From: Gammaproteobacteria bacterium | GTDB lineage: Bacteria; Pseudomonadota; Gammaproteobacteria; Ga0077536 | Reading direction: 5' to 3' | Assembly: GCA_963662545.2 (NCBI GenBank) | Contig: CAXXLL010000002.1 | Span: 384,001-448,000, forward strand | DNA: 64,000 bases | Shown here: piece after piece, positions 1-64,000 of the stretch | How positions within the stretch are numbered: position 1 is the stretch's first letter | How the letters are laid out: each line of letters begins with the position of its first letter | The notes under the pieces: generated by a model | What the model was told of the DNA's origin: nothing | The model's input: the letters and a program-made list of their open reading frames with translations, nothing else | Database searches by the model: none | Made by a program: the position numbers and the translations under genes

Positions 1-2
1 AA

Positions 3-200
3 GAGCAATTGCAATCCGACCGGCCGCTGGGAATCATCGAACTTTACCACCGCCTGCGCTCGAGCCTGAACGATGACGTACACCGCACTGAGCACATGAT
101 AATGGAGTGTCTGGCTGAAGCCTTGTGGCAGGCCGGCCGTTCAGCGGCCGTGTCGAACGAGCGTGATTATCTCGACTGCGTACGGAAGCATATCGCGTGA
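3..200 (+). CDS. DUF1841-like protein, 3' part (runs in from window edge)
   Basis: Open frame EQLQSDRPLGI...HRTEHMIMECLAEALWQA...YLDCVRK resembles the DUF1841 C-terminus; stop overlaps next start (GTGA). Confidence 0.6.
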   Translation, partial: EQLQSDRPLGIIELYHRLRSSLNDDVHRTEHMIMECLAEALWQAGRSAAVSNERDYLDCVRKHIA

Positions 201-1462
201 CAGAACTTGATCTACAGGCCCTGGAGCCGGGCAGGCTGGACGAGGCTGCCGTATTTCTGGCTGAACTCACGCATGATTTTGCGAGTTCGCTGGACATCGA
301 CGAAACGCTCAAGCACGCCATTGATCGTTTCATGGTTTATCTCAACGCAGAAGCCGCTTCGATTTTTCTACTCGAAGAGGACGATTCGGCGCTGGTTTGC
401 AGGGAGTGTGCGGGCCCGGTCAATATCAAGGGGCTGCGCCTCGATCCGGATCAGGGAATCGTCGGGCAAACGGTACAGCACAACGAATCGAAGATCGTAC
501 GCGACGTTTCGACGAACCCGAGTTTTGCCGCCGCAGTCGATGAAGACACTGGATTCGCGACGCGATCGATCCTGTGCGCGCCGCTCTCCGTTCGGGGCAA
601 ATGCATCGGTGTACTCGAATTGCTCAACAAGCGCAGTAAGGACGGGCTGTTCGATTTGAACGATATGCAGTTGGCGACGACGGTAGCGTCGGCCGCCGCT
701 CTGGCGATACATAATGCGCGCATGGCCGCTGAATTGGTCGAGCAGGAGCGGGTGCGCAAGGAACTCGAACTGGCACGTCAGATCCAGGAAAGTCTGTTGC
801 CTGACAACCAGGTGGGGGACTTCCCCGTACATGGCTTAAATATTCCGGCCCGCGAGGTATCAGGCGATTTCTTCGACTTCATGCGCCTTGACGATGGCCG
901 GGTGTATTTCACCTTGGCCGATGTTTCCGGCAAGGGGATGAATGCGGCCTTGCTTATGGCGAAGACGACCAGCCTGCTGCGCTGCCTGGCGAAGACCGCC
1001 CCCGACCCAGGCGTACTGCTTCGCAAGGTCAATGACGAAATCTGTGAAACCGCGAGCATGGGAATGTTCGTCACCATTGTCGCCGGGTACTTGAGCGCTG
1101 ACGGTCAGAGCGTCGAAATCGCGAACGGCGGGCACCAACCGGCCCTGGTGCGACGGCGCGACGGTAGCTTCGAGGAGATTGCGGCAGAAGCACCGCCGCT
1201 TGGCGTGCTGCCCAACGTTGAGTTTCCCTCCCGTGAGGTTCGGCTCGGGAACGATTCCATGTATCTCTATACCGATGGAATCAGTGAAAGCGAAGGACCC
1301 GACGGGACTCAGCTCGATTCGGAAGGCTTGAAACTAATGCTAGAATCGAGTGCCTGCACGCAGGCGAGCGAGCGGCTTCCCGCAATCATCGAAGCGTGGC
1401 GGCGGGCTGGGCACGAAACACATGATGACATAACGCTATTGCTCGTGGAGCTAGCGCAGTGA
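197..1462 (+). CDS. GAF domain + SpoIIE/PP2C phosphatase (RsbU/RsbP-like)
   Basis: GAF (VDEDTGFATRSILCAPL...VLELLNK), then ELELARQIQESLLP, VSGDFFD, ADVSGKG, LYTDG and DDITLL PP2C motifs. Confidence 0.92.
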   Translation: MTELDLQALEPGRLDEAAVFLAELTHDFASSLDIDETLKHAIDRFMVYLNAEAASIFLLEEDDSALVCRECAGPVNIKGLRLDPDQGIVGQTVQHNESKIVRDVSTNPSFAAAVDEDTGFATRSILCAPLSVRGKCIGVLELLNKRSKDGLFDLNDMQLATTVASAAALAIHNARMAAELVEQERVRKELELARQIQESLLPDNQVGDFPVHGLNIPAREVSGDFFDFMRLDDGRVYFTLADVSGKGMNAALLMAKTTSLLRCLAKTAPDPGVLLRKVNDEICETASMGMFVTIVAGYLSADGQSVEIANGGHQPALVRRRDGSFEEIAAEAPPLGVLPNVEFPSREVRLGNDSMYLYTDGISESEGPDGTQLDSEGLKLMLESSACTQASERLPAIIEAWRRAGHETHDDITLLLVELAQ

Positions 1463-1487
1463 GAGACAATACCGCTGCCTTGTGGTT

Positions 1488-1661
1488 AGCCCGGGCATCC
1501 TGCCCTCCGCCCTTGCAGGGCCAGCGTCGCTTCGCTCCCCTGTTCAAATTTGCTCCAGGCAAATTTGTGTCAACTACGCCGTCGCCGTCTTCCGCTCCGT
1601 GCGCCCCGTCACAGCGGCGCCTCAACGTCCTCGCGACGGACCGTGGTGAGAAATCCGGGCT
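1488..1661. mobile_element. Putative MITE / palindromic intergenic element
   Basis: Short inverted ends AGCCCGG...CCGGGCT, right end GTGGTGAGAAATCCGGGCT, internal hairpin CAAATTTGC-TCCAG-GCAAATTTG; splits an otherwise tight operon. Confidence 0.5.
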
Positions 1662-1715
1662 GGCGTTTTCAACCAGAGCGTCGGCTCGTTCGGCCCAGCA
1701 CCTGGGCTTACGCCA

Positions 1716-2135
1716 ATGACCGGGCCCAAGCGTTTACTCGAACTCCGCTTTACGTCAGATCCCAAGCGTCTGAAAATGGTACGGGATCAGGTTCAGCAGG
1801 CAGCGGGGCAACTCGAGTGTACCAAGAAGCTCGTATCGGACCTGATTATTGCAGTCAACGAAGCGTGTATGAATATCATGGAGCACGCGTATAACGGCGA
1901 CCGCTCTGGTGAAATCGTCCTGGAGATCAATGATAATGGGGAAGAGGTCGAGGTCGTGCTCACGGATTTTGCAGAACCGGTCGATTTCGAAAATATACAA
2001 CACCGAGATTTGGACGATGTTCGCCCCGGAGGGCTCGGAACGTTCTTCATCAGGGAGCTCATGGATGAATGCGCCTACGCTCATTTGCAGGGGCACAGCG
2101 GGAACGTCCTCAGAATGACCAAGCGGCTCGGGTAG
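1716..2135 (+). CDS. Anti-sigma factor / serine kinase (RsbW/SpoIIAB-like, HATPase_c_2)
   Basis: AVNEACMNIMEHAY N-box, RPGGLGTFFIRELMD G-box. Confidence 0.9.
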   Translation: MTGPKRLLELRFTSDPKRLKMVRDQVQQAAGQLECTKKLVSDLIIAVNEACMNIMEHAYNGDRSGEIVLEINDNGEEVEVVLTDFAEPVDFENIQHRDLDDVRPGGLGTFFIRELMDECAYAHLQGHSGNVLRMTKRLG

Positions 2136-2205
2136 TAATCCGGCGAGCACGGAAACGAACAAGAGTCGCAAAAAACTCAAATATTTCCAATAAGGACTTT
2201 CCCGG

Positions 2206-2538
2206 ATGGCTTACCAAGTCAAAGCAGAAAGCGGTTACGACGTGGTGTTGCTGAACGGCGATGTGGATTTATCCTGCTCGCCGGAAGCGCGCAAGGCGAT
2301 ATTGTCCTGCCTCGGGGACGGGCACCATACCCTGGTCGATCTTAGCGCAGTCAGTTATATCGACAGCTCTGGAGTAGCAAGCCTGGTCGAAGGGTTTCAA
2401 ACAGCGAAAAAAAACAGCCTGCGATTCGGCTTGATTGGAGTCAGCGATGCCGCGATGAGCGTGCTAGAACTGGCGCGCCTCGACAAAGTGTTTCCAATAC
2501 ATGCGGATTTGAATGCGCGCCTAAAGGCGGATGGCTGA
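2206..2538 (+). CDS. STAS-domain anti-sigma factor antagonist (RsbV/SpoIIAA-like)
   Basis: VDLSAVSYIDSSGVASLV with the conserved phospho-acceptor Ser. Confidence 0.92.
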   Translation: MAYQVKAESGYDVVLLNGDVDLSCSPEARKAILSCLGDGHHTLVDLSAVSYIDSSGVASLVEGFQTAKKNSLRFGLIGVSDAAMSVLELARLDKVFPIHADLNARLKADG

Positions 2539-3343
2539 ACCCCGGGAGGGCGCGCTTGTTCTCGCGCTCGAACGATTCGGCAAGGTTTGTGCCGACCTGA
2601 TTGAGGAGCTGGGTTACTACCTCGCGCTGACCGTCGAAAGCTTCTACTGGATCACCTGGGGAGCGATCAAGCGACAACCCGTCAGAATTTCGGCGATCGC
2701 CCACCAAATGGTCGATATCGGGATTTCCGGTCTGCCCATCATATTCATGGTGTCGTTTGCGATAGGGGTCATGCTTGCGATCCAGGGCATCCACACGCTC
2801 AAGCAGTTCGGCGCCGAAACTCAGGTCGTCTTAGGGATAGCCCTGTCCGTTACGCGGGAGTTTGGTCCGCTCATCACGGGCATCCTGGTCGCCGGTCGCT
2901 CTGGATCTGCGCTTGCCGCCCGCATCGGCACCATGACCGTCAACCAGGAAATCGATGCGCTACGCGTGATGGGAATCAATCCCGTACGATATCTGGTGGC
3001 ACCGGTCATGATTGCAATGTTGGTGATGATGCCCCTGGTTACGCTGTTTTCGGACTTCTCCGCCTTGTTCGGCGGTGCCATATTCTGCAAGCTCGAGCTC
3101 GGATTGAGCTATTCGGCGTACTGGGATCAGGTCACGGGCTTCATCACTGCCGATGATGTCGGTCAGGGACTCTGGAAAAGCGGCGTCTTCGCCGTGATCA
3201 TCGCGTTGGTCGGCGTGAGCAACGGTTTCATGGTGTCCGGAGGGGCGGAGGGCGTGGGTAAATTCACGACCCGGGCGGTGGTTCTGGCTATATCTTACAT
3301 CGTTCTGGGCGATATGGTGTTCACGTATTTTCTGAACCGCTGA
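2531..3343 (+). CDS. mlaE: MlaE-family ABC permease
   Basis: REFGPLITGILVAGRSGSALAARIGTM...EIDALRVMGINP, GGAEGVGKFTTRAVV. Confidence 0.9.
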   Translation: MAEPREGALVLALERFGKVCADLIEELGYYLALTVESFYWITWGAIKRQPVRISAIAHQMVDIGISGLPIIFMVSFAIGVMLAIQGIHTLKQFGAETQVVLGIALSVTREFGPLITGILVAGRSGSALAARIGTMTVNQEIDALRVMGINPVRYLVAPVMIAMLVMMPLVTLFSDFSALFGGAIFCKLELGLSYSAYWDQVTGFITADDVGQGLWKSGVFAVIIALVGVSNGFMVSGGAEGVGKFTTRAVVLAISYIVLGDMVFTYFLNR

Positions 3344-4131
3344 TGCAATCTAATGCAATCGAAGTAAGGGATCTCGTCACTCATTACGGTGCGCGGCTCA
3401 TTCTCGATCAGGTCGATTTGGACGTAGCCCACGGTGAAATCATGGTCATCATGGGCGGTAGCGGATCGGGGAAAAGCACGCTTCTTCGCCACCTGCTCGG
3501 GCTGCATACACCAACCAGCGGAAGCATCAGGCTGCTTGGCCAGGACCTCAGCGAGATGAATGCCGATGAGATGCATGCGTTACGGACCAATATGGGTGTT
3601 TCATTTCAGGGCGGTGCGCTGCTCAGCTCCATGACGGTGGGTGAAAATGTCATGCTGCCTCTGCGCGAACACACCAAGCTCGACGAACAAACGATGAGCA
3701 TCATGTCTCGAATGAAGCTCGAGGTCGTGAGTCTCGGCGGATTTGGAGATCTGAAGCCGGCGCAGTTGTCCGGCGGCATGATTAAACGGGCGGCGCTTGC
3801 GCGGGCGATCGTCATGGATCCCAAACTGCTTTTCTTCGACGAGCCCTCGGCAGGGCTGGATCCCGTTGTTGCGGCCGAGCTCGACGACCTGATCTTGAAA
3901 CTTCGCGACAGCATGCAGATGACGATCGTCGTCGTCACCCATGAATTGGATAGCGCCTTCAAGATAGCCGATAAAATCACGGTATTGGATGCGGGGAAAA
4001 TCCTGTTGACTGGCACCGTCGATGCGGTCCGAAACTCCGATAATGCGCGTATACAAGCGCTCTTGAATCGCCGCCCGGGAGAAGAAGAAATCGATGCCGA
4101 TGCGTATCTGGAGCGGCTTACAGGGGGATGA
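3343..4131 (+). CDS. mlaF: MlaF-family ABC ATPase
   Basis: Walker A GGSGSGKS, LSGGMIKR signature, FFDEPSAGLDP. Confidence 0.92.
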   Translation: MQSNAIEVRDLVTHYGARLILDQVDLDVAHGEIMVIMGGSGSGKSTLLRHLLGLHTPTSGSIRLLGQDLSEMNADEMHALRTNMGVSFQGGALLSSMTVGENVMLPLREHTKLDEQTMSIMSRMKLEVVSLGGFGDLKPAQLSGGMIKRAALARAIVMDPKLLFFDEPSAGLDPVVAAELDDLILKLRDSMQMTIVVVTHELDSAFKIADKITVLDAGKILLTGTVDAVRNSDNARIQALLNRRPGEEEIDADAYLERLTGG

Positions 4132-4158
4132 TCCTCCGCAACTCCGGCATTTGACGCA

Positions 4159-5169
4159 ATGAAAAAGGACAAGCTCAACTACCTACTCGTAGGCACTTTC
4201 GTCGCGGTGATGCTCGTGGCATTCCTGCTGCTGTTGTTTGCCCTCACGGGCCGCAGCGGCCCCACGGATCGCTACACTGTCTTTTACGATAACGTCTCCG
4301 GGCTTAAGTTTGGAACCAGCGTTTACTATGAAGGATATCGGGTTGGCCAGATTGAAGATCTGTCGCCCGACCCGACCGACAAGGGAATGCGGTATAAGAT
4401 CATTCTCAGTGTGAAATCCGGTTGGCGGATCCCGAGCGACAGCGTCGCCAGTGCCGCATCTTCCGGCCTTATTTCGGCTATCACGATCGAGATCGAACAA
4501 GGCGAAGCGTTGAGTTTTCTCAAACCGGGCGACACGATCAAGGGACGCGGTCAAGCGGATCTTTTTGCCGTTATCAATCAGGCCGCCACGGATTTTCGTT
4601 CCCTGTCCCGAGAAGGGATCATGCCTGTAATGAAAAATCTGAATACACGGATTACGGAGCTCGCTCAAGAAATAGTCGGTTTCCGACGCGATGATTTGAC
4701 GCCGTTCGTACAAATGATGCACAAGCGTCTGGATGAAGATCTAATCAGTGAGGCTGTTGATTTACTCGACCATCTCGATGAAAGCGCACAGGGATTGCAG
4801 ACGCTCCTCGGAAGCGAAAATCAGGAACGCGTAGAAATATTCCTGATCCATGTCGATGACGCTGCGGTAAACATGAATGAACTGATCAACCGGATTGAAA
4901 ATACGCGGCTGCAAATGAATGGCGTTCTCGGCTCCCTCGAAAATGTCGTTGAGAAAAATCGAAGCGGGCTGTCGAATACGGTGTCGTCCGCGGAGACCTC
5001 GATGAAAGAAGTGGAACTCGCCGTGCAGACGTTCAACCAGCACCTCAGTGTGATTCTTTACAATATCGAGAGCGGAAGCCGTCACATGAGCGAGTTCGCG
5101 CGTTCAATTCGAGAGAACCCCTCGCGATTGATCCGCAAGTCGAGCGTGACGGAGCCCGGTTCGCCGTGA
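4159..5169 (+). CDS. MCE/MlaD-family protein with long helical C-terminus
   Basis: N-terminal TM, VSGLKFGTSVYYEGYRVG MCE motif, C-terminal IRENPSRLI. Confidence 0.88.
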   Translation: MKKDKLNYLLVGTFVAVMLVAFLLLLFALTGRSGPTDRYTVFYDNVSGLKFGTSVYYEGYRVGQIEDLSPDPTDKGMRYKIILSVKSGWRIPSDSVASAASSGLISAITIEIEQGEALSFLKPGDTIKGRGQADLFAVINQAATDFRSLSREGIMPVMKNLNTRITELAQEIVGFRRDDLTPFVQMMHKRLDEDLISEAVDLLDHLDESAQGLQTLLGSENQERVEIFLIHVDDAAVNMNELINRIENTRLQMNGVLGSLENVVEKNRSGLSNTVSSAETSMKEVELAVQTFNQHLSVILYNIESGSRHMSEFARSIRENPSRLIRKSSVTEPGSP

Positions 5170-5768
5170 GATTAGTTCGCGGCCCTCTCATCGCACTGAT
5201 ATTGCTGATCACCGCGGGCTGCGGGTCCTTGTCGCCTCCACCGAAAGATACTTTTTACCGACTGGACTTCGGGTTGCCGGGACCGCAGGGCGAAAGTGCT
5301 GAAGCAAAAGACGTCATTTATCTACCACCTTTCTGGGCCAGTGGATTACACACTGAACGCGCACTGGTCTTTGCCCATGCTGACGGCACCTCGCTGGAAC
5401 AGCAGGTTTATCACTTCTGGATCGACAGCCCGCGGGTCATGCTGCAACATGCACTTGCGGATCACCTTCGCTCGGTGGTCGGCGCCCGCGTTGTCCTGGA
5501 ACCGGCGACGACAGCAGCGTATACGCTGCGTGGCAAAATACGACGGTTCGAACGTACCAACAGCGGCGGATCGAACTATGCGCAGGTGGACCTGAATATT
5601 GCGTTGTACGGATCAAACGGTTCGGTTCCCGAATTCGAGCGCGACTACATAAGCTCAATCCCGGTCGGCGGCCATTCTGTTGCCGCCGGCGTGGCGGCGC
5701 TGAGTGAGGGGACGAAACAGATATTCACGACATTTACCGGGGATCTCCGCCGCTATTTAGAGCAGTGA
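5166..5768 (+). CDS. PqiC-like ABC auxiliary outer-membrane lipoprotein
   Basis: Lipobox TAGC, HFWIDSPRVMLQ motif, position after the MCE gene. Confidence 0.8.
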   Translation: MRLVRGPLIALILLITAGCGSLSPPPKDTFYRLDFGLPGPQGESAEAKDVIYLPPFWASGLHTERALVFAHADGTSLEQQVYHFWIDSPRVMLQHALADHLRSVVGARVVLEPATTAAYTLRGKIRRFERTNSGGSNYAQVDLNIALYGSNGSVPEFERDYISSIPVGGHSVAAGVAALSEGTKQIFTTFTGDLRRYLEQ

Positions 5769-5889
5769 TGCTCGCGCCGCCTGTTGAGGCGGCGAAACGG
5801 TTCGACGCCGGTAGACGCGGCAATGTATCAACGCGGAGTTGAGTCTTGAGACCGCTATCTATTATGCGGCACAAGCCGAGGGTAATACG

Positions 5890-8133
5890 GTGAAGGAAAT
5901 ATTCAGCAGGCTTATAGACAACTGGGCTCGGGTAGGACTGAGTTCGCTCGTGCTCCTAGCGTTTGTTGTGCATGCTGCCGGGTTCTTCAGGGTTGGCTTC
6001 ATCGACCAGATGGAAAACCTGGCCTACGACGCCCACCTCCGATTTACCATGCCCAGTACACTCGACGAGAGCGTCGTCATCGTGGATATCGATGAAGTCA
6101 GTCTGACTGCCGAAGGACGATGGCCGTGGCCACGCGACAAGCTCGCCCGGCTGGTCCAAAACCTGTTCGAGGAATACGAGGTCAGGCTCGTCGGTTTCGA
6201 TATCGTCTTTGCCGAAGCGGACGAAAGCTCAGGACTCAAGGTTCTCGAGGAACTCGCGAACAATGAATTGCTCGGTAACCAGGAATTTATCAGCCAGCTT
6301 CAAATCATTCGACCGGAACTGGATTATGACGGCATTTTTGCGGAGGCGATTCAAAAATACGATGTGATACTGGGGTACTACTTCAATATCGGCTCCAGCG
6401 AGTTCGACACGCCGCGCACGGGTTCACTGCCCGAACCGGTATTCGAAAAATCCGTTTTCCAGGGTAAAAACGTCAAGTTTTTGACAGCCACTGGTTATGG
6501 TGGAAACATCCAGGCGCTTTCTACCAGTTCTCTTGGCGCCGGGCATTTTACGCAGCAACCGGATCGGGACGGCGTCGTGCGCAGGGTACCGATGCTGGTG
6601 CGTTTCGATGATCAGTACTACGCGTCGTTGTCGCTCGAAGTGATACGACGCGTCCTGGATGAAGAAATGATACCAGGGTTCGAAATGCCGGCGTTCGGTA
6701 CGCGCGGATACCCATTCCTCGAGTCGTTGAAAGTAGGTAAGGTCAGCATACCGGTCGACCGCCACGTGAAAACGCTCGTCCCATTCCGTGGCGGCAAGGG
6801 GAGTTTCCCCTATGTTCCGGCAACCCAGGTCCTGCACGCGGTCGCCGATAAAAATATATTGAAGGATCGCATCGTTCTACTCGGTACGAGCGCGCCTGGC
6901 CTGCTCGACTTGCGCGCAACGCCTACGGAAGAAGCCTATCCAGGGGTCGAGGTCCACGCGAATCTGATCGCCGGCATACTCGGCGGCACGGTTATGGAAG
7001 CTCCGGAATACACCCTGGGTGCCGAGATCATCATGCTCGTCGTCGCCGGGGTAGGCATGGTTCTGGCCGGGACCTTGTTGAGTCCGCTGTTCACGACCCT
7101 GTACACCGGCGCCGGCATTATTCTCTACGTCGGATTCAATCACCTGGTATGGACCTCCGGCGGACTGGTATTGCCGGTGGCTTCAGGGATCCTAATGGTC
7201 CTGGCGATGTTCCTGCTGCACATGTCTTACGGCTACTTCGTGGAAACCCGTGGCAAACGCCAGATCACCGGGCTGTTCGGGCAATATATTCCGCCCGAAC
7301 TGGTCGACGAGATGGCCAAGGCGCCGACGGACTATTCCCACGCGGCGGAAAACCGTGAACTAACCGTCCTGTTCTCCGATGTGCGCGGCTTTACAACGCT
7401 TTCAGAAGGGCTGTCTCCGACCGATCTGTCGGACCTCATGAACCAGTTCCTGACACCCATGACGGGGGTAATTCACGATGCCCGAGGAACGATCGACAAG
7501 TACATGGGCGACGCGATCATGGCGTTCTGGGGTGCGCCTCTCGCCGATCCGGACCACCCGCGGCACGCGCTCGAAGCGGGGATTGCGATGCTCGAAAGCC
7601 TTGGCGACATCAACAAGGCCTTTCGCGAGCGCGGGTGGCCGGATATACGGATTGGCGTCGGTGTTAATACCGGGCCGATGATGGTCGGCGACATGGGGTC
7701 GGAATTTCGCATGGCTTATACCGTACTCGGTGACGCGGTGAATCTCGGGTCCCGGTTGGAAGGACTGACCAAGGAGTACGGCGTCGGTATTATCGTTGGC
7801 GAAACGACCAAGGCAGCGGTTCCCGAATATGCTTTCCGCGAACTCGACCGCGTGCGCGTCAAAGGCAAGGCCAAACCCGTGGCGATTTACGAACCGCTCT
7901 GCCGCAAGGAGGAAATCGACAAGGAACAGAAGAAGGAACTCAAGCTCTTAGCGGAAACGATAAAAATGTATCGCGCGCAGCAATGGGATATGGCTGAGCT
8001 CAATTTCGAAAATCTCCAGAGAATTTCGCGCTCACCGAACTTGTACAAGGCCTACGTTGAGCGCATCAAGATATTTCGCCAGGAGCCGCCGCCTAGCGAT
8101 TGGGACGGCGTATTCGATCACAAGACGAAATAA
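5890..8133 (+). CDS. CHASE2-domain class III adenylate/guanylate cyclase
   Basis: VIVDIDE..GRWPWPR and PGVEVHAN (CHASE2), 3 TM helices, LFSDVRGFT, DKYMGDAIMAFWGAP, GDAVNLGSRLEG; start either GTG 5890 or TTG 5839. Confidence 0.93.
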   Translation: MKEIFSRLIDNWARVGLSSLVLLAFVVHAAGFFRVGFIDQMENLAYDAHLRFTMPSTLDESVVIVDIDEVSLTAEGRWPWPRDKLARLVQNLFEEYEVRLVGFDIVFAEADESSGLKVLEELANNELLGNQEFISQLQIIRPELDYDGIFAEAIQKYDVILGYYFNIGSSEFDTPRTGSLPEPVFEKSVFQGKNVKFLTATGYGGNIQALSTSSLGAGHFTQQPDRDGVVRRVPMLVRFDDQYYASLSLEVIRRVLDEEMIPGFEMPAFGTRGYPFLESLKVGKVSIPVDRHVKTLVPFRGGKGSFPYVPATQVLHAVADKNILKDRIVLLGTSAPGLLDLRATPTEEAYPGVEVHANLIAGILGGTVMEAPEYTLGAEIIMLVVAGVGMVLAGTLLSPLFTTLYTGAGIILYVGFNHLVWTSGGLVLPVASGILMVLAMFLLHMSYGYFVETRGKRQITGLFGQYIPPELVDEMAKAPTDYSHAAENRELTVLFSDVRGFTTLSEGLSPTDLSDLMNQFLTPMTGVIHDARGTIDKYMGDAIMAFWGAPLADPDHPRHALEAGIAMLESLGDINKAFRERGWPDIRIGVGVNTGPMMVGDMGSEFRMAYTVLGDAVNLGSRLEGLTKEYGVGIIVGETTKAAVPEYAFRELDRVRVKGKAKPVAIYEPLCRKEEIDKEQKKELKLLAETIKMYRAQQWDMAELNFENLQRISRSPNLYKAYVERIKIFRQEPPPSDWDGVFDHKTK

Positions 8134-8137
8134 TTAG

Positions 8138-8298
8138 CAGGCTGTTGAAAAACTCGTTTTTCGACAGCCTGTGCCCGGCACAAGGATGTGCCGGCATCAA
8201 TCGAGCACGCTATGTGCTTGATTGATGGAGCAAGACGGAAACCGCGTTTTCGTCTTGCGAGTTGAAAAACGATAGGGACATCGTTTTTCAACAACCTG
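8138..8298. mobile_element. MITE, 161 bp, with TTAG target duplication
   Basis: TIR CAGGCTGTTGAAAAAC / GTTTTTCAACAACCTG, TTAG at 8134-8137 and 8299-8302, several internal hairpins, no ORF. Confidence 0.8.
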
Positions 8299-8381
8299 TT
8301 AGGGAACCTTAGAATTGCGGCGGCGCGGATTTAACAGCGCAGCGCGGTATCAATATTCAAGAAAAACTTTGATACCTGTTG

Positions 8382-9119
8382 CTACCTGACGAGATTGAAC
8401 TCCATTTTAATTCCAGCCAGTTCAATAATGTCGCCGTTCTGGATGGCGTAAGCCTGCGTGCCGATCGGCGACTCGTTGACCACCGGAAAGTTGTCGTTGG
8501 TCCCATCGCCTTCGATGTGGGTGAGAAAATAGCCCTGCGGTCGCCGCGAAATGACAGCCACCTGCGTGCCGGGTTTGCCGAGCGTGATCAGCGCTTTGGT
8601 CAGCTCGAGTTCCTTGCCCGCAATAGGGCCGTTCAATACCTGCAATTTACCGAGCGGCATGCCGCTGCCCGCGGGGGGGGTCGGCTTCGGAGTACCGCCG
8701 GAGGTCAAATTCATGTCGGGTGCGGCGGCGCCGGCAGCCTTCTCTGCGGCTTTCGCCGCTTCGACCGCGGCGCTTGCAGAACCCGGCCGGATGATCATCG
8801 TTTTCTCGAAGTCTTCGTCATCGGCGGTTGCGTGCTCGTTGACGTACTTGAGTTCGTGCTTGCCGAGGCCTATGACGTCACCATTGCGCAGAGCGTGTTT
8901 CTTGACGAGTTTGCCGTTGACGTATGTCCCGTTCGTACTGCCGAGATCTTCGAGAAACGAGTCGTCGAGTATCGTAATGATCAGTGCGTGCTTGCCGCTG
9001 ACGGCAAGGTTGTCGATCTGGATGTCATTGTCGGGTTTCCTGCCGATGGTAATACGTTCGTTCTCCAGCGGGAATTCCCCCTGCACTGCCCCATTCATGC
9101 TCAGAACCAGCTTCGCCAT
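8382..9119 (-). CDS. Tandem FHA-domain protein
   Basis: ITIGRKPDNDI...VSGKHA...DLGSTNGTYVN (canonical FHA) plus a second, degenerate FHA at the C-terminus. Confidence 0.9.
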   Translation of the reverse strand: MAKLVLSMNGAVQGEFPLENERITIGRKPDNDIQIDNLAVSGKHALIITILDDSFLEDLGSTNGTYVNGKLVKKHALRNGDVIGLGKHELKYVNEHATADDEDFEKTMIIRPGSASAAVEAAKAAEKAAGAAAPDMNLTSGGTPKPTPPAGSGMPLGKLQVLNGPIAGKELELTKALITLGKPGTQVAVISRRPQGYFLTHIEGDGTNDNFPVVNESPIGTQAYAIQNGDIIELAGIKMEFNLVR

Positions 9120-9132
9120 CGATCTGTCCTAT

Positions 9133-10009
9133 TCAGCTGCCCTTCTTCAGAAAGCTATTGATTTTCGCGACGATCCCCGATCCCCTCGCCACCAAGGCCT
9201 GTGGCCGCACGAGTACCACGGAAATGTTGTCCTTACCACCTTTTTCGTTCGCCAAGCGCACCAACTCGCCGGCGGCTTCTACAAGATTAGCACTATATTT
9301 ACTTAGGGTTAAGTGAATATCCTCATCATCTACCATATCATTCAGTCCGTCCGAGCAGAGCAGGTAGATTTCCCCGGGAGTGGAGTCCTGCTCCTGAACG
9401 TCCCTCCCCAGGGCGCGTGTGACGAGGTTTTTGGGCGTGTTTTCCGTCCACATCGACCTGTTCTTCTATCCCCAGGGCGCGTGTGACGAGGTTTTTGGGC
9501 GTGTTTTCCGCCGCTTCCTCGGGCGTGAAAAACCCCCTGTCGACCAGTTCCTGGATGAGTGAATGATCGCTGGTTATCTGCTTGAATTCCTCACCGCGCA
9601 ACCGATAAACCCGCGAATCGCCCACATGGGCGATGCTGACCCGCTGGCCGTGGTAAAACACGACCACGACCGTAGTGCCCATCCCCTGGCATTGGGGTAC
9701 GTCTTGTGCAGTGCGAAAAACGTGGGCGTTGGCCTTGGCGACGGCATTGCGGATGACGAGCGAAGCAGCGCTGAGTCCTGATTCCTCGTCGATTTCCCCG
9801 TCTTTGGCGGCCGGTATGGTCCTGCGGACCTCGTCGAGTATCAATTGGGCGGCAATGGCGCTCGCGACCTCGCCGGCCTTATATCCCCCCATACCGTCAG
9901 CCACAACTGCGAGTCCGAGGCTCGTATCCGTAACGGCACTGTCTTCGTTATGCGGCCGTTTCTGCCCTGTATCTGAGATATTCGCAACTTCGATAATCGA
10001 CGCGGCCAC
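9133..10009 (-). pseudogene. Stp1/PrpC-type PP2C Ser/Thr phosphatase, frameshifted by a 46-bp insertion
   Basis: RPHNED, VADGMGG, GMGTT, HVGDSR and NLVTRALG in one frame; LLCSDGL and GGKDNISV in another; removing 9404-9449 restores one ORF. Confidence 0.85.
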
Positions 10010-10020
10010 GGCGATTACCC

Positions 10021-12596
10021 TTACCCAGCGGCGGCCTGCGTCTGCGTCTTGGTCTGGGTTTGCGTCTGCTTGGCGCAGCGCTGGAGATCGCGGGCCAGGT
10101 CACTGCCCGTCTGGTAACGCTTCTCGGAATCTTTCTCGAGTGCTTTGTTGATGATGGTAGAGAGGCATGGCCGTTGTTTTACGAGGTCGGGGCACAACTC
10201 GGCGATCTCGGTATGTGCCTCGTTGGCAATCATGTACATCAGGGTCGCCATCGAATCGCCGGCGAACGGCAATTTCCCGGAAATCATCTGGTAGAACATC
10301 ACGCCCAATGAGAAAAGATCGGAGCGGCCGTCGACCTTCTTCCCCGACAGTTGCTCGGGCGACATGTAAGAGGGCGTCCCGAGGACCATGCCCGTTTTTG
10401 TCTTGCTCGAATCGGTGATGCGGGCGATGCCGAAGTCCGTCAACTTGACCTGTTTGATTTCCGGATCGTACATCACGTTGGCGGGTTTGATGTCGCGATG
10501 CACGACGTTGTGCTTGTGCGCGTAGTCGAGCGCCATAGCCGACTTGAACACAATGCCCATGACCGTCGGCAGCGGCAGCAGATCTTCTTCTTTCGTGTGG
10601 CGCGCGAGGTCGTGCCCTGATAAGAATTCCATGGCGATAAAGGCCAGGTCATGCTCTTCGCCGGCGTCGTAGATGGTGACGATATTGGGATGATCGAGCC
10701 GGCCCGCCGTTTCCGCTTCACGAAAGAACCGCTCTTTGACCTCGTCGAGCTCGTCAGCCTCGAATTCCTGTGACAGGGCCATAGTCTTGATCGCTACCGT
10801 ACGGTTGATCTTGGGATCCTTGCCGAGATACACGACACCCATGGCGCCCTTGCCGAGTTCTTTTTCAATCTCGTAGCGGCCGAGCATCGGCTTGGCGATG
10901 CTGCCGTCGAGCAGCATGGTGCTGGCGACGCCGCCGGCCGCGGCGGCTCCGCCGATGACGATGGTGTCGTTGAGTTGCTTGGCGCGGTTGACCTTGTTCT
11001 TGATGTCGCGGAAATTCGGGTCCTTGCTCGCGATGTATTCGTAGGCCGCAGCCGCCTTGTTGAACTGCCGTTTGGTCTCGAAATCGCCGGAAAGCACGTA
11101 CACCGCTTCCAATAGCGATTCGTCAGCAGGGCACTTGCGAAAATATTCGAAGGCCATGTCGAGCTGTCCCTGCTGCTGGAACTGGAGACCCAGCTGCTTA
11201 TTGCTCGTTGCCGAATCGACGTCGAGGCGCCGTTTGGTGGCTTCCGTGACGAGGAAGCGTTTGGTCGTCAACAGCATGTGGCCGACGACGAGCAGGCTGG
11301 TGGCGGTCATGAGCTTGAGCCAGACCGCCTGGCTCGCCATCAAGCCCAGCTCGGTCGCGATGAGAATGAAGAACAAGCCGGCGCTGAACAGCGCGGCGGG
11401 TCCGGCATTGAGGCGCGGCAGGAGCGCGATCAGGTAGGCGGCGACCGCGAGCAGGATCAGGAATTCAGCAAATCCGGCCCAACCGGGGGCGATGAAGAAG
11501 TCCTCGTTCAGAATGCTCGCGACCGTGTGCGCCATGATCAACACCGGGCCGTTGACGTCGCCGAGCGGGGTATACAGCGTCGAGCCGATGCCGAATGCGG
11601 TCGCTCCGATCAAGACGATCTTGTCCTTGAAATTCTCGAGCGGGACCGTGTCCTGGAGAACGTCGTAGAAAGAGTACACGTCGAACGGCGGGCGTCCGCC
11701 TTCACGTTCACCATAGAAAAATGTGTTCAGTTGGAGGAATTCATCGGTCTTGATTTCGAGTTTCCCGAGTTTGACGCTGTCCCCCAGATTGACTCGAATG
11801 TCTTCCGGTCCAAGGTTATGAAAGGCCGCAGCGATCAATAAGAATTGGGACGGGTAGAACCCCCCGTAGTATTCGACCACCAGCGGCTCGTAGCGAATGC
11901 CCCCGTCGACGTCCAGCGGATTGATCAAATGGCCAATGCCCTGGGACGGTTCACCGACGGTCGGAATCGGCGGAACGGCGAGAACGGTTTGCCTGGGAAG
12001 CGGGAAAAGGCCCGTGGGATCGCCGATATTCTCGTCTCTGACTGCATTGCGCACCATGTAATCAGGCATGTCCTCATCTGGATTGCCGATCGGGACGCCT
12101 GGTACGAACTGCATACCGAGCACTACATTGCCGGCCCGGATGAGGGCTTCTGCGAATATCCGGTCGGTATCCAGCTCGAGCTCGGCTGCTTCATAGGCGT
12201 TCATCAGCTCATCGACGACGACGCCCTGCTCGGCGAGCGGCTCGGTCAGCTGACGAAATCGCGACAACCAGTGCAGCCCCGGCGCGACCTGGGGTTCAGA
12301 GTAGAAAACCGCAAGCCCGATGGTTTTTACGCCGGCACCCTGCAGCTTGTCGATCAGTTCAGCGTGGATTTCCCGCGACCACGGCCAGCGGCCAATGTTC
12401 TGGATGCTTTTGTCGTCGATCGCGACGACCGTTACCTGGCCTCCCGGATCGCGCGAAGACATGCGCACGCCAAAATCATAGGCGTCCCGCTCGAGACCTT
12501 GGAGCAGGGCGGTTCTCCCCACCACCAGACAAGCAGGAATATGAAGGACAGAGAGGCACCGACGAACCAATCGGATTTCCAGAACGGGTCGTTCAT
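10021..12596 (-). CDS. CHASE2-domain membrane Ser/Thr protein kinase (probable 1-nt frameshift near 12517-12520)
   Basis: CHASE2 motifs, TMs, TPR-like linker, GKGAMGVVY, VAIK, HRDIKPAN, DFG, YMSPEQ; N-terminus MNDPFWKSDWF at 12596 is out of frame with the body. Confidence 0.88.
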
Positions 12597-12693
12597 CCAG
12601 GATCAGAAATACAGCGTTTAAACAACCAATCTTACTCCGCTTTGTGTTGGAAAAATAGATAGATACGAGGACTTAGGTGTTCTGGTTTTCGGC

Positions 12694-13161
12694 TCAACTA
12701 CACCATTCGGTAACCGCATTGCGCGCTTCCTGGATAGCGGCATCGTATTCTGCGCCTTCGATGACCCGTTTGTTGCCATCTTCGTCGCGATAAAAAAGAT
12801 GGGCGGAGGTTTGGCGTCTGGTCAATTCCGCCCGCGCGAGGCCGCATTTCCGTTTGCGCTGGGTCGCTTCTTCCCGGGCAGCCTGACTCGCGTGTTCGCG
12901 CTCTTCGCGCTCGGCAGTCATCGCTTCCAGCACCCGTTGGGTCCGTTCGTGCCGTTGCCGCGCCCCGGCAGCCGGCGGCGCAGACGGTTTGACTTCGATC
13001 ACCTGGGCGTCCTTGGCTTGGGGTTTGTCGCCGAAATGAATCTTCCCGTTTTCGTCGACCCATTTGTATACATCGCCGGCCGCAACGTCCTCTGCCTGAA
13101 AGCATATGAAGAAGCTCAGAGCAACCGCCACGAGGGCAGCAGGTGCAAATTCAGCGTTCAT
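12694..13161 (-). CDS. DUF4124-domain exported protein
   Basis: Signal-like N-terminus, VYKWVDENGKIHFGDKP motif, C-terminal Cys pair. Confidence 0.8.
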   Translation of the reverse strand: MNAEFAPAALVAVALSFFICFQAEDVAAGDVYKWVDENGKIHFGDKPQAKDAQVIEVKPSAPPAAGARQRHERTQRVLEAMTAEREEREHASQAAREEATQRKRKCGLARAELTRRQTSAHLFYRDEDGNKRVIEGAEYDAAIQEARNAVTEWCS

Positions 13162-13341
13162 GGTTTCGCCTGTCCTTTGGCCAAGGGTGGTTCGGCTGGT
13201 CAGTGTAGCCCGCTTAAACCCGTCACCGGGCAGATTCGCACCCCAGGCGCAGAGAAATACCGGATCATCGTTTGGGACTAATTCCTGCTTATGCGCACTC
13301 ACCGCTCTTAGTGACCTGAGCGGTCGCCTGTAAACGTCAGA

Positions 13342-13500
13342 AAAATGGGAGGTTTAAGCAGTCCGTACGTGTTCGCAGCAGCGCCGCGCCGCGTCCCGAA
13401 TGTGCCTAGTATGGACGATGCCGTTCGCCAGATGCCGGCCGGCGGGCCCTTCAGGGACGGGCGGTCCGTCGTACTGCCTCGGCGTCAGCCGGACTGCATT
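13342..13500 (-). ncRNA. Candidate structured small RNA downstream of fdxA
   Basis: 8-bp closing stem GCAGTCCG/CGGACTGC (13358-13365 / 13490-13497) enclosing smaller hairpins, followed by a T-run on the minus strand; family not recognised. Confidence 0.4.
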
Positions 13501-13532
13501 ACCGGGACTGGTCAGGGATGTCCGGTCCCGGT
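13501..13532 (-). terminator. Hairpin downstream of fdxA
   Basis: ACCGGGACTGG...CCGGTCCCGGT inverted repeat about 25 nt after the fdxA stop. Confidence 0.45.
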
Positions 13533-13555
13533 TCTAGTGTGCTGCCCCGCAAAGT

Positions 13556-13879
13556 TCAGCGCTCGAGATATTGCAGCTTATCGGTTTTCTCCCGCCACTC
13601 ATCCGCATCGGGCAGCGGGTCTTTCATCTCACTGATCACCGGCCACTCGGCGGAAAGTTCCGTGTTCAAGGCGAGGTATTGCTGCTCGTCGTCGGTGAGA
13701 TCGTCCTCGGATTTGATGGCGTCGACCGGACATTCGGGTTCGCACAAGGTGCAATCGATACATTCGTCCGGATCGATGACCAGCATGTTCGGCCCTTCGT
13801 GAAAGCAATCGACGGGACATACTTCCACACAGTCCGTGAGCTTGCACTTGATACAACTTTCAACAACAACAAATGTCAT
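13556..13879 (-). CDS. fdxA: 7Fe ferredoxin FdxA
   Basis: [18 protein letters not shown] and [12 protein letters not shown]; typical synteny with mutS. Confidence 0.95.
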
Positions 13880-13955
13880 GTCTCAGCACTTCGTGACGAA
13901 TGAAACGGCGGTGTATTATAGCGGCGGCTTCGCCCGAGCCCAACAAGAAAATCGC

Positions 13956-16511
13956 TTATTCATCGTCGAGTAAGGACCGTAAGCGGTAGAGGGTTTCGAG
14001 CGCTTCGATCGGTGTCAGAGAGTCGGGGTCCAGCATTTCCAGCGCGCCGACGAGCGGGTGTTTATTCGAAAACAAGGGTAATTGCGGTGAATCTCCGCTC
14101 AGGCGACCCTGATCGCGGAACTCCAGCGATTCGAGCAGGCCACGCGCCCGCTGGATGACTTCATGCGGCACGCCCGCACGGCGGGCCACAGCAAGGCCGA
14201 AACTTTGATTGGCAGCGCCTTCGGTCACGCTATGCATGAACACTACGTCCTCACCGTGCTCGACTGCGTCCAGACGGACGTTGGCGACGGTGGGCATTTC
14301 CTCGGCGAGCGCCGTCAGTTCGAAATAGTGCGTCGCGAAAAGCGTATAGGACTGATTCGTGCTAGCGAGATGTTCGGCCGCCGCCCAGGCCAGCGACATG
14401 CCGTCGTAGGTACTCGTCCCGCGCCCGATCTCGTCGACGATAACGAGGCTGGATGCGGTGGCGTTGTGCAGGATGCTCGCGATTTCAAGCATCTCGACCA
14501 TGAAGGTGCTCTGGCCCCCGGCGAGATTATCCGAAGCCCCGATGCGCGAGTAGATGGCGTCGATGGGTCCGAAGTTTGCGCCGCCAGCCGGTACGAAGCT
14601 GCCGATGTGCGCGAGCAGGGTGATCAGCGCGGCCTGGCGCATATAGGTCGACTTTCCTCCCATGTTCGGGCCGGTGACCACGAGCAGTTTGCGCTTATCG
14701 TCAAGGCTTAGATCGTTGGCGACAAACGGTTCGGAGTGAAATTCCTCGACCAGCGGATGGCGTCCCGCCTTGATGACCAGCGCAGGCGCTTCAGTGAATT
14801 CGGGCTGCGCAAAACGCAGGGTCTCGGCGCGCTCCGCAAATGATGCAAGCACGTCGACCTCGGCGATTGCCGCGGCCGTGGTCTGCAGTTCAGAAATGTA
14901 ACTCGCGACGGTATCGAGCAGTCGCTCGTAGAGCTCTTTTTCTCTACGCAGGGACTTTTCGGCGGCGCTGAGTATGCGTGTTTCGAACGTTTTCAGATCG
15001 GGCGTGAGGTAGCGCTCTGTCGCTTTAAGGGTCTGGCGCCGGGTGTAGCGATCCGGGACGCGAGCGGCCTGGGTCCGGCTGATTTCGATGTAGTAGCCGT
15101 GCACCCGGTTGTAACCGACTTTGAGCCCGGCGATGCCGGTCTGTTCGCGTTCACGCCGTTCGAGTTCGATGAGTTCCGCATCGGCGTCCGCACTGGTGCG
15201 GCGGAGTTCATCCAGGGTCGTGTCATATCCTTCGGCGATGACGCCGCCGTCCCGAATCAGCCGGGGCGGAGATTCGACGATGGCGCGGCGCAGGCGCTCG
15301 CGCAACTCGGGCAGCTCTTGAATGCCACCATGCAGGGTCTCAATGAGCGGACTGGCGTCGGTAAGTAGCTGTGCCCGCAAAGCGGGTATCGACTCGAAGG
15401 CATCGCGCAGGTGGGCGAGATCATGGGGCCTGGCGGTACGCAGCGCGACGCGCGAAGTAATCCGCTCGATGTCGTGAATCCGCTTGAGACAGATTCGGAT
15501 TTCATCCAGGTCGAGCGTTGAAATTAGCGCCGCTACGGCGTGATGGCGCAGGCGCAGGCAATCGTGTGCGCGTGTGGGCCGATGGAGCCAGCGGCGCAGG
15601 AGGCGCCCACCCATCGGCGTCTGGCTGGTATCGATGAGGGCGATCAAGGTTTGGCGATCGTTGCCGGACAAGGATTGAGTCAGTTCGAGATTCCGTCGGG
15701 TCGCCGCGTCCATGCGTATCGAATCTCCCGGATATTCGACGCGCATACCGGTGACGTGGGGCAGCGAGCCGCTTTGTGTTTCCTGCGCGAAGACCAGCAG
15801 TGCGCCCGCCGCGCCGACGGCGGTTGGCATCGCTGAGCAACCGAATGCGCTCAGGTCGTCAACGCGGAAATGCTCACAAATCCGGCGCTTTGCCGTTTCG
15901 GTGTCAAAGCGCCACGGCGGCAGCGGCCGCGACCTTGCTAGCCAGGCGGAGGAGAGGACTTCGCTCGCGCTTTCATCAATTAGGATCTCTGCGGGCGCGA
16001 GGCGCTCCAACTCGGATTCGAACTCCGCTTTCGAAAGCAGTTCGGTCAGTAGAAAGCGTCCGCAGCTCAAATCGAGCCAGGCCAAACCAAAAATACCGCC
16101 ATGCACGCAAAGCGACGCCACTAGGGTGTCCTGTCGCTCTTCGAGCAAGGCTTCTTCGGTGATCGTGCCGGGCGTCAATACGCGGGTTACTCTGCGTTCC
16201 AGCGGCCCGCGTGACTCGGCGGGATCGCCGAATTGCTCGCAAATGGCGACCGATTCGCCGAGTTTGAGCAGTCGTGCCAGGTAACCGTCGGCGGCGTGCG
16301 CCGGTACCCCGGCCATGGGTATCGGTTCGCCGCCGCTCCTCCCGCGTGTGGTCAAGGTTAGGTCGAGCAATCGCGCGGCGCGGCGCGCGTCGTCATAAAA
16401 TAATTCGTAGAAATCGCCCATGCGGTAGAACAGCAGGCTGTCGGTATGCTCGGCCTTGATGCCGAGATACTGCCGCATGACGGGGGTATGTTCGCTCTTG
16501 CGGGGCGCCAT
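13956..16511 (-). CDS. mutS: DNA mismatch repair protein MutS
   Basis: [47 protein letters not shown]. Confidence 0.97.
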
Positions 16512-16766
16512 CTAGCTTTCTGAAAAAGACGCTATTTACTTTTCTCGCCGATCCGCCGCAGAACCGGCGGCCAGGCCAGCCACATGCTACTCCCAGCGTA
16601 CATGCGAATATTTTGAAATAGGGTCTGGTTCGAACAGGGCCTTATGTTACCGTTTTGCGGACCCGGAAGCGCGCGCGGGGCTCTGAATATTTTCCAAGCG
16701 GACTTGAAATGACGCGCATGAGCCCATAGTTTTTCGCAACACCACCCCTCAGCAAAAGGCGTGCTT

Positions 16767-18638
16767 ATGGCGATTGAAACGGCGAAAGAACAACGAGGAT
16801 TCGAATCGGAAGTTCGCCAGATTCTTGATCTCGTTATCAATTCCCTCTATAGCAACAGCGAGATATTTCTTCGCGAACTACTCTCCAATGCTTCGGATGC
16901 TGCCGACACGCTACGCTTCGCGGCGCTGTCGGATGATGGTCTGTACGAGGGCGATTCCGATCTCGCCGTCCAGATCGATTTCAGCGAGAAGCTCGGCACC
17001 GTCACCGTTCGGGACAACGGCATCGGCATGAGCAGAGACGAAGCCATCGAAAACCTTGGAACCATCGCGAAATCCGGCACGAAGGCATTCTTCGGCGCCT
17101 TGAGCGGCGATGAAAGAAAGGATTCTCAACTGATCGGCCAGTTCGGCGTGGGTTTTTATGCCTCGTTCATCGTCGCGGATAAGGTCATCGTGACGTCGCG
17201 CAAAGCCGGCCTGTCAGAAGACGAAGGGGTGCGCTGGGAGAGCGACGGCAAAGGTAAATATACCGTCGAGACCGTGCGCCGCAAAAAGCGGGGCACGGAA
17301 GTCGTGCTCCATCTCAAAGACGACGCCAAGGAATTCGCCAACGGTTTTCGTCTGCGCGAGTTGTGCAAGCGTTATTCCGACCACATCTCGGTGCCAGTGA
17401 GTATGCCCAAGGGCGATAACGGCAAGGGCTACGAGGTCGTCAATCAGGCCACCGCGATGTGGCAACGCGCCAAGAAAGAAATCAGCAACGAGGAGTACAA
17501 GGAATTCTACAAGCACGTTGCCCATGATTTCGAGGATCCCCTCGAATGGGTGCATTCGAAAGTCGAAGGCAAGCTCGAGTACACCACGCTCTTATATGTT
17601 CCCGCGCAAGCCCCTTTCGATCTGTGGGATCGCGAGAGCACGCACGGCGTCAAACTCTACGTCCAGCGCGTGTTCATCATGGACGAAGCCGACGATCTCT
17701 TACCGCGTTACTTGCGATTCATCCGCGGCGTCATTGACAGCAACGATCTGCCGCTCAACGTGTCGCGGGAAATGTTGCAGCGGAACAAGACGCTGGACGC
17801 CATTCGCTCCGGCTCGGTCAAGAAAATTCTGGGCATGTTCGAGTCGCTCGCCAAAGGTAAGGACTACGCCCGATTCTGGAAGGCATTCGGGCGGGTCGTG
17901 AAAGAGGGGGTGATCGAGGATGCGGCGAATCAGGAACGAATTGCGAAGCTGTTGCGGTTTTCGAGTACGCATGAAGACGAACCGGAATCCGATGTCGCTC
18001 TGGCAGACTACGTCTCCAGGATGTCCGAGGATCAGGATGCCATTTATTACATCGTCGCCGATGGTTTTGCGACCGCCAAGAACAGTCCACACCTCGAATA
18101 TTTCAGGGACAAGGGCATGGAAGTCCTGTTGATGCACGATCCGATTGACGAGTGGGTGGTCACCCATCTCAACGAGTTCGACGGTAAGCCTCTGAAATCG
18201 GTAGTACACGGAGAGATCGAAGGTGATCAATCCAGCAAAAGTGAGGAGGAAGAAACCGATGCGGCGGCGAGCCAACTGATCGAGAAGGTCAAGCACGCGC
18301 TCGCCGGCAAAGTCGAGAACGTTCGGAGCACCCTGCGGCTCACTTCATCGCCGGCCTGTCTCGTTTCGGCCGATGCCCAGATGAGCGCCAACCTGGAACG
18401 CTTGCTGAAGGCTTCGGGCCAAGACGTCCGGGGCGCTAAGCGAATTCTGGAACTCAATATCGAGCATCCCATGGTACGAATGCTGGAGGATATGGACGAC
18501 GAGCAGAAAATCGAGACGTGGTCGACGCTGCTGTTCGAGCAGTCGGTGCTGGCCGAGGGCGGCAAGCTCGACGATCCGGCCGGTTTCGTTAAACGCATGA
18601 ACGAAGTTGTCCTTGAACTCGCTGGCGGGAATTCCTAA
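16767..18638 (+). CDS. htpG: Molecular chaperone HtpG (Hsp90)
   Basis: YSNSEIFLRELLSNASDA, NLGTIAKSGT, GQFGVGFY, LPLNVSRE. Confidence 0.97.
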   Translation: MAIETAKEQRGFESEVRQILDLVINSLYSNSEIFLRELLSNASDAADTLRFAALSDDGLYEGDSDLAVQIDFSEKLGTVTVRDNGIGMSRDEAIENLGTIAKSGTKAFFGALSGDERKDSQLIGQFGVGFYASFIVADKVIVTSRKAGLSEDEGVRWESDGKGKYTVETVRRKKRGTEVVLHLKDDAKEFANGFRLRELCKRYSDHISVPVSMPKGDNGKGYEVVNQATAMWQRAKKEISNEEYKEFYKHVAHDFEDPLEWVHSKVEGKLEYTTLLYVPAQAPFDLWDRESTHGVKLYVQRVFIMDEADDLLPRYLRFIRGVIDSNDLPLNVSREMLQRNKTLDAIRSGSVKKILGMFESLAKGKDYARFWKAFGRVVKEGVIEDAANQERIAKLLRFSSTHEDEPESDVALADYVSRMSEDQDAIYYIVADGFATAKNSPHLEYFRDKGMEVLLMHDPIDEWVVTHLNEFDGKPLKSVVHGEIEGDQSSKSEEEETDAAASQLIEKVKHALAGKVENVRSTLRLTSSPACLVSADAQMSANLERLLKASGQDVRGAKRILELNIEHPMVRMLEDMDDEQKIETWSTLLFEQSVLAEGGKLDDPAGFVKRMNEVVLELAGGNS

Positions 18639-18800
18639 GGAACCTCTGAATAAGAGATGGTGCGGGTGAATGGCGCATGAAATCGTGCAGATCAAGGCAC
18701 GAATCGCAGGCCATAGCGGGGACTATTGGCAAGATTCGTGACGCCGAGCTCCGCGATTTCAGGCGCAAGGCAGGTGTGCCATAACTTATTCAGGGGTTGC
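18639..18800. mobile_element. MITE, 162 bp, inserted at the htpG stop
   Basis: TIR GGAACCTCTGAATAAG / CTTATTCAGGGGTTGC, flanked by CTAA and TTAA. Confidence 0.7.
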
Positions 18801-18817
18801 TTAAGCCCGTGGATACG

Positions 18818-19690
18818 ATGCCGACGGCGCGGGATTTGATCGAGCGCGCCGCGGTTAAGTTCGTCGGCGCGGGACTCCATTTCGGACACGGCACGGATAA
18901 CGCGCACGACGAGGCGACGTTCATTGTGTTGCATGCGCTCGGACTGGAATACCCGGTTGACGAACGCGATCTGACGCGTGCCTTGAAAACGGATGACGTC
19001 GATGCGGTCTTAAGTCTTGTCAACGAACGCATCCGCAGCCGGCGTCCTGCCGCTTACCTCACACACGCGATGTGGTTCGCTGGCCGGCCGTTCTATGTTG
19101 ACGAGCGGGTGCTCGTGCCGCGTTCTCCGATTGCGGAGATGGTGCGGCAAAAGTTCCAACCTTGGCTCGGACGCCAACCGGTACGGCGAATACTCGATAT
19201 CGGTACCGGTTGTGGCTGCATCGCCTTGACCAGTGCGCTCGAATTTTTCGAGGCCACCGTTCACGCAACCGACCTAAGTACCGAAGCACTGCAGGTCGCG
19301 GCGATCAATTGCGAACGCTTCGGCCTCCAGGAGCGGGTGCAATTCGAATGCGCCGATCTTTTTCCCATGTCCGAAAGGAATTTCGACCTCATCGTTAGCA
19401 ATCCCCCGTACGTTTCAGATGCCCGGCTGCAATGCCTGCCGGCGGAATTCCTGCATGAACCGCGCATCGCGCTCGTTGCCGGCGACGAGGGTCTCCTTTG
19501 CGTGAAACGGATACTCGGTAAAGCCACGGAATACCTTGCGGACGGCGGCTTGCTTGTCGTGGAGGTCGGTGAGGTCTGGCCCGAGATCGAACGGCATTAT
19601 CCGGGAATTGCATTTAACTGGGTCGAGTTCCAGCATGGCGGTGAGGGCGTTTTCGTTGTGAGTAAGAATGAACTCGCGTCGTTGACCTGA
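18818..19690 (+). CDS. prmB: Ribosomal protein L3 N5-glutamine methyltransferase
   Basis: FGHGTDNA, VDERVLVPRSPIAE, LDIGTG, SNPPY; directly upstream of aroC. Confidence 0.92.
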   Translation: MPTARDLIERAAVKFVGAGLHFGHGTDNAHDEATFIVLHALGLEYPVDERDLTRALKTDDVDAVLSLVNERIRSRRPAAYLTHAMWFAGRPFYVDERVLVPRSPIAEMVRQKFQPWLGRQPVRRILDIGTGCGCIALTSALEFFEATVHATDLSTEALQVAAINCERFGLQERVQFECADLFPMSERNFDLIVSNPPYVSDARLQCLPAEFLHEPRIALVAGDEGLLCVKRILGKATEYLADGGLLVVEVGEVWPEIERHYPGIAFNWVEFQHGGEGVFVVSKNELASLT

Positions 19691-19774
19691 CGGCACGAGA
19701 GATGCGCGACCAATAAAAAAAAATTACTCGGAAGATTATTACGGCACGGCACGCTGGCGGGCTAGAATAGCGCT

Positions 19775-20878
19775 ATGTCCGGCAATTCCATTGGCAAGCT
19801 GTTTACGGTCACGACCGCGGGTGAGAGCCACGGTCCCGGTTACCTGTGCATCGTCGACGGCTGTCCGCCCGGCATGGCACTGGACGAATCCGATCTTCAG
19901 ACAGATCTCGACCGGCGCAAACCCGGTAAATCCCGCCATACGACGCAGCGGCGCGAGGACGACACCGTCCGCATCCTTTCGGGTGTCTTCGAAGGCAGAA
20001 CGACCGGCACGCCCATCGCGCTCATGATTGAAAATACCGATCAGAAGTCGAAGGACTATTCGAATATCAAGGACAAGTTCCGTCCCGGGCATGCGGATTA
20101 CGCCTACATACAAAAATACGGGGTGCGCGACTACCGCGGCGGCGGACGCGCATCAGCGCGTGAAACCTGTATGAGGGTGGCGGCCGGTGCCATTGCGAAA
20201 AAGTATCTGGCAGACGAAAGCGGTGTTGTGGTGCGTGCGTATCTCGCACAACTGGGGCCCATAAAGCTGCGTTGCGAGGACCTCGAAGCGGCGAATTCGA
20301 ACCCTTTCTTCTGCGCCGAACCGGGCCGCGTGGAAGAGTTGGAAGCGTATATGGACGCCTTGCGGAAGGAAGGCGATTCTATCGGCGCGCGGGTCAACCT
20401 CATTGCCACCGGTATAACGCCCGGATGGGGTGAACCGGTGTTCGATCGGCTGGACGCGGATATCGCCAAAGCGTTGATGAGTATCAACGCGGTCAAAGCC
20501 GTGGAACTGGGTGAGGGATTTGCGGCGGTCGAGCACAAAGGAACCCAGCATAGAGACGAGATGAGTCCGCGCGGATTCGCTAGCAACAACGCGGGCGGCG
20601 TTCTCGGCGGGATCTCCACCGGCCAGGACATCCTCGTCAGCATCGGGCTAAAACCGACCTCGAGCATTCGCTTGAGCGGCGATACCGTCAACATCGAGGG
20701 TGAAGCGACCGACATTGCGACCTACGGCCGCCACGACCCCTGTGTCGGTATTCGTGCCGTCCCCATCGCCGAAGCGATGCTGGCGCTCGTCTTGATGGAT
20801 CACCATCTGCGTCACCGCGCGCAGAACGCATCCACGGTGGTTAAGACGCCCGACATTACCCGCGTGCAGTGTGACTGA
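19775..20878 (+). CDS. aroC: Chorismate synthase
   Basis: GESHG, RPGHAD, RASARET, RHDPCV. Confidence 0.97.
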
Positions 20879-20891
20879 TTGATGAGCGCTG

Positions 20892-21992
20892 ATGAGTGAT
20901 GGGCACGGCGGCCGTCTCATCAGGGCGGATACCGCAGTACGTGAAATGGCCGAGCGGATCCAGGCGGCGTCCCAGGCACGGGAACCGCTGCGTATCGTCG
21001 GCGGTGACACCAAGTCATTTTACGGTCGGCCGGTCAGCGGGACGGCGTTCGAGATGGCCGGATATGCCGGCATCGTCGCCTACGAACCGACCGAACTCGT
21101 GATCACGGCGAAAGCCGGCACCACTCTGGACGAGATCGACCAAATTCTCGAACGCAACGCCCAGATGCTCGGTTTCGAACCGCCGCATTGCGGGCGGCGT
21201 TCAACCGTCGGCGGCGTCGTTGCCAGCGGCCTGTCGGGACCCGGGCGGCCCTGGTTGGGTGCCGTTCGTGATTTCGTGCTGGGGGTGGAGACGATCAACG
21301 GTCAGGGGCAGCTTCTGCGGTTCGGTGGCCAGGTAATGAAGAACGTAGCCGGGTACGACGTGTCCCGGCTCATGGCCGGTTCGCTCGGCACCTTAGGGGT
21401 CATCACACGCGTATCGCTACGGGTCGTGCCGAAACCTCGAAGTGCGGCGACCCTGATCTGGGGGCTCGCAAAGTCCGAGGCGAAAGCGCGCATGCTGGAA
21501 TGGTCCCGGCAACCGTGGCCGATTACCGCCATGGCGTTCGACGGCACTGCGCTGCGTATTCGAGCGTCCGGCAGCGAGCAGGCCCTCGCCGACGCGATCG
21601 AGCGATTGAGTCCCGACTCATGGGTGTCTGACGATGATTACTGGAGCCGCTTACGCGATTTCAATCTGCCCATATTTCAATCACAGAACGCATCCGTGTG
21701 GCGGCTGTCTCTGCCCCCTGCCGCGCCGGATCCCGAGGACATCGTACCGGACCTATGGGATTGGGGCGGCGCGCAGCGTTGGCTGAGAAATGCCGCGGAC
21801 GGCACGACGCTACAGCGACACTGCGCATCCCACGGCGGACACGCAGCGTGTTTTCGCAGTCATGATCAAGCGCGTTCGCCGGAAGTTTTCATGCAGCCCG
21901 ATCAAGCCCTGCAGGGGATATTCGAGCGATTGAAACGCGCCTTCGACCCGGCCGGCATTTTCAATCCCGGACGACACTTCGCCTGGATGTAG
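20892..21992 (+). CDS. glcE: Glycolate oxidase FAD subunit GlcE
   Basis: YEPTELVITA, FGGQVMKNVAGYDVSRL, FDPAGIFNPGR. Confidence 0.9.
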   Translation: MSDGHGGRLIRADTAVREMAERIQAASQAREPLRIVGGDTKSFYGRPVSGTAFEMAGYAGIVAYEPTELVITAKAGTTLDEIDQILERNAQMLGFEPPHCGRRSTVGGVVASGLSGPGRPWLGAVRDFVLGVETINGQGQLLRFGGQVMKNVAGYDVSRLMAGSLGTLGVITRVSLRVVPKPRSAATLIWGLAKSEAKARMLEWSRQPWPITAMAFDGTALRIRASGSEQALADAIERLSPDSWVSDDDYWSRLRDFNLPIFQSQNASVWRLSLPPAAPDPEDIVPDLWDWGGAQRWLRNAADGTTLQRHCASHGGHAACFRSHDQARSPEVFMQPDQALQGIFERLKRAFDPAGIFNPGRHFAWM

Positions 21993-22002
21993 AAGACTCC
22001 TG

Positions 22003-23223
22003 ATGCGTGTATCCATTGCAGAGCAGTTCAAGCACAGTGCCTTCGCTACCGAAGCGGCCAAGATCGTGCGCAGCTGTGTGCATTGCGGCTTCTGCAACGC
22101 GACCTGTCCGACCTACCTGTTAACGGGTGATGAGCTCGAAGGGCCGCGCGGGCGCATCTATTTGATCAAATCGATGCTGGAGGACGGCAATATTGGGAAA
22201 ACCACACAACGGCACCTCGATCAATGTCTGGTATGCCGAAATTGCGAGACGACCTGTCCCTCCGGGGTCGAATACGGCCGGCTGCTGGAAGTCGTGCGGC
22301 CGCAGGTTCAGAAGATGGTACGACTGCCGGTCTTCGCGCGGATCCAACGCTGGCTGATTACCCGCGTCGTCGCCTACCCGTCGCGCCTGGCGCCCTTCGT
22401 CGCGCTTGGCAGGGCGTTGCGGCCGCTTATGCCGGCCGCGCTCAAGCGCCTCGTGCCCGTTAAGCAGCGCATCCCCCAACGCCGTCTCGAACGCCATCCC
22501 CGGCGCATCCTGCTACTGGGTGGTTGCGCGCAGGCCGTTATGAATCCCGCCATCGACGAGGCCGCGCGCGCCGTGTTCGATGCGCTCGGCATATCGCTTG
22601 AACATTGCCCTGGCGTCGATTGCTGTGGCGCGCTTCATTATCACCTCGGTTACGAACACGAGGCGCTCAACATAGCTAAAGCAAACGTCGATCGTTGGTG
22701 GCCTGAAGTCGAGAAGGGCGCTGAAGCGATCCTCGCGACTTCGTCGGGATGCGGCCTGCAACTCAAGGACTATGCGCGCATGCTGGCGGGCGAACCCGGG
22801 TACGCCGAGCGGGCGCAGAAGATACAGGATCTCGTCAAAGATCCGGCGGAGATCGTCGAGGCCGGCGCCTTATCCGGTTTGATTCGACCCGGTCGCAACA
22901 CGATTGCCTTCCACGCACCCTGTACGCTGCAGCACGGCCAGCGCCTCGCGGGAAAAATCGAAAGCCTGCTCGAGGAACTCGGGTGGACGCTCAGCGCGGT
23001 TGCCGACCCGCATCTGTGTTGCGGCTCAGCGGGATCCTATTCTCTGCTGCATCCGAAAACGGCCGGCGCGCTGCGCAGCGATAAGTTGAAAAAGTTGCTC
23101 GAAGGCGGGCCGCAGGAAATCGTCACGGCGAACATCGGGTGCCAGTTGCATCTCGGCGCCGCGGCGCCGGTCAAGGTTCGCCATTGGCTCGAGTTATTGG
23201 CGGAACACCTGTGCCGTCATTGA
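22003..23223 (+). CDS. glcF: Glycolate oxidase Fe-S subunit GlcF
   Basis: CVHCGFCNATCPTY, CLVCRNCETTCPSG, two CCG domains. Confidence 0.93.
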   Translation: MRVSIAEQFKHSAFATEAAKIVRSCVHCGFCNATCPTYLLTGDELEGPRGRIYLIKSMLEDGNIGKTTQRHLDQCLVCRNCETTCPSGVEYGRLLEVVRPQVQKMVRLPVFARIQRWLITRVVAYPSRLAPFVALGRALRPLMPAALKRLVPVKQRIPQRRLERHPRRILLLGGCAQAVMNPAIDEAARAVFDALGISLEHCPGVDCCGALHYHLGYEHEALNIAKANVDRWWPEVEKGAEAILATSSGCGLQLKDYARMLAGEPGYAERAQKIQDLVKDPAEIVEAGALSGLIRPGRNTIAFHAPCTLQHGQRLAGKIESLLEELGWTLSAVADPHLCCGSAGSYSLLHPKTAGALRSDKLKKLLEGGPQEIVTANIGCQLHLGAAAPVKVRHWLELLAEHLCRH

Positions 23224-24305
23224 CCGACTGGAAGGGTCAGCAGCGGTCCGGTCGTATTGCCCTCGCTGGCTTGCAGCGAGAACAATTGTGAAATCAGACT
23301 GAAAGTGGATTTAGTCTGCAGATCATCGTCGGCAAGGTAGAACCATTGCCCCCGATAATGAGTTTTTACGGGCGCCTTCGGAACCTCGGAGCTCTGATGG
23401 GCAACGAAAAGACCTCGCGTTACTTCGAGCCAGTCACACGCGGACCCATCGTCGCGCTTCGTCACGGTGACAAGGCCCTTGGCGATGTCAGATTCACTGA
23501 CTTGAACGGCATGCGAGAGGTAAAACATGATACCGAGCAGCGAGCGCGTCTCGACGTGAACGATTCCTTCACCGCCGGCGCCGCGAATCGCTTTGACTGG
23601 ATAAGATTCCTGCCGACGAAGATTCAACAGCGATAGCAATTCACTCGCCTCGGACGTTCGCTCATCGCCATTTATGCCAATTCTGGCTTGCGATTTTTCA
23701 TCGTCATTCACGAAACCGAAACTCAAGGACCCGGCGTGCTGCAAAATACCGAGCAGCTCCGCGACCCGAATGAACGTCTCATATTCTGGGGCAGCCGACG
23801 GTGTCGGGCCGGATGCCGTCGGCGCATTGGGAATACCGTTGATGCGATTGACGCAGAGCCGGAAAATGCGCTCGGCGCTCCAGCCCGAATTGAGTAGCAG
23901 GGAGATCGTTTCCAACGCGATCGGTGACAACATCCGCTGCACGAAATCGTTACCCTGCAGCGGTGCATAGCTCACGGTTGGCTGCTCGACGAAACTGATG
24001 CCGCTATCAAAGCCAAGAGTCTCGGGCGTTTGCCGTTCACGCAAGCTCGCACTCGCACCCAGGTTGGTCTGTAGCCTGAACTGTGATGCGACGCTGGTGA
24101 CTTCCAGGAACAGAGGTGTATCGCGATACCTCAGCCGCACGAGGTTCAACAACAGTTGCTCATCGGCGGTCCGTTGAATGGCGATGTTGTAATCATTACC
24201 GCCGGCCTGAATCCGTTGCGGACCGATTCGGGCGCAGCCGTTCAACAACAGGCCGCACAAAATTACAGACGCGATCACCCAGCCCAGGCATCGAGAATGG
24301 GTCAT
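23217..24305 (-). CDS. Conserved hypothetical lipoprotein
   Basis: Lipobox LNGC, 362-aa open frame (EQLLLNLVRLRYRD, PTVSYAPLQG). Confidence 0.7.
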   Translation of the reverse strand: MTHSRCLGWVIASVILCGLLLNGCARIGPQRIQAGGNDYNIAIQRTADEQLLLNLVRLRYRDTPLFLEVTSVASQFRLQTNLGASASLRERQTPETLGFDSGISFVEQPTVSYAPLQGNDFVQRMLSPIALETISLLLNSGWSAERIFRLCVNRINGIPNAPTASGPTPSAAPEYETFIRVAELLGILQHAGSLSFGFVNDDEKSQARIGINGDERTSEASELLSLLNLRRQESYPVKAIRGAGGEGIVHVETRSLLGIMFYLSHAVQVSESDIAKGLVTVTKRDDGSACDWLEVTRGLFVAHQSSEVPKAPVKTHYRGQWFYLADDDLQTKSTFSLISQLFSLQASEGNTTGPLLTLPVGQ

Positions 24306-24382
24306 CGATAATATTCTTTACGGGGGCCTGGTGAAGTGAGCTTCAAAACGCCGGGACGACGTTTTGAACAAGAATCAATTAG

Positions 24383-24646
24383 AACCCATCGAAAAATTTT
24401 CGGGTCCACGTTGCCCCGTGAAAATCGGCGTTGCAAGGCGCAGCGCGCAGGGCATGGTGGTGCCATGTTCAAGCGCTGCAACGCAGCAAACGAGGTTTTC
24501 AGGGGGCAACCCGAAGGGCTGGTGGCTGTTTTCGCACATTTCAGCGTTGCTCGTCGCTCATTGAGTAATGCGTTGCCATGCTTCTCGCGCCTTGAACTGC
24601 ACGAAAACGGCCGCCAGCGTGGGGTCGAATAATTTTGAGATGGGTT
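24383..24646. mobile_element. Composite MITE, 264 bp, with TTAG target duplication at the mlaA stop
   Basis: Outer TIR AACCCATCGAAAAATT / AATTTTGAGATGGGTT, TTAG at 24379-82 and 24647-50; inner inverted repeat GTTGCCCCGTGAAAA / TTTTCAGGGGGCAAC (24410-24510). Confidence 0.7.
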
Positions 24647-25402
24647 TTAGTAAACGCGAAGAATTGCCGCCTCACCTTCACCCTCGATGTATTCCTCGAA
24701 GCCGTCGCCTGGCGGGTTGCCGTCGTAGATCTGGAATTCACGCTGCTGGCGCCAGGCCTCGCGGACGAAGGTATAGGGATCGAGCGCTGCCTGATCTCTC
24801 AAGCGCGTTGCGTCGAGCAGGTTCGCGCGTGAATTGATCGCGTTGACGGCACCCAAGGGTACGGTCACCACCGGCGCCAAATAGGTCAGCGGATTCAGCA
24901 GTATGCCCATGACCGGTGCGCCGATGTCGCGGTAGGAACTCGGTCCGAGAAAGGGCAGCATCAGGTAGGCGCCCTCGTTGGCGCCCCAGGTGCCGAAGGT
25001 CTGGCCCAGGTCTTCTTCGTGTCGTTCAAGCCCCAGGCTCGTGGCCGGGTCGAAAAGACCGCCTATTCCAACCGTGCTGTTGACGATTAAACGACCGGAG
25101 TCTCCGACGAACCGCCCCATTTTTCCTTGCAGCAGATCGTTGGCGATCGTGTTCAAAGAGCCCACGTTGTCAAAAAAGTTCGTAACGCCGTCACGGACCG
25201 GATCGGGGGCGATATCGGCGTATTTTTTCGCGACCGGTTCCAGAAAGGTCTTGTCCAGCGTGTCGTTGAACGCGTAAAACGTACGATTCATCGATTCGTG
25301 CGGGTCTCCGCTGTCCGTCGACGGCGTGGAGCTGCACCCTGCGAGGATGATCAAGGACAGGCACGCCAGTGAGACACGCGACCGAGTTCGAAGATCTACC
25401 AT
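24647..25402 (-). CDS. mlaA: MlaA/VacJ-family lipoprotein
   Basis: Lipobox LAGC, DPHESMNR, NSTVGIGGLFDPA, EDLGQT, YLMLPFLGPS. Confidence 0.9.
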   Translation of the reverse strand: MVDLRTRSRVSLACLSLIILAGCSSTPSTDSGDPHESMNRTFYAFNDTLDKTFLEPVAKKYADIAPDPVRDGVTNFFDNVGSLNTIANDLLQGKMGRFVGDSGRLIVNSTVGIGGLFDPATSLGLERHEEDLGQTFGTWGANEGAYLMLPFLGPSSYRDIGAPVMGILLNPLTYLAPVVTVPLGAVNAINSRANLLDATRLRDQAALDPYTFVREAWRQQREFQIYDGNPPGDGFEEYIEGEGEAAILRVY

Positions 25403-25486
25403 GATGTGTGTTCCGCGGAGAGATTTCTTATTGGTGTTGATATTGCCACAATTGTTGCTGTTTCGCATTAACCCGGCTCGGTGATT

Positions 25487-26089
25487 TCACGAGCCTCGCA
25501 GCATGGCCGTAATCTTGTCATTTAGCCTATTTACGAGGGAATCGAATCCCTCTTTCTTGATAACGGCCGTGTAATCCGCCCTCTTTAGCGATAGATCCGA
25601 TATACCCTGGGCAATGACGTTAACGATCAACCACTTGTTGTCGTTTCCACGCAACAAATAGGTGAGGGGGATTTTCTCCCCGTCGGCTTTTACCAGCGCC
25701 GTTTTCACAATGACGCCACGGCGACTTTTCTCCGTTTGTATCGTTTCGAAACGTTCGCCGGAAAATCCGGAAAAGTTAGTGGCATACGTCGCCGCGCTGA
25801 GCTTGCGAAAAACATTTTTAAAGCTGTCGCGCTGTGCGGGGGCGGTATCCTTCCAGTAGCGCCCGGTGACGATGCGCGCAATGGTATTGAAATCGAAACT
25901 GTCGTCGATCACGGGACTGATTAAATTGAAGCGGCCTTCGTAACCCAGTTGCTCCGCTCTGGTCATCGCTTCCAGCAGCGTTTCGTGCAGTCGCTCCACG
26001 ACCGCTCGGGGCGCCTGTTCCTCGGCAGCCATGGTCATGCCTGAAAGGGCGATAAGGGCTACGCAAATGGGTTTTCTGATGCGATTCAT
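25487..26089 (-). CDS. MlaC/HpnM-family periplasmic lipid carrier
   Basis: FDFNTIARIVTGRYW, WLIVNVIAQGISDLSLKRADY; hopanoid-cluster context suggests HpnM. Confidence 0.8.
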   Translation of the reverse strand: MNRIRKPICVALIALSGMTMAAEEQAPRAVVERLHETLLEAMTRAEQLGYEGRFNLISPVIDDSFDFNTIARIVTGRYWKDTAPAQRDSFKNVFRKLSAATYATNFSGFSGERFETIQTEKSRRGVIVKTALVKADGEKIPLTYLLRGNDNKWLIVNVIAQGISDLSLKRADYTAVIKKEGFDSLVNRLNDKITAMLRGS

Positions 26090-26150
26090 TTCGATCAACG
26101 ATCTTTCGTTCAATGAATTCATCGATTCTGCGGTGGATGTTTAGTTCCGC

Positions 26151-27275
26151 TCAATCGACGGCGGTTTTCTCATAACTGCGATTTTTCCATCGCGTACGCT
26201 CGCCACCCCAGTACCGAACCGCGGAGGTCCAGGTCATGAGGAGAAAGAGACACGCCGCGATCGGCAGGGACAATACCCAGAAACCGGGTAATCCGTAATA
26301 CTGAATCGTCGGCACATACGATAGCCCCATAGCCCCAAGCGCCGTGATGGCGGCCAGCTTGACCATTCCGGATCCAGATGCCAGGGCGAGGACGGGAACC
26401 ACAAAGCTGACGATTAGCAACACGCTGCACAGCACCAGCAACAGCGTTGAATAACGCAACTGCGTAAATGCCGAGCGCGCCACCATATTCCAGATATTCT
26501 CCAGTGATGCATACGGCCGGACCGCGCGGACATCGCGACTCAGGCCGATCCATGTGCGCCCACCCGCACGCTTGATCAGGCGTGCCAGCGTACAGTCGTC
26601 GATTATTGCACCATGCAAAGCTTCAAATCCGCCGATCTCCCTCAATTTATCAGTCTCGATCAAAATGCAACCGCCGGCGGCCGCCGCGATCCTCGAAGTT
26701 GGCCGGTTCGACAGGGCAAACGGATAGATCAGCTTAAAGAAGTAGATAAAGGGTGGCAGTAGGAGCTTTTCCCAGAGCGTATCCATAGGTAAACACGCCA
26801 TGATGGAAGCCAGTTGGAGCCGGTCATCCGCTGCGCGCTGCCTGAGTGCGGCGAGCATACCGGGAGCTAGCGCAATATCGGCATCCAGCAGCAGTGAATA
26901 ACGGGTATCCACCCGTTGGGCGGCTTGCTCGAGTGCCCAGAGTTTGCCACTCCAGCCGGGCGGCAGAGCGCTGCCGTCGATTACAGTGAGCTTATCGATC
27001 CGGAGGTTTCTCGCGATCTCACCGGTGCCGTCGCTGCTCTGGTCGTCAACCAGGATGATACCCGCGAGCTTTCCCTGTCGGGCGAGCGCCGTCAGGGTTT
27101 CCGCAATACATCGGGCCTCATCACGGGCTGGGATCAGCGCCGTCGTGTCGGAGAAATCCATGCGCGTCGTTCGCGCCTGCGCAGCAAGCGATTCGCGCGT
27201 GGACCAGGGTCGCCATGGGAGCACCAGCACGATCAGCCATATGCACGCGGCAAAGCTCGTGGCGGCGAGGAACAT
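26151..27275 (-). CDS. hpnB: Hopene-associated GT2 glycosyltransferase HpnB
   Basis: IPARDEA, VDDQSSDGT, GWSGKLWAL, LDADI, IIDDCTLA, MVARSAFTQL. Confidence 0.8.
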   Translation of the reverse strand: MFLAATSFAACIWLIVLVLPWRPWSTRESLAAQARTTRMDFSDTTALIPARDEARCIAETLTALARQGKLAGIILVDDQSSDGTGEIARNLRIDKLTVIDGSALPPGWSGKLWALEQAAQRVDTRYSLLLDADIALAPGMLAALRQRAADDRLQLASIMACLPMDTLWEKLLLPPFIYFFKLIYPFALSNRPTSRIAAAAGGCILIETDKLREIGGFEALHGAIIDDCTLARLIKRAGGRTWIGLSRDVRAVRPYASLENIWNMVARSAFTQLRYSTLLLVLCSVLLIVSFVVPVLALASGSGMVKLAAITALGAMGLSYVPTIQYYGLPGFWVLSLPIAACLFLLMTWTSAVRYWGGERTRWKNRSYEKTAVD

Positions 27276-27319
27276 TTTTCAGTGGGAGCAGCGCGAACGC
27301 GCGTCGATCACGGCGCTAG

Positions 27320-27479
27320 CAGTCTGTCGGACTTAGGGAATCGTAGCGAGGCGGGTGGGAGAGCGAGTCCAGATGTGTCATGGTTTGAGGCGAATAGTGG
27401 GGCTATTTAATGAAAACCATGGCGCATCTGGACCGCTATCCCAACGCCGTAGTAGATTCATCCTAAGTCCGACAGGCTG
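27320..27479. mobile_element. MITE, 160 bp, almost fully palindromic
   Basis: TIR CAGTCTGTCGGACTTAGG / CCTAAGTCCGACAGGCTG, inner arms GTCCAGATGTGTCATGGTTT / AAACCATGGCGCATCTGGAC, flanks CTAG / CTGG. Confidence 0.75.
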
Positions 27480-27493
27480 CTGGGAGAGAGCGA

Positions 27494-28621
27494 TCAGGCC
27501 ACACGTTTTTTGCTGCAGCTGCTCGCGGTTTCGGTTTCCGCGACCAGCCGCGGCGTCGTCGTGGTTTCGTCTTGATAAAAAAACGGTACTTCGGGCGCCA
27601 TGGGACCGTCGGTGCGCGGACCGCGAAGGAACACTTTGAGCGCCTTCAGGGGGTTGCGGAAAGTATCGTTGACTGCAGTTGCCTCGTAACCCGAATGAAC
27701 CATGCAGTCAGCGCATTTGGGATTGATACCGGTACCGTATTTTTCCCAAGCAGTCTCTTCGATGAGTTTGCGGAAGCTCGACGCGTAACCTTCGCCAACC
27801 AATAGGTAACATGGTTTTTGCCAGCCGAATACGTTACGCGTCGGATTTCCCCACGGCGTGCAGTGGTAAGTTTGGTTGCCGGCGAGAAAATCGAGGTACA
27901 GCGACGATTGATTGAACCGCCACTTGCGGCCGCGGCCCAAATCGAAAATATCGCGGAATAAGCGCTTGCTTCCGAGGCGCTTGAGAAAAACGTCCTGGCT
28001 TGGCGCCCGCTCGTAGGAGTACCCGGGTGATATCGTCACGCCCTCGACGCCAAGTGCCATCATTCGATCCATAAAATCTGCCACTTCCCCGGCCGATTCA
28101 CCTTGGAACAGGGTGCAATTGACTGTGACCCTGAAGCCGCGCTCGAGAGCAACGCGGATTACCTGTTCGCATTTCTCGTAGACGCCATCGCGGCATACGG
28201 AGGTATCGTGGCGTTCGCGGTTACCGTCGAGGTGGATAGAAAACGTCAGGTACGGCGACGGTTCGTAATCGTCCATGCGACGATCGAGCAGCAACGCGTT
28301 GGTGCACAAATACACAAATTTCTTGCGCCGGACATAGCCGCGAACGATGCGCGGCATGTCTTTATGGATCAGCGGTTCACCGCCGGCGATGGATACGATA
28401 GGCGCGCCGCACTCGTCGATCGCTTCCATACAGTCTTCATAGCTCAGCCGCTTGTCGAGAATTTCTTCGGGGTAATCGATCTTGCCGCAGCCGGCGCAGG
28501 CGAGGTTGCAACGGAAAAGAGGTTCCAGCATCAATACGAGCGGATATTGTTTGATTCCCCTGACCTTCTGCCCGAGTATGTATCGTCCAACGCGGACCTG
28601 TTGGACCAGTGGAACGCCCAT
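27494..28621 (-). CDS. hpnH: Adenosylhopane radical SAM synthase HpnH
   Basis: YPLVLMLEPLFRCNLACAGCGKI, CTPWGNPTRNVFGWQKPCYL, CADCMVHSGYE. Confidence 0.95.
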   Translation of the reverse strand: MGVPLVQQVRVGRYILGQKVRGIKQYPLVLMLEPLFRCNLACAGCGKIDYPEEILDKRLSYEDCMEAIDECGAPIVSIAGGEPLIHKDMPRIVRGYVRRKKFVYLCTNALLLDRRMDDYEPSPYLTFSIHLDGNRERHDTSVCRDGVYEKCEQVIRVALERGFRVTVNCTLFQGESAGEVADFMDRMMALGVEGVTISPGYSYERAPSQDVFLKRLGSKRLFRDIFDLGRGRKWRFNQSSLYLDFLAGNQTYHCTPWGNPTRNVFGWQKPCYLLVGEGYASSFRKLIEETAWEKYGTGINPKCADCMVHSGYEATAVNDTFRNPLKALKVFLRGPRTDGPMAPEVPFFYQDETTTTPRLVAETETASSCSKKRVA

Positions 28622-28910
28622 GCTTTACCCTTATGAAAAGAAAGGAATTTCTCGTTCAGTTTCAAGCAATTATGTTTGAAACCAGAATGGCGCGCAACGA
28701 TACTGTAATGACGTGAAAAAGTATAGTCTCGCAGGCCTAAATAGAGCATCGTTAAGAGCGCAATCATGACCCGCAAGCGCCTTCGAATCGTAGCGCTTCG
28801 GTTGGTTATTATGGTTCACGGCCGGCTCCGGGCCAGCTTGCAAGGGCAGGGGCCGCTCTCCATAATTCACGGACCTACCCACGGTTGGGATCAGCGGGAA
28901 TCGAGTAAAG

Positions 28911-30806
28911 ATGACACAGAATTCGCACTATTCGCTGCTGGACAAAATCGATTCCCCAGAAGATCTTCGCGCCTTGCCGGAATCCTCCCTGGAACAGCTG
29001 GCGGGCGAACTCAGGGCCTTTCTCCTCGCATCCGTCAGTCAAAGCGGCGGACATTTCGCCGCGGGGCTGGGCTCCGTCGAACTCACCATCGCGCTCCATT
29101 ATCTATACCAAACGCCTGAAGATCGTATCGTATGGGACGTCGGACATCAGGCGTATCCGCATAAGATCCTGACGGGTCGCAAGGATCGCTTGCATACCAT
29201 CCGCAAGTGGGAGGGGCTCGCCCCGTTTCCCAAGCGGGCGGAAAGCCACTACGACACGTTTGGCGTCGGCCATTCGAGTACGTCCATCAGCGCCGCGCTC
29301 GGCATGGCCATCGCCGCCGAGCTGACCGGCTCGCAACGGCGCGCCGTCGCCGTCATCGGCGACGGCGCCATGACCGCGGGCCTCGCCTTCGAGGCCTTGA
29401 ATCACGCGGGCGCGCGGGGCACCGACCTGCTTGTGATTTTGAATGACAACGACATGTCGATATCGCCCAACGTCGGTGCTTTGTCCAACCGTTTCGCACG
29501 GATCCTCTCCGGTAAGTTGTATACGAGTCTTCGCGCGAACAGCAAGAAAGTCCTCTCGCAGATGCCGCCCGTGTGGGAGCTTGCGCGGCGCGCCGAGGAA
29601 CACGTCAAGGGCCTCATCGTTCCCGGCACGCTGTTCGAGGAATTCGGGTTCAATTACATCGGCCCGATCGACGGCCACGACCTGTCGACGCTCTTGAGTA
29701 CGATTCGCAACATCAAACGTCTCGACGGCCCGCAGCTTCTCCACGTGATTACCAAGAAGGGTAAAGGGTACGCGCTGGCCGAAGCGGATCCGGTGAAGTA
29801 TCACGGTGTTACGCCCTTCGATCCCAAGGTCGGAATCGTGCCATCGAACAAGCCGTCTGCGCTGACTTACAGCAAGGTCTTCGGCAACTGGATTTGCGAC
29901 ATGGCGGGTCTGGATCCGAGGCTTGTTGCGATTACGCCCGCCATGCGCGAAGGTTCGGGGCTCGTGCGTTTCGAAAAGGAATTTCCGGATCGTTACTTCG
30001 ACGTAGCGATTGCCGAGCAGCACAGCGTTAACGTCGCAGCGGGCATGGCCTGTGACGGCTTGAAACCGGTCGTCGCAATCTATTCGACGTTTCTTCAACG
30101 CGGATACGATCAGGTCATTCACGACGTCGTCAACCAGGAATTGCCGATTCTGTTCGCCCTCGATCGGGCCGGTCTGGTCGGCGCGGACGGTCCGACGCAT
30201 AACGGCAGTTATGACGTTTCTTTTCTGCGCTGTTTACCGAACATGACCGTGATGGCACCGGCCGACGAGAACGAATGTCGCCAGATGTTGTATACCGGTT
30301 TCATGCTCGATGGTCCGGCGGCCGTACGCTATCCTCGCGGCGCCGGGCCTGGCGTGGAAATATCCGAGGAGATGCAAGCGCTGCCGTTCGGCAAGGCGCA
30401 AATGAAACGTCACGGCGAAAGAGTCGCGATACTGGCTTTTGGAACGATGGTCGCGCCGGCGCTCGAGGTCGGTGAAAAGATCGACGCGACCGTGGTCAAT
30501 ATGCGCTTCATCAAGCCGCTCGACGTCGATATGGTGTTGGACGTGGTTGCCTCCCACGAGCTAACGATTACGGTCGAGGAAAGCGTCGTCGCCGGTGGTG
30601 CGGGCAGTGCCGTGAATGAATGCCTCGTCGAGGCGGGCTTAAGCGCCAACATCGCGAATTTCGGCTTACCCGACAGGCTCATCCAACACGGCTCGCGCGA
30701 CGATATGCTCGCCGATGCAGGCTTGACCGCTACGGGCATCGAGCAGTTCGTCAAGCAACGTCTGTCGCGGCTCGAAGGCATGGCCCCCGCAGCGCACACA
30801 GCCTGA
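28911..30806 (+). CDS. dxs: 1-deoxy-D-xylulose-5-phosphate synthase
   Basis: [26 protein letters not shown] motif, [13 protein letters not shown]. Confidence 0.96.
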
Positions 30807-30848
30807 ACAAAGCGGAGCACATCAACCAGTCAGTGTGCCTGGCGCCGG

Positions 30849-31928
30849 CTATTTCAGCGCGGCATCGAACGCATCGAACAGGCGTTCGAGATCGGCCGAC
30901 GAGATCTCGCCCATCGCGGAAATCCTGAATACGCGATCCGACAGAGCGCCCTGGCCGGCGTAAATGATGAAACCGCGAGCTTTTAAGATACGGTGGAGTT
31001 CGTCATAGGTCTTGCCGGGCGGTAGTTCGAACGCGTGGAGAACGCATGAGCAATCCCCGGCATCCAGCAGTGGGGTTACATCGAGTTTGACGAGACGATC
31101 GCGAATCGCGGCGAGCCTTGCGACGAACAACCGGCGTCTGGCCTGCCATCCGCCCGCCTCGATAAATTCATCCAGCGCCTCATCGAGGGCGTAAAACGTC
31201 TGGATGGATTGCGTGAAAGGCGTGCCGTTTTGATCCTGTCGCGCCAGGTAGTCGCGTAAATCGAGATAGACGGAACGACGTGCCGCATTGTGCTCGCCCA
31301 GCGCCGCACGCTTTACGATCACGAAGGCCGTCCCTGGCACCCCGTGCAGACATTTGTTGGCCGTCGCCGCGCACGCGTCGAGCTGCCAGTCGTCGAATTC
31401 GAGCGTTTCCGCTCCGAAGCTGCTGACGCCATCCAGAAGAAGGCGCACGCCCGCCGCCTGACAGATCTCGCCCAGGGTCGCGAGATCGTTGAGCCGGCCG
31501 GTAGTCGTCTCATGATGGACGGCGGCAATATGGGTGATAGAGGTACCGATCGATAAGGCGTTTTCTATTGCGGCCAGGTCCATTGGCTCGTCCCAGGCCG
31601 AAGCGATTCGTTTAAACGCGATACCGTGAGCTTCCGCAATACGGCTCATACGTTCGCCGTAAACGCCGTTTTCGACGACCAGCAACGAGCCATCGTCCGG
31701 TACGCAACTCGTTAACATGGCCTCCACCGCTGCGGTCCCCGATCCCGTAAGCAGCACCGCCGCCCAATCGGCCGCCGGCAGGTCGTAGATCCCGAGCAGC
31801 TTGCTGCGAAGGCCGCCCTGCAGTTCGGCGAATTCCACCTCGCGGTGACAGAGATCGGGCCGCAGCATGGCCGTTCGGACGCGTTCGCTCAGGGTGACGG
31901 GACCCGGATTGAGAAGAATAAGGTTCAA
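30849..31928 (-). CDS. aepZ: 2-aminoethylphosphonate aminotransferase (class V PLP, AepZ/PhnW-like)
   Basis: LLNPGPV, GSGTAAVEA, VHHETTTG, DGVSSFG, ANKCLHG; follows the decarboxylase gene. Confidence 0.85.
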   Translation of the reverse strand: MNLILLNPGPVTLSERVRTAMLRPDLCHREVEFAELQGGLRSKLLGIYDLPAADWAAVLLTGSGTAAVEAMLTSCVPDDGSLLVVENGVYGERMSRIAEAHGIAFKRIASAWDEPMDLAAIENALSIGTSITHIAAVHHETTTGRLNDLATLGEICQAAGVRLLLDGVSSFGAETLEFDDWQLDACAATANKCLHGVPGTAFVIVKRAALGEHNAARRSVYLDLRDYLARQDQNGTPFTQSIQTFYALDEALDEFIEAGGWQARRRLFVARLAAIRDRLVKLDVTPLLDAGDCSCVLHAFELPPGKTYDELHRILKARGFIIYAGQGALSDRVFRISAMGEISSADLERLFDAFDAALK

Positions 31929-33076
31929 GTTCTCGTTCCTATGTGTTCCATTAGGCGTTCGAGCACGGCCGATGGGCTTATGGACGGCCGCGGCAGGGGG
32001 TCGATGGCGCCGGTTTTGATCTTGAAATGCATGAATCGAACACCGTCGTCCGCATCGAGAAAGCGCTCGATGTCATCGAGTCCGCCGCCACGTATGACAC
32101 GGCGGTAGCCGCAAGCGGCAGCAATGCCGGCGAAATCGATGCGCGAAGAGACCGTCTTCTGGGCGCCCGTCGAATCGTGTGCCTCATTATCGAGTAACAA
32201 GTGGACGAGATTGCGCGGCGCATACGCGCCGGCAGTCGCCAGGTTTCCCATACGCATGAGCGCCGCGCCGTCGCCGTCGATGACGATCACGCGTAGATCG
32301 GGACGCGCCATGGCCAGTCCCATGCCGAGAGACGATCCGCAGCCCATCGAACCCACCAGGTAAAGGTGGTTCGGGCGATCCGCCAGCGCGTACAACTCGC
32401 GCCCGGTGTAACCCGTCGTCGCGACGATGACCGTTTTCCCATCGCCTGTCATGTCCAACAGTGATCGCAGTACCTCACTTCGCGAATGCCGCTCTTTTTC
32501 GGGATGCACATGGTCGTTTCCTTCGATCACCGCCGTCTCGAGTGCGTCCGCGCGCGGCGCTGGGTGCAGGGAGTGCGATTCGCAGGTTCCCTTCTGCATG
32601 ATCAGCGCAAATGGGCGCCGTTCAATTTTCATATGCCGATCGAGCGCATCCAAGGTCGGATCCACGGCATCGCTTTCGCGCGGAAAGGTCGCCCAGGGGA
32701 TCGTCATCGTCTCAAACAGTTGTTCGGTGATCGCACCCATCAACTCGTGCTGTGGTTCATCATTGACACCGCGCGCACCACGATGCGTACAGACGATCAA
32801 CACGGGAATACGAAAGGTATGGGTCAAGGAGGTCAGTGGGCTGACGGCGTTGCCGAGCCCGGAATTCTGCATCATCGCGATGCTGCGCGTGCCGCCGATC
32901 CAGGCGCCCGCCGCTGCAGCCACCGCATCCCCTTCGTTGGCGGAGGATACGTAGTCCAGTTCCGGATCCGCGATAATGGCGTTAATGAACGGCGTCAGAA
33001 AAGAGCAAGGCACGCCGGCGTACCAGGTGAATCCCCGATCGCGTGCGGGATCGACGAAATCGCTTGCGTTGATCAT
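31925..33076 (-). CDS. aepY: Phosphonopyruvate decarboxylase
   Basis: GVPCSFL, MQNSGLGN, DEPQH, GSMG, DGDGAALM, HDSTG. Confidence 0.93.
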   Translation of the reverse strand: MINASDFVDPARDRGFTWYAGVPCSFLTPFINAIIADPELDYVSSANEGDAVAAAAGAWIGGTRSIAMMQNSGLGNAVSPLTSLTHTFRIPVLIVCTHRGARGVNDEPQHELMGAITEQLFETMTIPWATFPRESDAVDPTLDALDRHMKIERRPFALIMQKGTCESHSLHPAPRADALETAVIEGNDHVHPEKERHSRSEVLRSLLDMTGDGKTVIVATTGYTGRELYALADRPNHLYLVGSMGCGSSLGMGLAMARPDLRVIVIDGDGAALMRMGNLATAGAYAPRNLVHLLLDNEAHDSTGAQKTVSSRIDFAGIAAACGYRRVIRGGGLDDIERFLDADDGVRFMHFKIKTGAIDPLPRPSISPSAVLERLMEHIGTRT

Positions 33077-33161
33077 GACCGCTTCAAGCGAATCAGACCG
33101 GAATATTTTACGCCCCATGAATCAAAAAATAGCGGCAAGACTTGCATGCTGTTGGCTGCTA

Positions 33162-34814
33162 TCAGCGTTGGCGGGCAGTAAAGGCGGCCGCGCGTTCGAG
33201 ATCTGCGAGCGAATTAACATCGATCCAATGCCCATGGACATAGATCACGCGAACCGGATTGCCCTGTTCGACAACGTGATTGAGCAGGTCCTGCATGCTC
33301 ATTCGATCGAAATCGTCTGCTTTAGACAAGCTTGTGATTGCGTCGGTGATCCATTCGCGGCCGCGTGCGCGCACGCGCAGCATGCCTATCCAGCGGCCGT
33401 GGGCGTTGGTGCCTCCTTCATTCGCAGCGAGAGAGAGGCGTTGCAGTAGAACGTCCTGGCCCCAAAACGAACGGTCGTCCGGCGCAGAACAATAGGCGTA
33501 ATCCGGCGCGCCCGTCGCCCCGGCGGCATCGAACTGCGAATCGACCACCACCGTCAGTTCGCGCTCGGATTCGAGCAGGCCGCGCAGTACGTACGTACGG
33601 AAAATTAGATCGCCGTACATGATGATCATGTCGTCACAGAAGCGATCAGCAACGCAGACCAGGGAGGCCAGTTCACCAGTCAATTCGTGGCGTTCGTTAA
33701 CGACGAGGTCGATGCCGTTGACGTCGATTCTGTCCGCGCGGTAACCCGCTACAACGGTGATGGAATCGACGCTCTGCTTCTTGCATAGGTCGACCAGGCG
33801 GCGCAGCAGCGGTTTACCGTTGACCGGAAGCATGACCTTGGGCCGGTCGTCGGTCAGGTCTGCAAACTCGTCGCCGCGGCTCGCGGCGAGAATCAGGGCG
33901 CGGGTCGTGCGCTTCGACCCGGAAAAATAGCGGCGCTCCGCATCGGCTAGTTCGTCCGCACCCTGAAGCCGGAAGATTTCTTTGACGCTGACGATTTGAT
34001 CCTCGACGTCGACCAGAGTCTGTTCGTCGTGAAGCCTCCGTGCTGTTTCCTGCATGGCATCTGCAGAACTGCGGATCAGGTGATTCGCCCAAATCGCAAC
34101 GCTGATCTTCGCCTTGCGGAACACCTCGGTCGGTGTGCTGTAGTACTTTGTCGGCACAATGACAAGCGGCGCCCGGTTCGCCCACTCTTCCGCGAACTCC
34201 AATATCTGATGAGGGGTCGATAAACCGCTGTGAATGAGAATGGCGTCGGCGCCTGCCTTGCGATAGGCCTCGGCGCGCAGCATCGCCTCACGGAGGTCCC
34301 ATCCGGCGATGAAGGCCTCGACTCGGGCCACGACGCAGAAGTCGTCATCGCTTTGCGAATCCTTGCCCGCCGCGATCTTTCCGCAGAATTCACCGATCTC
34401 TTCTAGCGCTTGCCGCTCGCCCGCGATGAAACTGTTGGATTTGGGAAAGATCTTGTCCTCGATGCAGACGCCGGCGATATCGCGCTGTTCGAGCTTGTGC
34501 ACCAGACGGCGCATGTTGTTGAAGTTTCCGTATCCCGTATCACCGTCCAGGAGGATTGGTATGTGAGTCGCGTCGGCCATGAACTCGGCCATGCCGACGA
34601 TCTGAGTCCAGCTTGCCTCGTTGTTGTCGCGCACGCCGAATTGCGCCGACAGGGCCAGGCCGCTCGCCCAGATACCCTTGAACCCCGCCTCTTCTACGAT
34701 GCGAGCGCTGATCCCGTTGTGGGCTTCCAGCATGAATTCGAGATCGGTCGACGTGAGCAGATTTCGCAGCTGCGTCGTTTTTCGGGGTCCTGCGGTTTCT
34801 GAATTAGCGGCCAT
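33162..34814 (-). CDS. aepX: Phosphoenolpyruvate mutase fused to a C-terminal nucleotidyltransferase
   Basis: PepM signature [10 protein letters not shown] (EDK-X5-NS), DGDTGYG; C-terminal ILAASRG...RPKVML NTP-transferase domain. Confidence 0.94.
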
Positions 34815-35541
34815 CGATTTTCGGAAGCATTGTTTTGGCGCGATCGACGTCCGCTGGAAAATCAATCTCTATCCAGGGTAATCCGGTGATGTCTTCCACG
34901 CCGATTTCCTCGGGAAACGCCAGAGCAAGATCCCTCAGCGCCTCTTCATGCGGTTCGTCTGCCCGACCGTCGGCCACGTATGCCGAGACGATCGTGGCGA
35001 GCCTGAGTGCCGTAGCGGCATCGAATTTGAAAAAACCGACCGATTCGCCGATCGAATTATACGTGAGGTCCGATGCAATTTGTTTACGGAACTCGACGAT
35101 GCGCCCGGCGTTCATGCAGATTTTCACCGGCTCGTGACCGGTATCGAACTGCCGATCGAACAAAAAGCAGTTGCGTGATGTACTCTCGACGAGCCGCTCG
35201 AGGATGGCCTGATCATACAGGACGTCAGCATCCGTAATGAGTACGTCATCGCCACTTTTGAGCGCATCTCTGGCTGTCCACAAGCTCAAGATCGAACCGA
35301 GCCGGTATTGGGGATTGTGCAGGGCGAGTACTTTCGGTCCGGGCATGGCCGCAATCTGCGCCTCGATTTGGCTGGACTCGTAGCCGACGCACAGAGTGAC
35401 GTTGCCGACGCCTGCGGCCGCAAGCGCGCTTAAGTGACGCTCGATCAGAGAACGTCCGCCGAAACTCAGCAGGCATTTGGGTAGCGGCGATTCGCGGTTA
35501 AGGCGCTTCCCGACGCCGGCTGCAAGGATGATCGCTTTCAC
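34804..35541 (-). CDS. Phosphocholine/phosphonate cytidylyltransferase-family protein
   Basis: [14 protein letters not shown]...[18 protein letters not shown]; GTG start. Confidence 0.88.
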
Positions 35542-35553
35542 CTCGGCACGAAT

Positions 35554-36285
35554 CTAGCGGCGCGAACGGCCAGAGAAAACCTGCCGGAAACCGAAATACG
35601 CGATCGCGTCCTTCATATTGGAGACGAAGCGCCGCAGCGGATGCATGCCGCGATCCGTGACGTATTCAAAGGTCAGCGCGATCCGCCGTTCACCCTGACC
35701 GCAGGGCGAGATCCGGTGATACAGTTTGTCGCCATTGAAGAACACGAAGGATCCCGGCAACAGCGAGATCTCACCGCGAACTGTTTCGCATTCGAAATTC
35801 TCGCGAAACAGCTCGTATTCCAATCGGCAGCTCGATTCTTCGACGAGACCGATCAGGGCAGTGTAACGTTGGCCCTTGTAATACGACGTGTCGTAATGGA
35901 AACCGATGTTATCGCCGGGCTCCGTGTAATAGTAGAGCGCGTAGGTGTGTGGATCGTCATCCGCGCAGAACAACAGTTCCCGTCCACACAAGGTATGCAT
36001 GAACGATGCGAGTTCCGGCGCACGGTAGAGCGCCGCGAATGCCGATGCATGGCGGTCGAGGTCGAAGCGGGAGATGCTGCCGCCCTTCTTGTGTCCGGGA
36101 ATAAAATTCCGGTGAATGCGAGGAGCGAGCGAGGGTAGAGCCGCCAGGAGGGGATCGAGCAAATGTCGCGGAAGGAAGTCCGGAATCATTATGAATTCGT
36201 CGTTGGCTAGGAATTCCGCGCGCAATGCGGCCGCGTCGAGGCTCGCAAGATGTCTGGCGAAAGGCGTGGGATCCCCGGCGTGCAT
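35554..36285 (-). CDS. Fe(II)/2-oxoglutarate-dependent oxygenase
   Basis: HxD (FHYDT), distal His (LYHRI), Arg (ERRIAL). Confidence 0.78.
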   Translation of the reverse strand: MHAGDPTPFARHLASLDAAALRAEFLANDEFIMIPDFLPRHLLDPLLAALPSLAPRIHRNFIPGHKKGGSISRFDLDRHASAFAALYRAPELASFMHTLCGRELLFCADDDPHTYALYYYTEPGDNIGFHYDTSYYKGQRYTALIGLVEESSCRLEYELFRENFECETVRGEISLLPGSFVFFNGDKLYHRISPCGQGERRIALTFEYVTDRGMHPLRRFVSNMKDAIAYFGFRQVFSGRSRR

Positions 36286-36456
36286 GCGGATAATTTTGAA
36301 ATACGTACGGTGTTAAATCGCGACGCAAGGTTACTGTGGAGAGCCTTTACCCGCAACCGGTCTTGGTAGAAGGCGTGGGCGTGTGAGATAGTCCTGCCCC
36401 TTCGAAGAGTCCCGACGCAGTATCTCCGTCATGGCCCACCCCGCGCTCAGCACACA

Positions 36457-37473
36457 ATGATGGTTCGGTTTACCAAATTCATATTTTTGTTTGTCGGAAT
36501 CGCGCTGCTCGTCACTGTGCTGCTCGAAACGGATCTCAACGAGTTGTGGATCGCGGTATCGCGCGTCGGAGTCCTGGGCATGATGACCGTCATGCTCGTC
36601 TACGCACTTTATTTCGGAGCGGATGCAATCAGCTGGCAAATCACCCTGCCCGCAGTCGAAATCGATCGGCGCTGGATCGGCCGCATGTTCGTCGTTCGTA
36701 TGATCGGCGAAGCTTATAACAACATCACGCCCACCGCTTCGCTAGGCGGGGAGCCGATCAAGGCGTGGTTGCTCAAGGTCAACTGGGGCGTTCCACTTCG
36801 CGAATCCGGGGCCTCGCTGGTGATCGCAAAAACGACGAGCATGTTTTCCCTGGTCGTCTTCGTTGCCGTCGGCGTCTTCATGATGTTCGGGCATCCCGAG
36901 GTTACGGCGGCGCACAAATCAGTTGCCGTTTGGGGTTTGAGCATCATCGTAATCGCGGCCATCGTGTTTTTTCTGATGCAGCATCTCAAACTTTCCACGT
37001 ACATCGCACGTAAGCTTGGGCGCAGCCGATTTGAACAGCGGCTTGCCGGCGTGATCCGCGCGGTCGAGGACATCGATCGACAGTTCGCGAGTTTCTACAG
37101 CGAACACGGTGTGAGATTGTGGTGGTCTTCGTTGTTCGCGATGGCGAACTGGGTGTTGGGCGTCGTCGAGGTCTATCTGATCATGGATTTCATCGGCTAC
37201 CCAGCGAGCTTCACCGAAGCCTGGATGATCGAATGCATGGTACAACTCGTGCGGACGATCACTTTCTTTATTCCGGCCGGCCTCGGGACACAGGAGGGTG
37301 CGTTTCTAATTGGCGTTGGGGTGTTGACGGGCGCGCCGTCCGCGGGCGTCGCCACAGCGCTCGTACGCCGCTTCCGTGACCTGATATGGATTGGCTTGAG
37401 CCTGTTTCTGGCGACTTTCTATTCCGTGACACCGGCGCACGTCGCGCGCGAGGAGCTGGACTCGGCTGACTGA
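36457..37473 (+). CDS. LPG-synthase-TM / flippase-like membrane protein (HpnL-like)
   Basis: Multi-TM, NNITPTASLGGEPIK and FFIPAGLGTQEG motifs. Confidence 0.75.
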   Translation: MMVRFTKFIFLFVGIALLVTVLLETDLNELWIAVSRVGVLGMMTVMLVYALYFGADAISWQITLPAVEIDRRWIGRMFVVRMIGEAYNNITPTASLGGEPIKAWLLKVNWGVPLRESGASLVIAKTTSMFSLVVFVAVGVFMMFGHPEVTAAHKSVAVWGLSIIVIAAIVFFLMQHLKLSTYIARKLGRSRFEQRLAGVIRAVEDIDRQFASFYSEHGVRLWWSSLFAMANWVLGVVEVYLIMDFIGYPASFTEAWMIECMVQLVRTITFFIPAGLGTQEGAFLIGVGVLTGAPSAGVATALVRRFRDLIWIGLSLFLATFYSVTPAHVAREELDSAD

Positions 37474-37525
37474 AGGCGGTGCCTCGAATTTCTCTCTACG
37501 GATCTTCGAGCTTAGGGTAAGGCGA

Positions 37526-38518
37526 TCAGGGCACCATACCGCGCAACCGAAACCAGGCCAACGCGTCCTCGATCGCGGTGCGGCCCGGGCGCGCAGTGTA
37601 GCCGAGTTCTTTTTCGGCGCGAACCGATTCGAAGTACATCTTCTTGGCGGCCATACGTAATCCGTCGATCGTGGCCTGCGGCTCCGGACCGTCGGTGATC
37701 CGCGCCCATAGTTCCGAGATCCATGCGATCGGATAAACCGCGAGTCGGGGTAGCCGCACCATCGGTTTGCGGCGCCCGCAGCACTCGGCGACGATCTCCA
37801 AGATCTCACGCAAAGACAGATCGTCGCCGCCGAGGATGTAGCGGCGTCCAACCACGCCTTTTTCGAAGGCGAGCAGGTGTCCGCGAGCTACGTCATCGAC
37901 GTGGGCGATATTGAGACCGGTGTCGACGTAGGCGGGAATGCGTCCGAGCGCAGCGTCCCGCACGATACGTCCGGTGGGCGTCGGCTTGATGTCGCGTGGC
38001 CCGATCGGCGTCGACGGATTGACGATCACGGCTGGCAGCGATGCCGAGGATACGAGTTCGTCGACCACCGCCTCGGCCAGGAATTTCGAACGCTTGTAGT
38101 GCCCGATCATGTCGTCCAGGCTCACGGGCGTGTCTTCGTTGGCCGGACTGTCGTCGCGCTTGAGCCCGAGGGTTGCGACGCTGCTGGTATAGACGATGCG
38201 TTTCACGCCTGCTTCGAGCGCCGCCCGCATGATGGACCGTGTGCCATCGACATTACTGTGGTAGAGCACCTTTGGGTCGCGCACCCAGAGGCGATAATCC
38301 GCGGCGACATGGTAGAGCGCGTCGCAGCCGCGGCACGCCCCTGCGAGCGATGCGGGATCGCGCAGATCGCCCAGGCAGACCTCGAGCGCGAGCCCCTCAA
38401 TGTTGAAACGGTCGCTGTCCGGACGGGTCAGTACACGCACGGCATGCCCCGCGTCCAGCAGCAACCTGACCACCGCGCTGCCCAGAAACCCCGTCGCACC
38501 CGTGACCAGGGTCGTCAT
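37526..38518 (-). CDS. hpnA: Hopanoid-associated sugar epimerase/dehydratase HpnA
   Basis: TGATGFLG, HVAADYRLW, GHYKRSKF, GPRDIKPTPTG. Confidence 0.9.
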   Translation of the reverse strand: MTTLVTGATGFLGSAVVRLLLDAGHAVRVLTRPDSDRFNIEGLALEVCLGDLRDPASLAGACRGCDALYHVAADYRLWVRDPKVLYHSNVDGTRSIMRAALEAGVKRIVYTSSVATLGLKRDDSPANEDTPVSLDDMIGHYKRSKFLAEAVVDELVSSASLPAVIVNPSTPIGPRDIKPTPTGRIVRDAALGRIPAYVDTGLNIAHVDDVARGHLLAFEKGVVGRRYILGGDDLSLREILEIVAECCGRRKPMVRLPRLAVYPIAWISELWARITDGPEPQATIDGLRMAAKKMYFESVRAEKELGYTARPGRTAIEDALAWFRLRGMVP

Positions 38519-39126
38519 CGGCTTAGCCGACTTCGTGATTGCATGGCGCGGAAGTATTGGACGGCCACGATCGCGCACGCCACCGGGGCACCGACTGCCG
38601 CCGCACACAGGAACCATTCGAGCGAACCGCTGAGCGTCACCGCGGGCATCAAATACAGCACATCTTCGGCTTCGAACCCGGCCCACTGCGGCTGCCGGGT
38701 AGCCGTTTTGCCGAGATGATTCTCCAAATCGTTCCGCAAATGAAAGATGGCCGCCACAGTGACCCCCGCGACTGCGCCCATGATCGCCGCTTTTGTGCCT
38801 AAGCTGCCTTGTGTAAGCCCGATACCGATGCCGACGAACATGCCAACCGTGACGAGAGCATCCGAGGCCAGGTCGAAATAGTGCCCGAAGCGGCTCGTCT
38901 TGCCACTCAAGCGCGCCAGTTCACCATCCGTGTGGTCGAGAAAATTGGAAACCACGATCAACAGCGCCGCGAGATTGGGTGACTCGCCGCGCGCAAAGCA
39001 GGCGGCCCCGGCGAGGCCGACGAGCAGTCTCAGGCCCGTCAAATGATTCGGATGGACGAACCGCGAGCCGACGAATGGCGTGACGATAAAAGATGCGATA
39101 CGTGCATCCCAGGGCTTGCGATTCAC
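38515..39126 (-). CDS. CDP-alcohol phosphatidyltransferase-family protein
   Basis: PNHLT and DHTDGELAR...SRFGHYFDLASD signature; GTG start overlaps the hpnN stop. Confidence 0.9.
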   Translation of the reverse strand: MNRKPWDARIASFIVTPFVGSRFVHPNHLTGLRLLVGLAGAACFARGESPNLAALLIVVSNFLDHTDGELARLSGKTSRFGHYFDLASDALVTVGMFVGIGIGLTQGSLGTKAAIMGAVAGVTVAAIFHLRNDLENHLGKTATRQPQWAGFEAEDVLYLMPAVTLSGSLEWFLCAAAVGAPVACAIVAVQYFRAMQSRSRLSR

Positions 39127-41756
39127 GATGCCACGCGCTCTACTTTGACAAAGCGCTCGAGCAGTGCCGGTAACACGACCAGCGTGCACAGGATGGTCAG
39201 GGTCAGACCGATGGTGAGCATCACGCCCATGCTTGCCGTACCCGCATGCGTTGAAACCGCGAGGTTGCCGAAACTCGCGGTGGTCGTCAAAGCGCTGAAC
39301 AGGACAGCGCGTGCAGTGCTGGTCTTCAGCAGCGGGCCGTCGCCGGGACCGGGGGTCTTGTAGCGGTGCAGGATGTGCAGAGCGCTATCGACGCCGATCC
39401 CCATGAGGAGCGGCAACGCGATGATATTCGCGAAGTTGAACGACATGCCCGCCCACACGGTGGCGGCCGTCGTCAGTAAACCGGCCAGCAACAGGGGGGC
39501 CATGACGACGAGGACTTCCGCAATGCGCCGCAGTATGAAGAAGAGCACCAGTGCAATCAGTATAAAAGCCGAGGCGAATGCCTGGTAAAAGGCGCCCGTG
39601 ACCGCGCGACTCGCCTCGATATTGATCACCGGCGTGCCGGTCGCCGCAGGTCCCGTAATGGCCCGTACGGCGTCGACGAATGCCGCGAGCCGGTCGTTGT
39701 CGTCGAGGTTTTGCGCCGGGAGAATCTCGAGCCGGAAAAGGCCGTCATCGCTGATCCAGCGCCGCCGGAGATCCTCGGGAAGCGACGCGATATCGATCGG
39801 CGACGCCGCTAGCCCCTCGGAAATCAGCGTGAGTTGAGGCGCGAAATGGCGCATGAGTTTGTCTTCGAGCGCGATTAACAAAGCCGGCGCCTGGTCTGCT
39901 CCCGCGGATTCGACCGCGACCTCCAGGCGCTTCAACGCGAGCGCTAGCGCTGCTGCCGCTCGCGCTAGCGATGCGCTGGCGCTGTTGGCAATCGCATCGC
40001 AGCGACGGCTGAGTTTTCTAGCGAGCGCGGTGATATCGCCTGCGACAAGCGGGTGTGGCTCTTGGAGTTCGAGATCGGGTCCGACGACGAAAGCGAGATC
40101 CTCGATAAGGGCGAGTTTTTGTTCTTGCTCGGACGGCACCAGATCGAATGCCGTCCGCACGTTCAGAACAGCGGGGCTCTCCTCGAGTCGAGCAGCCAGT
40201 TCCAGGGCGGGGTCGGCGGACGCGGCGACCACGTCGATTGCGTAGAGTTCGGCATCGCCGTCGTCCAGAAGATCCGTCAAGGTCGTCACCGATTCGGCAG
40301 CGGGATCGTTGAGGTGGATGGGATTGTGGTCGAATTCCGCGAATGGCACGGTCAAGGCCGCCGCGAGCGCGAGTAAGAACGTCCCGGCCAGGATGATCGA
40401 CGGTCCGCGCTGCGGCCGTTCGGCGATGAGCTGGACTTTTCGCCGAGCATCAGCTCTAGGCGCGGGTAAGGCTTGCAGCAGCGCCGGCAGGATCGTAAAG
40501 CTGCAGCCCAGCCCGATGAACATCCCGACGCCCGAGATCAGACCGAGCTCCGCGACACCGCGGTAGTCCGTCGGGATAAACGCGAAGAACGCGATCGCGG
40601 TCGTTATCGCGCACAGGATAATGGATGTTCCAATGTGACGCGATGCATGAGAAATGGCGCGAACCTTATCGGTTGAGATGGACATTTCGCGGTAGCGCAG
40701 GCAGATGTGAATGGCGAAATCCACGCCCAGCCCCACGTAGAGTACGGCGAATGCGATCGAGATCATGTTCAGCGTGCCGACTGCCGCGACCGCAAAGCTC
40801 GCGGTAAAGATCAGACCGATGATCAGGGTGAGCAGGGTTGCCGCGACGAGACTCAAGGAGCGCAGGCCGACGATGAGGCAAATAGCCACCATGGCAAAAG
40901 CGAGCACGCCGGCCCGTTCGGCGCCCCGCACTACGCTCTTCATCTCGTCATAGCTCAGCGCGGCGGCGCCGGTGAGACGGACGCGAACGCCCGATCCCTC
41001 GGTAAAGCCCATCGACTCGACGGTGCTGCGTATCGATGTAATCGCCGCTTCGCCCGGCAGAATGCTGCTGAAATCGAGCCGCGGCTGTACTGTGAAAATG
41101 ACGCGCGAAGTATCGGCAACGGACTCGCCCAGCATCAAGGTCTGCCACGACATGGGCGTCGGGTCGCCGTCAAGGTAGGCGTTGATGGCGTCTGCGGTGG
41201 CGCGGAAAACAGGGTCGAGCCGGAGTTCGGGCGCCTGATCCCTGGTCTCGGCGGCTTCGAGGAGTAATGTCATGAATCCACGCAACCCGGGGTCCGGCGC
41301 GAGGCGTGCGAGAAACGGCTGTGCGGCGCTGATTTCGTCCGCGAGTGTCTGCAGGGCGTCGGTGTCAAGGTAGAGGAATTGATTGCGACGAAAGAATTCG
41401 ATGCCGGCCGGATGAAAGACGCCGGCCGCGGTGAATTCGTTTTCGGCCAGGCGCCGGGCGAGCGCATCGGACGCTTGGCGCGCGAGGTCGGGCGTCGTTC
41501 CGTCGACGACCACGACGATGGTGTCGGTGAAAAAAGGAAATGCGGTTTTGAAATTCCTGTACGCCACTCGCCAGGGGAGACGATCGGACAGCATGTCCTG
41601 GGTATCGGTGTTGATGCGCACATTAGAGACGGTGTACGACGCACCGGTGCCGGCGAGGACCAGCGCGAAAATCAAGGTCGCGAGCCAGTGCCGTTGCGCG
41701 GCGCCGACTATTTTCTCAATCAGGTCCGGAGCGAGCAGCTCGAAGCGGTTGCGCAT
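39123..41756 (-). CDS. hpnN: MMPL/RND hopanoid transporter HpnN
   Basis: Two TM bundles with GLGVDFAIH and GIGVDSALH, SALTTTASFGNL. Confidence 0.88.
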   Translation of the reverse strand: MRNRFELLAPDLIEKIVGAAQRHWLATLIFALVLAGTGASYTVSNVRINTDTQDMLSDRLPWRVAYRNFKTAFPFFTDTIVVVVDGTTPDLARQASDALARRLAENEFTAAGVFHPAGIEFFRRNQFLYLDTDALQTLADEISAAQPFLARLAPDPGLRGFMTLLLEAAETRDQAPELRLDPVFRATADAINAYLDGDPTPMSWQTLMLGESVADTSRVIFTVQPRLDFSSILPGEAAITSIRSTVESMGFTEGSGVRVRLTGAAALSYDEMKSVVRGAERAGVLAFAMVAICLIVGLRSLSLVAATLLTLIIGLIFTASFAVAAVGTLNMISIAFAVLYVGLGVDFAIHICLRYREMSISTDKVRAISHASRHIGTSIILCAITTAIAFFAFIPTDYRGVAELGLISGVGMFIGLGCSFTILPALLQALPAPRADARRKVQLIAERPQRGPSIILAGTFLLALAAALTVPFAEFDHNPIHLNDPAAESVTTLTDLLDDGDAELYAIDVVAASADPALELAARLEESPAVLNVRTAFDLVPSEQEQKLALIEDLAFVVGPDLELQEPHPLVAGDITALARKLSRRCDAIANSASASLARAAAALALALKRLEVAVESAGADQAPALLIALEDKLMRHFAPQLTLISEGLAASPIDIASLPEDLRRRWISDDGLFRLEILPAQNLDDNDRLAAFVDAVRAITGPAATGTPVINIEASRAVTGAFYQAFASAFILIALVLFFILRRIAEVLVVMAPLLLAGLLTTAATVWAGMSFNFANIIALPLLMGIGVDSALHILHRYKTPGPGDGPLLKTSTARAVLFSALTTTASFGNLAVSTHAGTASMGVMLTIGLTLTILCTLVVLPALLERFVKVERVAS

Positions 41757-41772
41757 GCGGACACAGCCGGTC

Positions 41773-42453
41773 TTATTGACCGAGGGCGCGAGCGGCCTCG
41801 GCGAGCCGGGCCAGCGCTGCCCGATACCAGGCCGCAAGTTTCAACAAGGGGAAGATTTCGCCGGGGTCACTCATCAAATGGCAGACCATTGCGGTCAATC
41901 TGCGCCGTCCATTCGCGTCGAGCGCCTTTTCCGCGGCGGCCGGGAGAGTGAAACCGGCCGGATCGACAATACACCGGATGGCCGCGAATTTGGCGTTCGC
42001 CGAATTCGCCACGCGGGCGATGGCGGCGGATTCCATATCAACGGCGTCGGCGACGTGCGTTGCGTACAAGTCGGCCTTGTCGCGGACCGAGGCAATCGCG
42101 CGAGGCGCGGTGTAGAACGCCCCGGTTGCGGCTGCAAGCGGCGCCAAGCGGATGAGAAGCTCCCGCCGCAGGCCGTTATCCGTTGCGCGTCTTTTGCCGC
42201 TGTCAGAGACGGTAGCACTCCCGATCAGGAGCTGAACGGGATCCATTGCCGGATTCAAACCGCCGGCGAGTCCCCAGCTCAACAGCGCTTCACAGCCGGC
42301 GCCGAGCAGTTCCTCCGCCGCGCGCGTGGCATTTTCGATGCCTGGCCCGGCAAGCTTGAGGATGGGTTCATGAATGCCGAGGAAGCGGGGTGCGCATCCG
42401 GAGAATGCCCGGGCTTCCTGATCGAGCGCAGCGATGACGCCGATCCGCATCAA
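41773..42453 (-). CDS. hpnG: Nucleoside phosphorylase-family protein HpnG
   Basis: LLSWGLAGGL, AVDMESAA, AIRCIVD; hopanoid context. Confidence 0.82.
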   Translation of the reverse strand: MMRIGVIAALDQEARAFSGCAPRFLGIHEPILKLAGPGIENATRAAEELLGAGCEALLSWGLAGGLNPAMDPVQLLIGSATVSDSGKRRATDNGLRRELLIRLAPLAAATGAFYTAPRAIASVRDKADLYATHVADAVDMESAAIARVANSANAKFAAIRCIVDPAGFTLPAAAEKALDANGRRRLTAMVCHLMSDPGEIFPLLKLAAWYRAALARLAEAARALGQ

Positions 42454-42507
42454 AGCACACTGCAGCGGACGGATCGGACGATCGTTACCTGCGGATCGCA
42501 GGCCGGG

Positions 42508-43590
42508 TCAAGGGGCAAGATGAGTCCCCGCGATCTCGGCCACGCTGGCGAGGGGGGTCGCGATCTGGCGTTGCGGGAGGCCGGCCGAGCTGAGTTCAAA
42601 CAAAGCGCGCAAGCGGCGATGGGAAGAAACCAACAGGTTGGTCGTTGCCACCGTCACCTTGACCGCGCGGCGTGAGATCTTCACTTCGTCACCACTCGAA
42701 AAACCGCGATTGCGGTCGAGCTTGCGCAAGGTCAATACGGCCATGCCGAGAGCCCACAAGCAGAACCGTCGTACGCCCGCTTCACCGCGCGGGAGAATCA
42801 GCGTGTAGCGCAGCGCATTGCGCAGGTGCCCGTGCGCCGTGGCAATGAGTTGCCCCAGACCCTCCTCGAATTGGGGTCCGCCCATCCCGGGCTTGACGCG
42901 GCTCAAGGTGACGCCTTTCTTCTCGAAGATATCCCGCGGTAGCCAGCACGCGCCGCGCGCACGGTCATCCCAGATGTCTTTCAGGATGTTGGTCATCTGC
43001 AGGCCCTGGCCGAACGAAACCGCGAGCTGCATCATTTCCTTTTCCCGCGGCTTGAGTTCCGTACAGTAATCACAGAACAGTGACGTCAACATCTCGCCGA
43101 CGACGCCCGCAACGTAATAGCAATACCGATCCATAGCCGCCTGGTCATCGACGCCGTCGAGCGTTTCCTGATCCTGGTAGAACACCATCCCCTCGGCCAT
43201 GATGCGCACGCAGCGCGCCATCGCCACGCGCTGGGTATCGTTCAGTCCATGGGTGATACGAATGACGCGGGCCGTTTCACGGATCAATTCCCGTTCAGCC
43301 GCGCTCGCGTGGCCGGCGAGCCGCGGCGCCAGTTCTTCGGCGAAGGCTTGGGCCGCGCTTTCACCCTCGACGATCGCGATAAAGCGTTCTGAAAACGCGC
43401 GTTTGTCGGCGACGGAGAGGTCGGCGTCATCCTCGATGGTGTCGGCGATGCGGCACAGCAGATAGGCGTTGGACACCGCGCGGCACAGCGCGTCCGGCAA
43501 CTGCGGGATGGTCAGCGCGAACGTGCGTGACACCCCCTGCAGGATATGCTGTTGGAATTCCTCGTCTTTTCTGCTTTGGGCAGTGTCCAT
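42508..43590 (-). CDS. Squalene synthase (single-subunit FPP farnesyltransferase type)
   Basis: VSRTFAL, YLLCRIADTIEDD, YCYYVAGVVG, GLQMTNILKD, VKISR. Confidence 0.88.
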   Translation of the reverse strand: MDTAQSRKDEEFQQHILQGVSRTFALTIPQLPDALCRAVSNAYLLCRIADTIEDDADLSVADKRAFSERFIAIVEGESAAQAFAEELAPRLAGHASAAERELIRETARVIRITHGLNDTQRVAMARCVRIMAEGMVFYQDQETLDGVDDQAAMDRYCYYVAGVVGEMLTSLFCDYCTELKPREKEMMQLAVSFGQGLQMTNILKDIWDDRARGACWLPRDIFEKKGVTLSRVKPGMGGPQFEEGLGQLIATAHGHLRNALRYTLILPRGEAGVRRFCLWALGMAVLTLRKLDRNRGFSSGDEVKISRRAVKVTVATTNLLVSSHRRLRALFELSSAGLPQRQIATPLASVAEIAGTHLAP

Positions 43591-43786
43591 TTCGATTTGC
43601 CGCACGGTTGTGGTCTAGCGCGCGAGAAATTCTACACCGGACGGCTAATGACCGCAGCCTGGGCCAAAATAGGCGGGCTAAGCGACTGTCAATCAACGAT
43701 ACTTTCAAAATTGGACGAGCATTGCCAAGCGGAGTGAATTTCGGCGCCGGCATTTCGTCAAATTACTGACTGGAAGGAACGCGAGA

Positions 43787-45223
43787 ATGTCAACCAACGA
43801 CGCCGATGAACGACTGCCGATCAAGATAGACAGCACCAGCAACGGCGAATTCGTGCCGCTGCCGCTGCCCGAAATTAATCGCAAGGCCAATACCCTGGCG
43901 CGCGAGAAAGCATTCGAACACGCGCGATTGTTGGGACAATCCCGCCGTGCCTTCCTACAATCGGCGGCGGGTGCGGCGTCGGTGTTGTTCGCGTTCAATC
44001 AGGTCCATGCCGCGGCGGGCCGCGACGGCGGCTATTTCGAGGTGGCCGCTGAAGCGGCATTTGACGATGCGCTGGCGCTCGAACAACTCGGCGGCAACGA
44101 ATTCGTGTTCGACGTCCAGGGACATTACGTCGTGCCGCCGAACCTCGCGACCACACTGAAACCCAGATGCCGCGCGGATCATGAACACCTCGGCCGCGAT
44201 TACATGCGCTGCATTGGCGCCGAAGCCTTCATCAAAGACATTTTCCTCGACAGCGACACCGACATGATGGTGCTGTCGTTCATTCCCTCGCGGCGCGAGG
44301 CGGAACCGCTCACCATCGCCGAGGCGGCCACCACGCGCGAGATCGTCGAGCGGATGGAGGGTACTCACCGCCTGTTGATCCACGGCCGGGTCAATCCCAA
44401 TCAGGACGGAGATCTGGACGACATGGACGAGCTGGCCGAGCGATGGGGCGTCGCCGCCTGGAAGTGCTACACGCAGTGGGGCCCGGACGGCGTGGGATTT
44501 CACATGACGGATCCGGACACCGGCATTCCGTTCGTGGAGAAGGCAAGGCGCCTCGGCATCAAGACCATCTGCATTCACAAAGGCATCCCGTTCGGCCGGC
44601 GCTCCTACCAGCATTCGGTGTGTACCGATATCGGCGCCATCGCGGCGCGCTACCCGGACGTGAACTTTCTCGTCTATCACGCGGGATACGTACCCGGGCA
44701 AAAGGAAGGACCCTACCGGCCGGGACGGGGCGAGGGCGTGGATGAGCTCATCCGCTCCGTCCTCGACAACGGGCTCGGGCGGGGCAGTAATGTCTACGCG
44801 GAACTCGGCACGACCTGGCGCATGCTGATGCGCGACCCGCAAGAAGCGGCGCACTGCGTGGGCAAGCTCGTCAAGCACCTCGGCGAGGATAACGTGCTGT
44901 ATGGATCGGATTGCGTCTGGTATGGATCGCCCCAGGACCAGATCCAGGCGTTGCGGTCCTTTCAGATCACCACTGAGTTTCAGGAGCGCTTCGGTTATCC
45001 GGCGATGACGCCGGTGCTACGCGCGAAGATCCTGGGATTGAACGGCGCCCGCGTCTACGGCATCCAAGTCGACGAAATCCTCGAGCGCGCGGGACACGAT
45101 GCCGTCGCGCTGTCACGCGAGAATTACCGCAACGACCCGAATCCGCATTTCAAAACCTTCGGACCCAGGACGCGCAGGGAATTTATGGAACTGCTGCGCT
45201 TGAAAGGCGGTTCACGCGCCTGA
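43787..45223 (+). CDS. Amidohydrolase-family metalloenzyme with twin-Arg-like motif
   Basis: SRRAFL, DVQGH, WKCY, IHKG, YHAG, YGSDCVW. Confidence 0.75.
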   Translation: MSTNDADERLPIKIDSTSNGEFVPLPLPEINRKANTLAREKAFEHARLLGQSRRAFLQSAAGAASVLFAFNQVHAAAGRDGGYFEVAAEAAFDDALALEQLGGNEFVFDVQGHYVVPPNLATTLKPRCRADHEHLGRDYMRCIGAEAFIKDIFLDSDTDMMVLSFIPSRREAEPLTIAEAATTREIVERMEGTHRLLIHGRVNPNQDGDLDDMDELAERWGVAAWKCYTQWGPDGVGFHMTDPDTGIPFVEKARRLGIKTICIHKGIPFGRRSYQHSVCTDIGAIAARYPDVNFLVYHAGYVPGQKEGPYRPGRGEGVDELIRSVLDNGLGRGSNVYAELGTTWRMLMRDPQEAAHCVGKLVKHLGEDNVLYGSDCVWYGSPQDQIQALRSFQITTEFQERFGYPAMTPVLRAKILGLNGARVYGIQVDEILERAGHDAVALSRENYRNDPNPHFKTFGPRTRREFMELLRLKGGSRA

Positions 45224-45231
45224 CGCGCCGC

Positions 45232-45795
45232 TCACAAGACCATGACGGGGACGCCAGCGATGTAAACGTGGGCCCAGGCTGCGATGAGAACGTAAATGCC
45301 GAGGCCCGCGACCACGGCGACGACGTCGTAGACCGCCTTGGGTTCGGCCACGACCGGACTGCGACCCGCGCGTTTGACTGCGATCAGATCGACCACGCAG
45401 AAGACGAGAAACGAACCGAATAACAGTATCGACGCCAGGTCGCCGTTGATCAGAAGGTGGGCGAACGCCCAGGTCTTGACCGCTATCAACATCGGGTTTT
45501 TGACTCGGGCCTTGATATACCCCGGCAGATACATCGCCGGTAGCAGTATAAATACGGGCAGCATCAACAGCATCGTGACATGCCGCATCCAGATCGGCGG
45601 GGCCCACACGGCGATCCGCGGCGCGTCGGCATAACCCATCACCAGCAGTACGAATCCCGCTATTGAGATGAGCGAGTACAGGCCTCGGTAAGGCAGTGCT
45701 CCAAGCTTCGCGACGAGCTGGTCGCGCGCGCCGCGGAACATCGTGAACGTGTGTGCCGCGAAAAAGATGACCAGGCCCGCAACTAAGGTCGTCAT
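45232..45795 (-). CDS. NnrU-family membrane protein
   Basis: GLVIFFAAH, YRGLYSLIS, NPMLIAVKTWAFAHLLINGD. Confidence 0.85.
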   Translation of the reverse strand: MTTLVAGLVIFFAAHTFTMFRGARDQLVAKLGALPYRGLYSLISIAGFVLLVMGYADAPRIAVWAPPIWMRHVTMLLMLPVFILLPAMYLPGYIKARVKNPMLIAVKTWAFAHLLINGDLASILLFGSFLVFCVVDLIAVKRAGRSPVVAEPKAVYDVVAVVAGLGIYVLIAAWAHVYIAGVPVMVL

Positions 45796-45966
45796 GGCGT
45801 TACCCCTATTGGTGCGGGGCTAATTATAGAGACGTCGATTGGCGAATGAGAGGGGCTGTTTTCGATGGCGGATCGTTCAGGGCGATAGCGGTCGCGCGTT
45901 GCGGCCGGCGCAGCGGTCACGGATGGTACCATCCGGCGCTTGGTCAAGAGCGGGAGTCAAACGCGC

Positions 45967-46425
45967 ATGGATATCCGGCGCATTACCGAAGTCGGCGTCG
46001 CAGTACGCGATTTGGAGCAAGCCACCCAGTTATTCGTCGACCTTTTCAACGCCGAGGCCGGCGACATCGTGGACGTGGAGCGCTACGCGATGCGTTTTCG
46101 CATGTGTCGCGTGGGAAAGATCGACTTCGAGTTGATGGAGCCGACCGGGGCCACGGGAGTTATCGCGGAGTTCCTCGCCAAGCGTGGTGAAGGGCTCCAC
46201 CACATTGCCTTTGCCATTGACGATATCGAAGACACGATGGGCTCGCTCGGCAAGAAAGGCGTACGCTTCGTGGACGATGTACCAACTCGCCTTCAGCTAG
46301 ACGCCGTGGATTACGCAGGGCGAACGTTTTCTGATGATATCCAGTTCACGTTCTCCCATCCTGCGTCAATTTTGGGGATCTTGTTCGAGTTCATTCAGTA
46401 TCCTGACGGATACCAAACGCCATAA
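45967..46425 (+). CDS. VOC/glyoxalase-family protein (methylmalonyl-CoA epimerase-like)
   Basis: GVAVRDL, ELMEP, RGEGLHHIAF, LFEFIQ. Confidence 0.8.
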   Translation: MDIRRITEVGVAVRDLEQATQLFVDLFNAEAGDIVDVERYAMRFRMCRVGKIDFELMEPTGATGVIAEFLAKRGEGLHHIAFAIDDIEDTMGSLGKKGVRFVDDVPTRLQLDAVDYAGRTFSDDIQFTFSHPASILGILFEFIQYPDGYQTP

Positions 46426-46463
46426 GTCCGAGGATGAAGATTTACCTAGGAATAGGGTCAGGC

Positions 46464-46535
46464 TGAAGTGGCCCCAGATACGCGCCCCGGTTTAGAAATA
46501 GATCAACCGTCCTCTTTACGGGAAGCAAAGTAGGC
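46464..46535 (-). mobile_element. Probable IS (IS3-like) right-end remnant interrupted by IS21
   Basis: Minus strand reads ...AYFASRKEDG* then ends in GGGGCCACTTCA. Confidence 0.4.
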
Positions 46536-47409
46536 TGTTGATTTGCACTGAAAACTGACCCACCTGAAGGGGATATTTGCACCGAAAAATGACCCACGCC
46601 TAGACACTGGCCTGCTCGATGATCGGGCAGGAGACAAAGGAGTGATTGACGTGGCGTTATTGAGTGTGATCCGAAGGTGGCGATTTCGGGAAGGTCTCGC
46701 TATCCGCGAGATTTCCAGACGAACAGGATTGTCGCGGAATACCATCCGTAAATATCTGAGAAGCAAAGTCGTTGAGCCGCAGTACGCGACGCCAAAGCGC
46801 GCCAGCAAACTCGATGCGTTCGAGGACAAACTTGAGCGTTGGCTGGAAACAGAGCCGCGTAAGGGTCGCAAGCAGCGACGTAATCTACGGCAGATGCATG
46901 GCGACCTGGTTGCGCTGGGTTACCGGGGTTCTTACGACCGGGTAGCGGCGTTCGCGCGCGAGTGGCGACGCCAGCAACGGGAAGCGGCACGGGTCGCCGG
47001 CGGGGGTACGTTCGTGCCGTTGGTGTTTGCACCGGGCGAGGCGTTCCAGTTCGACTGGAGCGAAGACTGGGCGGTTGTCGGCGGCGAGCGGATGAAGTTC
47101 AAGGTGGCGCACTTCAAGCTGGCGCACAGCCGGGCGTTTGTGCTGCGGGCGTACCGGCAGGAAACCCACGAGATGTTGTTCGATGCGCACAATCATGCGC
47201 TGCGAGTCCTGGGCGGGGTACCGACGCGGGGTCTGTACGACAACATGAAAACGGCGGTGGACCGAATGGGTCGGGGCAAAGCACGGGTGGTCAACGCGCG
47301 CTTCGCGGCCATGACGAGTCATGACCTGTTCGAGGCGACGTTCTGTAATCCGGCGTCGGGTTGGGAGAAGGGGCAGGTCGAGAAGCAGGTGCAGGATGCG
47401 CGGCGGTTG
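46536..47409 (+). mobile_element. istA: IS21-family left end and truncated istA (46642-~47409)
   Basis: TG-start end with repeated TGCAC.GAAAA.TGACCCAC boxes; HTH, PGEAFQFDW, YDNMKTAV, CNPASGWEKGQVE; no istB or right end. Confidence 0.85.
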
Positions 47410-48272
47410 ACGCTAAACATCATATGATCGTGACGCACGAGGTGACGAACGTGGGTCATGACCGAGCGGCGCTCGCCGCCATGGCAAAGCAAGCGAAGGA
47501 AGCACTCGGTGTTGAGCACCTGGAGGTTGTCGCGGACCGGGGTTACTACAGGAGCGAGGAGAGCCTGGCGTGTGATGAAGCGGGGGTCACGACTTATCTG
47601 CCGAAACCCCAGACCTCGGGCAATCTGGCGAAGGGCCTCTTCGGCAAACGGGATTTCATTTATAAGCCCGATGATGACGAATACGAATGTCCGGCGGGAG
47701 AGCGACTGACGCGCCGCACGGAAACACACCAAGACGGATTAACAATCTACCGTTACTGGGCATCGACGTGTGGTTCATGTGCGCTCAAAGGCAAGTGCAC
47801 GACGGGGAAAGAACGACGCGTCAGCCGCTGGGAGCACGAAGCCGTGCTCGAAGCGGTTGAAGCAAGGTTGGACAAAGAGCCCGCGCGCATGCGCGTTCGA
47901 CGACAGACCGTCGAACATCCCTTCGGCACGTTGAAATCCTGGATGGGGTCGACACACTTCCAAATGAAAACGCTGAAGAACGTGGGTACGGAGATGAGTT
48001 TGCACGTGCTGGCGTACAACATGAAACGGGCGATGGCGATACTCGGGGTTGCGCCACTCATAGAAGCGATACAGTCATAGGAACCCGCCTTTTTCCCGAA
48101 ACATCCTCCGGGTGTTGGATAGACCGCGGCGGCGAATGTCCTTCGCCACTTTGGCGTCGAGTTTCTCAAACGCTGTTGGACGCGCAGAATCAGCGCATCG
48201 TGATGACGCCGCTACCAAACAGCCCGGATGAGCCGTCAAGTGCTCCGCAAAGTGAGTTTATGGACAGCCTGG
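47404..48272 (+). mobile_element. IS1182-family 3' half (transposase fragment to 48080) and right end
   Basis: AVDAKHHMIV, ADRGY, YECPAG, RRQTVEHPFGTLK, LAYNMKR; terminal GAGTTTATGGACAGCCTGG. Confidence 0.85.
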
Positions 48273-48288
48273 ACCCATAACGGACATC

Positions 48289-48341
48289 AGCGGTAGCGAA
48301 GAAAGCGGAGCTGTCAAGCGTCGGCCTCATAGGTGTTAGGC
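48289..48341 (-). repeat. Truncated attC (R'' side only) of cassette 1
   Basis: GCCGCCTAAC on the minus strand after the gene stop, complementary to the cassette start GTTAGGCAGC at 48882-48891. Confidence 0.6.
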
Positions 48342-48378
48342 GGCGCGTCATAAACCAATGTCCAAGTTTAAATTCTGA

Positions 48379-48795
48379 CTAATCGATTGCATCAAGCCCT
48401 GCTTGAGCGCATGCCACATCTTCCTCAACAGTGCCACCGCCCACGCCAATACCACCGACCACTTGTTCATCGATAATAATGGGAAGGCCTCCTCCTACAA
48501 CCGTTGCTCCTGAAAAGTGTGATAACCCGTGCAATAGGCTAGGGTCGTCCTTTATCCAATCGTATAAGCTCTCGGTACCCATCCCAAATAGCGAGGTAAA
48601 TGCCTTTCGTTGGCACCCCTCAATACCCAGGATCGGCGCGCCGTCCATCCTACCGAAGGCGACTAGTCGCCCGCCATCATCGACGACGGCCGCATTCTGT
48701 TTGCAATTGAGCTCCTCAGCTTTCGCGATTGCGGCTGCGATCATCTTTGTGGCCGCTTCGTAGCTTATCGATTGTTTTCGAACCGTATTTGTCAT
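48379..48795 (-). CDS. Cassette 1: GlcG/HbpS-family heme-binding protein
   Basis: AVVDDGG.L.AF.RMDGA, RKAFTS, GGLPI...GGIGVGGG. Confidence 0.85.
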   Translation of the reverse strand: MTNTVRKQSISYEAATKMIAAAIAKAEELNCKQNAAVVDDGGRLVAFGRMDGAPILGIEGCQRKAFTSLFGMGTESLYDWIKDDPSLLHGLSHFSGATVVGGGLPIIIDEQVVGGIGVGGGTVEEDVACAQAGLDAID

Positions 48796-48884
48796 TTTAG
48801 ATCCCCTCCGTTCATTCAATATGATATTTGCAGCGACGTCGTCCGACCGAAGGTAACGCCCCTTGCGTGAGTATTCTTCTGGCT

Positions 48885-49143
48885 GCCTAACGAGGGTGTA
48901 GAAAAAGTCCCGCAATTCGAAAAAGTGCAAAAATTGGGGGTCTCGAAACCATTGCCTTGATCGAGATCGTCGCTTACAGCGCAACTGGGAAGGTCGAATT
49001 TCTCATCGAATTCTCGGATAGACTTATCCTACAACTTCAACGCTAGGATAACCGGCGTGTTACAGCGGGCTCTTTTGGGACGAAAATGCGAAGCCGACCC
49101 AAAAGAGCCCGCTGTAACACGTCAGGTTGATCCATTGTATGGT
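48885..49143 (-). repeat. attC of cassette 2 (~109 bp once the MITE is removed; degenerate R'')
   Basis: Core GTTAGGC on the minus strand; long hairpin CGTGTTACAGCGGGCTCTTTTGGG / CCCAAAAGAGCCCGCTGTAACACG. Confidence 0.8.
48892..49038. mobile_element. 147-bp MITE inserted at the attC core (copy 1)
   Basis: TIR GAGGGTGTAGAAAAAGTC / GACTTATCCTACAACTTC, AAC on both sides. Confidence 0.8.
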
Positions 49144-49155
49144 GAGGCGGATACA

Positions 49156-49575
49156 TTACTCTCGGCATCTTAGCGGTTTGAACCTTATCGGAACTGTACC
49201 CAAAGAACACTGATCCCACGTCTTGTGTTCTGGGTCAAAACGCCAGCCGATGCTCTTTCCCGCGACGTGCTCGTAAACACCTGTAGTTTTCAGTGTTACA
49301 AAGTATGGATTGGAGCCTTCAACGGTGGCGACAAATTCGCCATAGCCGCCTACATTCTTGAGTTCGCTAATATCGGGCATACGTCCAGTTTCTTCATAGA
49401 ACGGCTCAGCCTCCCGTTTGATTCTGTAGAGAATCGTAACGGCTTCTGAAACATGAAACTTTCCTGATGTATCTGGCGAAGGTTGGCTCGGAATCCATAC
49501 CGCGAGAAAGACCGCGGCAATGAATAGTAGGGCGAAAACGTGAAGCGGTTTTATGGGCCCGATCTTCATATCCAT
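49156..49575 (-). CDS. Cassette 2: pilin-like protein lacking a canonical prepilin leader
   Basis: Hydrophobic helix then WIP...VSEAV..L..IK....FYEETGRMP and a C-terminal Cys pair; ATG overlaps the GTTAGAT core. Confidence 0.6.
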   Translation of the reverse strand: MDMKIGPIKPLHVFALLFIAAVFLAVWIPSQPSPDTSGKFHVSEAVTILYRIKREAEPFYEETGRMPDISELKNVGGYGEFVATVEGSNPYFVTLKTTGVYEHVAGKSIGWRFDPEHKTWDQCSLGTVPIRFKPLRCRE

Positions 49576-49580
49576 CTAAC

Positions 49581-49727
49581 GAGGGTGTAGGAAAAGCCCC
49601 ACAGACTGAAAATGTGCCAAATTCGGGGCTCTCGATACCATTACCCTAACCGAGATCGTCGCTTACAGAGCGTCTGACGAGGCCGAATTTCTGAGCGATT
49701 ATTCGCAACGACTTATCCTACAACCTC
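49581..49727. mobile_element. 147-bp MITE inserted at the attC core (copy 2)
   Basis: TIR GAGGGTGTAGGAAAAGCC / GACTTATCCTACAACCTC, AAC on both sides, shares GAGATCGTCGCTTACAG with copy 1. Confidence 0.8.
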
Positions 49728-49828
49728 AACGCTGAGTTAACCGGCGTGTTACACCGGGCTTTTCTGAAGCGAAAATTGCGCAGCTGCGAAAGAAAAGGGA
49801 ATTACGCAGAAAAGTTGACAGCACCTAT

Positions 49829-49993
49829 TTAGGTGACCTCTTTTATGGTCGGCGTCCCGCTGCGATCTGTACGCAAGACAAAGCGTTTATTAACTTCTGC
49901 TTTCGTTGGGCGCTTTGGGCGTCCAGCCGCAGGCTTTACCTTATTCATGCGCTGTAATGCTCTGGTTGATCGATCAAGCGCCTTTTGTTTCAT
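49829..49993 (-). CDS. Small basic passenger ORF (54 aa)
   Basis: MKQKALDRSTRALQRMNKVK...KEVT*, last ORF before the TIR; below the ORF-track size cutoff. Confidence 0.4.
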   Translation of the reverse strand: MKQKALDRSTRALQRMNKVKPAAGRPKRPTKAEVNKRFVLRTDRSGTPTIKEVT

Positions 49994-50020
49994 AATCTGA
50001 ATATTCTAAAAGTGAGAGTC

Positions 50021-50990
50021 TTAATCGACATTATCTTCGTCTGGCGCTTCTTCGATCTGTAGGAGCGTTTGTTGCTTCACGGGCCTGTATTCTAAAACCT
50101 TCACAACATTGTGCTCCGAACTAAGTTTGTCTCCTTTCATGGTCCAAATATCTTCAATCTCACAAATCAAAACATCTGACTTACTGAACGAAACCTGATT
50201 GTTTTTTACCTTTTGAAGGAAATCGAGATCAGCAATCGTGACAGAAACTGTATTGCCCCCGTCATTGAGTCGCCACTTATTTTTCTCTTTAAACGTGAGA
50301 GATTCTATGGAAAATGCACCTTTCCTTGTGTTTCTTAGTATCTCTTCTTCGCCCTCAATCACAGGAAGGGAAAAGTATTCTTTATCTTCTTTATATATTG
50401 TTTCTATGACGTCCTTGCCAGACTGAATAACTAATTGATCTATACCTTCATATATTGTTTCTATGACGTCCTTGCCAGACTGAATAACTAATTTTATCAA
50501 GTGGGGCGGTAACTTTCTCAATCGCCTTACGGATTGAGGTTTCGTTGTACGCCCGCAGCAGGTCTTTCGGCACATCAAACGATTCACCATCAATCTCAAT
50601 GCGAACGGTCCCGTTTTCCAGGTCGGTTACTTTTGGTGCTGGCCGCCCTTTGAGCCTCTTAATAAGTCGAAATAGTCCATAGGTCGTGACACCAACACCA
50701 CCAATAATGATATCTTTGAGGTTTAAAACGGCATTAACCTCATCGCTGTTGAAAAGATCGGTGAACTGACTAAATAAAGATTGAGCCAACCCGATATCAA
50801 CACTAAAACAGCCTGCTTCAACGGCTTTAACGTGCAAGCGAACATCCACCTTGTCCCCATACAAGAGGCGGCTTGTTTCGTCGAATAATTGGGAAAGGGA
50901 GAGCAACGCTGGGGCCAGATCGCGTACGTCCACCGTGTGGTCTTGTAACGCTTCGCCATCAAACACAATGGTAAACGCTTCGTGAGTCAT
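50021..50990 (-). pseudogene. Passenger hypothetical protein split by a 43-bp duplicated insertion
   Basis: Two overlapping ORFs join as ...TAPLDKEGIDQLVIQSGKD... when 50450-50492 is removed. Confidence 0.75.
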
Positions 50991-51014
50991 GCCAATGTGT
51001 GCCTTGACAAGGCG

Positions 51015-51418
51015 TTAGCCAAAGAAAAAAGTGACAAGTGCCTTCTGACTTAATTGCCAGATTTCATAGCGGTCTTTCTTAACATACATCTGGCAAGATG
51101 ATGTCGTCTCATCCCAGACAGGAACAATCACCATTTCATCGGCGAGATAGTCCATGGAATTAACGATAATCGCCTGCTCGCTTTTCTCGAAGGTAACCCC
51201 ACTTACTTGAGGTTACCGCCTTCACATCGAACTACCTTGAACTGAGTACCGAGCCCATTAGAATTTTGGATATCGAAGAGATAGTTCTGGCGCTTGCGCT
51301 GTGGCAGCCTATTCATTTCTGCAACGTCGTTTTTTGCCGCGAGGTATAGTTCCTCGAATTTAGAGCCAAGGTCGCATCTGCCCCGCTCGGCGACCCAGTT
51401 AAAGGATTCGTTACCCAT
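51015..51418 (-). pseudogene. Passenger hypothetical protein with a probable 1-nt frameshift near 51210
   Basis: MGNESFNWV...CEGGN continues in another frame as PQVSGVTFEK...IWQLSQKALVTFFFG*. Confidence 0.5.
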
Positions 51419-52353
51419 CACGATACTAACCTCTCATAGGTGATTGTCTTACCCGACATTGCGCCAAACAAGGCATCTAATCTGCCTTGCGTATCTACTT
51501 CGACGTTGCCTTCATTCAGCCTGAACGAAAACTCGTTAACGTATTTCTGGCAATGCTTCTTGCTCCAGTGGTGATACACGCCGTTGTAGCCGCGCTTAAG
51601 GACCGCCCAGACGCTCTCGATTCCGTTGGTATGTGCCATGCCATTAACGTATTCCTTGGCACTGTGCTTAACGCTCTTGTGGGTGAAAAAGAGACCATCA
51701 AGGTCAGCATACCCTTTGTGATCATCGGTATAAACCGTCGTTCCAACTTCTACGTTTTTGGCGATCTGGCCCTGTAGTGTTTTTTTGTCAATGTTCGATA
51801 TCGGCAGCGCCTTAACCTTCCCGCCGCGCTCACGCAGACCGAGCACCGCCATTTTGCCAACCGCGCCACGGCCAGCGCGGAGTTTCTTGCTGGTGTGTTT
51901 GTTTGACTCTTTGCCGCCGAGGTAGGTTTCGTCTACCTCTACAGCCCCACTCAAGGCTTCCATATCTTCGCCACAGGCCAAACGTAAGCGGTGTAGCATG
52001 TACCAAGCCGTTGTTTGTGTAACAGATAGTTCCTTGCTCAACTGTAGGCTGCTAATCCCTTTACGCGCCGTCATCAGCAAGTATGCGGCAAACAACCACT
52101 TGCGCATATCCACCTTTCCATATTCAAGCGGGGTGTTGGTCCGAGCGGTGAAGTAGCTGCGGCAATACCCACACCAGTAACGGCCGATGTCCTTCTTTTG
52201 CGGTGTGATCTTATCCTCTCCGCCACACCGCACACAGCAAAGCGAATCACCCCAGCGGATTTGCTCAAGGTATTTGATTGCATCCGCCTCGGTTGGATAT
52301 TGCTCCATCAACTCGAAAAGGCTTATTGTTTTTGCTTTTCTGCGTGCCATCAA
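51418..52353 (-). CDS. IS1595-family transposase
   Basis: Zn ribbon CVRC/CGYC, VEVDETY, YTDD, HTNGIESVW, YVNEFSFR. Confidence 0.93.
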   Translation of the reverse strand: MMARRKAKTISLFELMEQYPTEADAIKYLEQIRWGDSLCCVRCGGEDKITPQKKDIGRYWCGYCRSYFTARTNTPLEYGKVDMRKWLFAAYLLMTARKGISSLQLSKELSVTQTTAWYMLHRLRLACGEDMEALSGAVEVDETYLGGKESNKHTSKKLRAGRGAVGKMAVLGLRERGGKVKALPISNIDKKTLQGQIAKNVEVGTTVYTDDHKGYADLDGLFFTHKSVKHSAKEYVNGMAHTNGIESVWAVLKRGYNGVYHHWSKKHCQKYVNEFSFRLNEGNVEVDTQGRLDALFGAMSGKTITYERLVS

Positions 52354-52494
52354 TGTGTCCTTAATGTGTCAGTTAATATGGCTGTATTATAGGGTATACA
52401 AGAGATGTTTGTCAACTTTCCTGCGTAATTCCCAAAGAAAAGCCCGCTGTAACACGTCCGGTTGAACGACTGGTTAGGTCGCACCAGTATTATT

Positions 52495-52968
52495 TTAGGC
52501 ATTCGGTTCGCTGCTCATGATCGGACGCATGATGTCGACGGTACCTCCAACCGAATAATCTTTGAGGATTTTTCGAAATTCAGAGTGTAACCGAGGGTAT
52601 CGCCTAATTATCCGTTCTACGTCTTCGCAGAACGAGACGTAGACGACCTCGTCAACCAGATCGCGATCATGCGAAATTTGAATTTCCATCCAGTGGACGA
52701 GGTACCGCCGCGCAATCGCTTCTAATAGAGCCTCTTCCGTCCTATTTAGCCCATCGTTGTCTTCGAGCTTTCCAAACAACTCCGGGATCAGCGGATTAGC
52801 GAGCATTACCTCCTGCATCCGGTTGAATTCATTCAGGACGCCGGAACTCGCAGCTGCAGTACTTTGCGCGGTGCTTTGTTTGATTTGGAGCGCGAGGTAG
52901 ATCAACGAGATTACCACTGCCACCGATGCGATGATTTCCGCTAATACCCCAAAATCTTGAAGTGACAT
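52495..52968 (-). CDS. Cassette 3: hypothetical membrane-anchored protein
   Basis: AEIIASVAVVISLIYLALQIKQ; bounded by complementary GTTAGGTCGCA / TGCGACCTAAC. Confidence 0.75.
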   Translation of the reverse strand: MSLQDFGVLAEIIASVAVVISLIYLALQIKQSTAQSTAAASSGVLNEFNRMQEVMLANPLIPELFGKLEDNDGLNRTEEALLEAIARRYLVHWMEIQISHDRDLVDEVVYVSFCEDVERIIRRYPRLHSEFRKILKDYSVGGTVDIMRPIMSSEPNA

Positions 52969-52982
52969 AAACGTTTCTTGCG

Positions 52983-54439
52983 ACCTAACGACCCAGCTAA
53001 CCGGCGTTTCAAAATGGGCTTTCTTGGGACGAAAATGCAACGCCGGCACAAGAAAGCCCATTGTGAAACGTCCGGTTCAGCGCCTTGCTGAGGTATCCCC
53101 ACGAATTGGGACTTTTCATGAAGCGAATTCAATCCTTTAGATGATCGACGTGCCTGCTGCTGCCTGATCTAATGGTCGTTACCACACAATCACTTCAATC
53201 AGGAGCAGCAGCATGCACGGCATTAGCTTGTTAAAAAAATGGTGCGAGTGCAATGGCGTCATTGGGCATCGGGCTCGGCTCGATGCCACACTTCGGGTTG
53301 TTGGCGCCCTGCTTGATGGTGGCAAACTGGCCTTAACCCATTTGGGACGTCATCGATCGGGTTCGGCCTTCGTCAAACACCACATCAAAGCCGTCGACCG
53401 TCTGCTCGGTAATCGCCATCTGCATCGTGAACGTCGAGGACTCTATGCGGCCTTTGCACGGACACTCTTATCCACCGTGCGGCGCCCACTGATAGTCGTT
53501 GATTGGGCAGACTGCGAACTCGACCGTGAAATGCTCATCCTCAGAGCCGCCGTGCCCGCCGGCGGTCGTGCAATTACGGTGTATGAGGAAGTCCACCCCC
53601 TCAGTCGCTATAACAGCCCCAAAACCCATCGCGCCTTCTTGAAGGCGCTTCACCACATCGTCCCCGAGAACGTCATCCCTGTCGTCGTCACCGATGCGGG
53701 TTTCCGGGGACCCTGGTTCCGCCAGGTCGAAGCCCTGGGGTGGGATTGGATCGGCCGTATCCGAAACACTATCAAGTACTTCAAACCCGAGACCGGGCGG
53801 TGGTGTTACGTGCATTCACTCTACCCGCAGGCGACACCAAAGGTTCGGCATATCGGTGAGCGGTTGCTCTCCAAACGCCACCGTTACCGCTGTCGCTTAT
53901 ATCTGCTCCGGGCTTATCTGCCGCGTACCGGACGACATGCCCAGCGCAAAAGTTACGGCTCCAATGATGCGCTCTACCGTCGATTACATCGTTCACCGTG
54001 GCTGCTCGCAACCTCTCTCCCGCATACTCGAAACAGCGCTAAGGCCGTCGTGCGTGCTTACCAACAACGCATGCAGATTGAAGAGGCTTTCAGAGACCTC
54101 AAAAACCACCGCTGGGGTTTCGGTTTGCGCTATGCGTGGTCGAGGAATACTCAGCGCCTTGAAGTACTGCTTCTCATCGCGCTGCTCGCAACCCTGCTGC
54201 TGTGGTTGTGTGGGCTCGCAGCGAAAGCTAATCAGTGGACACGGCATTTTCAGGCGAATACCGAACGCAAACGAACCGTGCTATCCATTCCTTTCCTGGG
54301 ACAAGAACTCTGGCGAAGTCATCGATTCAAACTATCTCGCCATGATCTCCAGGACGCATTCATCACGTTACAACAACTCGTTATCTGCGAAGCTCAGTAT
54401 GCCTAATTCGTGGGGATCCTTGAGAACGCCTTGTTAGGC
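52983..54439 (-). repeat. attC of cassette 4, split by IS4 (~111 bp when rejoined)
   Basis: ACCTAAC...CCGGCGTTTCA..ATGGGCTTTCTTG / CAAGAAAGCCCAT..TGAAACGTCCGG...GTTAGGC; same family as the other attCs. Confidence 0.82.
53088..54424 (+). mobile_element. IS4-family element (transposase 53213-54406)
   Basis: TIR CTGAGGTATCCCCACGAATT / AATTCGTGGGGATCCTTGAG, 9-bp TSD A(G/A)CGCCTTG, YREK-type YQQRMQIEEAFRDLK, TDAGF. Confidence 0.92.
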
Positions 54440-54447
54440 GGCGGCTC

Positions 54448-55769
54448 GGTACGGACCGGGTAGATAGGTAACATTATAGTCAAGGTACATGGGTGACAGA
54501 TCAATGGTATTAGGTTCCTCAAAGGAGGAGTCCGATGCCCTGGAGAGAAACGTCACCAATGAACGAAAAAACGCAATTCATCGCAGACTATCTGCGCGAC
54601 CTGTTGACAGTTACCGAGCTGTGCGAACATTACGGCATCAGTCGCAAGACTGGCTACAAATGGATTGATCGGTATCTAAGCGAAGGTCCGGCGGGTTTAG
54701 AGGAACGCACACGGCGGCCTAGAACTTGCCCGCATAAAACGCCGGCGCGGCTCGAGCGCCTGATCATCGATGCGCGACAACGTCATCCGACTTGGGGCGC
54801 TCGTAAATTGCGGACGTTTCTATCGCGGAAGCACCCGCGAGAGCCGTGGCCAACACGGACAACCATTCATGACATCCTAATCCGTGAAGGATTCATCCGG
54901 ACACCGCGGCGCTCACGCAAACTCGGGCATCCGGGAAAACCTGAAACCCGAATGAATGCACCCAACCAAACCTGGGGCGCCGACTTCAAAGGGCATTTCA
55001 AGACCGAAGACGGGCGGTATTGTTACCCGTTGACCGTCACCGATGGCTTTAGTCGATACCTCATCGGATGCCAGTCATTACTCACGACCGCCGTTGAACC
55101 ATCGAAGGCGGTGTTCACCCGCTTATTCAAAGAATACGGACTGCCAGAACGCATCCGTACCGACAACGGCGTCCCCTTCGCGACGAACACGCTCGGTCGA
55201 TTATCAACGCTGTCTGCCTGGTGGATCAGGCTTGGTATTTATCCCGAGCTCATCGAACCCGGAAAGCCTCAACAAAATGGCCGACACGAACGGATGCACC
55301 GAACCTTAAAGGCGGAGACGACTCGACCTCCGGCCGGGGACTATCGCGCGCAACAGAAACGATTTAATCGGTTCCAGATTGAATTCAATGAAGAACGCCC
55401 TCATGAAGCGCTCGACATGTTCACACCTGCCGACTTCTACGAATTTTCTGCCAAAGAAATGCCTAGCAAAATCCCGCCGCTCGAATATCCTGACCGTTTC
55501 ATCAAGCGCTTCGTCAGTGCCAACGGTGGCATCCGATGGCATTCCACCCATGTGCCTGTCTCAATCGCGTGTGCCGGTGAGTACATAGGATTAGAGGAAA
55601 TCGACTGTGGTGTTTGGAACGTCTATTTCGGAACGCTTAAGCTCGGCCGAATGATTGAAAAATACAATCGGATCGAAGATGCTTACGGCCGACTAAAACG
55701 ACATTATCGATAACAAAAGTGTTACCCATCTACCTTGGCACTTTTGTTACCTTTCTCCCGGTCCGCTCA
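54448..55769 (+). mobile_element. IS481-family element (transposase 54535-55713)
   Basis: MPWRE start, HTH, ADFKG, TDNG, QNGRHERMHRTLK; TIR CGGACCGGG...AGGTAACA / TGTTACCT...CCCGGTCCG; no clear TSD. Confidence 0.9.
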
Positions 55770-55842
55770 GGCATTTAACGAAGCCTTAAACACTTTCTCT
55801 TTAGTGTTCCCAGGGTTGCTCAAATGCACGTCGCTTGGAAAT

Positions 55843-56226
55843 CTACGCGGCACTCGCCACCACCTTGATTTCCGCGGCCAGCGTGGCTCCCCATAAACCT
55901 GCGACTTCGATCGCGGTCCAGCATGGATACGGCTTTTCGGTGATGTAACGGTCCTTCACCTTCAGAAATACTTCCTTTTGCGGTTCCAGGTCAACGTGAA
56001 ACGTTGTCACATCGATGACGTCATTCCAGGTTAATCCTGCATCTTCAAGAATCATCTGAATCGTTGAAAACGCTTTGTCGATGGCGTCTTCTAGCGACTG
56101 TCCTTCCTGAGGCGAAACGACGACCCCGGAAAGCCAGACTAGATCACCGGCTCGAATCGCTGGCGACGTGTTGAAATCATCCATCCATTCAGTTCCGGGT
56201 GGCGTATAGCTAGTTCGTGTTGACAT
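55843..56226 (-). CDS. Cassette 4: RidA/YjgF-family protein
   Basis: SPAIRAGDLVWLSG, DVTTFH, YPCWTAIEV, EIKVVA. Confidence 0.85.
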   Translation of the reverse strand: MSTRTSYTPPGTEWMDDFNTSPAIRAGDLVWLSGVVVSPQEGQSLEDAIDKAFSTIQMILEDAGLTWNDVIDVTTFHVDLEPQKEVFLKVKDRYITEKPYPCWTAIEVAGLWGATLAAEIKVVASAA

Positions 56227-56258
56227 AACGGGTACCTTTCACGCTTTTTTCGATTGAC

Positions 56259-56312
56259 GCCTAACAGTTAATATACGGGCAGAAACGCCCTGTTATGCAT
56301 AATACTTCGTGC
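56259..56312 (-). other. Putative attI site
   Basis: Core ATATTAACT-GTTAGGC precedes the first cassette with no attC hairpin upstream; AT-rich context. Confidence 0.5.
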
Positions 56313-56381
56313 GTGCATTTTGTACGGGTTTGTATCTGATTTTACTGGGTTTCCTGCATACCGTAGCGGCTAAGCGACATT

Positions 56382-57822
56382 CATAGGTCGGATCTTATAA
56401 GCCGTTGAAAAGAGGGAACCAAAAGCGCTCCATCCGATCAGATCATGAAATCAACACCAATCGACTTCGTGATCTGGGAGTATCGGATGAAGCACAGAAA
56501 TTAGCAAACGCATGGCGAAATTAGCACAGTGAGCCGGCAGTTAAAACGCACGCTAGGCGAGCGTACGCTCAACGACTTGGGGCGTGCAACGCGATTCTGT
56601 CGCCGAGAAAGGGAGGTCACGCCGTTCCGTTTAGCGGTAAGCCTAATCGAAAGCTTCGCCGGGCACTCAGCGAGCTGTATCGCTGATATTCAACGCGCTT
56701 TCAATGCGCTGTGCTCGACCACGGTGCGCTACAAACCGTTTCATAATCAGCTCGCCAAAAAACAGTTTCCGATGTTTATGCAAGCGCTGCTAAGCGAATT
56801 GCTCAATGGCCTGGCCTGCGATGTCCTCCGATTCGAACCCAACAGCCCATTTGCGCAGTTTGACCACATCCGCATCCAGGACGGCACCTCGTTTGCGTTA
56901 AAACCGGCGCTGAAGGACAGCTTTCCCGGTCGCTTCACGACCGTGAGTCCCGCCGCGGTAGAACTCCATGCCGATCTCGACCTGCTCAGTGAGACCCTGA
57001 ACGAGGTCGTACTCAGCCCTGACAGCTCAGCAGAGCGGCAGTTCTTGCCGGCCGTTGAAGAGGTCGCTGGTGGTTTGCTGCTGGCCGACCGTGGCTACTT
57101 CGCGCGGCCTTACTTTGAAGCGCTCGACACCGCCGGCGGCTATTTCATCGTGCGCGCGGGTCAAGGTATCAATCCGCTGATCGTTGCCGCTCGTCGCGCC
57201 GATGGGCGGCGGGTCAAACGCTTTGACAAGCAGCGATTGAAAGCGGTGGCATCGACCTTAAAGCGCTTCGATTGCCTCGACATGGCCGTGCAATTCGACG
57301 GCGTGCAGGGACCCTGGACCTGTCGTTTAGTCGTGCACCCCAACCTTAAAAAAGGTGCAGCACCTCGTTATCTCATCACCAATCTCGACGCCACCACCTT
57401 TACCCCCGAGCATATTAGCGACGCGTATCGCTTGCGCTGGCAGGTAGAACTGCTCTTCAAAGAGTGGAAGTCTTACGCCAATCTACACGCCTTTGATACC
57501 GCCAACCCGCACATCGCCGAAGGGCTTATCTGGGCCGCACTATGCGCCGCAACGCTGCAGCGCTATTGCGCTCATGTCACCGAGCGCTGGTTGAACGTCG
57601 CCATCTCGACTCATACCGCGGCCAAGTGCATTCATCACGTGCTCGGTCCCATTCTCCATACGCTTATCCATCGGCCCCGCTCTTTACACCGACCGCTCGA
57701 ACACGCGTTGCGCTATTTGGCCAGCAACGCTCAGCGCGCAAAACCTGACCGCGATTGCATTTCGGGACGACTCAAGCTCGGCCTTCAGCATGTTCATGCG
57801 GCCGCTTAAGAACTAACCTATG
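56382..57822 (+). mobile_element. IS4-family element (transposase ~56529-57809)
   Basis: Ends CATAGGT...ACCTATG, 10-bp TSD AAGCGACATT (56372-81, 57823-32), QDGT, ADRGY, YRLRWQVELLFKEWK. Confidence 0.92.
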
Positions 57823-57990
57823 AAGCGACATTAATAACAGGCGCACCGAGTGGCGATATGAAGGTTCCCTACTTCGCTTTGCTAATCGTACATAAAGGAA
57901 CGACCCCGACCGAGTAATAAATCAACCGCGCCATGTCCGCAGTTGGCCGGGAGCCACCCAACGCCATGTTTGCGTCATCAAACGCTATCG

Positions 57991-58078
57991 GACGACCGCT
58001 TACGAGCGCATTGCAGACGTAACCTAGAGCGGTGCTGCACAGCCGCGATTCGGCCGCTGACGACCCGAAGGCGGCATC
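57991..58078 (+). repeat. Bipartite hairpin repeat, copy A
   Basis: GACCGCTTACGAG...TGCAGACGTAA...GCTGCAC...GGCCGCTGACGACCC..GCGGC shared with copies B and C. Confidence 0.8.
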
Positions 58079-58323
58079 GCTACAGATTAATAAACCTGAC
58101 ACCTATACGTCAGTAACCCGGACCCGGAGGTGCAGGCTGTGTTGTCACCATTGCTGATGTCGCATCGCGATTACAACTATGAAAAATACCTTGAACTTCC
58201 AATCGTCTTCTGAACAACTACGCCGCGGCGATCCGGAGTCTTGCCTTTTGCCCCCTTCCTCGTTTGTTAACGTAACTGGTCAATCGGCCGATAACGTCAA
58301 AATCGACTACGGAGAACGATCGT

Positions 58324-58770
58324 ATGAGACAGTGCTTATTGGCCGCATCGCTTGGCGTGATGGTCATTGCCCAAACGGTTCATGCCGATGTCATTACACT
58401 CATTGACGGCACGCGAATCCACGCCGAGGTGCTCTCCCTGCACAACGGGGTTTACACCGTCCGGAGCGACACGCTGGGGACAGTCGAGCTGGCGCGGTCG
58501 AAGATCGTCACAATCGACCAGAAAAACGCTAAACCGAACGAAACCGATCATACCTACGAGGCGCTCAAGGCCGACGTGATGGCGAATCCCGCAGCGATGA
58601 ACAGCATCATGGCGCTGCAGAATGACCCGGAGGTACGCGCACTATTGAGTAATCCCGAGACCCTGAAAGCCATCCAGTCGTTGGATCTGAACGCTCTCTC
58701 GAACAATCCGCAGATTCTCCAGTTCATGCAGCGGCCCGAGGTCCGGGAAATTAACGAGCTCATGCGATAG
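58324..58770 (+). CDS. Exported hypothetical protein with STI1-like (NP/DP) helical repeats
   Basis: Signal peptide ending VHA-D, DVITLIDG beta domain, MANP/QNDP/LSNP/NNPQ repeats. Confidence 0.7.
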   Translation: MRQCLLAASLGVMVIAQTVHADVITLIDGTRIHAEVLSLHNGVYTVRSDTLGTVELARSKIVTIDQKNAKPNETDHTYEALKADVMANPAAMNSIMALQNDPEVRALLSNPETLKAIQSLDLNALSNNPQILQFMQRPEVREINELMR

Positions 58771-58820
58771 CTGGCGCGAGCGGATGCCCCGCATCATGGT
58801 CACGCCGCCGAACGCTACTC

Positions 58821-58909
58821 GACGACCGCTTACGAGGGTACTGCAGACGTAATCTCTAGCTGTGCTGCACTGCGGCGAGGGGGCCGCTGACGACCCAATA
58901 TAGCGGCCA
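58821..58909 (+). repeat. Bipartite hairpin repeat, copy B
   Basis: GACGACCGCTTACGAGGGTACTGCAGACGTAATCTCTAGC...GGCCGCTGACGACCCAATATAGCGGCC. Confidence 0.8.
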
Positions 58910-59042
58910 CGCCGGCGGGCGACTCTTCGAGCTCGTAGGCGCGCGCGAGGTTCGCGATGTAGTCGGGCGGATGATAATACGAGATGTATTGCAGCGCGTC
59001 CGCCACGCTTTGAATAACGTCCTCCGATCGAATCGCTGTCAC
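58910..59042 (-). pseudogene. 5' fragment (~44 codons) of class I fumarate hydratase
   Basis: MTAIRSEDVIQSVADALQYISYYHPPDYIANLARAYELEESPA matches the Fe-S fumarase N-terminus; similarity ends at repeat B. Confidence 0.8.
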
Positions 59043-59048
59043 GGAGCG

Positions 59049-60914
59049 CTATTCGGGGATCTCGAACGCGATCAGTACGTTTCCGGGCAGCCCAAAATTG
59101 AACTGATCCAAGCCGGATGAAACGTATAAGCGGTTTTTCACGATGACGGGCCCCCCGAACGAGCCGAGCCCCCCACCGAACCCTTTGCGGCCGTTAACCG
59201 TTTCATACTCGCGCACCGTATCAAATGTCCACACCGGCTTCCCGGTCGCGGTATCGTAAGCGCGCAGTACGCCGTCGGCGGTGCCCGTGAAAACGACGTC
59301 GCCCGCCACGGTACTGGGCAAGGTAAAGGCATTGCTGCACGGTGGTGTCGTCTTACCTTTACAATCCGGCGTCATATCCTGTATACGCCATACGGACTCA
59401 CCGGTCAGGAGATCGACCGCCGTGAAGGAGCCGTTCGCCTTCCAGTCCACATCCATATCGATGACGGGTACGTAGGCATTTATGCCGTCGCTCGAGAATC
59501 CCCACTCGATACCGCCGAGCTCTCCGCCGGCGCCGAGGCGGATCTGCCACAGGACTTTGCCGCCGTCATCCGGATCCAGGCCGTAAAGCATGCCGTCCTT
59601 GGATCCGGTCACGATGATCTCCTTACCATCCGATCGTTCCACCAGCACCGCGGGAGCCACGATATCCCGGTCACCATGTCCCGTCGGGTTTAAGGGCGAA
59701 CAGGTTTTCTGTTCGGGATCCACCCACTTTTCGCAGCCCAGGTGGTAGATGTCCTGGCCGCCCATCTGCTCGGGCGCCAGTGATTTCACCCAACGCTTGG
59801 CGCCCGTTTTCATGTCCAACGCCAACATGGCGTCGGATTCGGGCACGACCGGCTCGGTCATCTGGTTGCCGGTTGGCACGTAAAGGAGGCCGCGCTTGTC
59901 GTCGACCGTGACGGCCGAGAACACCACGACCCCCGAGGGACCGTAGCGATTCGTGCCGGCTTTCGTCGTGCCCAGATACCCGAATTCCTTGTCGATGGTG
60001 TAAGACTTCCACTTGCGCTCGCCGGTACGCAGGTCATAGGCGACGATGCTGCCGCGAAACGTACAGCACGGGTATTCCTTATTTTTGCCAATATTGAGCA
60101 CTTCTTGGAGGGAGGACACGGGCACGTAAACCATGCCGTCGTGCGCCGTCACGTTGCCCGTAATGCGTGAAGTCGGCGTCCAATCCGCCCGGTCGCGCCA
60201 CAGCAATTGGCCCGTTTCCGCATCTACAGCGTAGACGTTGGCCGCCGTATCGCCAAACACGGCGATACCGTCGGACACGGCGATGTTCGACCTGATCCGC
60301 CATTCCGCCCGGAATGCCCAGTGCGCGCACCCGGTGTCCGCATCGAGCGAGTAGGCCCATTGATTGAGGTTACCCACGAACAATCGGTCGCCCACGACGG
60401 CGACCGGGTGCCCACCACCCTTGGACGCGTGGACCTGCGGGAAGGCCACGGCCCACTTGACCTTGAGGTTCGCTAACCCCGCAGCGGTGAGCTGCGCATT
60501 AGTCACATGCCGGTTGTAGCGGTTGTCGTTCGACAGTCCAGGCCAGTCATGCTCCGCATCGGGTACCAGCGGCGTCTTGTCTTTGCACATGGTCACGCCG
60601 GCACCGCGCGTGCCCTTTTCGGGTTTGTGCCCCGCGATCCACTTGGCTATCGTCCATCGCTTCGCATCGTCCATGCCATTGGCGAACTGTGCCATGACGC
60701 CGAACCACAGTTCCTTGTGAATTTCCTCTGCAGTCATGTTCGATAATGCCGTCAACGATGGGGAAATTGTGGCGCGCCCGTGGCATTCGATACAGTGTTC
60801 GGCGTACAGTGCGGCGCCGTCCAGTCCCTTCGACTTTTCGGTTGCCGGTTCGGCATACGCTGCGAGCGACGCGAACAGGGATCCAAACAGGGGTAACAGG
60901 TGCAGATTTCTCAT
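59049..60914 (-). CDS. Quinohemoprotein PQQ dehydrogenase (polyvinyl-alcohol-dehydrogenase-like)
   Basis: Signal peptide, CIECH heme c motif, repeated D..TG...W beta-propeller motifs, vicinal CC (CCTFRGS). Confidence 0.85.
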   Translation of the reverse strand: MRNLHLLPLFGSLFASLAAYAEPATEKSKGLDGAALYAEHCIECHGRATISPSLTALSNMTAEEIHKELWFGVMAQFANGMDDAKRWTIAKWIAGHKPEKGTRGAGVTMCKDKTPLVPDAEHDWPGLSNDNRYNRHVTNAQLTAAGLANLKVKWAVAFPQVHASKGGGHPVAVVGDRLFVGNLNQWAYSLDADTGCAHWAFRAEWRIRSNIAVSDGIAVFGDTAANVYAVDAETGQLLWRDRADWTPTSRITGNVTAHDGMVYVPVSSLQEVLNIGKNKEYPCCTFRGSIVAYDLRTGERKWKSYTIDKEFGYLGTTKAGTNRYGPSGVVVFSAVTVDDKRGLLYVPTGNQMTEPVVPESDAMLALDMKTGAKRWVKSLAPEQMGGQDIYHLGCEKWVDPEQKTCSPLNPTGHGDRDIVAPAVLVERSDGKEIIVTGSKDGMLYGLDPDDGGKVLWQIRLGAGGELGGIEWGFSSDGINAYVPVIDMDVDWKANGSFTAVDLLTGESVWRIQDMTPDCKGKTTPPCSNAFTLPSTVAGDVVFTGTADGVLRAYDTATGKPVWTFDTVREYETVNGRKGFGGGLGSFGGPVIVKNRLYVSSGLDQFNFGLPGNVLIAFEIPE

Positions 60915-61135
60915 GGTCCGATCTCCCGACATCGTCTTATTGGATGTTCACCCGAGGGCAGTTCTGAAAGCGTAGCAAATCTCGACGAACACCGTTTATA
61001 TTCGGGACCGCTCTTAGCCGCGAGCCGAAGTCAAGCGCTGCGATGCTTTTTATGAGAAGGGAATGGCCGTTTACGAGGGTATCCCAGACCTAACCTCTAG
61101 CATTGCTGCACTGCCGCGATCCGGCCGCTGACGAC

Positions 61136-61951
61136 CTATTGTGTTGAAAAAGTCCGGTTCGCCGTCGGTCGCGATGTGCGTAGAAAAACCGACCGCGCAG
61201 GATCGCCTGTAAGCGACGATCGGCACTCCGGTAATGGTTTGACGACCCCCAAATTTATCGAAATCCTATGCTGCACGACTTTTTCAACACAATGTGTGCC
61301 ACGAGGCACTGAAGAGATAGGGGGTCACTGAAAGTGTCGTAACTCTAACAGAGATGGAGGTAGGTCCTCCAAAGCCGCCCTGCAGGGGGGGGCTTTAAAC
61401 CACCCTAAGCTGCTCCGGTCAAGAGCCGGGGTGGTGAGCGTTAGGGAAAAGGCGTCGCAAGAGGCGTCAGGTGAGAAACAGAGAGACGAGCGCAAGCGAA
61501 CCACTGCTGAAGCGTCGAAAGAAAAATCGGGTGACATCAAAACCGAGTCTGATTGTGTGGCTCGGGAGGGATCCAGCGGGTGCCTGCTGATTGGCTGGGT
61601 GGTGTCCGGTGTATAGGTGGCGTGACGCTGTTTCGGGCTTTGTTAGGGAACGTGGGAACCTGTCGCTTGGATGTCAAGGGAGAAGTTTAAGTGGTCAACG
61701 CCACGAGAACGAGCGTACCAATGCCAGGCACAGGGGCGGAGCAACTCGTAGTAGTGATGAAGCGGGGTAATGCCCGTGGAGCGAAGGGGTTGCGTCATTC
61801 AGTCTCAGGATTGGGTCAACCCGTCAGGGGAGGAGCCCATGAGTGAGACAAAGCCGTTTCTCGGCTGAATGATGGGAGCCGGATGAGCGGAGACGTTCAC
61901 GTCCGGTTCTACGAGGGCCTCGGGGTGAAACTCCCCGGGGCTACTCACCAG
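61136..61951. mobile_element. ~160-bp MITE related to the attC MITEs, right TIR interrupted by the intron
   Basis: TIR ATTGTGTTGAAAAAGTC / GACTTTTTCAACACAAT^CAG; internal CTGTAAGCGACGATC and AATGGTTT..GACCCCCAA are reverse complements of motifs in the 147-bp MITEs. Confidence 0.78.
61294..61948 (+). ncRNA. ORF-less group II intron (IIB, bacterial class D-like), 655 nt
   Basis: 5' GTGTGC, domain V GAGCCGGATGAGCGGAGACGTTCACGTCCGGTTC (61876-61909), domain VI with bulged A, 3' end ...CTACTCAC, ORF remnant MSETKPFLG* (61839-61868). Confidence 0.92.
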
Positions 61952-62062
61952 ACCCTAAACGGCCATCGGCGAAAATCGAATAACTCATCCTGACAGTTTC
62001 GAGTAGGGGAACTCTTGTCGGCGCGGTATCCTTGCGCCTTGGGTATGCGCGAGGGGTGTCCG

Positions 62063-62407
62063 ATGAAGAAGTTTTTGCTTATTCCTTTGCTGTGCGTTTC
62101 GGGGAATGTCGCGGGGGGAGAGTACGGGGTATTCAAGAGCGGCAACGAATTGTTGTCGGACTGCACCGAGACTTCCCGAGGACTGAATTACATGCACAGC
62201 CTCGGCTACATAGCGGCGGCTGCCGACACCCATGACGTTTGGGTGACCTGGGGCGACTTACACAGAAAAATATGTACGCCATTAGAGGTCCCGCAAGAAC
62301 AGCTCAGGCGCGTCGTCGTGAAGTACCTCGAAGAGCGCCCCGCACTATTGGACACAATGGGCAGCGATGGCATCGATCGCCGTGTGAATGCCAAGCATCA
62401 CGTGTGA
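62063..62407 (+). CDS. Rap1a/Tai4-like immunity protein, C-terminus apparently truncated or replaced
   Basis: Signal peptide, SGNELLSDC, LGYIAAAAD, ICTP.EV..EQLRRVVVKYLEERP; the usual terminal AFPC-type motif is absent. Confidence 0.65.
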   Translation: MKKFLLIPLLCVSGNVAGGEYGVFKSGNELLSDCTETSRGLNYMHSLGYIAAAADTHDVWVTWGDLHRKICTPLEVPQEQLRRVVVKYLEERPALLDTMGSDGIDRRVNAKHHV

Positions 62408-62414
62408 AGGAAGC

Positions 62415-64000
62415 ATGCTGGAGCTTACTAACAAGCGCTCATCGGTTTTAGCCAGGGGTATCGTAGCCCGGAAATCCTGGGTCCTCATCGTCGCTGCGGT
62501 CTGCGTGAACGCTTCGGCGGGTGGGCCACAGGCGGCCGCGGCGGATGATGCTGGAGCGCGGCCGCCGAAGCTCGAAAGCGCAGACGCGAGGCGTTCGCGT
62601 ATCGCGCGTGAATTCCGCTCGGGCGTGGAGATTCTCGCCGCCGACGACATGCAGGGACGTGGGCTCGGAACGGCGGGTCTGAGCCGCGCTGCTTCCTGGA
62701 TCGAGGGCCGACTGCGCGACCCAGGGTTCGATCCGGCGTTCGGATCGAGCTACCGGCAGAACTTCCAGGTGAAGGTGGGCGTGGCGCTTGTGGGGCGGAA
62801 CGAGCTCAAGGGAGTTGCCGATGGGGACTGGACACCGCTCGGGATGTCCAGCAACGGAGGGTTTTCCGGAGAATTGGCGTTTGTCGGATACGGCATCGAG
62901 GCGCCGCCAATCGGCTTCCGCGAACTCTCCGGTCTCGACATCGAAGGCAAGATCGTGCTCATGCTCAGGTATGAGCCGCAGGAGCGGGACGAAGCATCGC
63001 CGTTCAACGGCAAGAAGCCGAGCCGTTGGTCGGCGCTACGCTACAAGATCCTCCAGGCGCGCGAGCGCGGTGCTGCAGCGGTGATCTTTGCCACGGGACC
63101 CCTTCAGGACGAAAGCGAGGATCGCATCCCGGCCCTGACGAACGACGGCCCGGAGAGCCCGTCCGGCATTCCCGTGATCCAGGTCAGGACGTCCGTCGCC
63201 CGTCGTTGGCTCAAGCAGGCGGGCATCGATCTCCAGGCGTTTCAGGAACAGGTCGATCGGGATCTCGTTCCACGCTCCAACGACGCGACGGGGATTCGCC
63301 TCGAAGGCCACGTCGAGCTAGCGGCCACCTATGAGGACGTGGTGAATCTCGCCGGCGTTATCTCGGGGCGGGGTATCTTCGCGAGTGATGTCTTGGTGGT
63401 CGGCGCACACTACGATCATCTTGGGATGGGGGGCGATCGGTCGATGCGGCCCAACGAGTCCGCGATCCACAACGGCGCGGACGACAACGCATCTGGGACG
63501 ATGGCAGCTATTCAGATAGGCGAGGAGCTGAAGTCGGTGCTGGCGCGCGAGAGCGATCACAGGACGGTTGTCGTGGCGCTCTTCTCGGCCGAGGAGGTAG
63601 GCCTCGCAGGATCGGCCAGGTTCGTCGAGGCGCCTCCGTTTCCCATGGAGCGCCATGTTGCGATGGTCAATCTCGACATGGTGGGCCGGCTCAAGGACGA
63701 CACTCTGATCGCGTTTGGGTCGGAGTCTGCATCGGAGTGGGGGGATTGGATCGATCGCGCCAGGCGAGCGGTCCCGGGCCTGAAGGTGACGAGCAGCGGC
63801 GACGGCTATGGTCCCTCCGACCAGACGAGTTTCTATGCAGCGGGCGTGCCGGTCCTGCATTTGTTCACCGGCTCCCACGATGCGTACCACACGCCGGATG
63901 ACACAGCGGACACGGTGAACGCCGATGGCGGCGCGCGCGTCGTCGCCTTCTCGACCTCACTCCTCAGGGACTTGGCCGTGCAGCCGGTGCGGCTCACCTA
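62415..64000 (+). CDS. M28-family metallopeptidase with PA domain (runs off window; absent from ORF track)
   Basis: Open frame with LAADDMQGR, FVGYGI, VVGAHYDHLG, NGADDNASG, FSAEEVGL, NLDMVG, PSDQ, YHTPDD. Confidence 0.9.
   Translation, partial: MLELTNKRSSVLARGIVARKSWVLIVAAVCVNASAGGPQAAAADDAGARPPKLESADARRSRIAREFRSGVEILAADDMQGRGLGTAGLSRAASWIEGRLRDPGFDPAFGSSYRQNFQVKVGVALVGRNELKGVADGDWTPLGMSSNGGFSGELAFVGYGIEAPPIGFRELSGLDIEGKIVLMLRYEPQERDEASPFNGKKPSRWSALRYKILQARERGAAAVIFATGPLQDESEDRIPALTNDGPESPSGIPVIQVRTSVARRWLKQAGIDLQAFQEQVDRDLVPRSNDATGIRLEGHVELAATYEDVVNLAGVISGRGIFASDVLVVGAHYDHLGMGGDRSMRPNESAIHNGADDNASGTMAAIQIGEELKSVLARESDHRTVVVALFSAEEVGLAGSARFVEAPPFPMERHVAMVNLDMVGRLKDDTLIAFGSESASEWGDWIDRARRAVPGLKVTSSGDGYGPSDQTSFYAAGVPVLHLFTGSHDAYHTPDDTADTVNADGGARVVAFSTSLLRDLAVQPVRLT

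Follow-up and report, generated by a model that had tools for sequence, protein, structure and literature searches.

In this gammaproteobacterial locus, genes for hopanoids, which are sterol-like membrane lipids, are interleaved with genes for 2-aminoethylphosphonate (AEP). In our assessment there is about an even chance that they work as a single unit for the synthesis of a hopanoid with a phosphonate head group, with CMP-(hydroxy)AEP used to cap a bacteriohopanepolyol, an HpnL-like protein flipping the product, and HpnN, HpnM and an MlaA-like lipoprotein exporting it. The seven-gene phosphonate core was already known, as was pepM-terpene linkage, from passing mentions in three papers; new here are the phyletic dependence of the core's CDP-alcohol phosphotransferase (CDPOH) on both shc and pepM, its fusions to HpnN and to an oxygenase, and its embedding among hopanoid genes across lineages.

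Layout of the locus

Pfam and NCBIfam scans of the window (the whole stretch of DNA analysed, 64,000 nucleotides) recovered 16/16 of the genes named in a preliminary description, in the order given there. They are listed below with bit scores and, where given, the curated cut-off.

24647..25468, minus strand: MlaA-like outer-membrane lipoprotein (PF04333, 232.9 bits)
25487..26122, minus strand: HpnM, MlaC-like periplasmic lipid carrier (TIGR03481, 204.8 bits, cut-off 160.1; PF05494, 136 bits)
26151..27275, minus strand: HpnB, hopene-associated family-2 glycosyltransferase (TIGR03469, 383.2 bits, cut-off 379.25)
27494..28621, minus strand: HpnH, radical-SAM adenosylhopane synthase (TIGR03470, 538.2 bits, cut-off 225.05)
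28911..30806, plus strand: Dxs (TIGR00204, 904.5 bits)
30849..31928, minus strand: 2-aminoethylphosphonate aminotransferase, AEPT (TIGR03301, 384.7 bits, cut-off 360.8)
31925..33118, minus strand: phosphonopyruvate decarboxylase, Ppd (TIGR03297, 411.4 bits, cut-off 312.5)
33162..34865 (ORF limits), minus strand: PEP mutase (PepM) fused to a second PntC-type nucleotidyltransferase (NTase) (TIGR02320, 377.2 bits, cut-off 319.55; PF12804, residues 323-436)
34804..35541, minus strand: stand-alone PntC-like cytidylyltransferase, NTP_transf_3 (PF12804, 61 bits)
35554..36285, minus strand: Fe(II)/2-oxoglutarate (Fe/2OG) oxygenase, hydroxylase type, HalD-like (PF23169 HalD, 31.8 bits)
36457..37473, plus strand: HpnL-like membrane protein with an MprF flippase-type LPG_synthase_TM domain (PF03706, 118.3 bits; TIGR03476, 163.6 bits, under the cut-off of 195.65)
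37526..38518 (ORF 37526-38686), minus strand: HpnA, NAD-dependent epimerase/dehydratase-type SDR (TIGR03466, 486.7 bits, cut-off 367.65)
38515..39126 (ORF 38515-39189), minus strand: CDPOH, 203 aa (PF01066, 54.5 bits)
39123..41837 (ORF limits), minus strand: HpnN, RND/MMPL hopanoid exporter (TIGR03480, 928 bits, cut-off 751.85)
41773..42453, minus strand: HpnG-like nucleosidase/phosphorylase (PF01048, 72.9 bits; TIGR03468, 149.2 bits, under the cut-off of 187.1)
42508..43605, minus strand: squalene synthase, single-enzyme SQS_PSY type (PF00494, 194 bits; TIGR01559, 110.7 bits, under its cut-off)

The earlier calls of hpnG and of a flippase-like gene stand, but the HpnG-like and HpnL-like proteins score under the NCBIfam curated cut-offs. 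The squalene synthase gene, which is syntenic in relatives (51-75% identity), is the first of a unit continuing with hpnG, hpnN, CDPOH and hpnA; the true start of HpnN is probably near residue 38 of its ORF. The PepM-NTase fusion likely starts at the ATG at 34814, has the EDKxxxxxNS motif in its translation and matches PDB 1m1b (E 4.8e-123), while the AEPT and ppd genes overlap by 4 nt according to their coordinates. Between the AEP genes and hpnH sits dxs, the sole dxs match in the whole genome. The squalene-hopene cyclase gene (shc) is absent from the window; the same contig carries it at a distance of about 2.1 Mb, which counts against the hopanoid reading. No match to HpnI or HpnJ above the curated cut-offs was found in the genome, leaving the phosphonate module and HpnB as the only side-chain tailoring candidates found.

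Coupling and fusions of the transferase

The overlap of the transferase gene with both hpnN and hpnA, noted previously, was verified at base level as two 4-nt stop/start overlaps: the hpnN TGA overlaps the GTG start of CDPOH as GTGA, so that CDPOH starts at 39126 and has 203 residues, and the CDPOH TGA overlaps the hpnA ATG as ATGA, with hpnA starting at 38518. The motif D64x2D67G68x2A71R72x8G81x3D85x3D89 is present in the sequence and conserved in the alignment. In the AF2 model (pLDDT 93), the nearest solved folds are IPCT-DIPPS (4mnd), AF2299 and PIP synthases (TM 0.62-0.74), with CEPT1/CHPT1 among the weaker matches. The substrates of the nearest solved enzymes are soluble inositol phosphates or CDP-diacylglycerol, which counts against a hopanoid acceptor.

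Five protein clusters among the matches listed are in-frame HpnN-CDPOH fusions of about 1080 aa, in which the HpnN part is full-length (930-988 bits) and the C-terminal transferase is 50-56% identical to that of the window. Among the 120 longer homologues (clusters) listed, 112 have the transferase fused to the Fe/2OG oxygenase of the module and none has it fused to HpnL. Bacteria thus differ in the partner to which this enzyme is physically attached: the hopanoid exporter in some, the AEP module in others.

Conservation of the interleaved arrangement

The interleaved arrangement is not due to chance: CDPOH lies between HpnN and HpnA, within 5 kb, in 19/19 PepM-centred loci holding all three, and is the neighbour of HpnN in 7/7 loci from seven other families of the class; in four of these seven (G132, G224, G065 and G416) pepM is on a separate contig and CDPOH is still beside hpnN. 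That the interleaving is nevertheless functionally meaningless, with two envelope-related gene sets joined by rearrangement and then kept by descent in one gammaproteobacterial lineage, is very improbable. In line with such an origin, the complete 16-gene order is found mainly in close relatives (60-85% identity), synteny of the flanking Amidohydro_2 and NnrU genes is confined to those same relatives, and a promoter and terminator scan gave no signal exceeding chance. However, the two sets are also joined, in differing orders, in unrelated lineages (Nostocales, Pararobbsia/Pandoraea, SZAS-87 and seven further families), fusion proteins exist, and the phyletic dependence described below extends across 17 families.

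In the cyanobacterium HT-58-2 (Nostocales), hpnJ and hpnI precede CDPOH, a hydroxylase gene, the NTase gene, pepM-NTase, ppd and aept, and hpnH, hpnA and hpnG come next, while in SZAS-87 and BP_729 hpnH, shc, hpnG, hpnA and CDPOH precede pepM. A Pararobbsia locus (L050) has the module followed by dxs and hpnN, and in the Pandoraea loci dxs follows the AEP genes, so that the AEPT-dxs junction recurs in both genera; the only HpnN match of Pandoraea is about 8.7 kb from CDPOH in all five genomes checked. Linkage to hopanoid genes is not universal, which weighs against the hopanoid reading: a hopanoid gene (at least 50% coverage) occurs within 10 kb in only 4/80 CDPOH-centred loci, mostly from Burkholderiaceae, and in only 6/34 cyanobacterial pepM loci, and in Paraburkholderia the CDPOH-oxygenase, HpnL and NTase genes are placed away from both pepM and the hopanoid genes.

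Co-occurrence with hopanoid and phosphonate genes

Across 400 evenly drawn genomes of the class, in which counts are not phylogenetically independent, the CDPOH family occurs in 28 genomes from 17 families. It is almost confined to genomes with both shc and pepM: shc is present in 27 of the 28, vs 40 of the 372 genomes without CDPOH, the sole exception being a 62% complete genome that has hpnH, and pepM is likewise present in 27/28, the exception being 75% complete. Only two of the 14 genomes that have pepM but not CDPOH contain shc. In a shc-positive background, CDPOH and pepM are gained or lost together in two same-genus pairs (G416/G260 and G138/G329) and one same-family pair (G365/G198). 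The presence of hpnH does not discriminate (24/27 CDPOH genomes vs 34/40 shc-positive genomes without CDPOH). Finding the transferase almost only where both pathways occur points to an undiscovered phosphonate-capped hopanoid.

These patterns also bear on a conventional phosphonolipid, with (hydroxy)AEP on diacylglycerol or a comparable lipid other than a hopanoid. Such a lipid would act together with hopanoids in the outer membrane and use the same route of export, and both clustering and co-occurrence would be accounted for. We consider this product, the main rival, possible, albeit rather unlikely. Published work predicts it for the seven-gene core (PMC8942020; Figure 7 legend on Nostoc in PMC5987646), and as a glycerolipid-type prediction this counts against the hopanoid reading. 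Kennedy-type enzymes such as CEPT1/CHPT1, among the weaker fold matches, place CDP-activated head groups on diacylglycerol, and no hopanoid gene lies within 10 kb of most Burkholderiaceae and Nostoc loci. Earlier analyses have covered the hopanoids of Burkholderia, Nostoc and relatives, and our literature searches found no report of a phosphorus-bearing hopanoid; both points count against the hopanoid reading, as does the fact that no CDP-alcohol transferase is known to use a triterpenoid as acceptor. A diacylglycerol acceptor, however, leaves unexplained why the transferase is all but absent from the shc-negative genomes sampled while pepM itself occurs freely in genomes of that kind (12 of the 14 that have pepM but no CDPOH are shc-negative), and the in-frame HpnN fusions and 4-nt coupling to hpnN and hpnA anchor the enzyme in the hopanoid machinery. 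Moreover, according to PMC8942020, no glycerophosphonolipid of this type has ever been characterised, although this is the commonest ppm neighbourhood type. Of the earlier proposal that AEP is attached to a bacteriohopanepolyol or a co-exported lipid, hopanoid dependence of the product is thus favoured by the comparative evidence (phyletic pattern, HpnN fusion and clustering), while the acceptor is only inferred.

Predicted pathway and donor

For the phosphonate-headed hopanoid, homology shows that the hopanoid branch is served by squalene synthase, Dxs, the HpnG-like protein and HpnH, which together with the cyclase encoded elsewhere lead to a C35 ribosylhopane or bacteriohopanepolyol, the HpnG step (adenosylhopane to ribosylhopane) being tabulated in PMC12324291. 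The previously outlined logic of the phosphonate branch holds: by homology PepM, Ppd and the transaminase make AEP and the two PntC-type NTases can form CMP-AEP, and the CDP-alcohol transferase would act on a lipid hydroxyl. Homology shows the Fe/2OG enzyme to be a hydroxylase, with H130, D132, H190 and R201 invariant across 26 sequences and an AF2 model (pLDDT 92) whose nearest folds are HalD 7u6h (TM 0.73) and the BesD-family hydroxylase 7jsd; it is predicted to be an AEP 1-hydroxylase, and would give the 1-hydroxy form. The transferase, translationally coupled to hpnN and hpnA, would then move the (hydroxy)AEP-phosphonyl group from its CMP donor to a hopanoid hydroxyl, releasing CMP; the most likely acceptor would be bacteriohopanetetrol, at its terminal OH, or else a sugar attached by HpnB. 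Inner-membrane flipping may be performed by the HpnL-like protein, and HpnN, HpnM and the MlaA-like lipoprotein may deliver the product to the outer membrane; the lipoprotein is called HpnS in PMC12324291, which also has an HpnN-HpnM-HpnS export model.

Alternatively, the transferase could add a non-phosphonate head group to a hopanoid or other HpnN cargo, for example from a CDP-polyol or CDP-inositol-type donor made by the stand-alone NTase, with the AEP genes acting independently and their product going to glycan or protein. The stand-alone NTase and transferase do resemble the two halves of IPCT-DIPPS, and three genomes (G065, G148 and G211) carry two to four paralogous transferases, suggesting more than one donor or acceptor. 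This is nonetheless improbable given the near-constant presence of pepM in transferase genomes, the distance of only about 1.5-4 kb between CDPOH and pepM in at least seven sampled genomes, the predominance of oxygenase fusions among the longer homologues listed, and the cluster being without LicD-type or glycan genes in Pfam and NCBIfam scans. In addition, the best solved relative of the stand-alone NTase (residues 2-235, E 3.7e-11) is 6pd1, a nucleotidyl transferase/class V aminotransferase which we take to be the AEP-specific PntC; LicC (1jyk) also matches.

Comparison with known systems

The seven-gene core corresponds to the "Group 1 phosphonolipid" set (Yu et al. 2013, as cited) and the "Burkholderiales_CDP-OH" ppm family (Li & Horsman 2022, PMC8942020), with the Ppm-PntC fusion, Ppd, AEPT, Fe/2OG oxygenase, second PntC, CDP-OH transferase and HpnL-type protein all shared. 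Compared with the Burkholderiaceae copies, the transferase is 46-58% identical, the oxygenase 49-57%, PepM-NTase 58-67% and the NTase 48-53%. The predicted head group, 1-hydroxy-AEP, is the same, the product being uncharacterised in both. Here, however, the core is non-contiguous with the transferase inside the hpnN-hpnA operon, transferase and oxygenase are separate genes rather than fused as in most longer homologues listed, and the HpnL-like protein, under the TIGR03476 cut-off, shares only 23-29% identity with its Burkholderiales counterpart vs 42-74% with the same-position gene in gammaproteobacterial relatives. PMC8942020 draws no hopanoid link for this family, its terpene remark concerning another one (GCF 731). 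Among characterised bacterial lipids it names a single one with the head group predicted here, a 1-hydroxy-AEP sphingophosphonolipid from Bacteriovorax stolpii, which differs in its ceramide anchor and a gene cluster from a more distant family (GCF 761).

The preliminary description was correct in stating that similar linkage occurs elsewhere without a known product, as remarked in passing in 2020-2022 (PMC7285500, PMC8776678, PMC8942020). The antiSMASH "phosphonate-terpene" hybrids of Nitrosococcus (PMC7285500; GCF 731 in PMC8942020) and Roseomonas (PMC8776678) have pepM, ppd and aept beside squalene synthase or cyclase genes, and their authors speculate on a "phosphonoterpene" or "terpene-phosphonate" (PMC7285500, PMC8776678). 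Each of these remarks is a single sentence and does not go into the transferase, HpnN, HpnL or phyletic patterns. In the present window the cyclase gene is missing, and the two pathways are linked through hpnN, CDPOH, hpnA, dxs and hpnH.

With regard to mechanism, the transferase shares motif and six-helix fold with Kennedy-type enzymes (CEPT1/CHPT1, IPCT-DIPPS, PIP synthases; activation by LicC/PntC), which pass a cytidylyl-activated head group on to an alcohol and release CMP, but the predicted donor here is a CMP-phosphonate, and a triterpenoid polyol is proposed as the acceptor. As in MprF (lysyl-phosphatidylglycerol synthase plus flippase), an LPG_synthase_TM-type protein is paired with an enzyme adding an amine-bearing lipid head group, although here the synthase is a CDP-OH transferase encoded by a separate gene, and that of MprF is aminoacyl-tRNA-dependent.

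Finally, HpnH, HpnG-like, HpnA, HpnB, HpnN, HpnM and MlaA-like proteins of the hpn clusters in PMC12324291 (a 2025 preprint) are all encoded here, and an HpnL relative is close by, just as HpnL is near shc in that study. That preprint calls HpnL function unknown and mentions phosphonates zero times, whereas here HpnL-type genes belong to a phosphonate head-group module, which suggests a candidate substrate for HpnL.

Organisation of the gene cluster

Pfam and NCBIfam profile scans of 16 ORFs, in which the curated NCBIfam cut-offs were applied to TIGR models, bore out gene by gene the list of interleaved hopanoid and 2-aminoethylphosphonate (AEP) genes given in the preliminary description. By transcription order, the 16 genes fall into five units:

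Unit 1
42508-43605 (-), squalene synthase
41773-42453 (-), HpnG-like phosphorylase
39123-41837 (-), HpnN
38515-39126 (-), CDP-alcohol phosphotransferase
38518 (-, start), HpnA
Unit 2
36457-37473 (+), HpnL-like LPG_synthase_TM protein
Unit 3
36285 down to 30849 (-), HalD-like Fe/2OG oxygenase, PF12804 nucleotidyltransferase (NTase), PEP mutase-PF12804 fusion (PepM), phosphonopyruvate decarboxylase (Ppd), AEP transaminase (AEPT)
Unit 4
28911-30806 (+), dxs
Unit 5
28621 down to 24647 (-), HpnH, HpnB, HpnM, MlaA-like lipoprotein

Between positions 24100 and 44000, a promoter scan gave 6 promoter-like sites versus 6.1 expected and a terminator scan 28 terminator-like sites versus 19.5 ± 5.1 expected; as this yields no usable operon boundaries, the units were assigned from strand and spacing only. 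The overlap of the transferase gene with both hpnN and hpnA, also part of the preliminary description, was confirmed by reading the junctions base by base, and is 4 nt in each case: the hpnN stop codon overlaps the GTG start of the transferase (GTGA), which makes the latter a protein of 203 aa, while its own stop codon overlaps the hpnA ATG (ATGA). Judged from the sequence, these are classic overlaps of translationally coupled genes. The dxs gene is the sole dxs match in the whole genome. The only match for the squalene-hopene cyclase gene (shc) in this genome (G000:C2:2532438-2534309) is on the same contig at ~2.1 Mb from the window, hence the cyclase is encoded outside the cluster, and no HpnI or HpnJ was found in the genome above the curated cut-offs.

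With regard to the surroundings, region 47361-57809 contains at least five transposase/integrase genes (DDE_Tnp_1, IS1595-type and IS481-type rve) at a GC content of 0.46-0.55, versus ~0.58-0.63 in the cluster, and starts ~4 kb beyond the end of the squalene synthase gene. A lipid ABC transporter operon of the Mla/MCE type, distinct from the cluster and encoding a MlaE permease, an ATPase, a MlaD-domain protein and an ABC_trans_aux lipoprotein, is located at 2531-5768, 19 kb from the HpnM/MlaA-like pair, and is followed at 5839-12570 by signalling genes (CHASE2-adenylate/guanylate cyclase, FHA-domain protein, PP2C phosphatase and CHASE2-Ser/Thr kinase). Directly downstream of the MlaA-like gene, a 362-aa ORF (23217-24305, minus strand) was matched by neither Pfam nor NCBIfam and lacked a relative in all 160 loci compared, and the flanking Amidohydro_2 and NnrU genes recur only in close relatives; none of the three was counted as part of the system.

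Predicted properties of the encoded proteins

HpnH, HpnN, HpnA, HpnB and HpnM (538, 928, 487, 383 and 205 bits, respectively) all exceed their NCBIfam cut-offs. The HpnG-like protein covers positions 21-211 of the 212 of the HpnG profile with a score of 149.2 bits, below the cut-off of 187.1, and the HpnL-like protein matches PF03706 (118 bits) and TIGR03476 (164 bits, below the cut-off of 196), with only 23-29% identity to HpnL of the Burkholderiales.

The phosphonate enzymes start with a PEP mutase (TIGR02320, 377 bits) carrying a fused PF12804 NTase domain at residues 323-436, which matches the solved mussel PEP mutase in the PDB (E 4.8e-123) and contains, as read from its translation, the motif EDKxxxxxNS, defined as Ppm-specific in the available text of PMC6697681. 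Ppd (TIGR03297, 411 bits) and AEPT (TIGR03301, 385 bits) both exceed their cut-offs. The stand-alone NTase (PF12804, 61 bits) has as its best solved relative 6pd1, a nucleotidyl transferase/class V aminotransferase matched over the whole length (E 3.7e-11) which we take to be the AEP-specific PntC, followed by LicC.

The oxygenase is 49-57% identical to its Burkholderiaceae copies. A PDB search by sequence retrieved HalD alone (E 0.008), and a fold search was needed to place it: the AF2 model (pLDDT 92) is nearest to HalD, HalB and a hydroxylase homologue of BesD, at a TM-score of ~0.7. Residues H130, D132, H190 and R201 are invariant across 26 orthologues, which thus keep the HxD...H triad. 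As H130-Y-D132 retains the aspartate ligand, rather than the HxG/A of BesD/HalD-type halogenases, the enzyme is predicted to be of the hydroxylase type, and a BesD/HalD-type halogenase identity is ruled out by the invariant D132. Those relatives with solved structures use free amino acids bearing a terminal amine, a preference that would suit AEP-like substrates.

The transferase has a complete Dx2DGx2ARx8Gx3Dx3D motif (D64-D89), with seven of the eight named residues invariant in 33 sequences. Its AF2 model (pLDDT 93) is a multi-helix membrane fold, nearest to IPCT-DIPPS, AF2299 and PIP synthases (4mnd, 4q7c and 5d92; TM-score 0.62-0.74). Motif and fold both place it in the CDP-alcohol phosphotransferase family, and neither identifies the acceptor.

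Relation to the Group 1 phosphonolipid genes

The gene set is already known, and linkage of pepM to terpene genes has also been remarked upon in print. In the available text of Li & Horsman 2022 (PMC8942020), the seven phosphonate genes of the window correspond to the 'Burkholderiales_CDP-OH' core, which is equated there with the 'Group 1 phosphonolipids' of Yu et al. 2013, is the commonest ppm neighbourhood (318/882 RefSeq neighbourhoods), and has a 1-hydroxy-AEP lipid as predicted product. A version from Nostoc has two named lipid genes, a CDP-alcohol phosphatidyltransferase and hpnL (PMC5987646, legend of Fig. 7). As in the Burkholderiales core, the window has a Ppm-PntC fusion, Ppd, AEPT, an Fe(II)/2OG oxygenase of the same family and a second, stand-alone PntC, and its transferase is orthologous (46-58% identity). 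It differs in that the core is not contiguous: the transferase is in the hpnN operon with hpnA between it and the rest, and the HpnL-like gene is on the strand opposite to the other core genes.

In the passages available, the pepM-terpene linkage takes up one sentence in each of three papers, for Nitrosococcus (PMC7285500, taken up for GCF 731 in PMC8942020) and for Roseomonas ('an undiscovered terpene-phosphonate', PMC8776678). From the hopanoid side, the accessible part of a 2025 preprint (PMC12324291) reports enrichment of hpnL, hpnM and a mlaA-like 'hpnS' near shc and lists HpnN in a table as inner-membrane hopanoid transport, while it calls the function of HpnL unclear and does not contain the word phosphonate. 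Searches of open-licence PMC papers and bioRxiv found neither a characterised phosphorus-bearing hopanoid nor a characterised product of the seven-gene set; nor did they find three of the results described below, namely the quantitative restriction of the transferase to genomes with both pathways, the evidence from two kinds of fusion, and the link of HpnL and HpnA to the phosphonate module.

Physical linkage of hopanoid and phosphonate genes

We compared the 80 loci most similar to PepM-NTase, with up to 10 kb per side. One or more hopanoid genes were present in 37/80 (31/46 of the non-cyanobacterial and 6/34 of the cyanobacterial loci), several of the loci without such a gene being short contigs. 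Wherever a PepM-centred locus contained HpnN, HpnA and the transferase, the latter was located between the other two within 5 kb (19/19). Seven other families of the class contributed one locus each, and in every one of them HpnN adjoins the transferase; HpnA is present as well in six. Two of these genomes, G148 and G411, repeat the order of the window with squalene synthase and shc directly upstream, and in four genomes (G132, G224, G065 and G416) the transferase stays with hpnN while pepM is on a different contig. In G411, an hpnH match beside the AEP module (G411:C31:59428-60383) is split and has in-frame stops (1 TGA, 1 TAA), reflecting either disruption of the gene or faulty assembly.

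Four further arrangements are independent of that in the window. The Nostocales member HT-58-2 has a squalene synthase fragment, hpnJ, hpnI, a B12-radical-SAM gene, the transferase, a PhnY*-like hydroxylase, NTase, pepM-NTase, ppd and aept, followed by hpnH, hpnA and hpnG. The B12-binding radical-SAM gene (PhpK/HpnJ-like, L032:6654-8291) lies just upstream of the transferase, and the hydroxylase (L032:8923-9684) is of the PhnY* type (methylphosphonate hydroxylase family; 208 bits, below its cut-off) and not HalD-like; here a non-orthologous enzyme has taken the place of that in the window. 'Proteobacteria bacterium SZAS-87' and MAG BP_729 have hpnH, shc, hpnG, hpnA and the transferase, and then pepM, while the order in Pararobbsia is transferase, HpnL, NTase, pepM-NTase, aept, dxs and hpnN. 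In Pandoraea, dxs follows the AEP genes, and the sole HpnN match is ~8.7 kb from the transferase in 5/5 genomes checked.

Such linkage suggests that the lipid receiving the phosphonate may itself be a hopanoid, and we consider the chances of a phosphonate-headed hopanoid to be about even. The main rival, which is the published reading of a glycerol-type phosphonolipid that co-operates with hopanoids, seems rather unlikely to us; it fits the unlinked loci of Burkholderiaceae and Nostoc. Among 80 transferase-centred loci, mostly from Burkholderiaceae, only 4 have a hopanoid gene (at least 50% coverage, within 10 kb) and 22 have dxs. In Paraburkholderia, the transferase-oxygenase, HpnL and NTase genes stand alone, with pepM-NTase elsewhere in the genome (5/5 checked); on either side of this block, which has no pepM nearby, are genes for a PhoX-like phosphatase and an MFS transporter (L159:7060-9015 and L159:13389-14849 in P. 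graminis C4D1M).

Co-occurrence of the transferase with both pathways

An even sample of genomes from the window's class was searched for the transferase (present at E ≤ 1e-12; 400 genomes scored, G298 not), shc (401 genomes) and pepM (400 genomes).

Occurrence of shc and pepM in the class sample
Transferase family present, 28 genomes from 17 families: shc in 27, pepM in 27
Transferase family absent, 372 genomes: shc in 40, pepM in 14
pepM present and transferase absent, 14 genomes: shc in 2 (G220 and G282)

From these counts it follows that pepM alone is indifferent to hopanoids, and that the transferase is confined to genomes with both pathways. The single transferase genome without an shc match (G181) is 62% complete and has hpnH, and the single one without a pepM match (G060) is 75% complete. 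Because relatives are not independent, no P value is attached to these counts. Four genomes flagged as unpublished (G089, G191, G346 and G358) are all positive for the counted features, and leaving them out gives 23/24 for both shc and pepM. The transferase and pepM are also present or absent together, against an shc-positive background, in two same-genus pairs (G416/G260 and G138/G329) and one same-family pair (G365/G198). The transferase is found in 27 of the 67 genomes of the class sample with hopanoid genes (~40%).

The first 50 of the 80 PepM-centred loci come from genomes with shc in 44/50 cases, the six misses being assemblies of 1.9-4.6 Mb (42/48 when the positive genomes G045 and G047, flagged as unpublished, are omitted). 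In a cyanobacterial sample, 7/301 genomes contain the transferase and 7/7 of these carriers, the only genomes in which shc was counted, have shc. The phyletic dependence seen in the class sample is left unexplained by a glycerol-type phosphonolipid. As a discriminator between a C35 and another acceptor hpnH was uninformative, being present in 24/27 transferase genomes versus 34/40 shc-positive genomes without transferase.

Fusion proteins, phylogeny and paralogues of the transferase

When homologues longer than the 203-aa transferase were sought, 129 matches at E ≤ 1e-20 were obtained, 120 of which were listed with their composition. Among those 120, 112 are fusions of the transferase with a HalD-like oxygenase (~450-515 aa), five are MMPL-transferase proteins (~1080 aa) and three have the transferase domain only. 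All five MMPL fusions, three of which are close relatives of each other and two distinct, are full-length HpnN (930-988 bits, cut-off 751.85) joined through a short in-frame linker to the transferase at the C terminus. In some bacteria, members of one transferase family are thus covalently joined to the oxygenase of the AEP module, and in other bacteria to the hopanoid exporter, and the HpnN fusions are the second feature for which a glycerol-type phosphonolipid gives no explanation. Among the 120 listed matches there was no fusion of the transferase to HpnL. An apparent transferase fusion of 1149 aa in locus L162 was discarded, its long frame being an antisense shadow of gyrA.

The genomic context of 33 transferases placed in a tree tracks their taxonomy and not an ancient duplication: paralogues are not split at depth, and the copies beside HpnN are not set apart as one deep clade from those beside the AEP module. 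The HpnA-adjacent transferase of SZAS-87 nests within a Burkholderiaceae/Steroidobacteraceae clade (support 99/99), while three divergent paralogues have very long branches and are placed with uncertainty. Some genomes (G148, G065 and G211) have two to four paralogues. The cluster of G148 (L166, G148:C10) has one transferase between hpnN and hpnA and a divergent one (~40% identity) beside the oxygenase (10266-10844 and 13713-14225), and in G065 one copy is beside shc and hpnN and the other beside pepM.

Proposed pathway and implications

By homology, the window is predicted to encode hopanoid side-chain steps (HpnH and the HpnG-like protein), AEP synthesis (PepM, Ppd and AEPT), CTP activation (two PntC-type domains), a hydroxylase, a CDP-alcohol-type transferase, a MprF-flippase-type membrane protein, and an export set of HpnN, MlaC-like and MlaA-like proteins. 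For a phosphonate-headed hopanoid, the transferase would take CMP-(hydroxy)AEP as donor and place its phosphonyl head group on a hydroxyl of the hopanoid; this could be the C-35 hydroxyl of bacteriohopanetetrol or that of a sugar added by HpnB. The fusion of oxygenase and membrane transferase suggests that the hydroxylase may work at the membrane, with either CMP-AEP or the head group already attached to the lipid as its substrate. The product would then be flipped by the HpnL-like protein and exported by the HpnN, HpnM and MlaA-like proteins. More speculatively, the constant adjacency of hpnA to the transferase gene might mean that HpnA supplies the acceptor hydroxyl, for instance by NAD(P)H-dependent conversion of ribosylhopane to bacteriohopanetetrol; we know of no enzyme assigned to that reduction step. 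The hydroxylase would yield 1-hydroxy-AEP, as predicted in the available text of PMC8942020.

The absence of reported phosphorus-bearing hopanoids would also fit a glycerol-type phosphonolipid. Standard hopanoid work-ups (acetylation, periodate cleavage) could overlook a phosphonate-headed hopanoid. Were the acceptor a glycerolipid, it would still have to be explained why the system depends strictly on hopanoids.

Two fields appear to hold half of this problem each: phosphonate biochemists know the seven-gene 'CDP-OH' module and have never found its lipid, while the hopanoid field lists HpnL, HpnA and HpnB as hopanoid-associated proteins of unknown function (PMC12324291 for HpnL) and has made no connection to phosphonates. 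It is possible, at slightly less than an even chance, that phosphono-hopanoids are an unrecognised lipid class, and that the commonest RefSeq ppm family caps bacteriohopanepolyols with (1-hydroxy-)AEP, in which case HpnL would be the flippase for this lipid and HpnN would export it, as a fusion with the synthase in certain bacteria. If true, this would assign jobs to three orphan hopanoid genes (HpnL, HpnN and HpnA) and equip a rigid triterpenoid anchor with a head group that is zwitterionic and resists phosphatases. It would also represent a new class of bacterial membrane lipid, would alter the interpretation of bacteriohopanepolyol biomarkers and of marine and soil phosphonate pools, and would account for some of the robustness of the envelope in Burkholderiaceae and nitrifiers.

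Follow-up and report, generated by a model that had tools for sequence, protein, structure and literature searches.

The integron is the textbook system by which single genes are stockpiled and shuffled, and it is recognised computationally by the structure of its attC sites together with the integrase IntI. REP/BIME/REPIN elements with RAYT consist of two inverted, short, GC-rich imperfect palindromes around a linker and occur in about a hundred copies per genome; REP/BIME elements are also preferred insertion targets of several IS families. Clusters of attC sites without an integrase have been termed CALINs (Cury et al., 2016; PMC4889954). A literature search for comparable arrays of non-attC repeats returned, at the level of titles and abstract openings, integron literature only.

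The genome holding the window (i.e. the whole 64-kb stretch of DNA analysed here) carries ~120 copies of a repeat family, designated X, that is known from just one genus of uncultured marine gammaproteobacteria, 17 other genera of its family being free of X. Arrays of X resemble integron cassettes but are not built from integron sites. Three co-oriented copies lie in the window (Table 1), as the original prediction had stated: a repeat search returned a single family (57965-58066; 58795-58896, 78%; and 61036-61137, 65%), the three aligned copies have a mean column identity of 79%, and all three were recovered by a sequence model made from 30 X copies, which found no fourth in the 64-kb window (next best match, E 0.04).

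The full unit measures ~155 nt, not the ~90 bp first proposed, and comprises imperfect terminal inverted repeats (left end GATGNCCGCT and right end AGCGGNCATC, imperfect inverted repeats of each other), a variable left part that falls into sub-families and a highly conserved core of 78 nt. The sequence at 57933, listed at first as a separate partial unit, belongs to copy 1 (its left arm and left part); the partial unit predicted at 48273 is a real right-arm remnant of X beside an IS/MITE end, and is followed by a stretch of ~55 nt whose last bases are GTTAGGC and which, judged by eye, looks like the 3' half of the local classical attC. The terminal palindromes share one layout (GNCCGCT, 10-12 nt, AGCGGNC), and the heptamer GNCCGCT recurs three times within X at spacings of ~61-62 nt, plus once inverted. 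The core sequence is kept across three species, its identity (~85% over 78 nt) being far above that of the arms. A paralogous junction at C3:354941 matches copy 3 without the interruption, and a 78-nt mini-element with the terminal inverted repeats of X sits at a chromosomal site.

Table 1. Features of the window that bear on the X repeats and their cargo (E-values of X copies from the sequence model).
Feature	Position	Strand	Details
Four classical palindromic attC sites	49018-49128, 49707-49817, ~52410-52483, 52967-53077	+	within 49018..53077
IS/MITE end, then X right-arm remnant	48266..48340	+	remnant GACCC ATA ACGGAC ATC at 48266-48283
X copy 1, complete	57928..58084	+	E 1.5e-32
Parts of X copy 1	left arm ~57933-57945; core 57990-58067; right arm ~58070-58080		variable left part between left arm and core; loop between core and right arm
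Module 1	58085..58765	+	single 148-aa ORF (58324-58770), stop abutting left part of X copy 2
X copy 2, complete	58766..58915	+	E 7e-30; left arm degenerate, overlapping end of upstream ORF
Module 2	58916..61004	-	PQQ-dependent dehydrogenase with cytochrome c domain (59049-60932); short ORF 58830-59042
X copy 3, left arm to GACGACC	61005..61137	+	E 7.4e-22; right arm separated by insertions
MITE in GACGACC loop of X copy 3	61138..61293		156 bp; 17-nt perfect terminal inverted repeats (ATTGTGTTGAAAAAGTC)
ORF-less group II intron	61294..61950	+	5' GTGTG; Rfam 115.7 and 54.9 bits
Parts of group II intron	61356-61472; 61874-61949		D1-D4 match; domain V/VI
Displaced loop end and right arm of X copy 3	61951..61972	+	CAGACCC TAA ACGGCC ATC
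Rap1a-like immunity-family gene, downstream of X copy 3	62015..62407	+	Pfam E 3.6e-9

The description of X as a hairpin repeat stood only in part: short inverted repeats exist, but 91-nt segments fold at -9.4 to -19.4 kcal/mol (z -1.46 to +0.42, either strand), which is not better than shuffled sequences. Covariation, proposed as a check, was not found among 30 copies, their consensus fold (alifold) reaching -2.74 kcal/mol with 10 pairs and a compensatory change in one of the 10. As predicted, X has no GTTRRRY box; R-box triplets (RYYYAAC ... GTTRRRY) are absent from its ends, and the internal GAACGCTA motif has no inverted partner. Pairing of the right arm with its own or the next left arm was rejected, mean complementarity (7.46, n=67, and 7.20, n=50, respectively) not exceeding that of random arms (7.14; p 0.056 and 0.53). 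We also discarded the core as a coding sequence (by eye, common variants contain stop codons) and the mutual information among 96 copies, a pattern dominated by IS-bearing sub-families.

At least three kinds of IS or MITE element insert preferentially into X, which in the window also carries a group II intron. Other genomic copies of the MITE type that interrupts copy 3 occupy this same position in X, and IS1182-type elements were confirmed to target the GACCC loop secondarily. Half-X fragments, which cluster at the central loop, were considered as marks of a crossover point and rejected, the two examined being insertions (one of an IS630-like element at CTAG, where TA is duplicated, the other of a MITE that has duplicated 9 bp).

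Across the genome, 112 of the 120 copies fall into 12 clusters (~5% of the genome) and 98 of 100 neighbouring pairs are co-oriented, among them 33 of 33 across 93 kb; some arrays occur both at the end of C2 and on C3, as 100% identical segments, so that these counts are not fully independent. The X arrays of two congeners, G001 and G002, are likewise co-oriented. A scan of a genome collection yielded one record, and a metagenome scan gave three pattern matches, one of them a real X. The ends of the largest array carry metabolic genes, an IS66-family transposase and a pmoB/amoB-type gene, with no recombinase among the flanking genes.

Modules are compact, many X-bounded cargos of 0.4-2.5 kb being single ORFs, and cargo lies in either orientation, as had been predicted (same strand in 26 and opposite strand in 16 of 42 IS-free modules under 2.5 kb). 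The ORF of Module 1, labelled a putative exported protein in the original prediction, gave just a sub-threshold STI1/HOP DP match in Pfam. Besides the dehydrogenase, Module 2 includes ~130 nt that lie downstream of it and hold a short ORF weakly resembling a fumarase N-terminus; the predicted fumarase stub finds a Pfam Fumerase match, albeit a weak one (E 0.0056, below cut-off). The Rap1a-like gene was correctly named by the original prediction, but its status as repeat-separated cargo lacks a closing X in the window.

Both within the genome and from one congener to another, modules occur in duplicate, in changed order and at different loci, with the junctions in X. The claim that the repeats delimit cassette-like modules therefore held, since the same modules recur in other arrays, orders and loci in congeners. 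The PQQ module is present twice in this genome (second copy at C2:682790-685119, 95%) and also in G001; a chromosomal paralogue of the dehydrogenase without X lies at C3:2732103-2734145 (95%), and chromosomal paralogues bear an arm-like GCGCCATCG close to the start of homology with the module. This genome and G002 carry modules A and B in permuted order, and neither module is present at the orthologous G002 locus. In a MAG contig sharing 96-99% identity with the genome, a single X links neighbours that are found here on separate contigs, and junctions between differently arranged relatives in general fall in X. A chromosomal mini-site common to the genome and G002 has the arms present and a different cargo in each species. 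Joints in four public runs (short unitig-like contigs) were set aside, being explained by paralogous X copies mapping across.

Breakpoints at a fixed nucleotide, which the original prediction had proposed to look for, were not observed: in seven informative comparisons, shared sequence gives way to unshared sequence at no fewer than five different positions within X, namely just past the left arm, in the central loop (two pairs), after GCCGCGA, at the loop/right arm and, at TGCGGCGA, ~35 nt short of the right end. One tested solo copy showed no empty-site polymorphism and sits at a synteny break, and no target duplication was seen by eye at the ends of X in the flanks listed.

X is best explained as a genus-specific junction repeat of ~155 bp that bounds single-gene-sized modules independently of the classical integron, its arrays lying, again as the best explanation, inside variable genomic islands alongside that integron. 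For the movement itself we tentatively favour homology-driven exchange between direct X repeats, a reading to which we give somewhat less than even weight. Modules would move by recombination between directly repeated copies, a circle with one X being excised and then re-inserted Campbell-style at another X, so that all copies would stay co-oriented automatically. Homology-dependent exchange or gene conversion best explains the recent shuffling because the exchange points differ within X, and it is favoured over a fixed-point recombinase because these points vary and no enzyme tracks with X; the lack of structure in X, the array layout, the compact cargo and the occurrence of the same modules in different contexts also speak for it. 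Against it, ~85% identity over the core makes a poor RecA substrate, and homologous exchange leaves unexplained both how X first came to flank new DNA and why cargo borders coincide with the 10-nt arms. Moreover, only seven comparisons were informative, and a crossover that was fixed at first could have been blurred by subsequent gene conversion. The conservation of the core far beyond that of the arms, across three species, suggests protein binding and counts against homologous exchange; more weakly, we infer that the terminal inverted repeats and the core may be, or have been, protein-bound, and that a putative X-binding protein may first have set X beside new DNA.

Alternatively, as the original prediction proposed, X could be the recombination site of an undescribed gene-capture system independent of the integron, with a dedicated recombinase or nuclease that is encoded elsewhere and acts in trans on the terminal imperfect palindromes of X; we regard this as possible, though less probable than homologous exchange. 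The array architecture is that of integrons, the arms flank every cargo, including that of the mini-site common to G002, and the shared layout of the palindromes, the recurring GNCCGCT, the core kept in three species and the arm-like sequence at the chromosomal paralogues all point the same way. A site-specific capture in which GNCCGCT boxes serve as accessory sites and later homologous exchange blurs the borders is a minority reading of about the same weight. On that reading the enzyme could cut out chromosomal fragments and stack them co-oriented in a cell that also has a classical integron. The variable breakpoints, the absence of fold and covariation, and arms no more complementary than random pairs argue against such an enzyme, and no tyrosine, serine or HUH gene was consistently linked to the arrays.

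The ssDNA-hairpin recombinase or HUH enzyme with a fixed cut that had originally been envisaged was not supported, in view of the missing fold, the variable borders and the absence of a link to Y1 transposases; the window holds no candidate enzyme, as already noted from its sequence, and the proposed search for a co-occurring recombinase or HUH gene found none tracking with X arrays. None of the Y1 loci (seven PF01797 matches) is flanked by X arms or matching palindromes, and the arm pattern was present in three of 70 loci, all X-bearing and none of them a Y1 locus. Several individual candidates were rejected. The IS91-type elements inside arrays, which carry a tyrosine recombinase and a Y2 transposase, do not end in X, the IS homology stopping ~1.1 kb from the nearest X; a FimB-like recombinase (178-207 aa) beside two arrays has three paralogues here and only 32-36% matches in G001/G002; the only serine recombinase is a pseudogene; and the P4-type integrases found where two arrays begin are of the ordinary island kind. 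ORF translations hint at a tRNA gene beside the latter.

It is unlikely that X is merely a selfish or structural interspersed repeat of MITE, REPIN or BIME type with no role in gene movement. Such an element would account for the terminal inverted repeats, the sub-families of the left part, the mini derivative with the same ends, the attraction of several IS families (a habit of REP/BIME) and the failure to find a dedicated enzyme, but not for the clustering and co-orientation of the copies, the lack of visible target duplication, the solo copy at a synteny break without an empty-site polymorphism, the absence of a RAYT-type gene between arms, or the rearrangement junctions that lie in X among relatives.

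The classical integron of this genome is separate from X and comprises 60 palindromic attC and two intact IntI genes (462.5 and 461.1 bits; cut-off 265), both adjoining classical attC and neither adjoining X. The four attC of the window belong to the same family as the array beside IntI and are co-oriented with the window copies of X; genome-wide, classical attC are interspersed with X and co-oriented in eight of nine mixed clusters. Local classical attC fold at -40 to -44 kcal/mol. The likeness between the X and attC consensus (score 30) was not significant relative to shuffles (24.3 +/- 5.0). Downstream flanks of X carry the module motif seen at the 48266 site in 5/98 cases, GTTAGG in 5/98 and both in 1/98; insertion of X into classical attC sites was rejected, the attC model matching 1/98 downstream and 0/101 upstream flanks. 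No IntI match was found in either of the X-bearing G001 and G002 (completeness 89% and 95%), and G002 also gave no classical attC match, in agreement with the prediction that the repeats are distinct from integron cassettes. It is therefore very improbable that X represents a strongly derived family of attC on which the integrases of this genome still act, in CALIN-like arrays: the two intact IntI genes, the co-oriented mixed clusters, the group II intron and IS elements in X (a habit of attC also) and the few X copies followed by an attC-like 3' half are outweighed by the missing R-box triplets and palindrome, folds weaker than those of local attC, the dissimilar consensus, the rarity of attC-model half-sites beside X, the absence of IntI beside X arrays, the failure to find an IntI match in either congener, and an ORF orientation bias opposite to that of classical arrays.

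A genome with a normal integron also has about twice as many X junctions, of a different type that is unstructured and conserved in sequence. X arrays are not expected to be detected by integron-finding tools, because such tools depend on the structure of attC and on IntI. A dedicated enzyme, if there is one, would represent a second kind of gene-capture machine; if there is none, a private repeat plus general recombination would suffice to build arrays of integron type, a point relevant to the origin of cassettes and CALINs. The PQQ module, traceable to a chromosomal paralogue in the same genome, offers a rare handle on module origin.

X shares with REP/BIME/REPIN elements the inverted terminal palindromes, the copy number and the targeting by IS, but is clustered and co-oriented rather than dispersed, has a long conserved non-palindromic core and, unlike REPIN/RAYT, no Y1/RAYT gene flanked by its arms. 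With MITEs it has in common terminal inverted repeats, a length of 80-160 nt, sub-families and shortened derivatives and, with MITE-flanked composite units, the ability of a pair of copies to bracket and mobilise a chromosomal fragment (cf. the PQQ dehydrogenase module); unlike in MITEs, no target duplication was seen in the flanks of X that were listed, its ends are less conserved than its interior, its copies are nearly all co-oriented, and a non-exhaustive search found no autonomous or parent element with the same ends. As in the pdif modules of Acinetobacter (XerC/D), the arms flanking the cargo are inverted to each other, and both pdif modules and the rAID-1 immunity-gene arrays of Bacteroidales are non-integron units bounded by short recombination sites. 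In contrast to these, X has no recognisable Xer-type core (28 bp, with a spacer of 6-8 bp), its palindrome centres measure 10-12 nt, no linked recombinase gene was found, and in length X exceeds a dif site fivefold.

Measured against integrons and CALINs as portrayed by Cury et al. (2016; PMC4889954), X differs from attC in lacking a palindromic hairpin, R/L boxes, the conserved GTT/AAC and covariation, and its arrays lack the ORF orientation bias of integrons and a fixed exchange point. Unlike CALINs, X occurs in a congener without detected IntI or attC, and here it coexists with a true integron with classical attC. X arrays nevertheless resemble the sedentary chromosomal integrons and CALINs of that account (PMC4889954) in being long and co-oriented, with one homogeneous lineage-specific repeat that is colonised by IS and a group II intron, in lying far from any integrase, and in consisting of compact, mostly single-gene modules whose content and order vary among close relatives.

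The three repeats reported in the original prediction are real and form one direct family in the window, here called X, whose copies have 79% of aligned columns in common and match a sequence model of 30 copies at E 1.5e-32, 7e-30 and 7e-22; nothing else in the window rises above background with this model (next-best match E 0.04). Anchored alignments give a unit of ~155 nt: the left arm (GATGNCCGCT NNT GGCCGAGAGCCG) is followed by a left part of ~45 nt that splits into several sub-families and by a 78-nt core (GACGACCGCTTACGAG.GCATTGCAGACGTAA ... GTGCTGCACTGCCGCGA ... GGCCGCTGACGACCC) with 90-100% conservation at the majority of positions; 3-5 variable bases separate the core from the right arm, AGCGGNC ATC. 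The arms are inverted repeats of each other, both ends are imperfect palindromes with a centre of 10-12 nt, and the heptamer GNCCGCT is present in three direct copies (spacing ~61-62 nt) and one inverted copy. Of the two partial units listed earlier, the one at 57933 belongs to copy 1 as its left arm, and that at 48273 is indeed derived from X, being a right-arm remnant that adjoins an IS/MITE end. In copy 3, GACGACC is followed by an inserted 156-bp MITE and then by a group II intron that lacks an ORF, with the right arm of the copy 3′ of the intron.

Features of the window and of contigs C2 and C3 of the genome that holds it
Feature	Location	Remarks
X copies 1-3, direct repeat family	window 57965-58066, 58795-58896, 61036-61137	repeat search of window
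attC-like stretch	window 48283-48340	3′ of X right-arm remnant
Classical attC sites	window 49.0-53.1 kb	4 sites
Group II intron	window 61294-61950	ORF-less
PQQ module, second copy	C2:682790-685119	95% identity, other neighbours
X-free PQQ gene	C3:2732103-2734145	95% identity to PQQ module
PQQ dehydrogenase locus	C3:2729857-2740550	3 paralogues in 11 kb
Array segments, 100% identical	C2:2569367-2588166 vs C3:11939-16199 and C3:906-919 kb	
FimB-like gene, split by IS	C3:352283-354609	448-aa transposase in IS
FimB-like paralogues, intact	C3:1447215-1447751, C2:486757-487380	
IS91-family copies	C2:613433-629001, C2:1616923-1618303, C3:6876-8301, C3:922416-923243	all inside or at edge of X arrays
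Monooxygenase subunit B gene	C2:751695-752924	just past largest X array

With a profile from the three window copies, the 5.58-Mb assembly yielded 114 matches (E < 0.001); one from 96 distinct extended copies gave 120, and 112 of these lie in 12 clusters, each with 3 to 33 members (combined span ~270 kb). Neighbouring copies within clusters share orientation in 98 of 100 pairs, among them 33 of 33 across 93 kb. The identical clusters at the C2 end and on C3 may represent a recent segmental duplication or one locus assembled twice, so that copy counts are slightly inflated. X was found in 3 of 41 genomes by BLAST and in 3 of 81 family genomes by sequence model, in both cases the own genome and two congeners (G001 and G002, the only two in the family set); the model found none in the 78 genomes from 17 other genera of the family. 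Pattern scans returned a single record among genomes taken one per species and three metagenome matches, one of them a true X. The host belongs to a gammaproteobacterial lineage whose RpoB reaches no more than 79% identity with named records, and public runs containing the window stretch include some labelled sponge metagenome.

The cargo between consecutive X copies (a module), where free of IS, is mostly 0.4-2.5 kb in length and often a single ORF occupying the whole space. Module 2 of the window (the PQQ module) consists of a PQQ dehydrogenase and ~130 nt of downstream sequence, and is found again on C2 and, flanked by two X copies, in G001. It also matches an X-free chromosomal gene on C3, and for two more chromosomal PQQ paralogues the match stops only a few bases short of the right arm. 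At the C3 locus the same short downstream sequence follows each of the three dehydrogenase genes. Judged by the identity of one paralogue to the window module, this locus is a possible source of the latter. The gene stub regarded as a broken neighbour does lie downstream of the dehydrogenase; since the chromosomal paralogues have it too, capture need not have broken it. Modules also occur in other arrangements: on a MAG contig 96-99% identical to the own genome one X joins sequence of C2:607 kb to sequence of C3:899 kb, and the order B-X-A (read along X) at C2:247 kb is A-X-B on another contig of G002. The G002 locus orthologous to C2:247 kb carries other cargo between the same arm motifs, and in both species a 78-nt mini-element with X-type arms is present at the insertion point.

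We compared seven pairs sharing only one side of an X, taking as border the point where ~95-100% identity gives way to family-level identity. Two borders fell within or beside the central loop. The others lay, one each, directly behind the left arm, after GCCGCGA, at TGCGGCGA some 35 nt short of the right end, between loop and right arm and, on the MAG contig, between left arm and core. The expected breakpoints at a fixed nucleotide were thus not seen, and the scatter argues for exchange or conversion between homologous repeats rather than a single site-specific crossover. A circle with one X would insert Campbell-type into another X, which would explain co-orientation without a special enzyme. 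We therefore tentatively favour repeat-mediated, homology-driven shuffling of modules, on a junction repeat that is protein-bound or formerly mobile. A dedicated site-specific system acting on X seems less likely given the varying exchange points, but it is kept in play by three matters on which homology is silent: how X first flanks new DNA, why cargo starts and ends at 10-nt arms, and the strong conservation of the core in three species. The fixed-site hairpin or HUH mechanism first proposed is not supported by these variable borders, by folding indistinguishable from that of shuffled sequence (z -1.46 to +0.42; consensus fold -2.7 kcal/mol, with compensatory change in 1 of 10 predicted pairs among 30 copies from three species) or by the seven Y1-transposase matches, none of which has X arms nearby. 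Contig joints in four public runs, which consist of short contigs breaking at repeats, were considered as a signal of circles and are explained by paralogous X copies, leaving these runs neutral for or against circles.

No X-linked enzyme was found in the own genome, where 35 tyrosine-recombinase matches include XerC/D-like genes and two IntI genes. Several candidates were discarded: the P4-type integrases found where two arrays start are ordinary ones of genomic islands, the elements of IS91-linked integrases stop a kilobase short of X, a FimB-like gene adjoining two arrays has no close homologue in the congeners, and the sole resolvase match is a pseudogene. Metabolic genes, and no recombinase, flank the ends of the largest array. 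In one array, of 11 copies, the first X lies ~290 bp beyond the end of the split gene for a small FimB-like tyrosine recombinase. In the IS91-family element a tyrosine recombinase gene lies directly upstream of a Y2 transposase gene, one copy being interrupted by another transposase gene. The monooxygenase gene (particulate methane/ammonia type; Pfam Monooxygenase_B, E 1e-126) hints at the metabolism of the uncultured host.

X is itself a frequent target. An IS or its 149-bp MITE sits in the GACGACCC loop of 39 of 103 copies with GACC duplicated, and the IS also strikes the equivalent GGCCG in the left palindrome. Its 478-aa transposase, with DUF772, DDE_Tnp_1 and DDE_Tnp_1_6 domains, is of the IS1182/IS5 group, in agreement with the predicted targeting of the GACCC loop by IS1182-type elements. 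An IS630-like element occupies CTAG of the central loop in the own genome, and likewise a homologous 1.16-kb segment lies between half-X fragments in G001; another MITE uses this loop with a 9-bp duplication, and GACG^ is the site of a further element. The intron in copy 3 (Rfam group-II-D1D4-2, 115.7 bits; domain V/VI, 54.9 bits) lies directly 3′ of the MITE; the perfect inverted ends of the MITE, each 17 nt long, could form a stem-loop of the kind behind which some bacterial introns home. Public contigs cover the 3′ part of the intron at many times the depth of the flanks, indicating a multi-copy intron.

X is not an integron site, as every defining attC trait differs. Two IntI genes of the own genome exceed the curated cut-off, and its 60 classical attC sites (~110 nt, CCTAAC ... 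GTTAGG, folding at -40 to -44 kcal/mol) include 11 adjoining one IntI and 26 in a separate cluster. GTT/AAC is absent from X termini, similarity to the attC consensus is not significant, and an attC profile found a half-site in one of the 98 downstream flanks of X and in none of the 101 upstream ones. Within X clusters attC is co-oriented with X in eight of nine mixed clusters, its strand being called by better score only since the site is near-palindromic. The longest ORF has the same orientation in 26 X modules and the opposite in 16, against 11 and 29 (one without ORF) for classical cassettes under the same convention. IntI gave no match in G001 and G002 (completeness 89% and 95%), nor did classical attC in G002; G001 has about twelve. 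Behind the X remnant in the window, ~55 nt (ATCAGCGG.AGCGAAG.AAG...GTCAAGCGTCGGC...GTTAGGC) resemble a classical attC of the local type in its 3′ half. Among 98 X copies, 5 are followed by the module motif of this stretch and 5 by GTTAGG (~0.9 expected), and such copies could be rare X/attC hybrid junctions. In part, the results support the original reading of a cassette-like system separate from the integron, with modules that act as units and a repeat distinct from attC.

Follow-up and report, generated by a model that had tools for sequence, protein, structure and literature searches.

An ORF-less, class-D-like group II intron at the end of an IS1182-derived MITE in a gammaproteobacterial genome, probably stranded without a helper

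The genome of a gammaproteobacterium (NCBI GenBank assembly GCA_963662545.2) contains a group II intron without an open reading frame at the end of an IS1182-derived MITE. We use the term window for the whole stretch of DNA analysed here (64,000 nucleotides; positions 384,001 to 448,000 of contig CAXXLL010000002.1, forward strand), which includes the intron, and all coordinates are window positions unless another contig is named. The intron is real, and its identity, its boundaries, its pairings with the flanking exon and the intactness of its structure are established by the comparisons that follow (Table 1). We consider it likely that it is an ORF-less class D/IIB intron that either homed to the MITE end or lost its ORF in place, and that it is now stranded without a helper, unable to copy itself since the genome has no reverse transcriptase (RT).

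Matches to two Rfam models identify the ribozyme. In addition to the domain I match, domains V and VI match RF00029 (Intron_gpII) at 61874-61949 over the full model (1-77) with 54.9 bits, the gathering score being 40, and both matches lie within the interval 61062-61966, where a preliminary description of this DNA had correctly placed a group II intron. The 5′ end, GUGUG at 61294, fits 5′ GUGYG and is directly 3′ of the right inverted-repeat arm of the MITE, such that the intron is slotted between T61293 and A61950, one base inside the MITE right end. Ten empty MITE/IS ends read CAACACAAT followed directly by A (i.e. ..TTTTTCAACACAAT and then A), and a full-length relative inside an IS3-family transposase gene keeps the host frame (DITYL) only if the intron end is CUACUCACC (..CTCACC). 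Because the empty ends and the host-gene frame of the relative agree, the 3′ boundary is placed at C61949 and the first 3′ exon base at A61950 (AGACC). The preliminary description was thus right that the intron interrupts the MITE right end, and its 3′ splice site (^CAG) was one base early. Base pairs of the alifold family consensus are canonical in 173 of 176 cases, and the three broken pairs (3/176) put this copy in mid-range among 31 relatives. The ribozyme looks intact.

Table 1. Features of the intron, its target and the surrounding elements, in window coordinates.
Feature	Coordinates	Strand	Details and basis
ORF-less group II intron	61294-61949	+	656 nt; GUGUGCC to CUACUCACC; Rfam, empty sites, reading frame of a relative
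Domain I part, model group-II-D1D4-2	61356-61472	+	RF01999, 115.7 bits, E 3.3e-23
EBS2 GAAAAA	61521-61526	+	Single occurrence in intron
EBS1 ATTGTGT	61552-61558	+	Loop of hairpin CCGAG..CTCGG; single occurrence in intron
Probable EBS3 U	61614	+	Pairs with IBS3 A61950; motif CCGGUGUA-U-AGGUGGCG (CCGGUGUA-U-AGG)
RT gene start/end remnant	61827-61868	+	Aligned with ORF starts (MTEAKPY.., MTRPYA..) and ends of full-length relatives
Mini domain-IV hairpin	61852-61866	+	AGCCG 61852-56, loop UUUCU, CGGCU 61862-66; MFE; replaces ~1.2 kb RT gene
Domain V	61876-61909	+	34 nt, AGC triad, GAGA loop; RF00029 alignment
Domain VI	61913-61949	+	Bulged A61943, 7 bases from 3′ end; RF00029 alignment, alifold consensus
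IBS2 TTTTTC, exon -14..-9	61280-61285	+	Complement of GAAAAA 61521-61526; A61286 (A-8) is a one-base linker
IBS1 ACACAAT, exon -7..-1	61287-61293	+	Watson-Crick complement of ATTGTGT 61552-61558
IBS3 (+1), last MITE base	61950	+	Empty MITE/IS ends read ..CACAAT then A
IS1182-derived MITE	61137-61293 plus last base A61950	+	158 bp; termini TATTGTGTTGAAAAAGTC .. GACTTTTTCAACACAATA (TATTGTG...CACAATA)
Target-site duplication GACC, left copy	61133-61136	.	Read from sequence
Target-site duplication GACC, right copy	61951-61954	.	Sequence, DNA contig joint, paralogue
Dispersed repeat, left part	61040-61136	+	~100 nt, core ..TGCTGCACTGCCGCGATCCGGCCGCTGACGACC; resumes at 61951

The pairings of EBS1 (ATTGTGT) and EBS2 (GAAAA) with the MITE end had been proposed from the letters alone and they held up; each loop is the only occurrence of its sequence in the intron, and the EBS2 pairing was extended to six base pairs. 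Among 33 distinct ORF-less intron/exon pairs (duplicates were removed, and one intron, L071, was dropped as it had no landmark), EBS1 pairs at all seven positions with its cognate exon in 24, as against 216 of 988 non-cognate combinations, a figure that is inflated by relatedness. The corresponding permutation test for EBS2 was powerless, with a cognate mean of 4.33 and a non-cognate mean of 4.09. An ORF-less relative in a genome of the same genus (G001) is inside an IS6-type transposase gene (..LDE/VFVRING), and its loops CTTCGTT and AGATG pair with its own exon sequences GACGAGG and CATCT (-13..-9) in the same register as in the window. The expected number of matches to a 12-nt target is 0.2-0.7 per genome, and the same 12 exon bases are also found inside an unrelated ISNCY element.

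An EBS3 candidate is U61614, whose column complements exon +1 in 24 of 31 relatives by Watson-Crick pairing (26/31 with G-U pairs) and is not a clear outlier, the rival columns scoring 23, 22 and 21; with moderate confidence we take it to be the EBS3 that would pair with A61950. A further pairing had been suggested between CTG (61549-51) and a CAG at +1 to +3; this does not exist, since the 3′ exon starts at A61950 and not with CAG, and the best +1 column is that of T61614. The intron is in the G-rich strand (GC skew of +0.023 at 400-500 kb of contig C2), which corresponds to the lagging-strand template, an orientation with a 50:50 prior that is satisfied here once. Endonuclease-less class D introns are described as preferring the lagging-strand template (PMC4615759).

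The interrupted element has a perfect 17-nt inverted repeat (61138-61154 and 61277-61293), and six full copies are present in the genome including the window copy, at 90-94% identity, together with four partial matches. Its ends are common to a 1622-bp IS with a transposase of the IS1182 family (NF033551, 397 bits, cut-off 270), and its interior is unrelated to that IS. The 158-bp element is a MITE: it is short, non-coding and multicopy, has ends shared with an IS, and is flanked by a target-site duplication. The uninterrupted paralogue of the surrounding repeat at C3:354977-355061 reads GACGACCCTAAACGGCCAT, and in a DNA contig of sequencing run X1 position 61132 is followed directly by 61951, four letters being shared at the joint. 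The X1 joint was considered as an empty allele and rejected as such; it is explained equally well by the paralogous repeat copy and therefore served only to define the 4-bp duplication. With the flanks read by eye, five of eight elements (seven MITEs and the IS) have a perfect 4-bp duplication, and those at the remaining elements are off by 1-2 bases.

The MITE has itself landed in the final bases of a dispersed ~100-nt repeat, which gives 56 blastn-short rows in the genome, with at least 47 clustered copies anchored on GACGACCC, and the same repeat flank adjoins five of the seven MITE copies. Inverted outer arms of 11 nt do exist (61063-73 and 61956-66; by our own arithmetic, ~0.17 perfect 11-mer inverted pairs are expected by chance in 1.2 kb), and the right arm is missing in other copies of the repeat. 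The third layer is for this reason a repeat family and not a hairpin, and of the hairpin repeat described earlier as the outermost layer only the repeat stands. The outer repeats might conceivably be integron attC sites: two integron integrases above cut-off are present in the genome, and the repeats cluster 0.8-3 kb apart; on inspection by eye they have no R″/R′ symmetry, and their arrays are not beside the intI genes. The three-layer nesting, with the intron in a MITE and the MITE in a repeat, does exist, but is ordinary for elements that favour other mobile DNA as landing sites, and the overall picture of an ORF-less class-D-like intron matching an IS1182-type MITE terminus and nested in a repeat is supported.

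Domain IV retains both ends of an RT gene and little else. A Shine-Dalgarno-like GGGGAGGAG at 61827-61835 precedes an ATG at 61839 and nine codons (MSETKPFLG) that end in a TGA at 61866-61868; seven of these codons align with the RT N-termini of relatives (MSETKPF vs MTEAKPY), after which CTCGGCTGA aligns with their last codons. The reduction of domain IV to a ribosome-binding site (RBS) and these codons, with domains V and VI intact, had been noted previously and agrees with both the sequence and the Rfam matches. A comparable terminal hairpin is present in most of 48 distinct relatives, with folds read by eye, and its stem sequence varies by lineage (e.g. AACCAU/AUGGUU or GUCA/UGAC).

Using a strict D3-to-D5 spacing pattern, which asks only for ORF-less spacing between the D3 motif and D5, we identified 64 ORF-less loci in 185,579 species genomes, with 48 distinct D4 sequences. 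This pattern was adopted because an earlier one built on the junction was biased by design; that one found 16 loci, of which nine had no Rfam group II match, and was discarded. The 64 loci are in MAGs labelled Acidobacteriota, Chloroflexia, Planctomycetota, Nitrospirota, Chlorobi, Bacteroides and Bacillota, as well as delta-, gamma- and alphaproteobacteria and one archaeon. When 93 distinct sequences (30 ORF-less and 63 full-length, the full-length sample being biased towards the relatives of one RT) are placed on a D1-D3 tree, there are at least 13 changes between the ORF-less and full-length states, and among the sister pairs that join an ORF-less to a full-length intron several have 96.3-98.7% identity and support values of 0.94-1.0. 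In three recent pairs 1216-1222 nt were lost at differing junctions and the stem was kept. Identical ORF-less relatives also occur elsewhere, with three distinct flanks among the five identical copies of one group (L038). Judged from these comparisons, ORF loss in the class is recurrent and stereotyped. The D4 junction of the G001 intron resembles that of the window intron, and a shared ORF-less ancestor was considered and rejected: identity between the two introns is no more than 69.9%, and the tree does not place them as sisters. As similar junctions arise independently, such a resemblance is no evidence of common descent or of mobility after the deletion.

The window copy has no protein, and its membership of class D consequently rests on its relatives. 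The ribozyme is ~70% identical to the RmInt-type introns of Sinorhizobium, the best plasmid match being to S. meliloti pSymB (73% identity over query positions 57-656, E 2e-63; 70.3% identity in D1-D3). Full-length relatives from the same bacterial family have ribozymes 68-70% identical to the window intron, and encode RTs of 413 aa and ~419 aa without an endonuclease domain (TIGR04416, 412 bits). The C-terminal motif of class D proteins has been published as LX3AX3PXLF[V/A]HW (PMC4615759); one of the relatives ends in ..L-GRL-A-GEF-P-H-A-FVHW, with one deviation, and the other in ..L-DEL-K-ARN-P-T-A-FVHW, with two. We regard the window intron as class-D-like, with an apparently IIB-type ribozyme. 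No close relative was found, the best match among 92 other sequences being ~70% identical, and two lineage-specific patterns gave no matches in metagenome contigs, where exact matches only were sought and the evidence is correspondingly weak. An S. meliloti match considered as an ORF-less relative (H31) is in fact two head-to-tail full-length ltrA introns and was set aside.

The genome assembly (three contigs, 96.85% complete) has no match to the RVT_1 profile (PF00078), and a tblastn search with the RT of a relative gave a best E value of 4.8. The sister species (G001) has a sole RT that is 31% identical to the RTs of this class and has no ribozyme beside it. The absence of an RT rests on the 96.85%-complete assembly, and plasmids or unassembled repeats could hold one. 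The window intron is the one RF00029 match in the whole genome. The only other copy is a 3′ remnant at C2:1713391-1713458, 96% identical to the window intron, with domain V split by the IS1182 element itself with a GGAT duplication and the upstream part cut off by an IS256-like element. Because the latter cuts just upstream of the 3′ strand of domain IV, the remnant is not typeable as full-length or ORF-less. The search for sister ORF-less copies and an RT donor that the preliminary description called for has thus yielded a broken remnant and no RT.

There are 62 exact TTTTC-N-ACACAAT sites in the genome. The intron occupies one of them, and the empty ones comprise 10 MITE/IS ends and 51 ISNCY sites. 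Occupancy of the perfect MITE/IS1182 ends is therefore 1/11, and the ten empty ends, one of which is the opposite (left) end of the interrupted MITE, have A at +1. The 51 ISNCY sites all belong to a high-copy ISNCY element and have C at +1, and none of the 51 is occupied. These counts and the searches for an RT leave two parts of the preliminary description unsupported for the present day, namely that the intron is mobilised in trans and that it uses a multicopy MITE/IS end as a homing site. Its contrary outcome, a relic that is a single copy without a compatible RT, largely corresponds to what was found, and the qualifier that such a relic stems from a one-off deletion is too narrow, as this kind of deletion has happened at least 13 times in the class.

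RNA libraries contain intron sequence: in three metatranscriptome runs, which belong to two studies, contigs span 61480/61492 to 61812/61853 and differ from the window intron at 0-1 positions. DNA carry-over is possible in such contigs, and the flanks, uncovered in two of the three runs, prove nothing. No contig of the metatranscriptome runs contains the ligated-exon joint 61293^61950, and a scan of 60850-62150 found no sigma-70-like promoter. The intron may still be transcribed and perhaps spliced.

As to the mechanism of insertion and the order of deletion and insertion, we infer that the intron may have entered by reverse splicing into the plus strand, one base in from the right terminus of the IS1182-derived MITE, guided by seven EBS1-IBS1 pairs, six EBS2-IBS2 pairs and the U-A pair of EBS3-IBS3, and that a cDNA copy would then have been made by an RT supplied from another intron. 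Alternatively, a full-length intron could have inserted and then lost ~1.2 kb of domain IV in situ; either route would lead to a complete ribozyme with a short domain-IV hairpin that keeps the RBS and the first codons. The second route, in which the intron arrived with its own RT and the ORF-less form never moved, is a reasonable possibility, short of likely. ORF loss in the class is frequent and recent (sister pairs 96.3-98.7% identical, at least 13 changes among 93 tips), the domain-IV stem survives deletions of 1216-1222 nt, and the window copy is single; however, the data at hand fit insertion as an ORF-less RNA equally well, the RT-bearing lineage must still have vanished from the genome, and the remnant is not typeable. 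A merely coincidental match of the loops to the MITE end, with the intron brought in without homing (by recombination or ectopic integration, for example), is very improbable. Only one site is occupied and the same 12 exon bases are also in the unrelated ISNCY, but there are 13 Watson-Crick pairs in both of the loops, and in the register, that relatives use, the insertion is base-exact relative to ten empty ends, and 0.2-0.7 matches to such a 12-nt sequence are expected per genome.

The preferred reading, of an intron now stranded, has to be set against that of a non-autonomous retroelement that is still active, periodically mobilised in trans by an intron-encoded protein (IEP) that is outside the assembly or horizontally acquired in a host-associated community, and homing to IS1182/MITE ends, as the preliminary description had it. 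That the intron is structurally intact and turns up in RNA libraries would be equally compatible with an element still in use, and the RBS, start codon and domain-IV hairpin are kept; in subgroup IIA introns DIVa is described as a critical IEP-binding region (PMC2882425). The genome also has a second, older insertion of the lineage, and identical ORF-less relatives elsewhere (the L038 group) have different flanks. Against this, there is no RT in the genome and that of the sister species is just 31% identical to the RTs of the class and lacks an adjoining ribozyme; ten perfect ends are unoccupied, among them the left end of the interrupted MITE; and no close relative is known among the 92 sequences compared (best 70%) or from the metagenome-contig patterns (0 matches). 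We regard continuing activity as unlikely and retain the view that the intron is probably stranded.

The recurrence of ORF loss may matter beyond this locus. The at least 13 independent losses to which the 64 loci trace, with the domain-IV stem retained, suggest that loss of the ORF is a regular outcome of the life of class D introns, and a class-wide survey of such losses is possibly more useful than the window locus itself. A wider proposal, which we put forward tentatively and hold to be rather doubtful, is that class D introns repeatedly shed the RT by a ~1.2-kb deletion that spares the basal stem of domain IV, perhaps via a template jump of the RT, and so give rise to a hidden population of ~620-670-nt mini-D4 introns; the window copy would then have outlived every helper, and may persist by self-splicing or by horizontal RT remobilisation in a host-associated community. 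The copy is intact, is present in RNA libraries and is in a nearly closed genome without an RT, and is for these reasons a clean natural test of whether such a ribozyme can splice without a maturase, and of how long a non-autonomous intron stays intact after loss of its helper.

ORF-less group II introns have been catalogued genome-wide by Miura et al. 2022 (PMC8919778) and in the Zimmerly database (PMC3245105), and the window intron falls in the category catalogued there, with D1-D4 and D5-D6 within ~1.3 kb and no RT between. Those of bacteria are described as uncommon, with a related IEP alongside in nearly every case and C.te.I1 as the sole exception named (PMC4424553, PMC3245105). Like the window intron, C.te.I1 of Clostridium tetani is an ORF-less bacterial intron in a genome without an IEP-related gene, but it is in a protein-coding gene and splices alternatively (PMC4424553), whereas the window intron is in an intergenic MITE, and nothing consequently depends on its splicing. 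The TeI3 introns of Thermosynechococcus elongatus also resemble it in that domain IV has lost most of the ORF, of which N- and C-terminal remnants persist, and in that the ribozyme is intact; the mobility of the ORF-less forms depends on the protein of another intron (Mohr, Ghanem and Lambowitz 2010, PMC2882425). They differ in being CL/IIB1 introns with 17 copies from one ancestral deletion and driver IEPs in the same genome (PMC2882425), whereas the window intron is D-like, single and helperless, and its wider class has lost the ORF many times independently.

The closest known systems are RmInt1, RmInt2 and Sr.md.I1 of Sinorhizobium (class D, with a IIB ribozyme and an IEP without D/En), to which the window ribozyme is ~70-73% identical over D1-D3 and D5-D6. 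As described in PMC4615759, the class D IEP is ~419 aa and lacks the D/En domains, copies of RmInt2 sit in the inverted repeats of ISRm17, and RmInt-type introns share with the window intron an EBS1 of 7 nt, a one-base linker, an EBS2 of 5-6 nt and an EBS3 to +1, as well as targets in insertion sequences and the lagging-strand template orientation; the 7+1+5 geometry and IS targeting likened earlier to RmInt1 and RmInt2 agree with this source. The window intron differs from these introns in having no ORF, no RT in its genome, a single copy, an IS1182-family-derived MITE as its target, a 3′ end of ACC, and C at exon -15, where a T is critical for RmInt1. Because RmInt1, RmInt2 and Sr.md.I1 share its geometry and homing to IS elements, both the targeting of an IS end and the class assignment are known biology, and the window intron adds a genuine, though probably stranded, case to a type of bacterial retroelement that has been described before.

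Apart from the intron in the window, its lineage is represented in the surrounding genome (G000) by a second copy, of which nothing is left but a 3′ remnant. The upstream side of this copy is cut off by an IS256-like element, and its domain V holds the one IS1182 element of G000, flanked by a GGAT duplication, such that an IS with intron-targeted ends has itself inserted in an intron. In the sister species (G001), a 451-residue RT-like ORF scores 297.6 bits on TIGR04416, just below the cut-off of 300, and is 31% identical to the RTs of class-D-like introns; no Rfam group II ribozyme is present within 1.5 kb on either side of it.

Locations of repeats, mobile elements, and intron-related features (G000, genome holding the window; G001, sister species; C, contig; L, extracted locus)
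Feature	Location	Details
Dispersed repeat	window 58033-58066, 58830-58896, 61040-61136	~100 nt; ..GACGACCGCTTACGAGCGCATTGCAGACGTAATCTAGAGC.GTGCTGCACTGCCGCGAT..GGCCGCTGACGACCC
3′ remnant of second intron copy	G000:C2:1713391-1713458 + 1715080-~1715103 (L002 and beyond)	96% identity over D5-D6
ISNCY-family element	G000:C2:53053-54762 (L182)	1710 bp; NF033593, 474 bits
Integron integrase genes (two)	G000:C2:996723-997664 and C3:1527239-1528180	above NCBIfam cut-off
RT-like ORF, plus partial second copy	G001:C13:6914-8014 (L176) and C16:208563-209216 (L177)	451 aa
ORF-less relative at YADD motif of RT gene	L023:700-1470; likewise L046, L058, L064, L071, L073	
Nested group-II-D1D4-4 type intron	L029 reverse strand, ~4589-5080; L007 reverse strand from ~3233; L053; L075	

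The ISNCY-family element contains the sequence ATTTTC-C-ACACAAT followed by C (element positions 114–126), about 20 nt upstream of the transposase start. This motif agrees with the IBS2 and IBS1 of the intron at 12 of 12 positions and has C at +1. Only ~0.2–0.7 matches of this kind are expected per genome; the motif is present in 51 copies across G000, and none of the 51 is occupied by an intron insertion.

The MITE inserts preferentially in the dispersed repeat. G000 contains 47 or more copies of this repeat, for instance in C2:682-745 kb and C3:887-931 kb, and they form clusters with spacings of 0.8–3 kb. The repeats are possible attC-like sites; G000 also encodes two integron integrases.

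Among the relatives from other genomes, the ORF-less introns of a Halalkalibaculum MAG (L023) and of Desulfobacter curvatus DSM 3379 (L026) are near-identical by eye, except for a 12-nt difference in the D4 loop and Ns in one record. The two source genomes are labelled as different phyla, and the similarity of the intron sequences suggests that the intron was transferred horizontally not long ago, or else that binning produced an artefact.

Some class-D-like introns contain an ORF-less intron of another type (GTGTGTCCAGCGAAGGCTGG.., Rfam group-II-D1D4-4), which lies in domain II/III of its host intron in L029 and in D5/D6 of other host introns. Several ORF-less relatives sit exactly at the YADD-coding motif (immediately after ..CGCTATGCCGATGAT) of the RT gene of another group II intron and are introns nested within intron ORFs, an arrangement known from archaeal introns.
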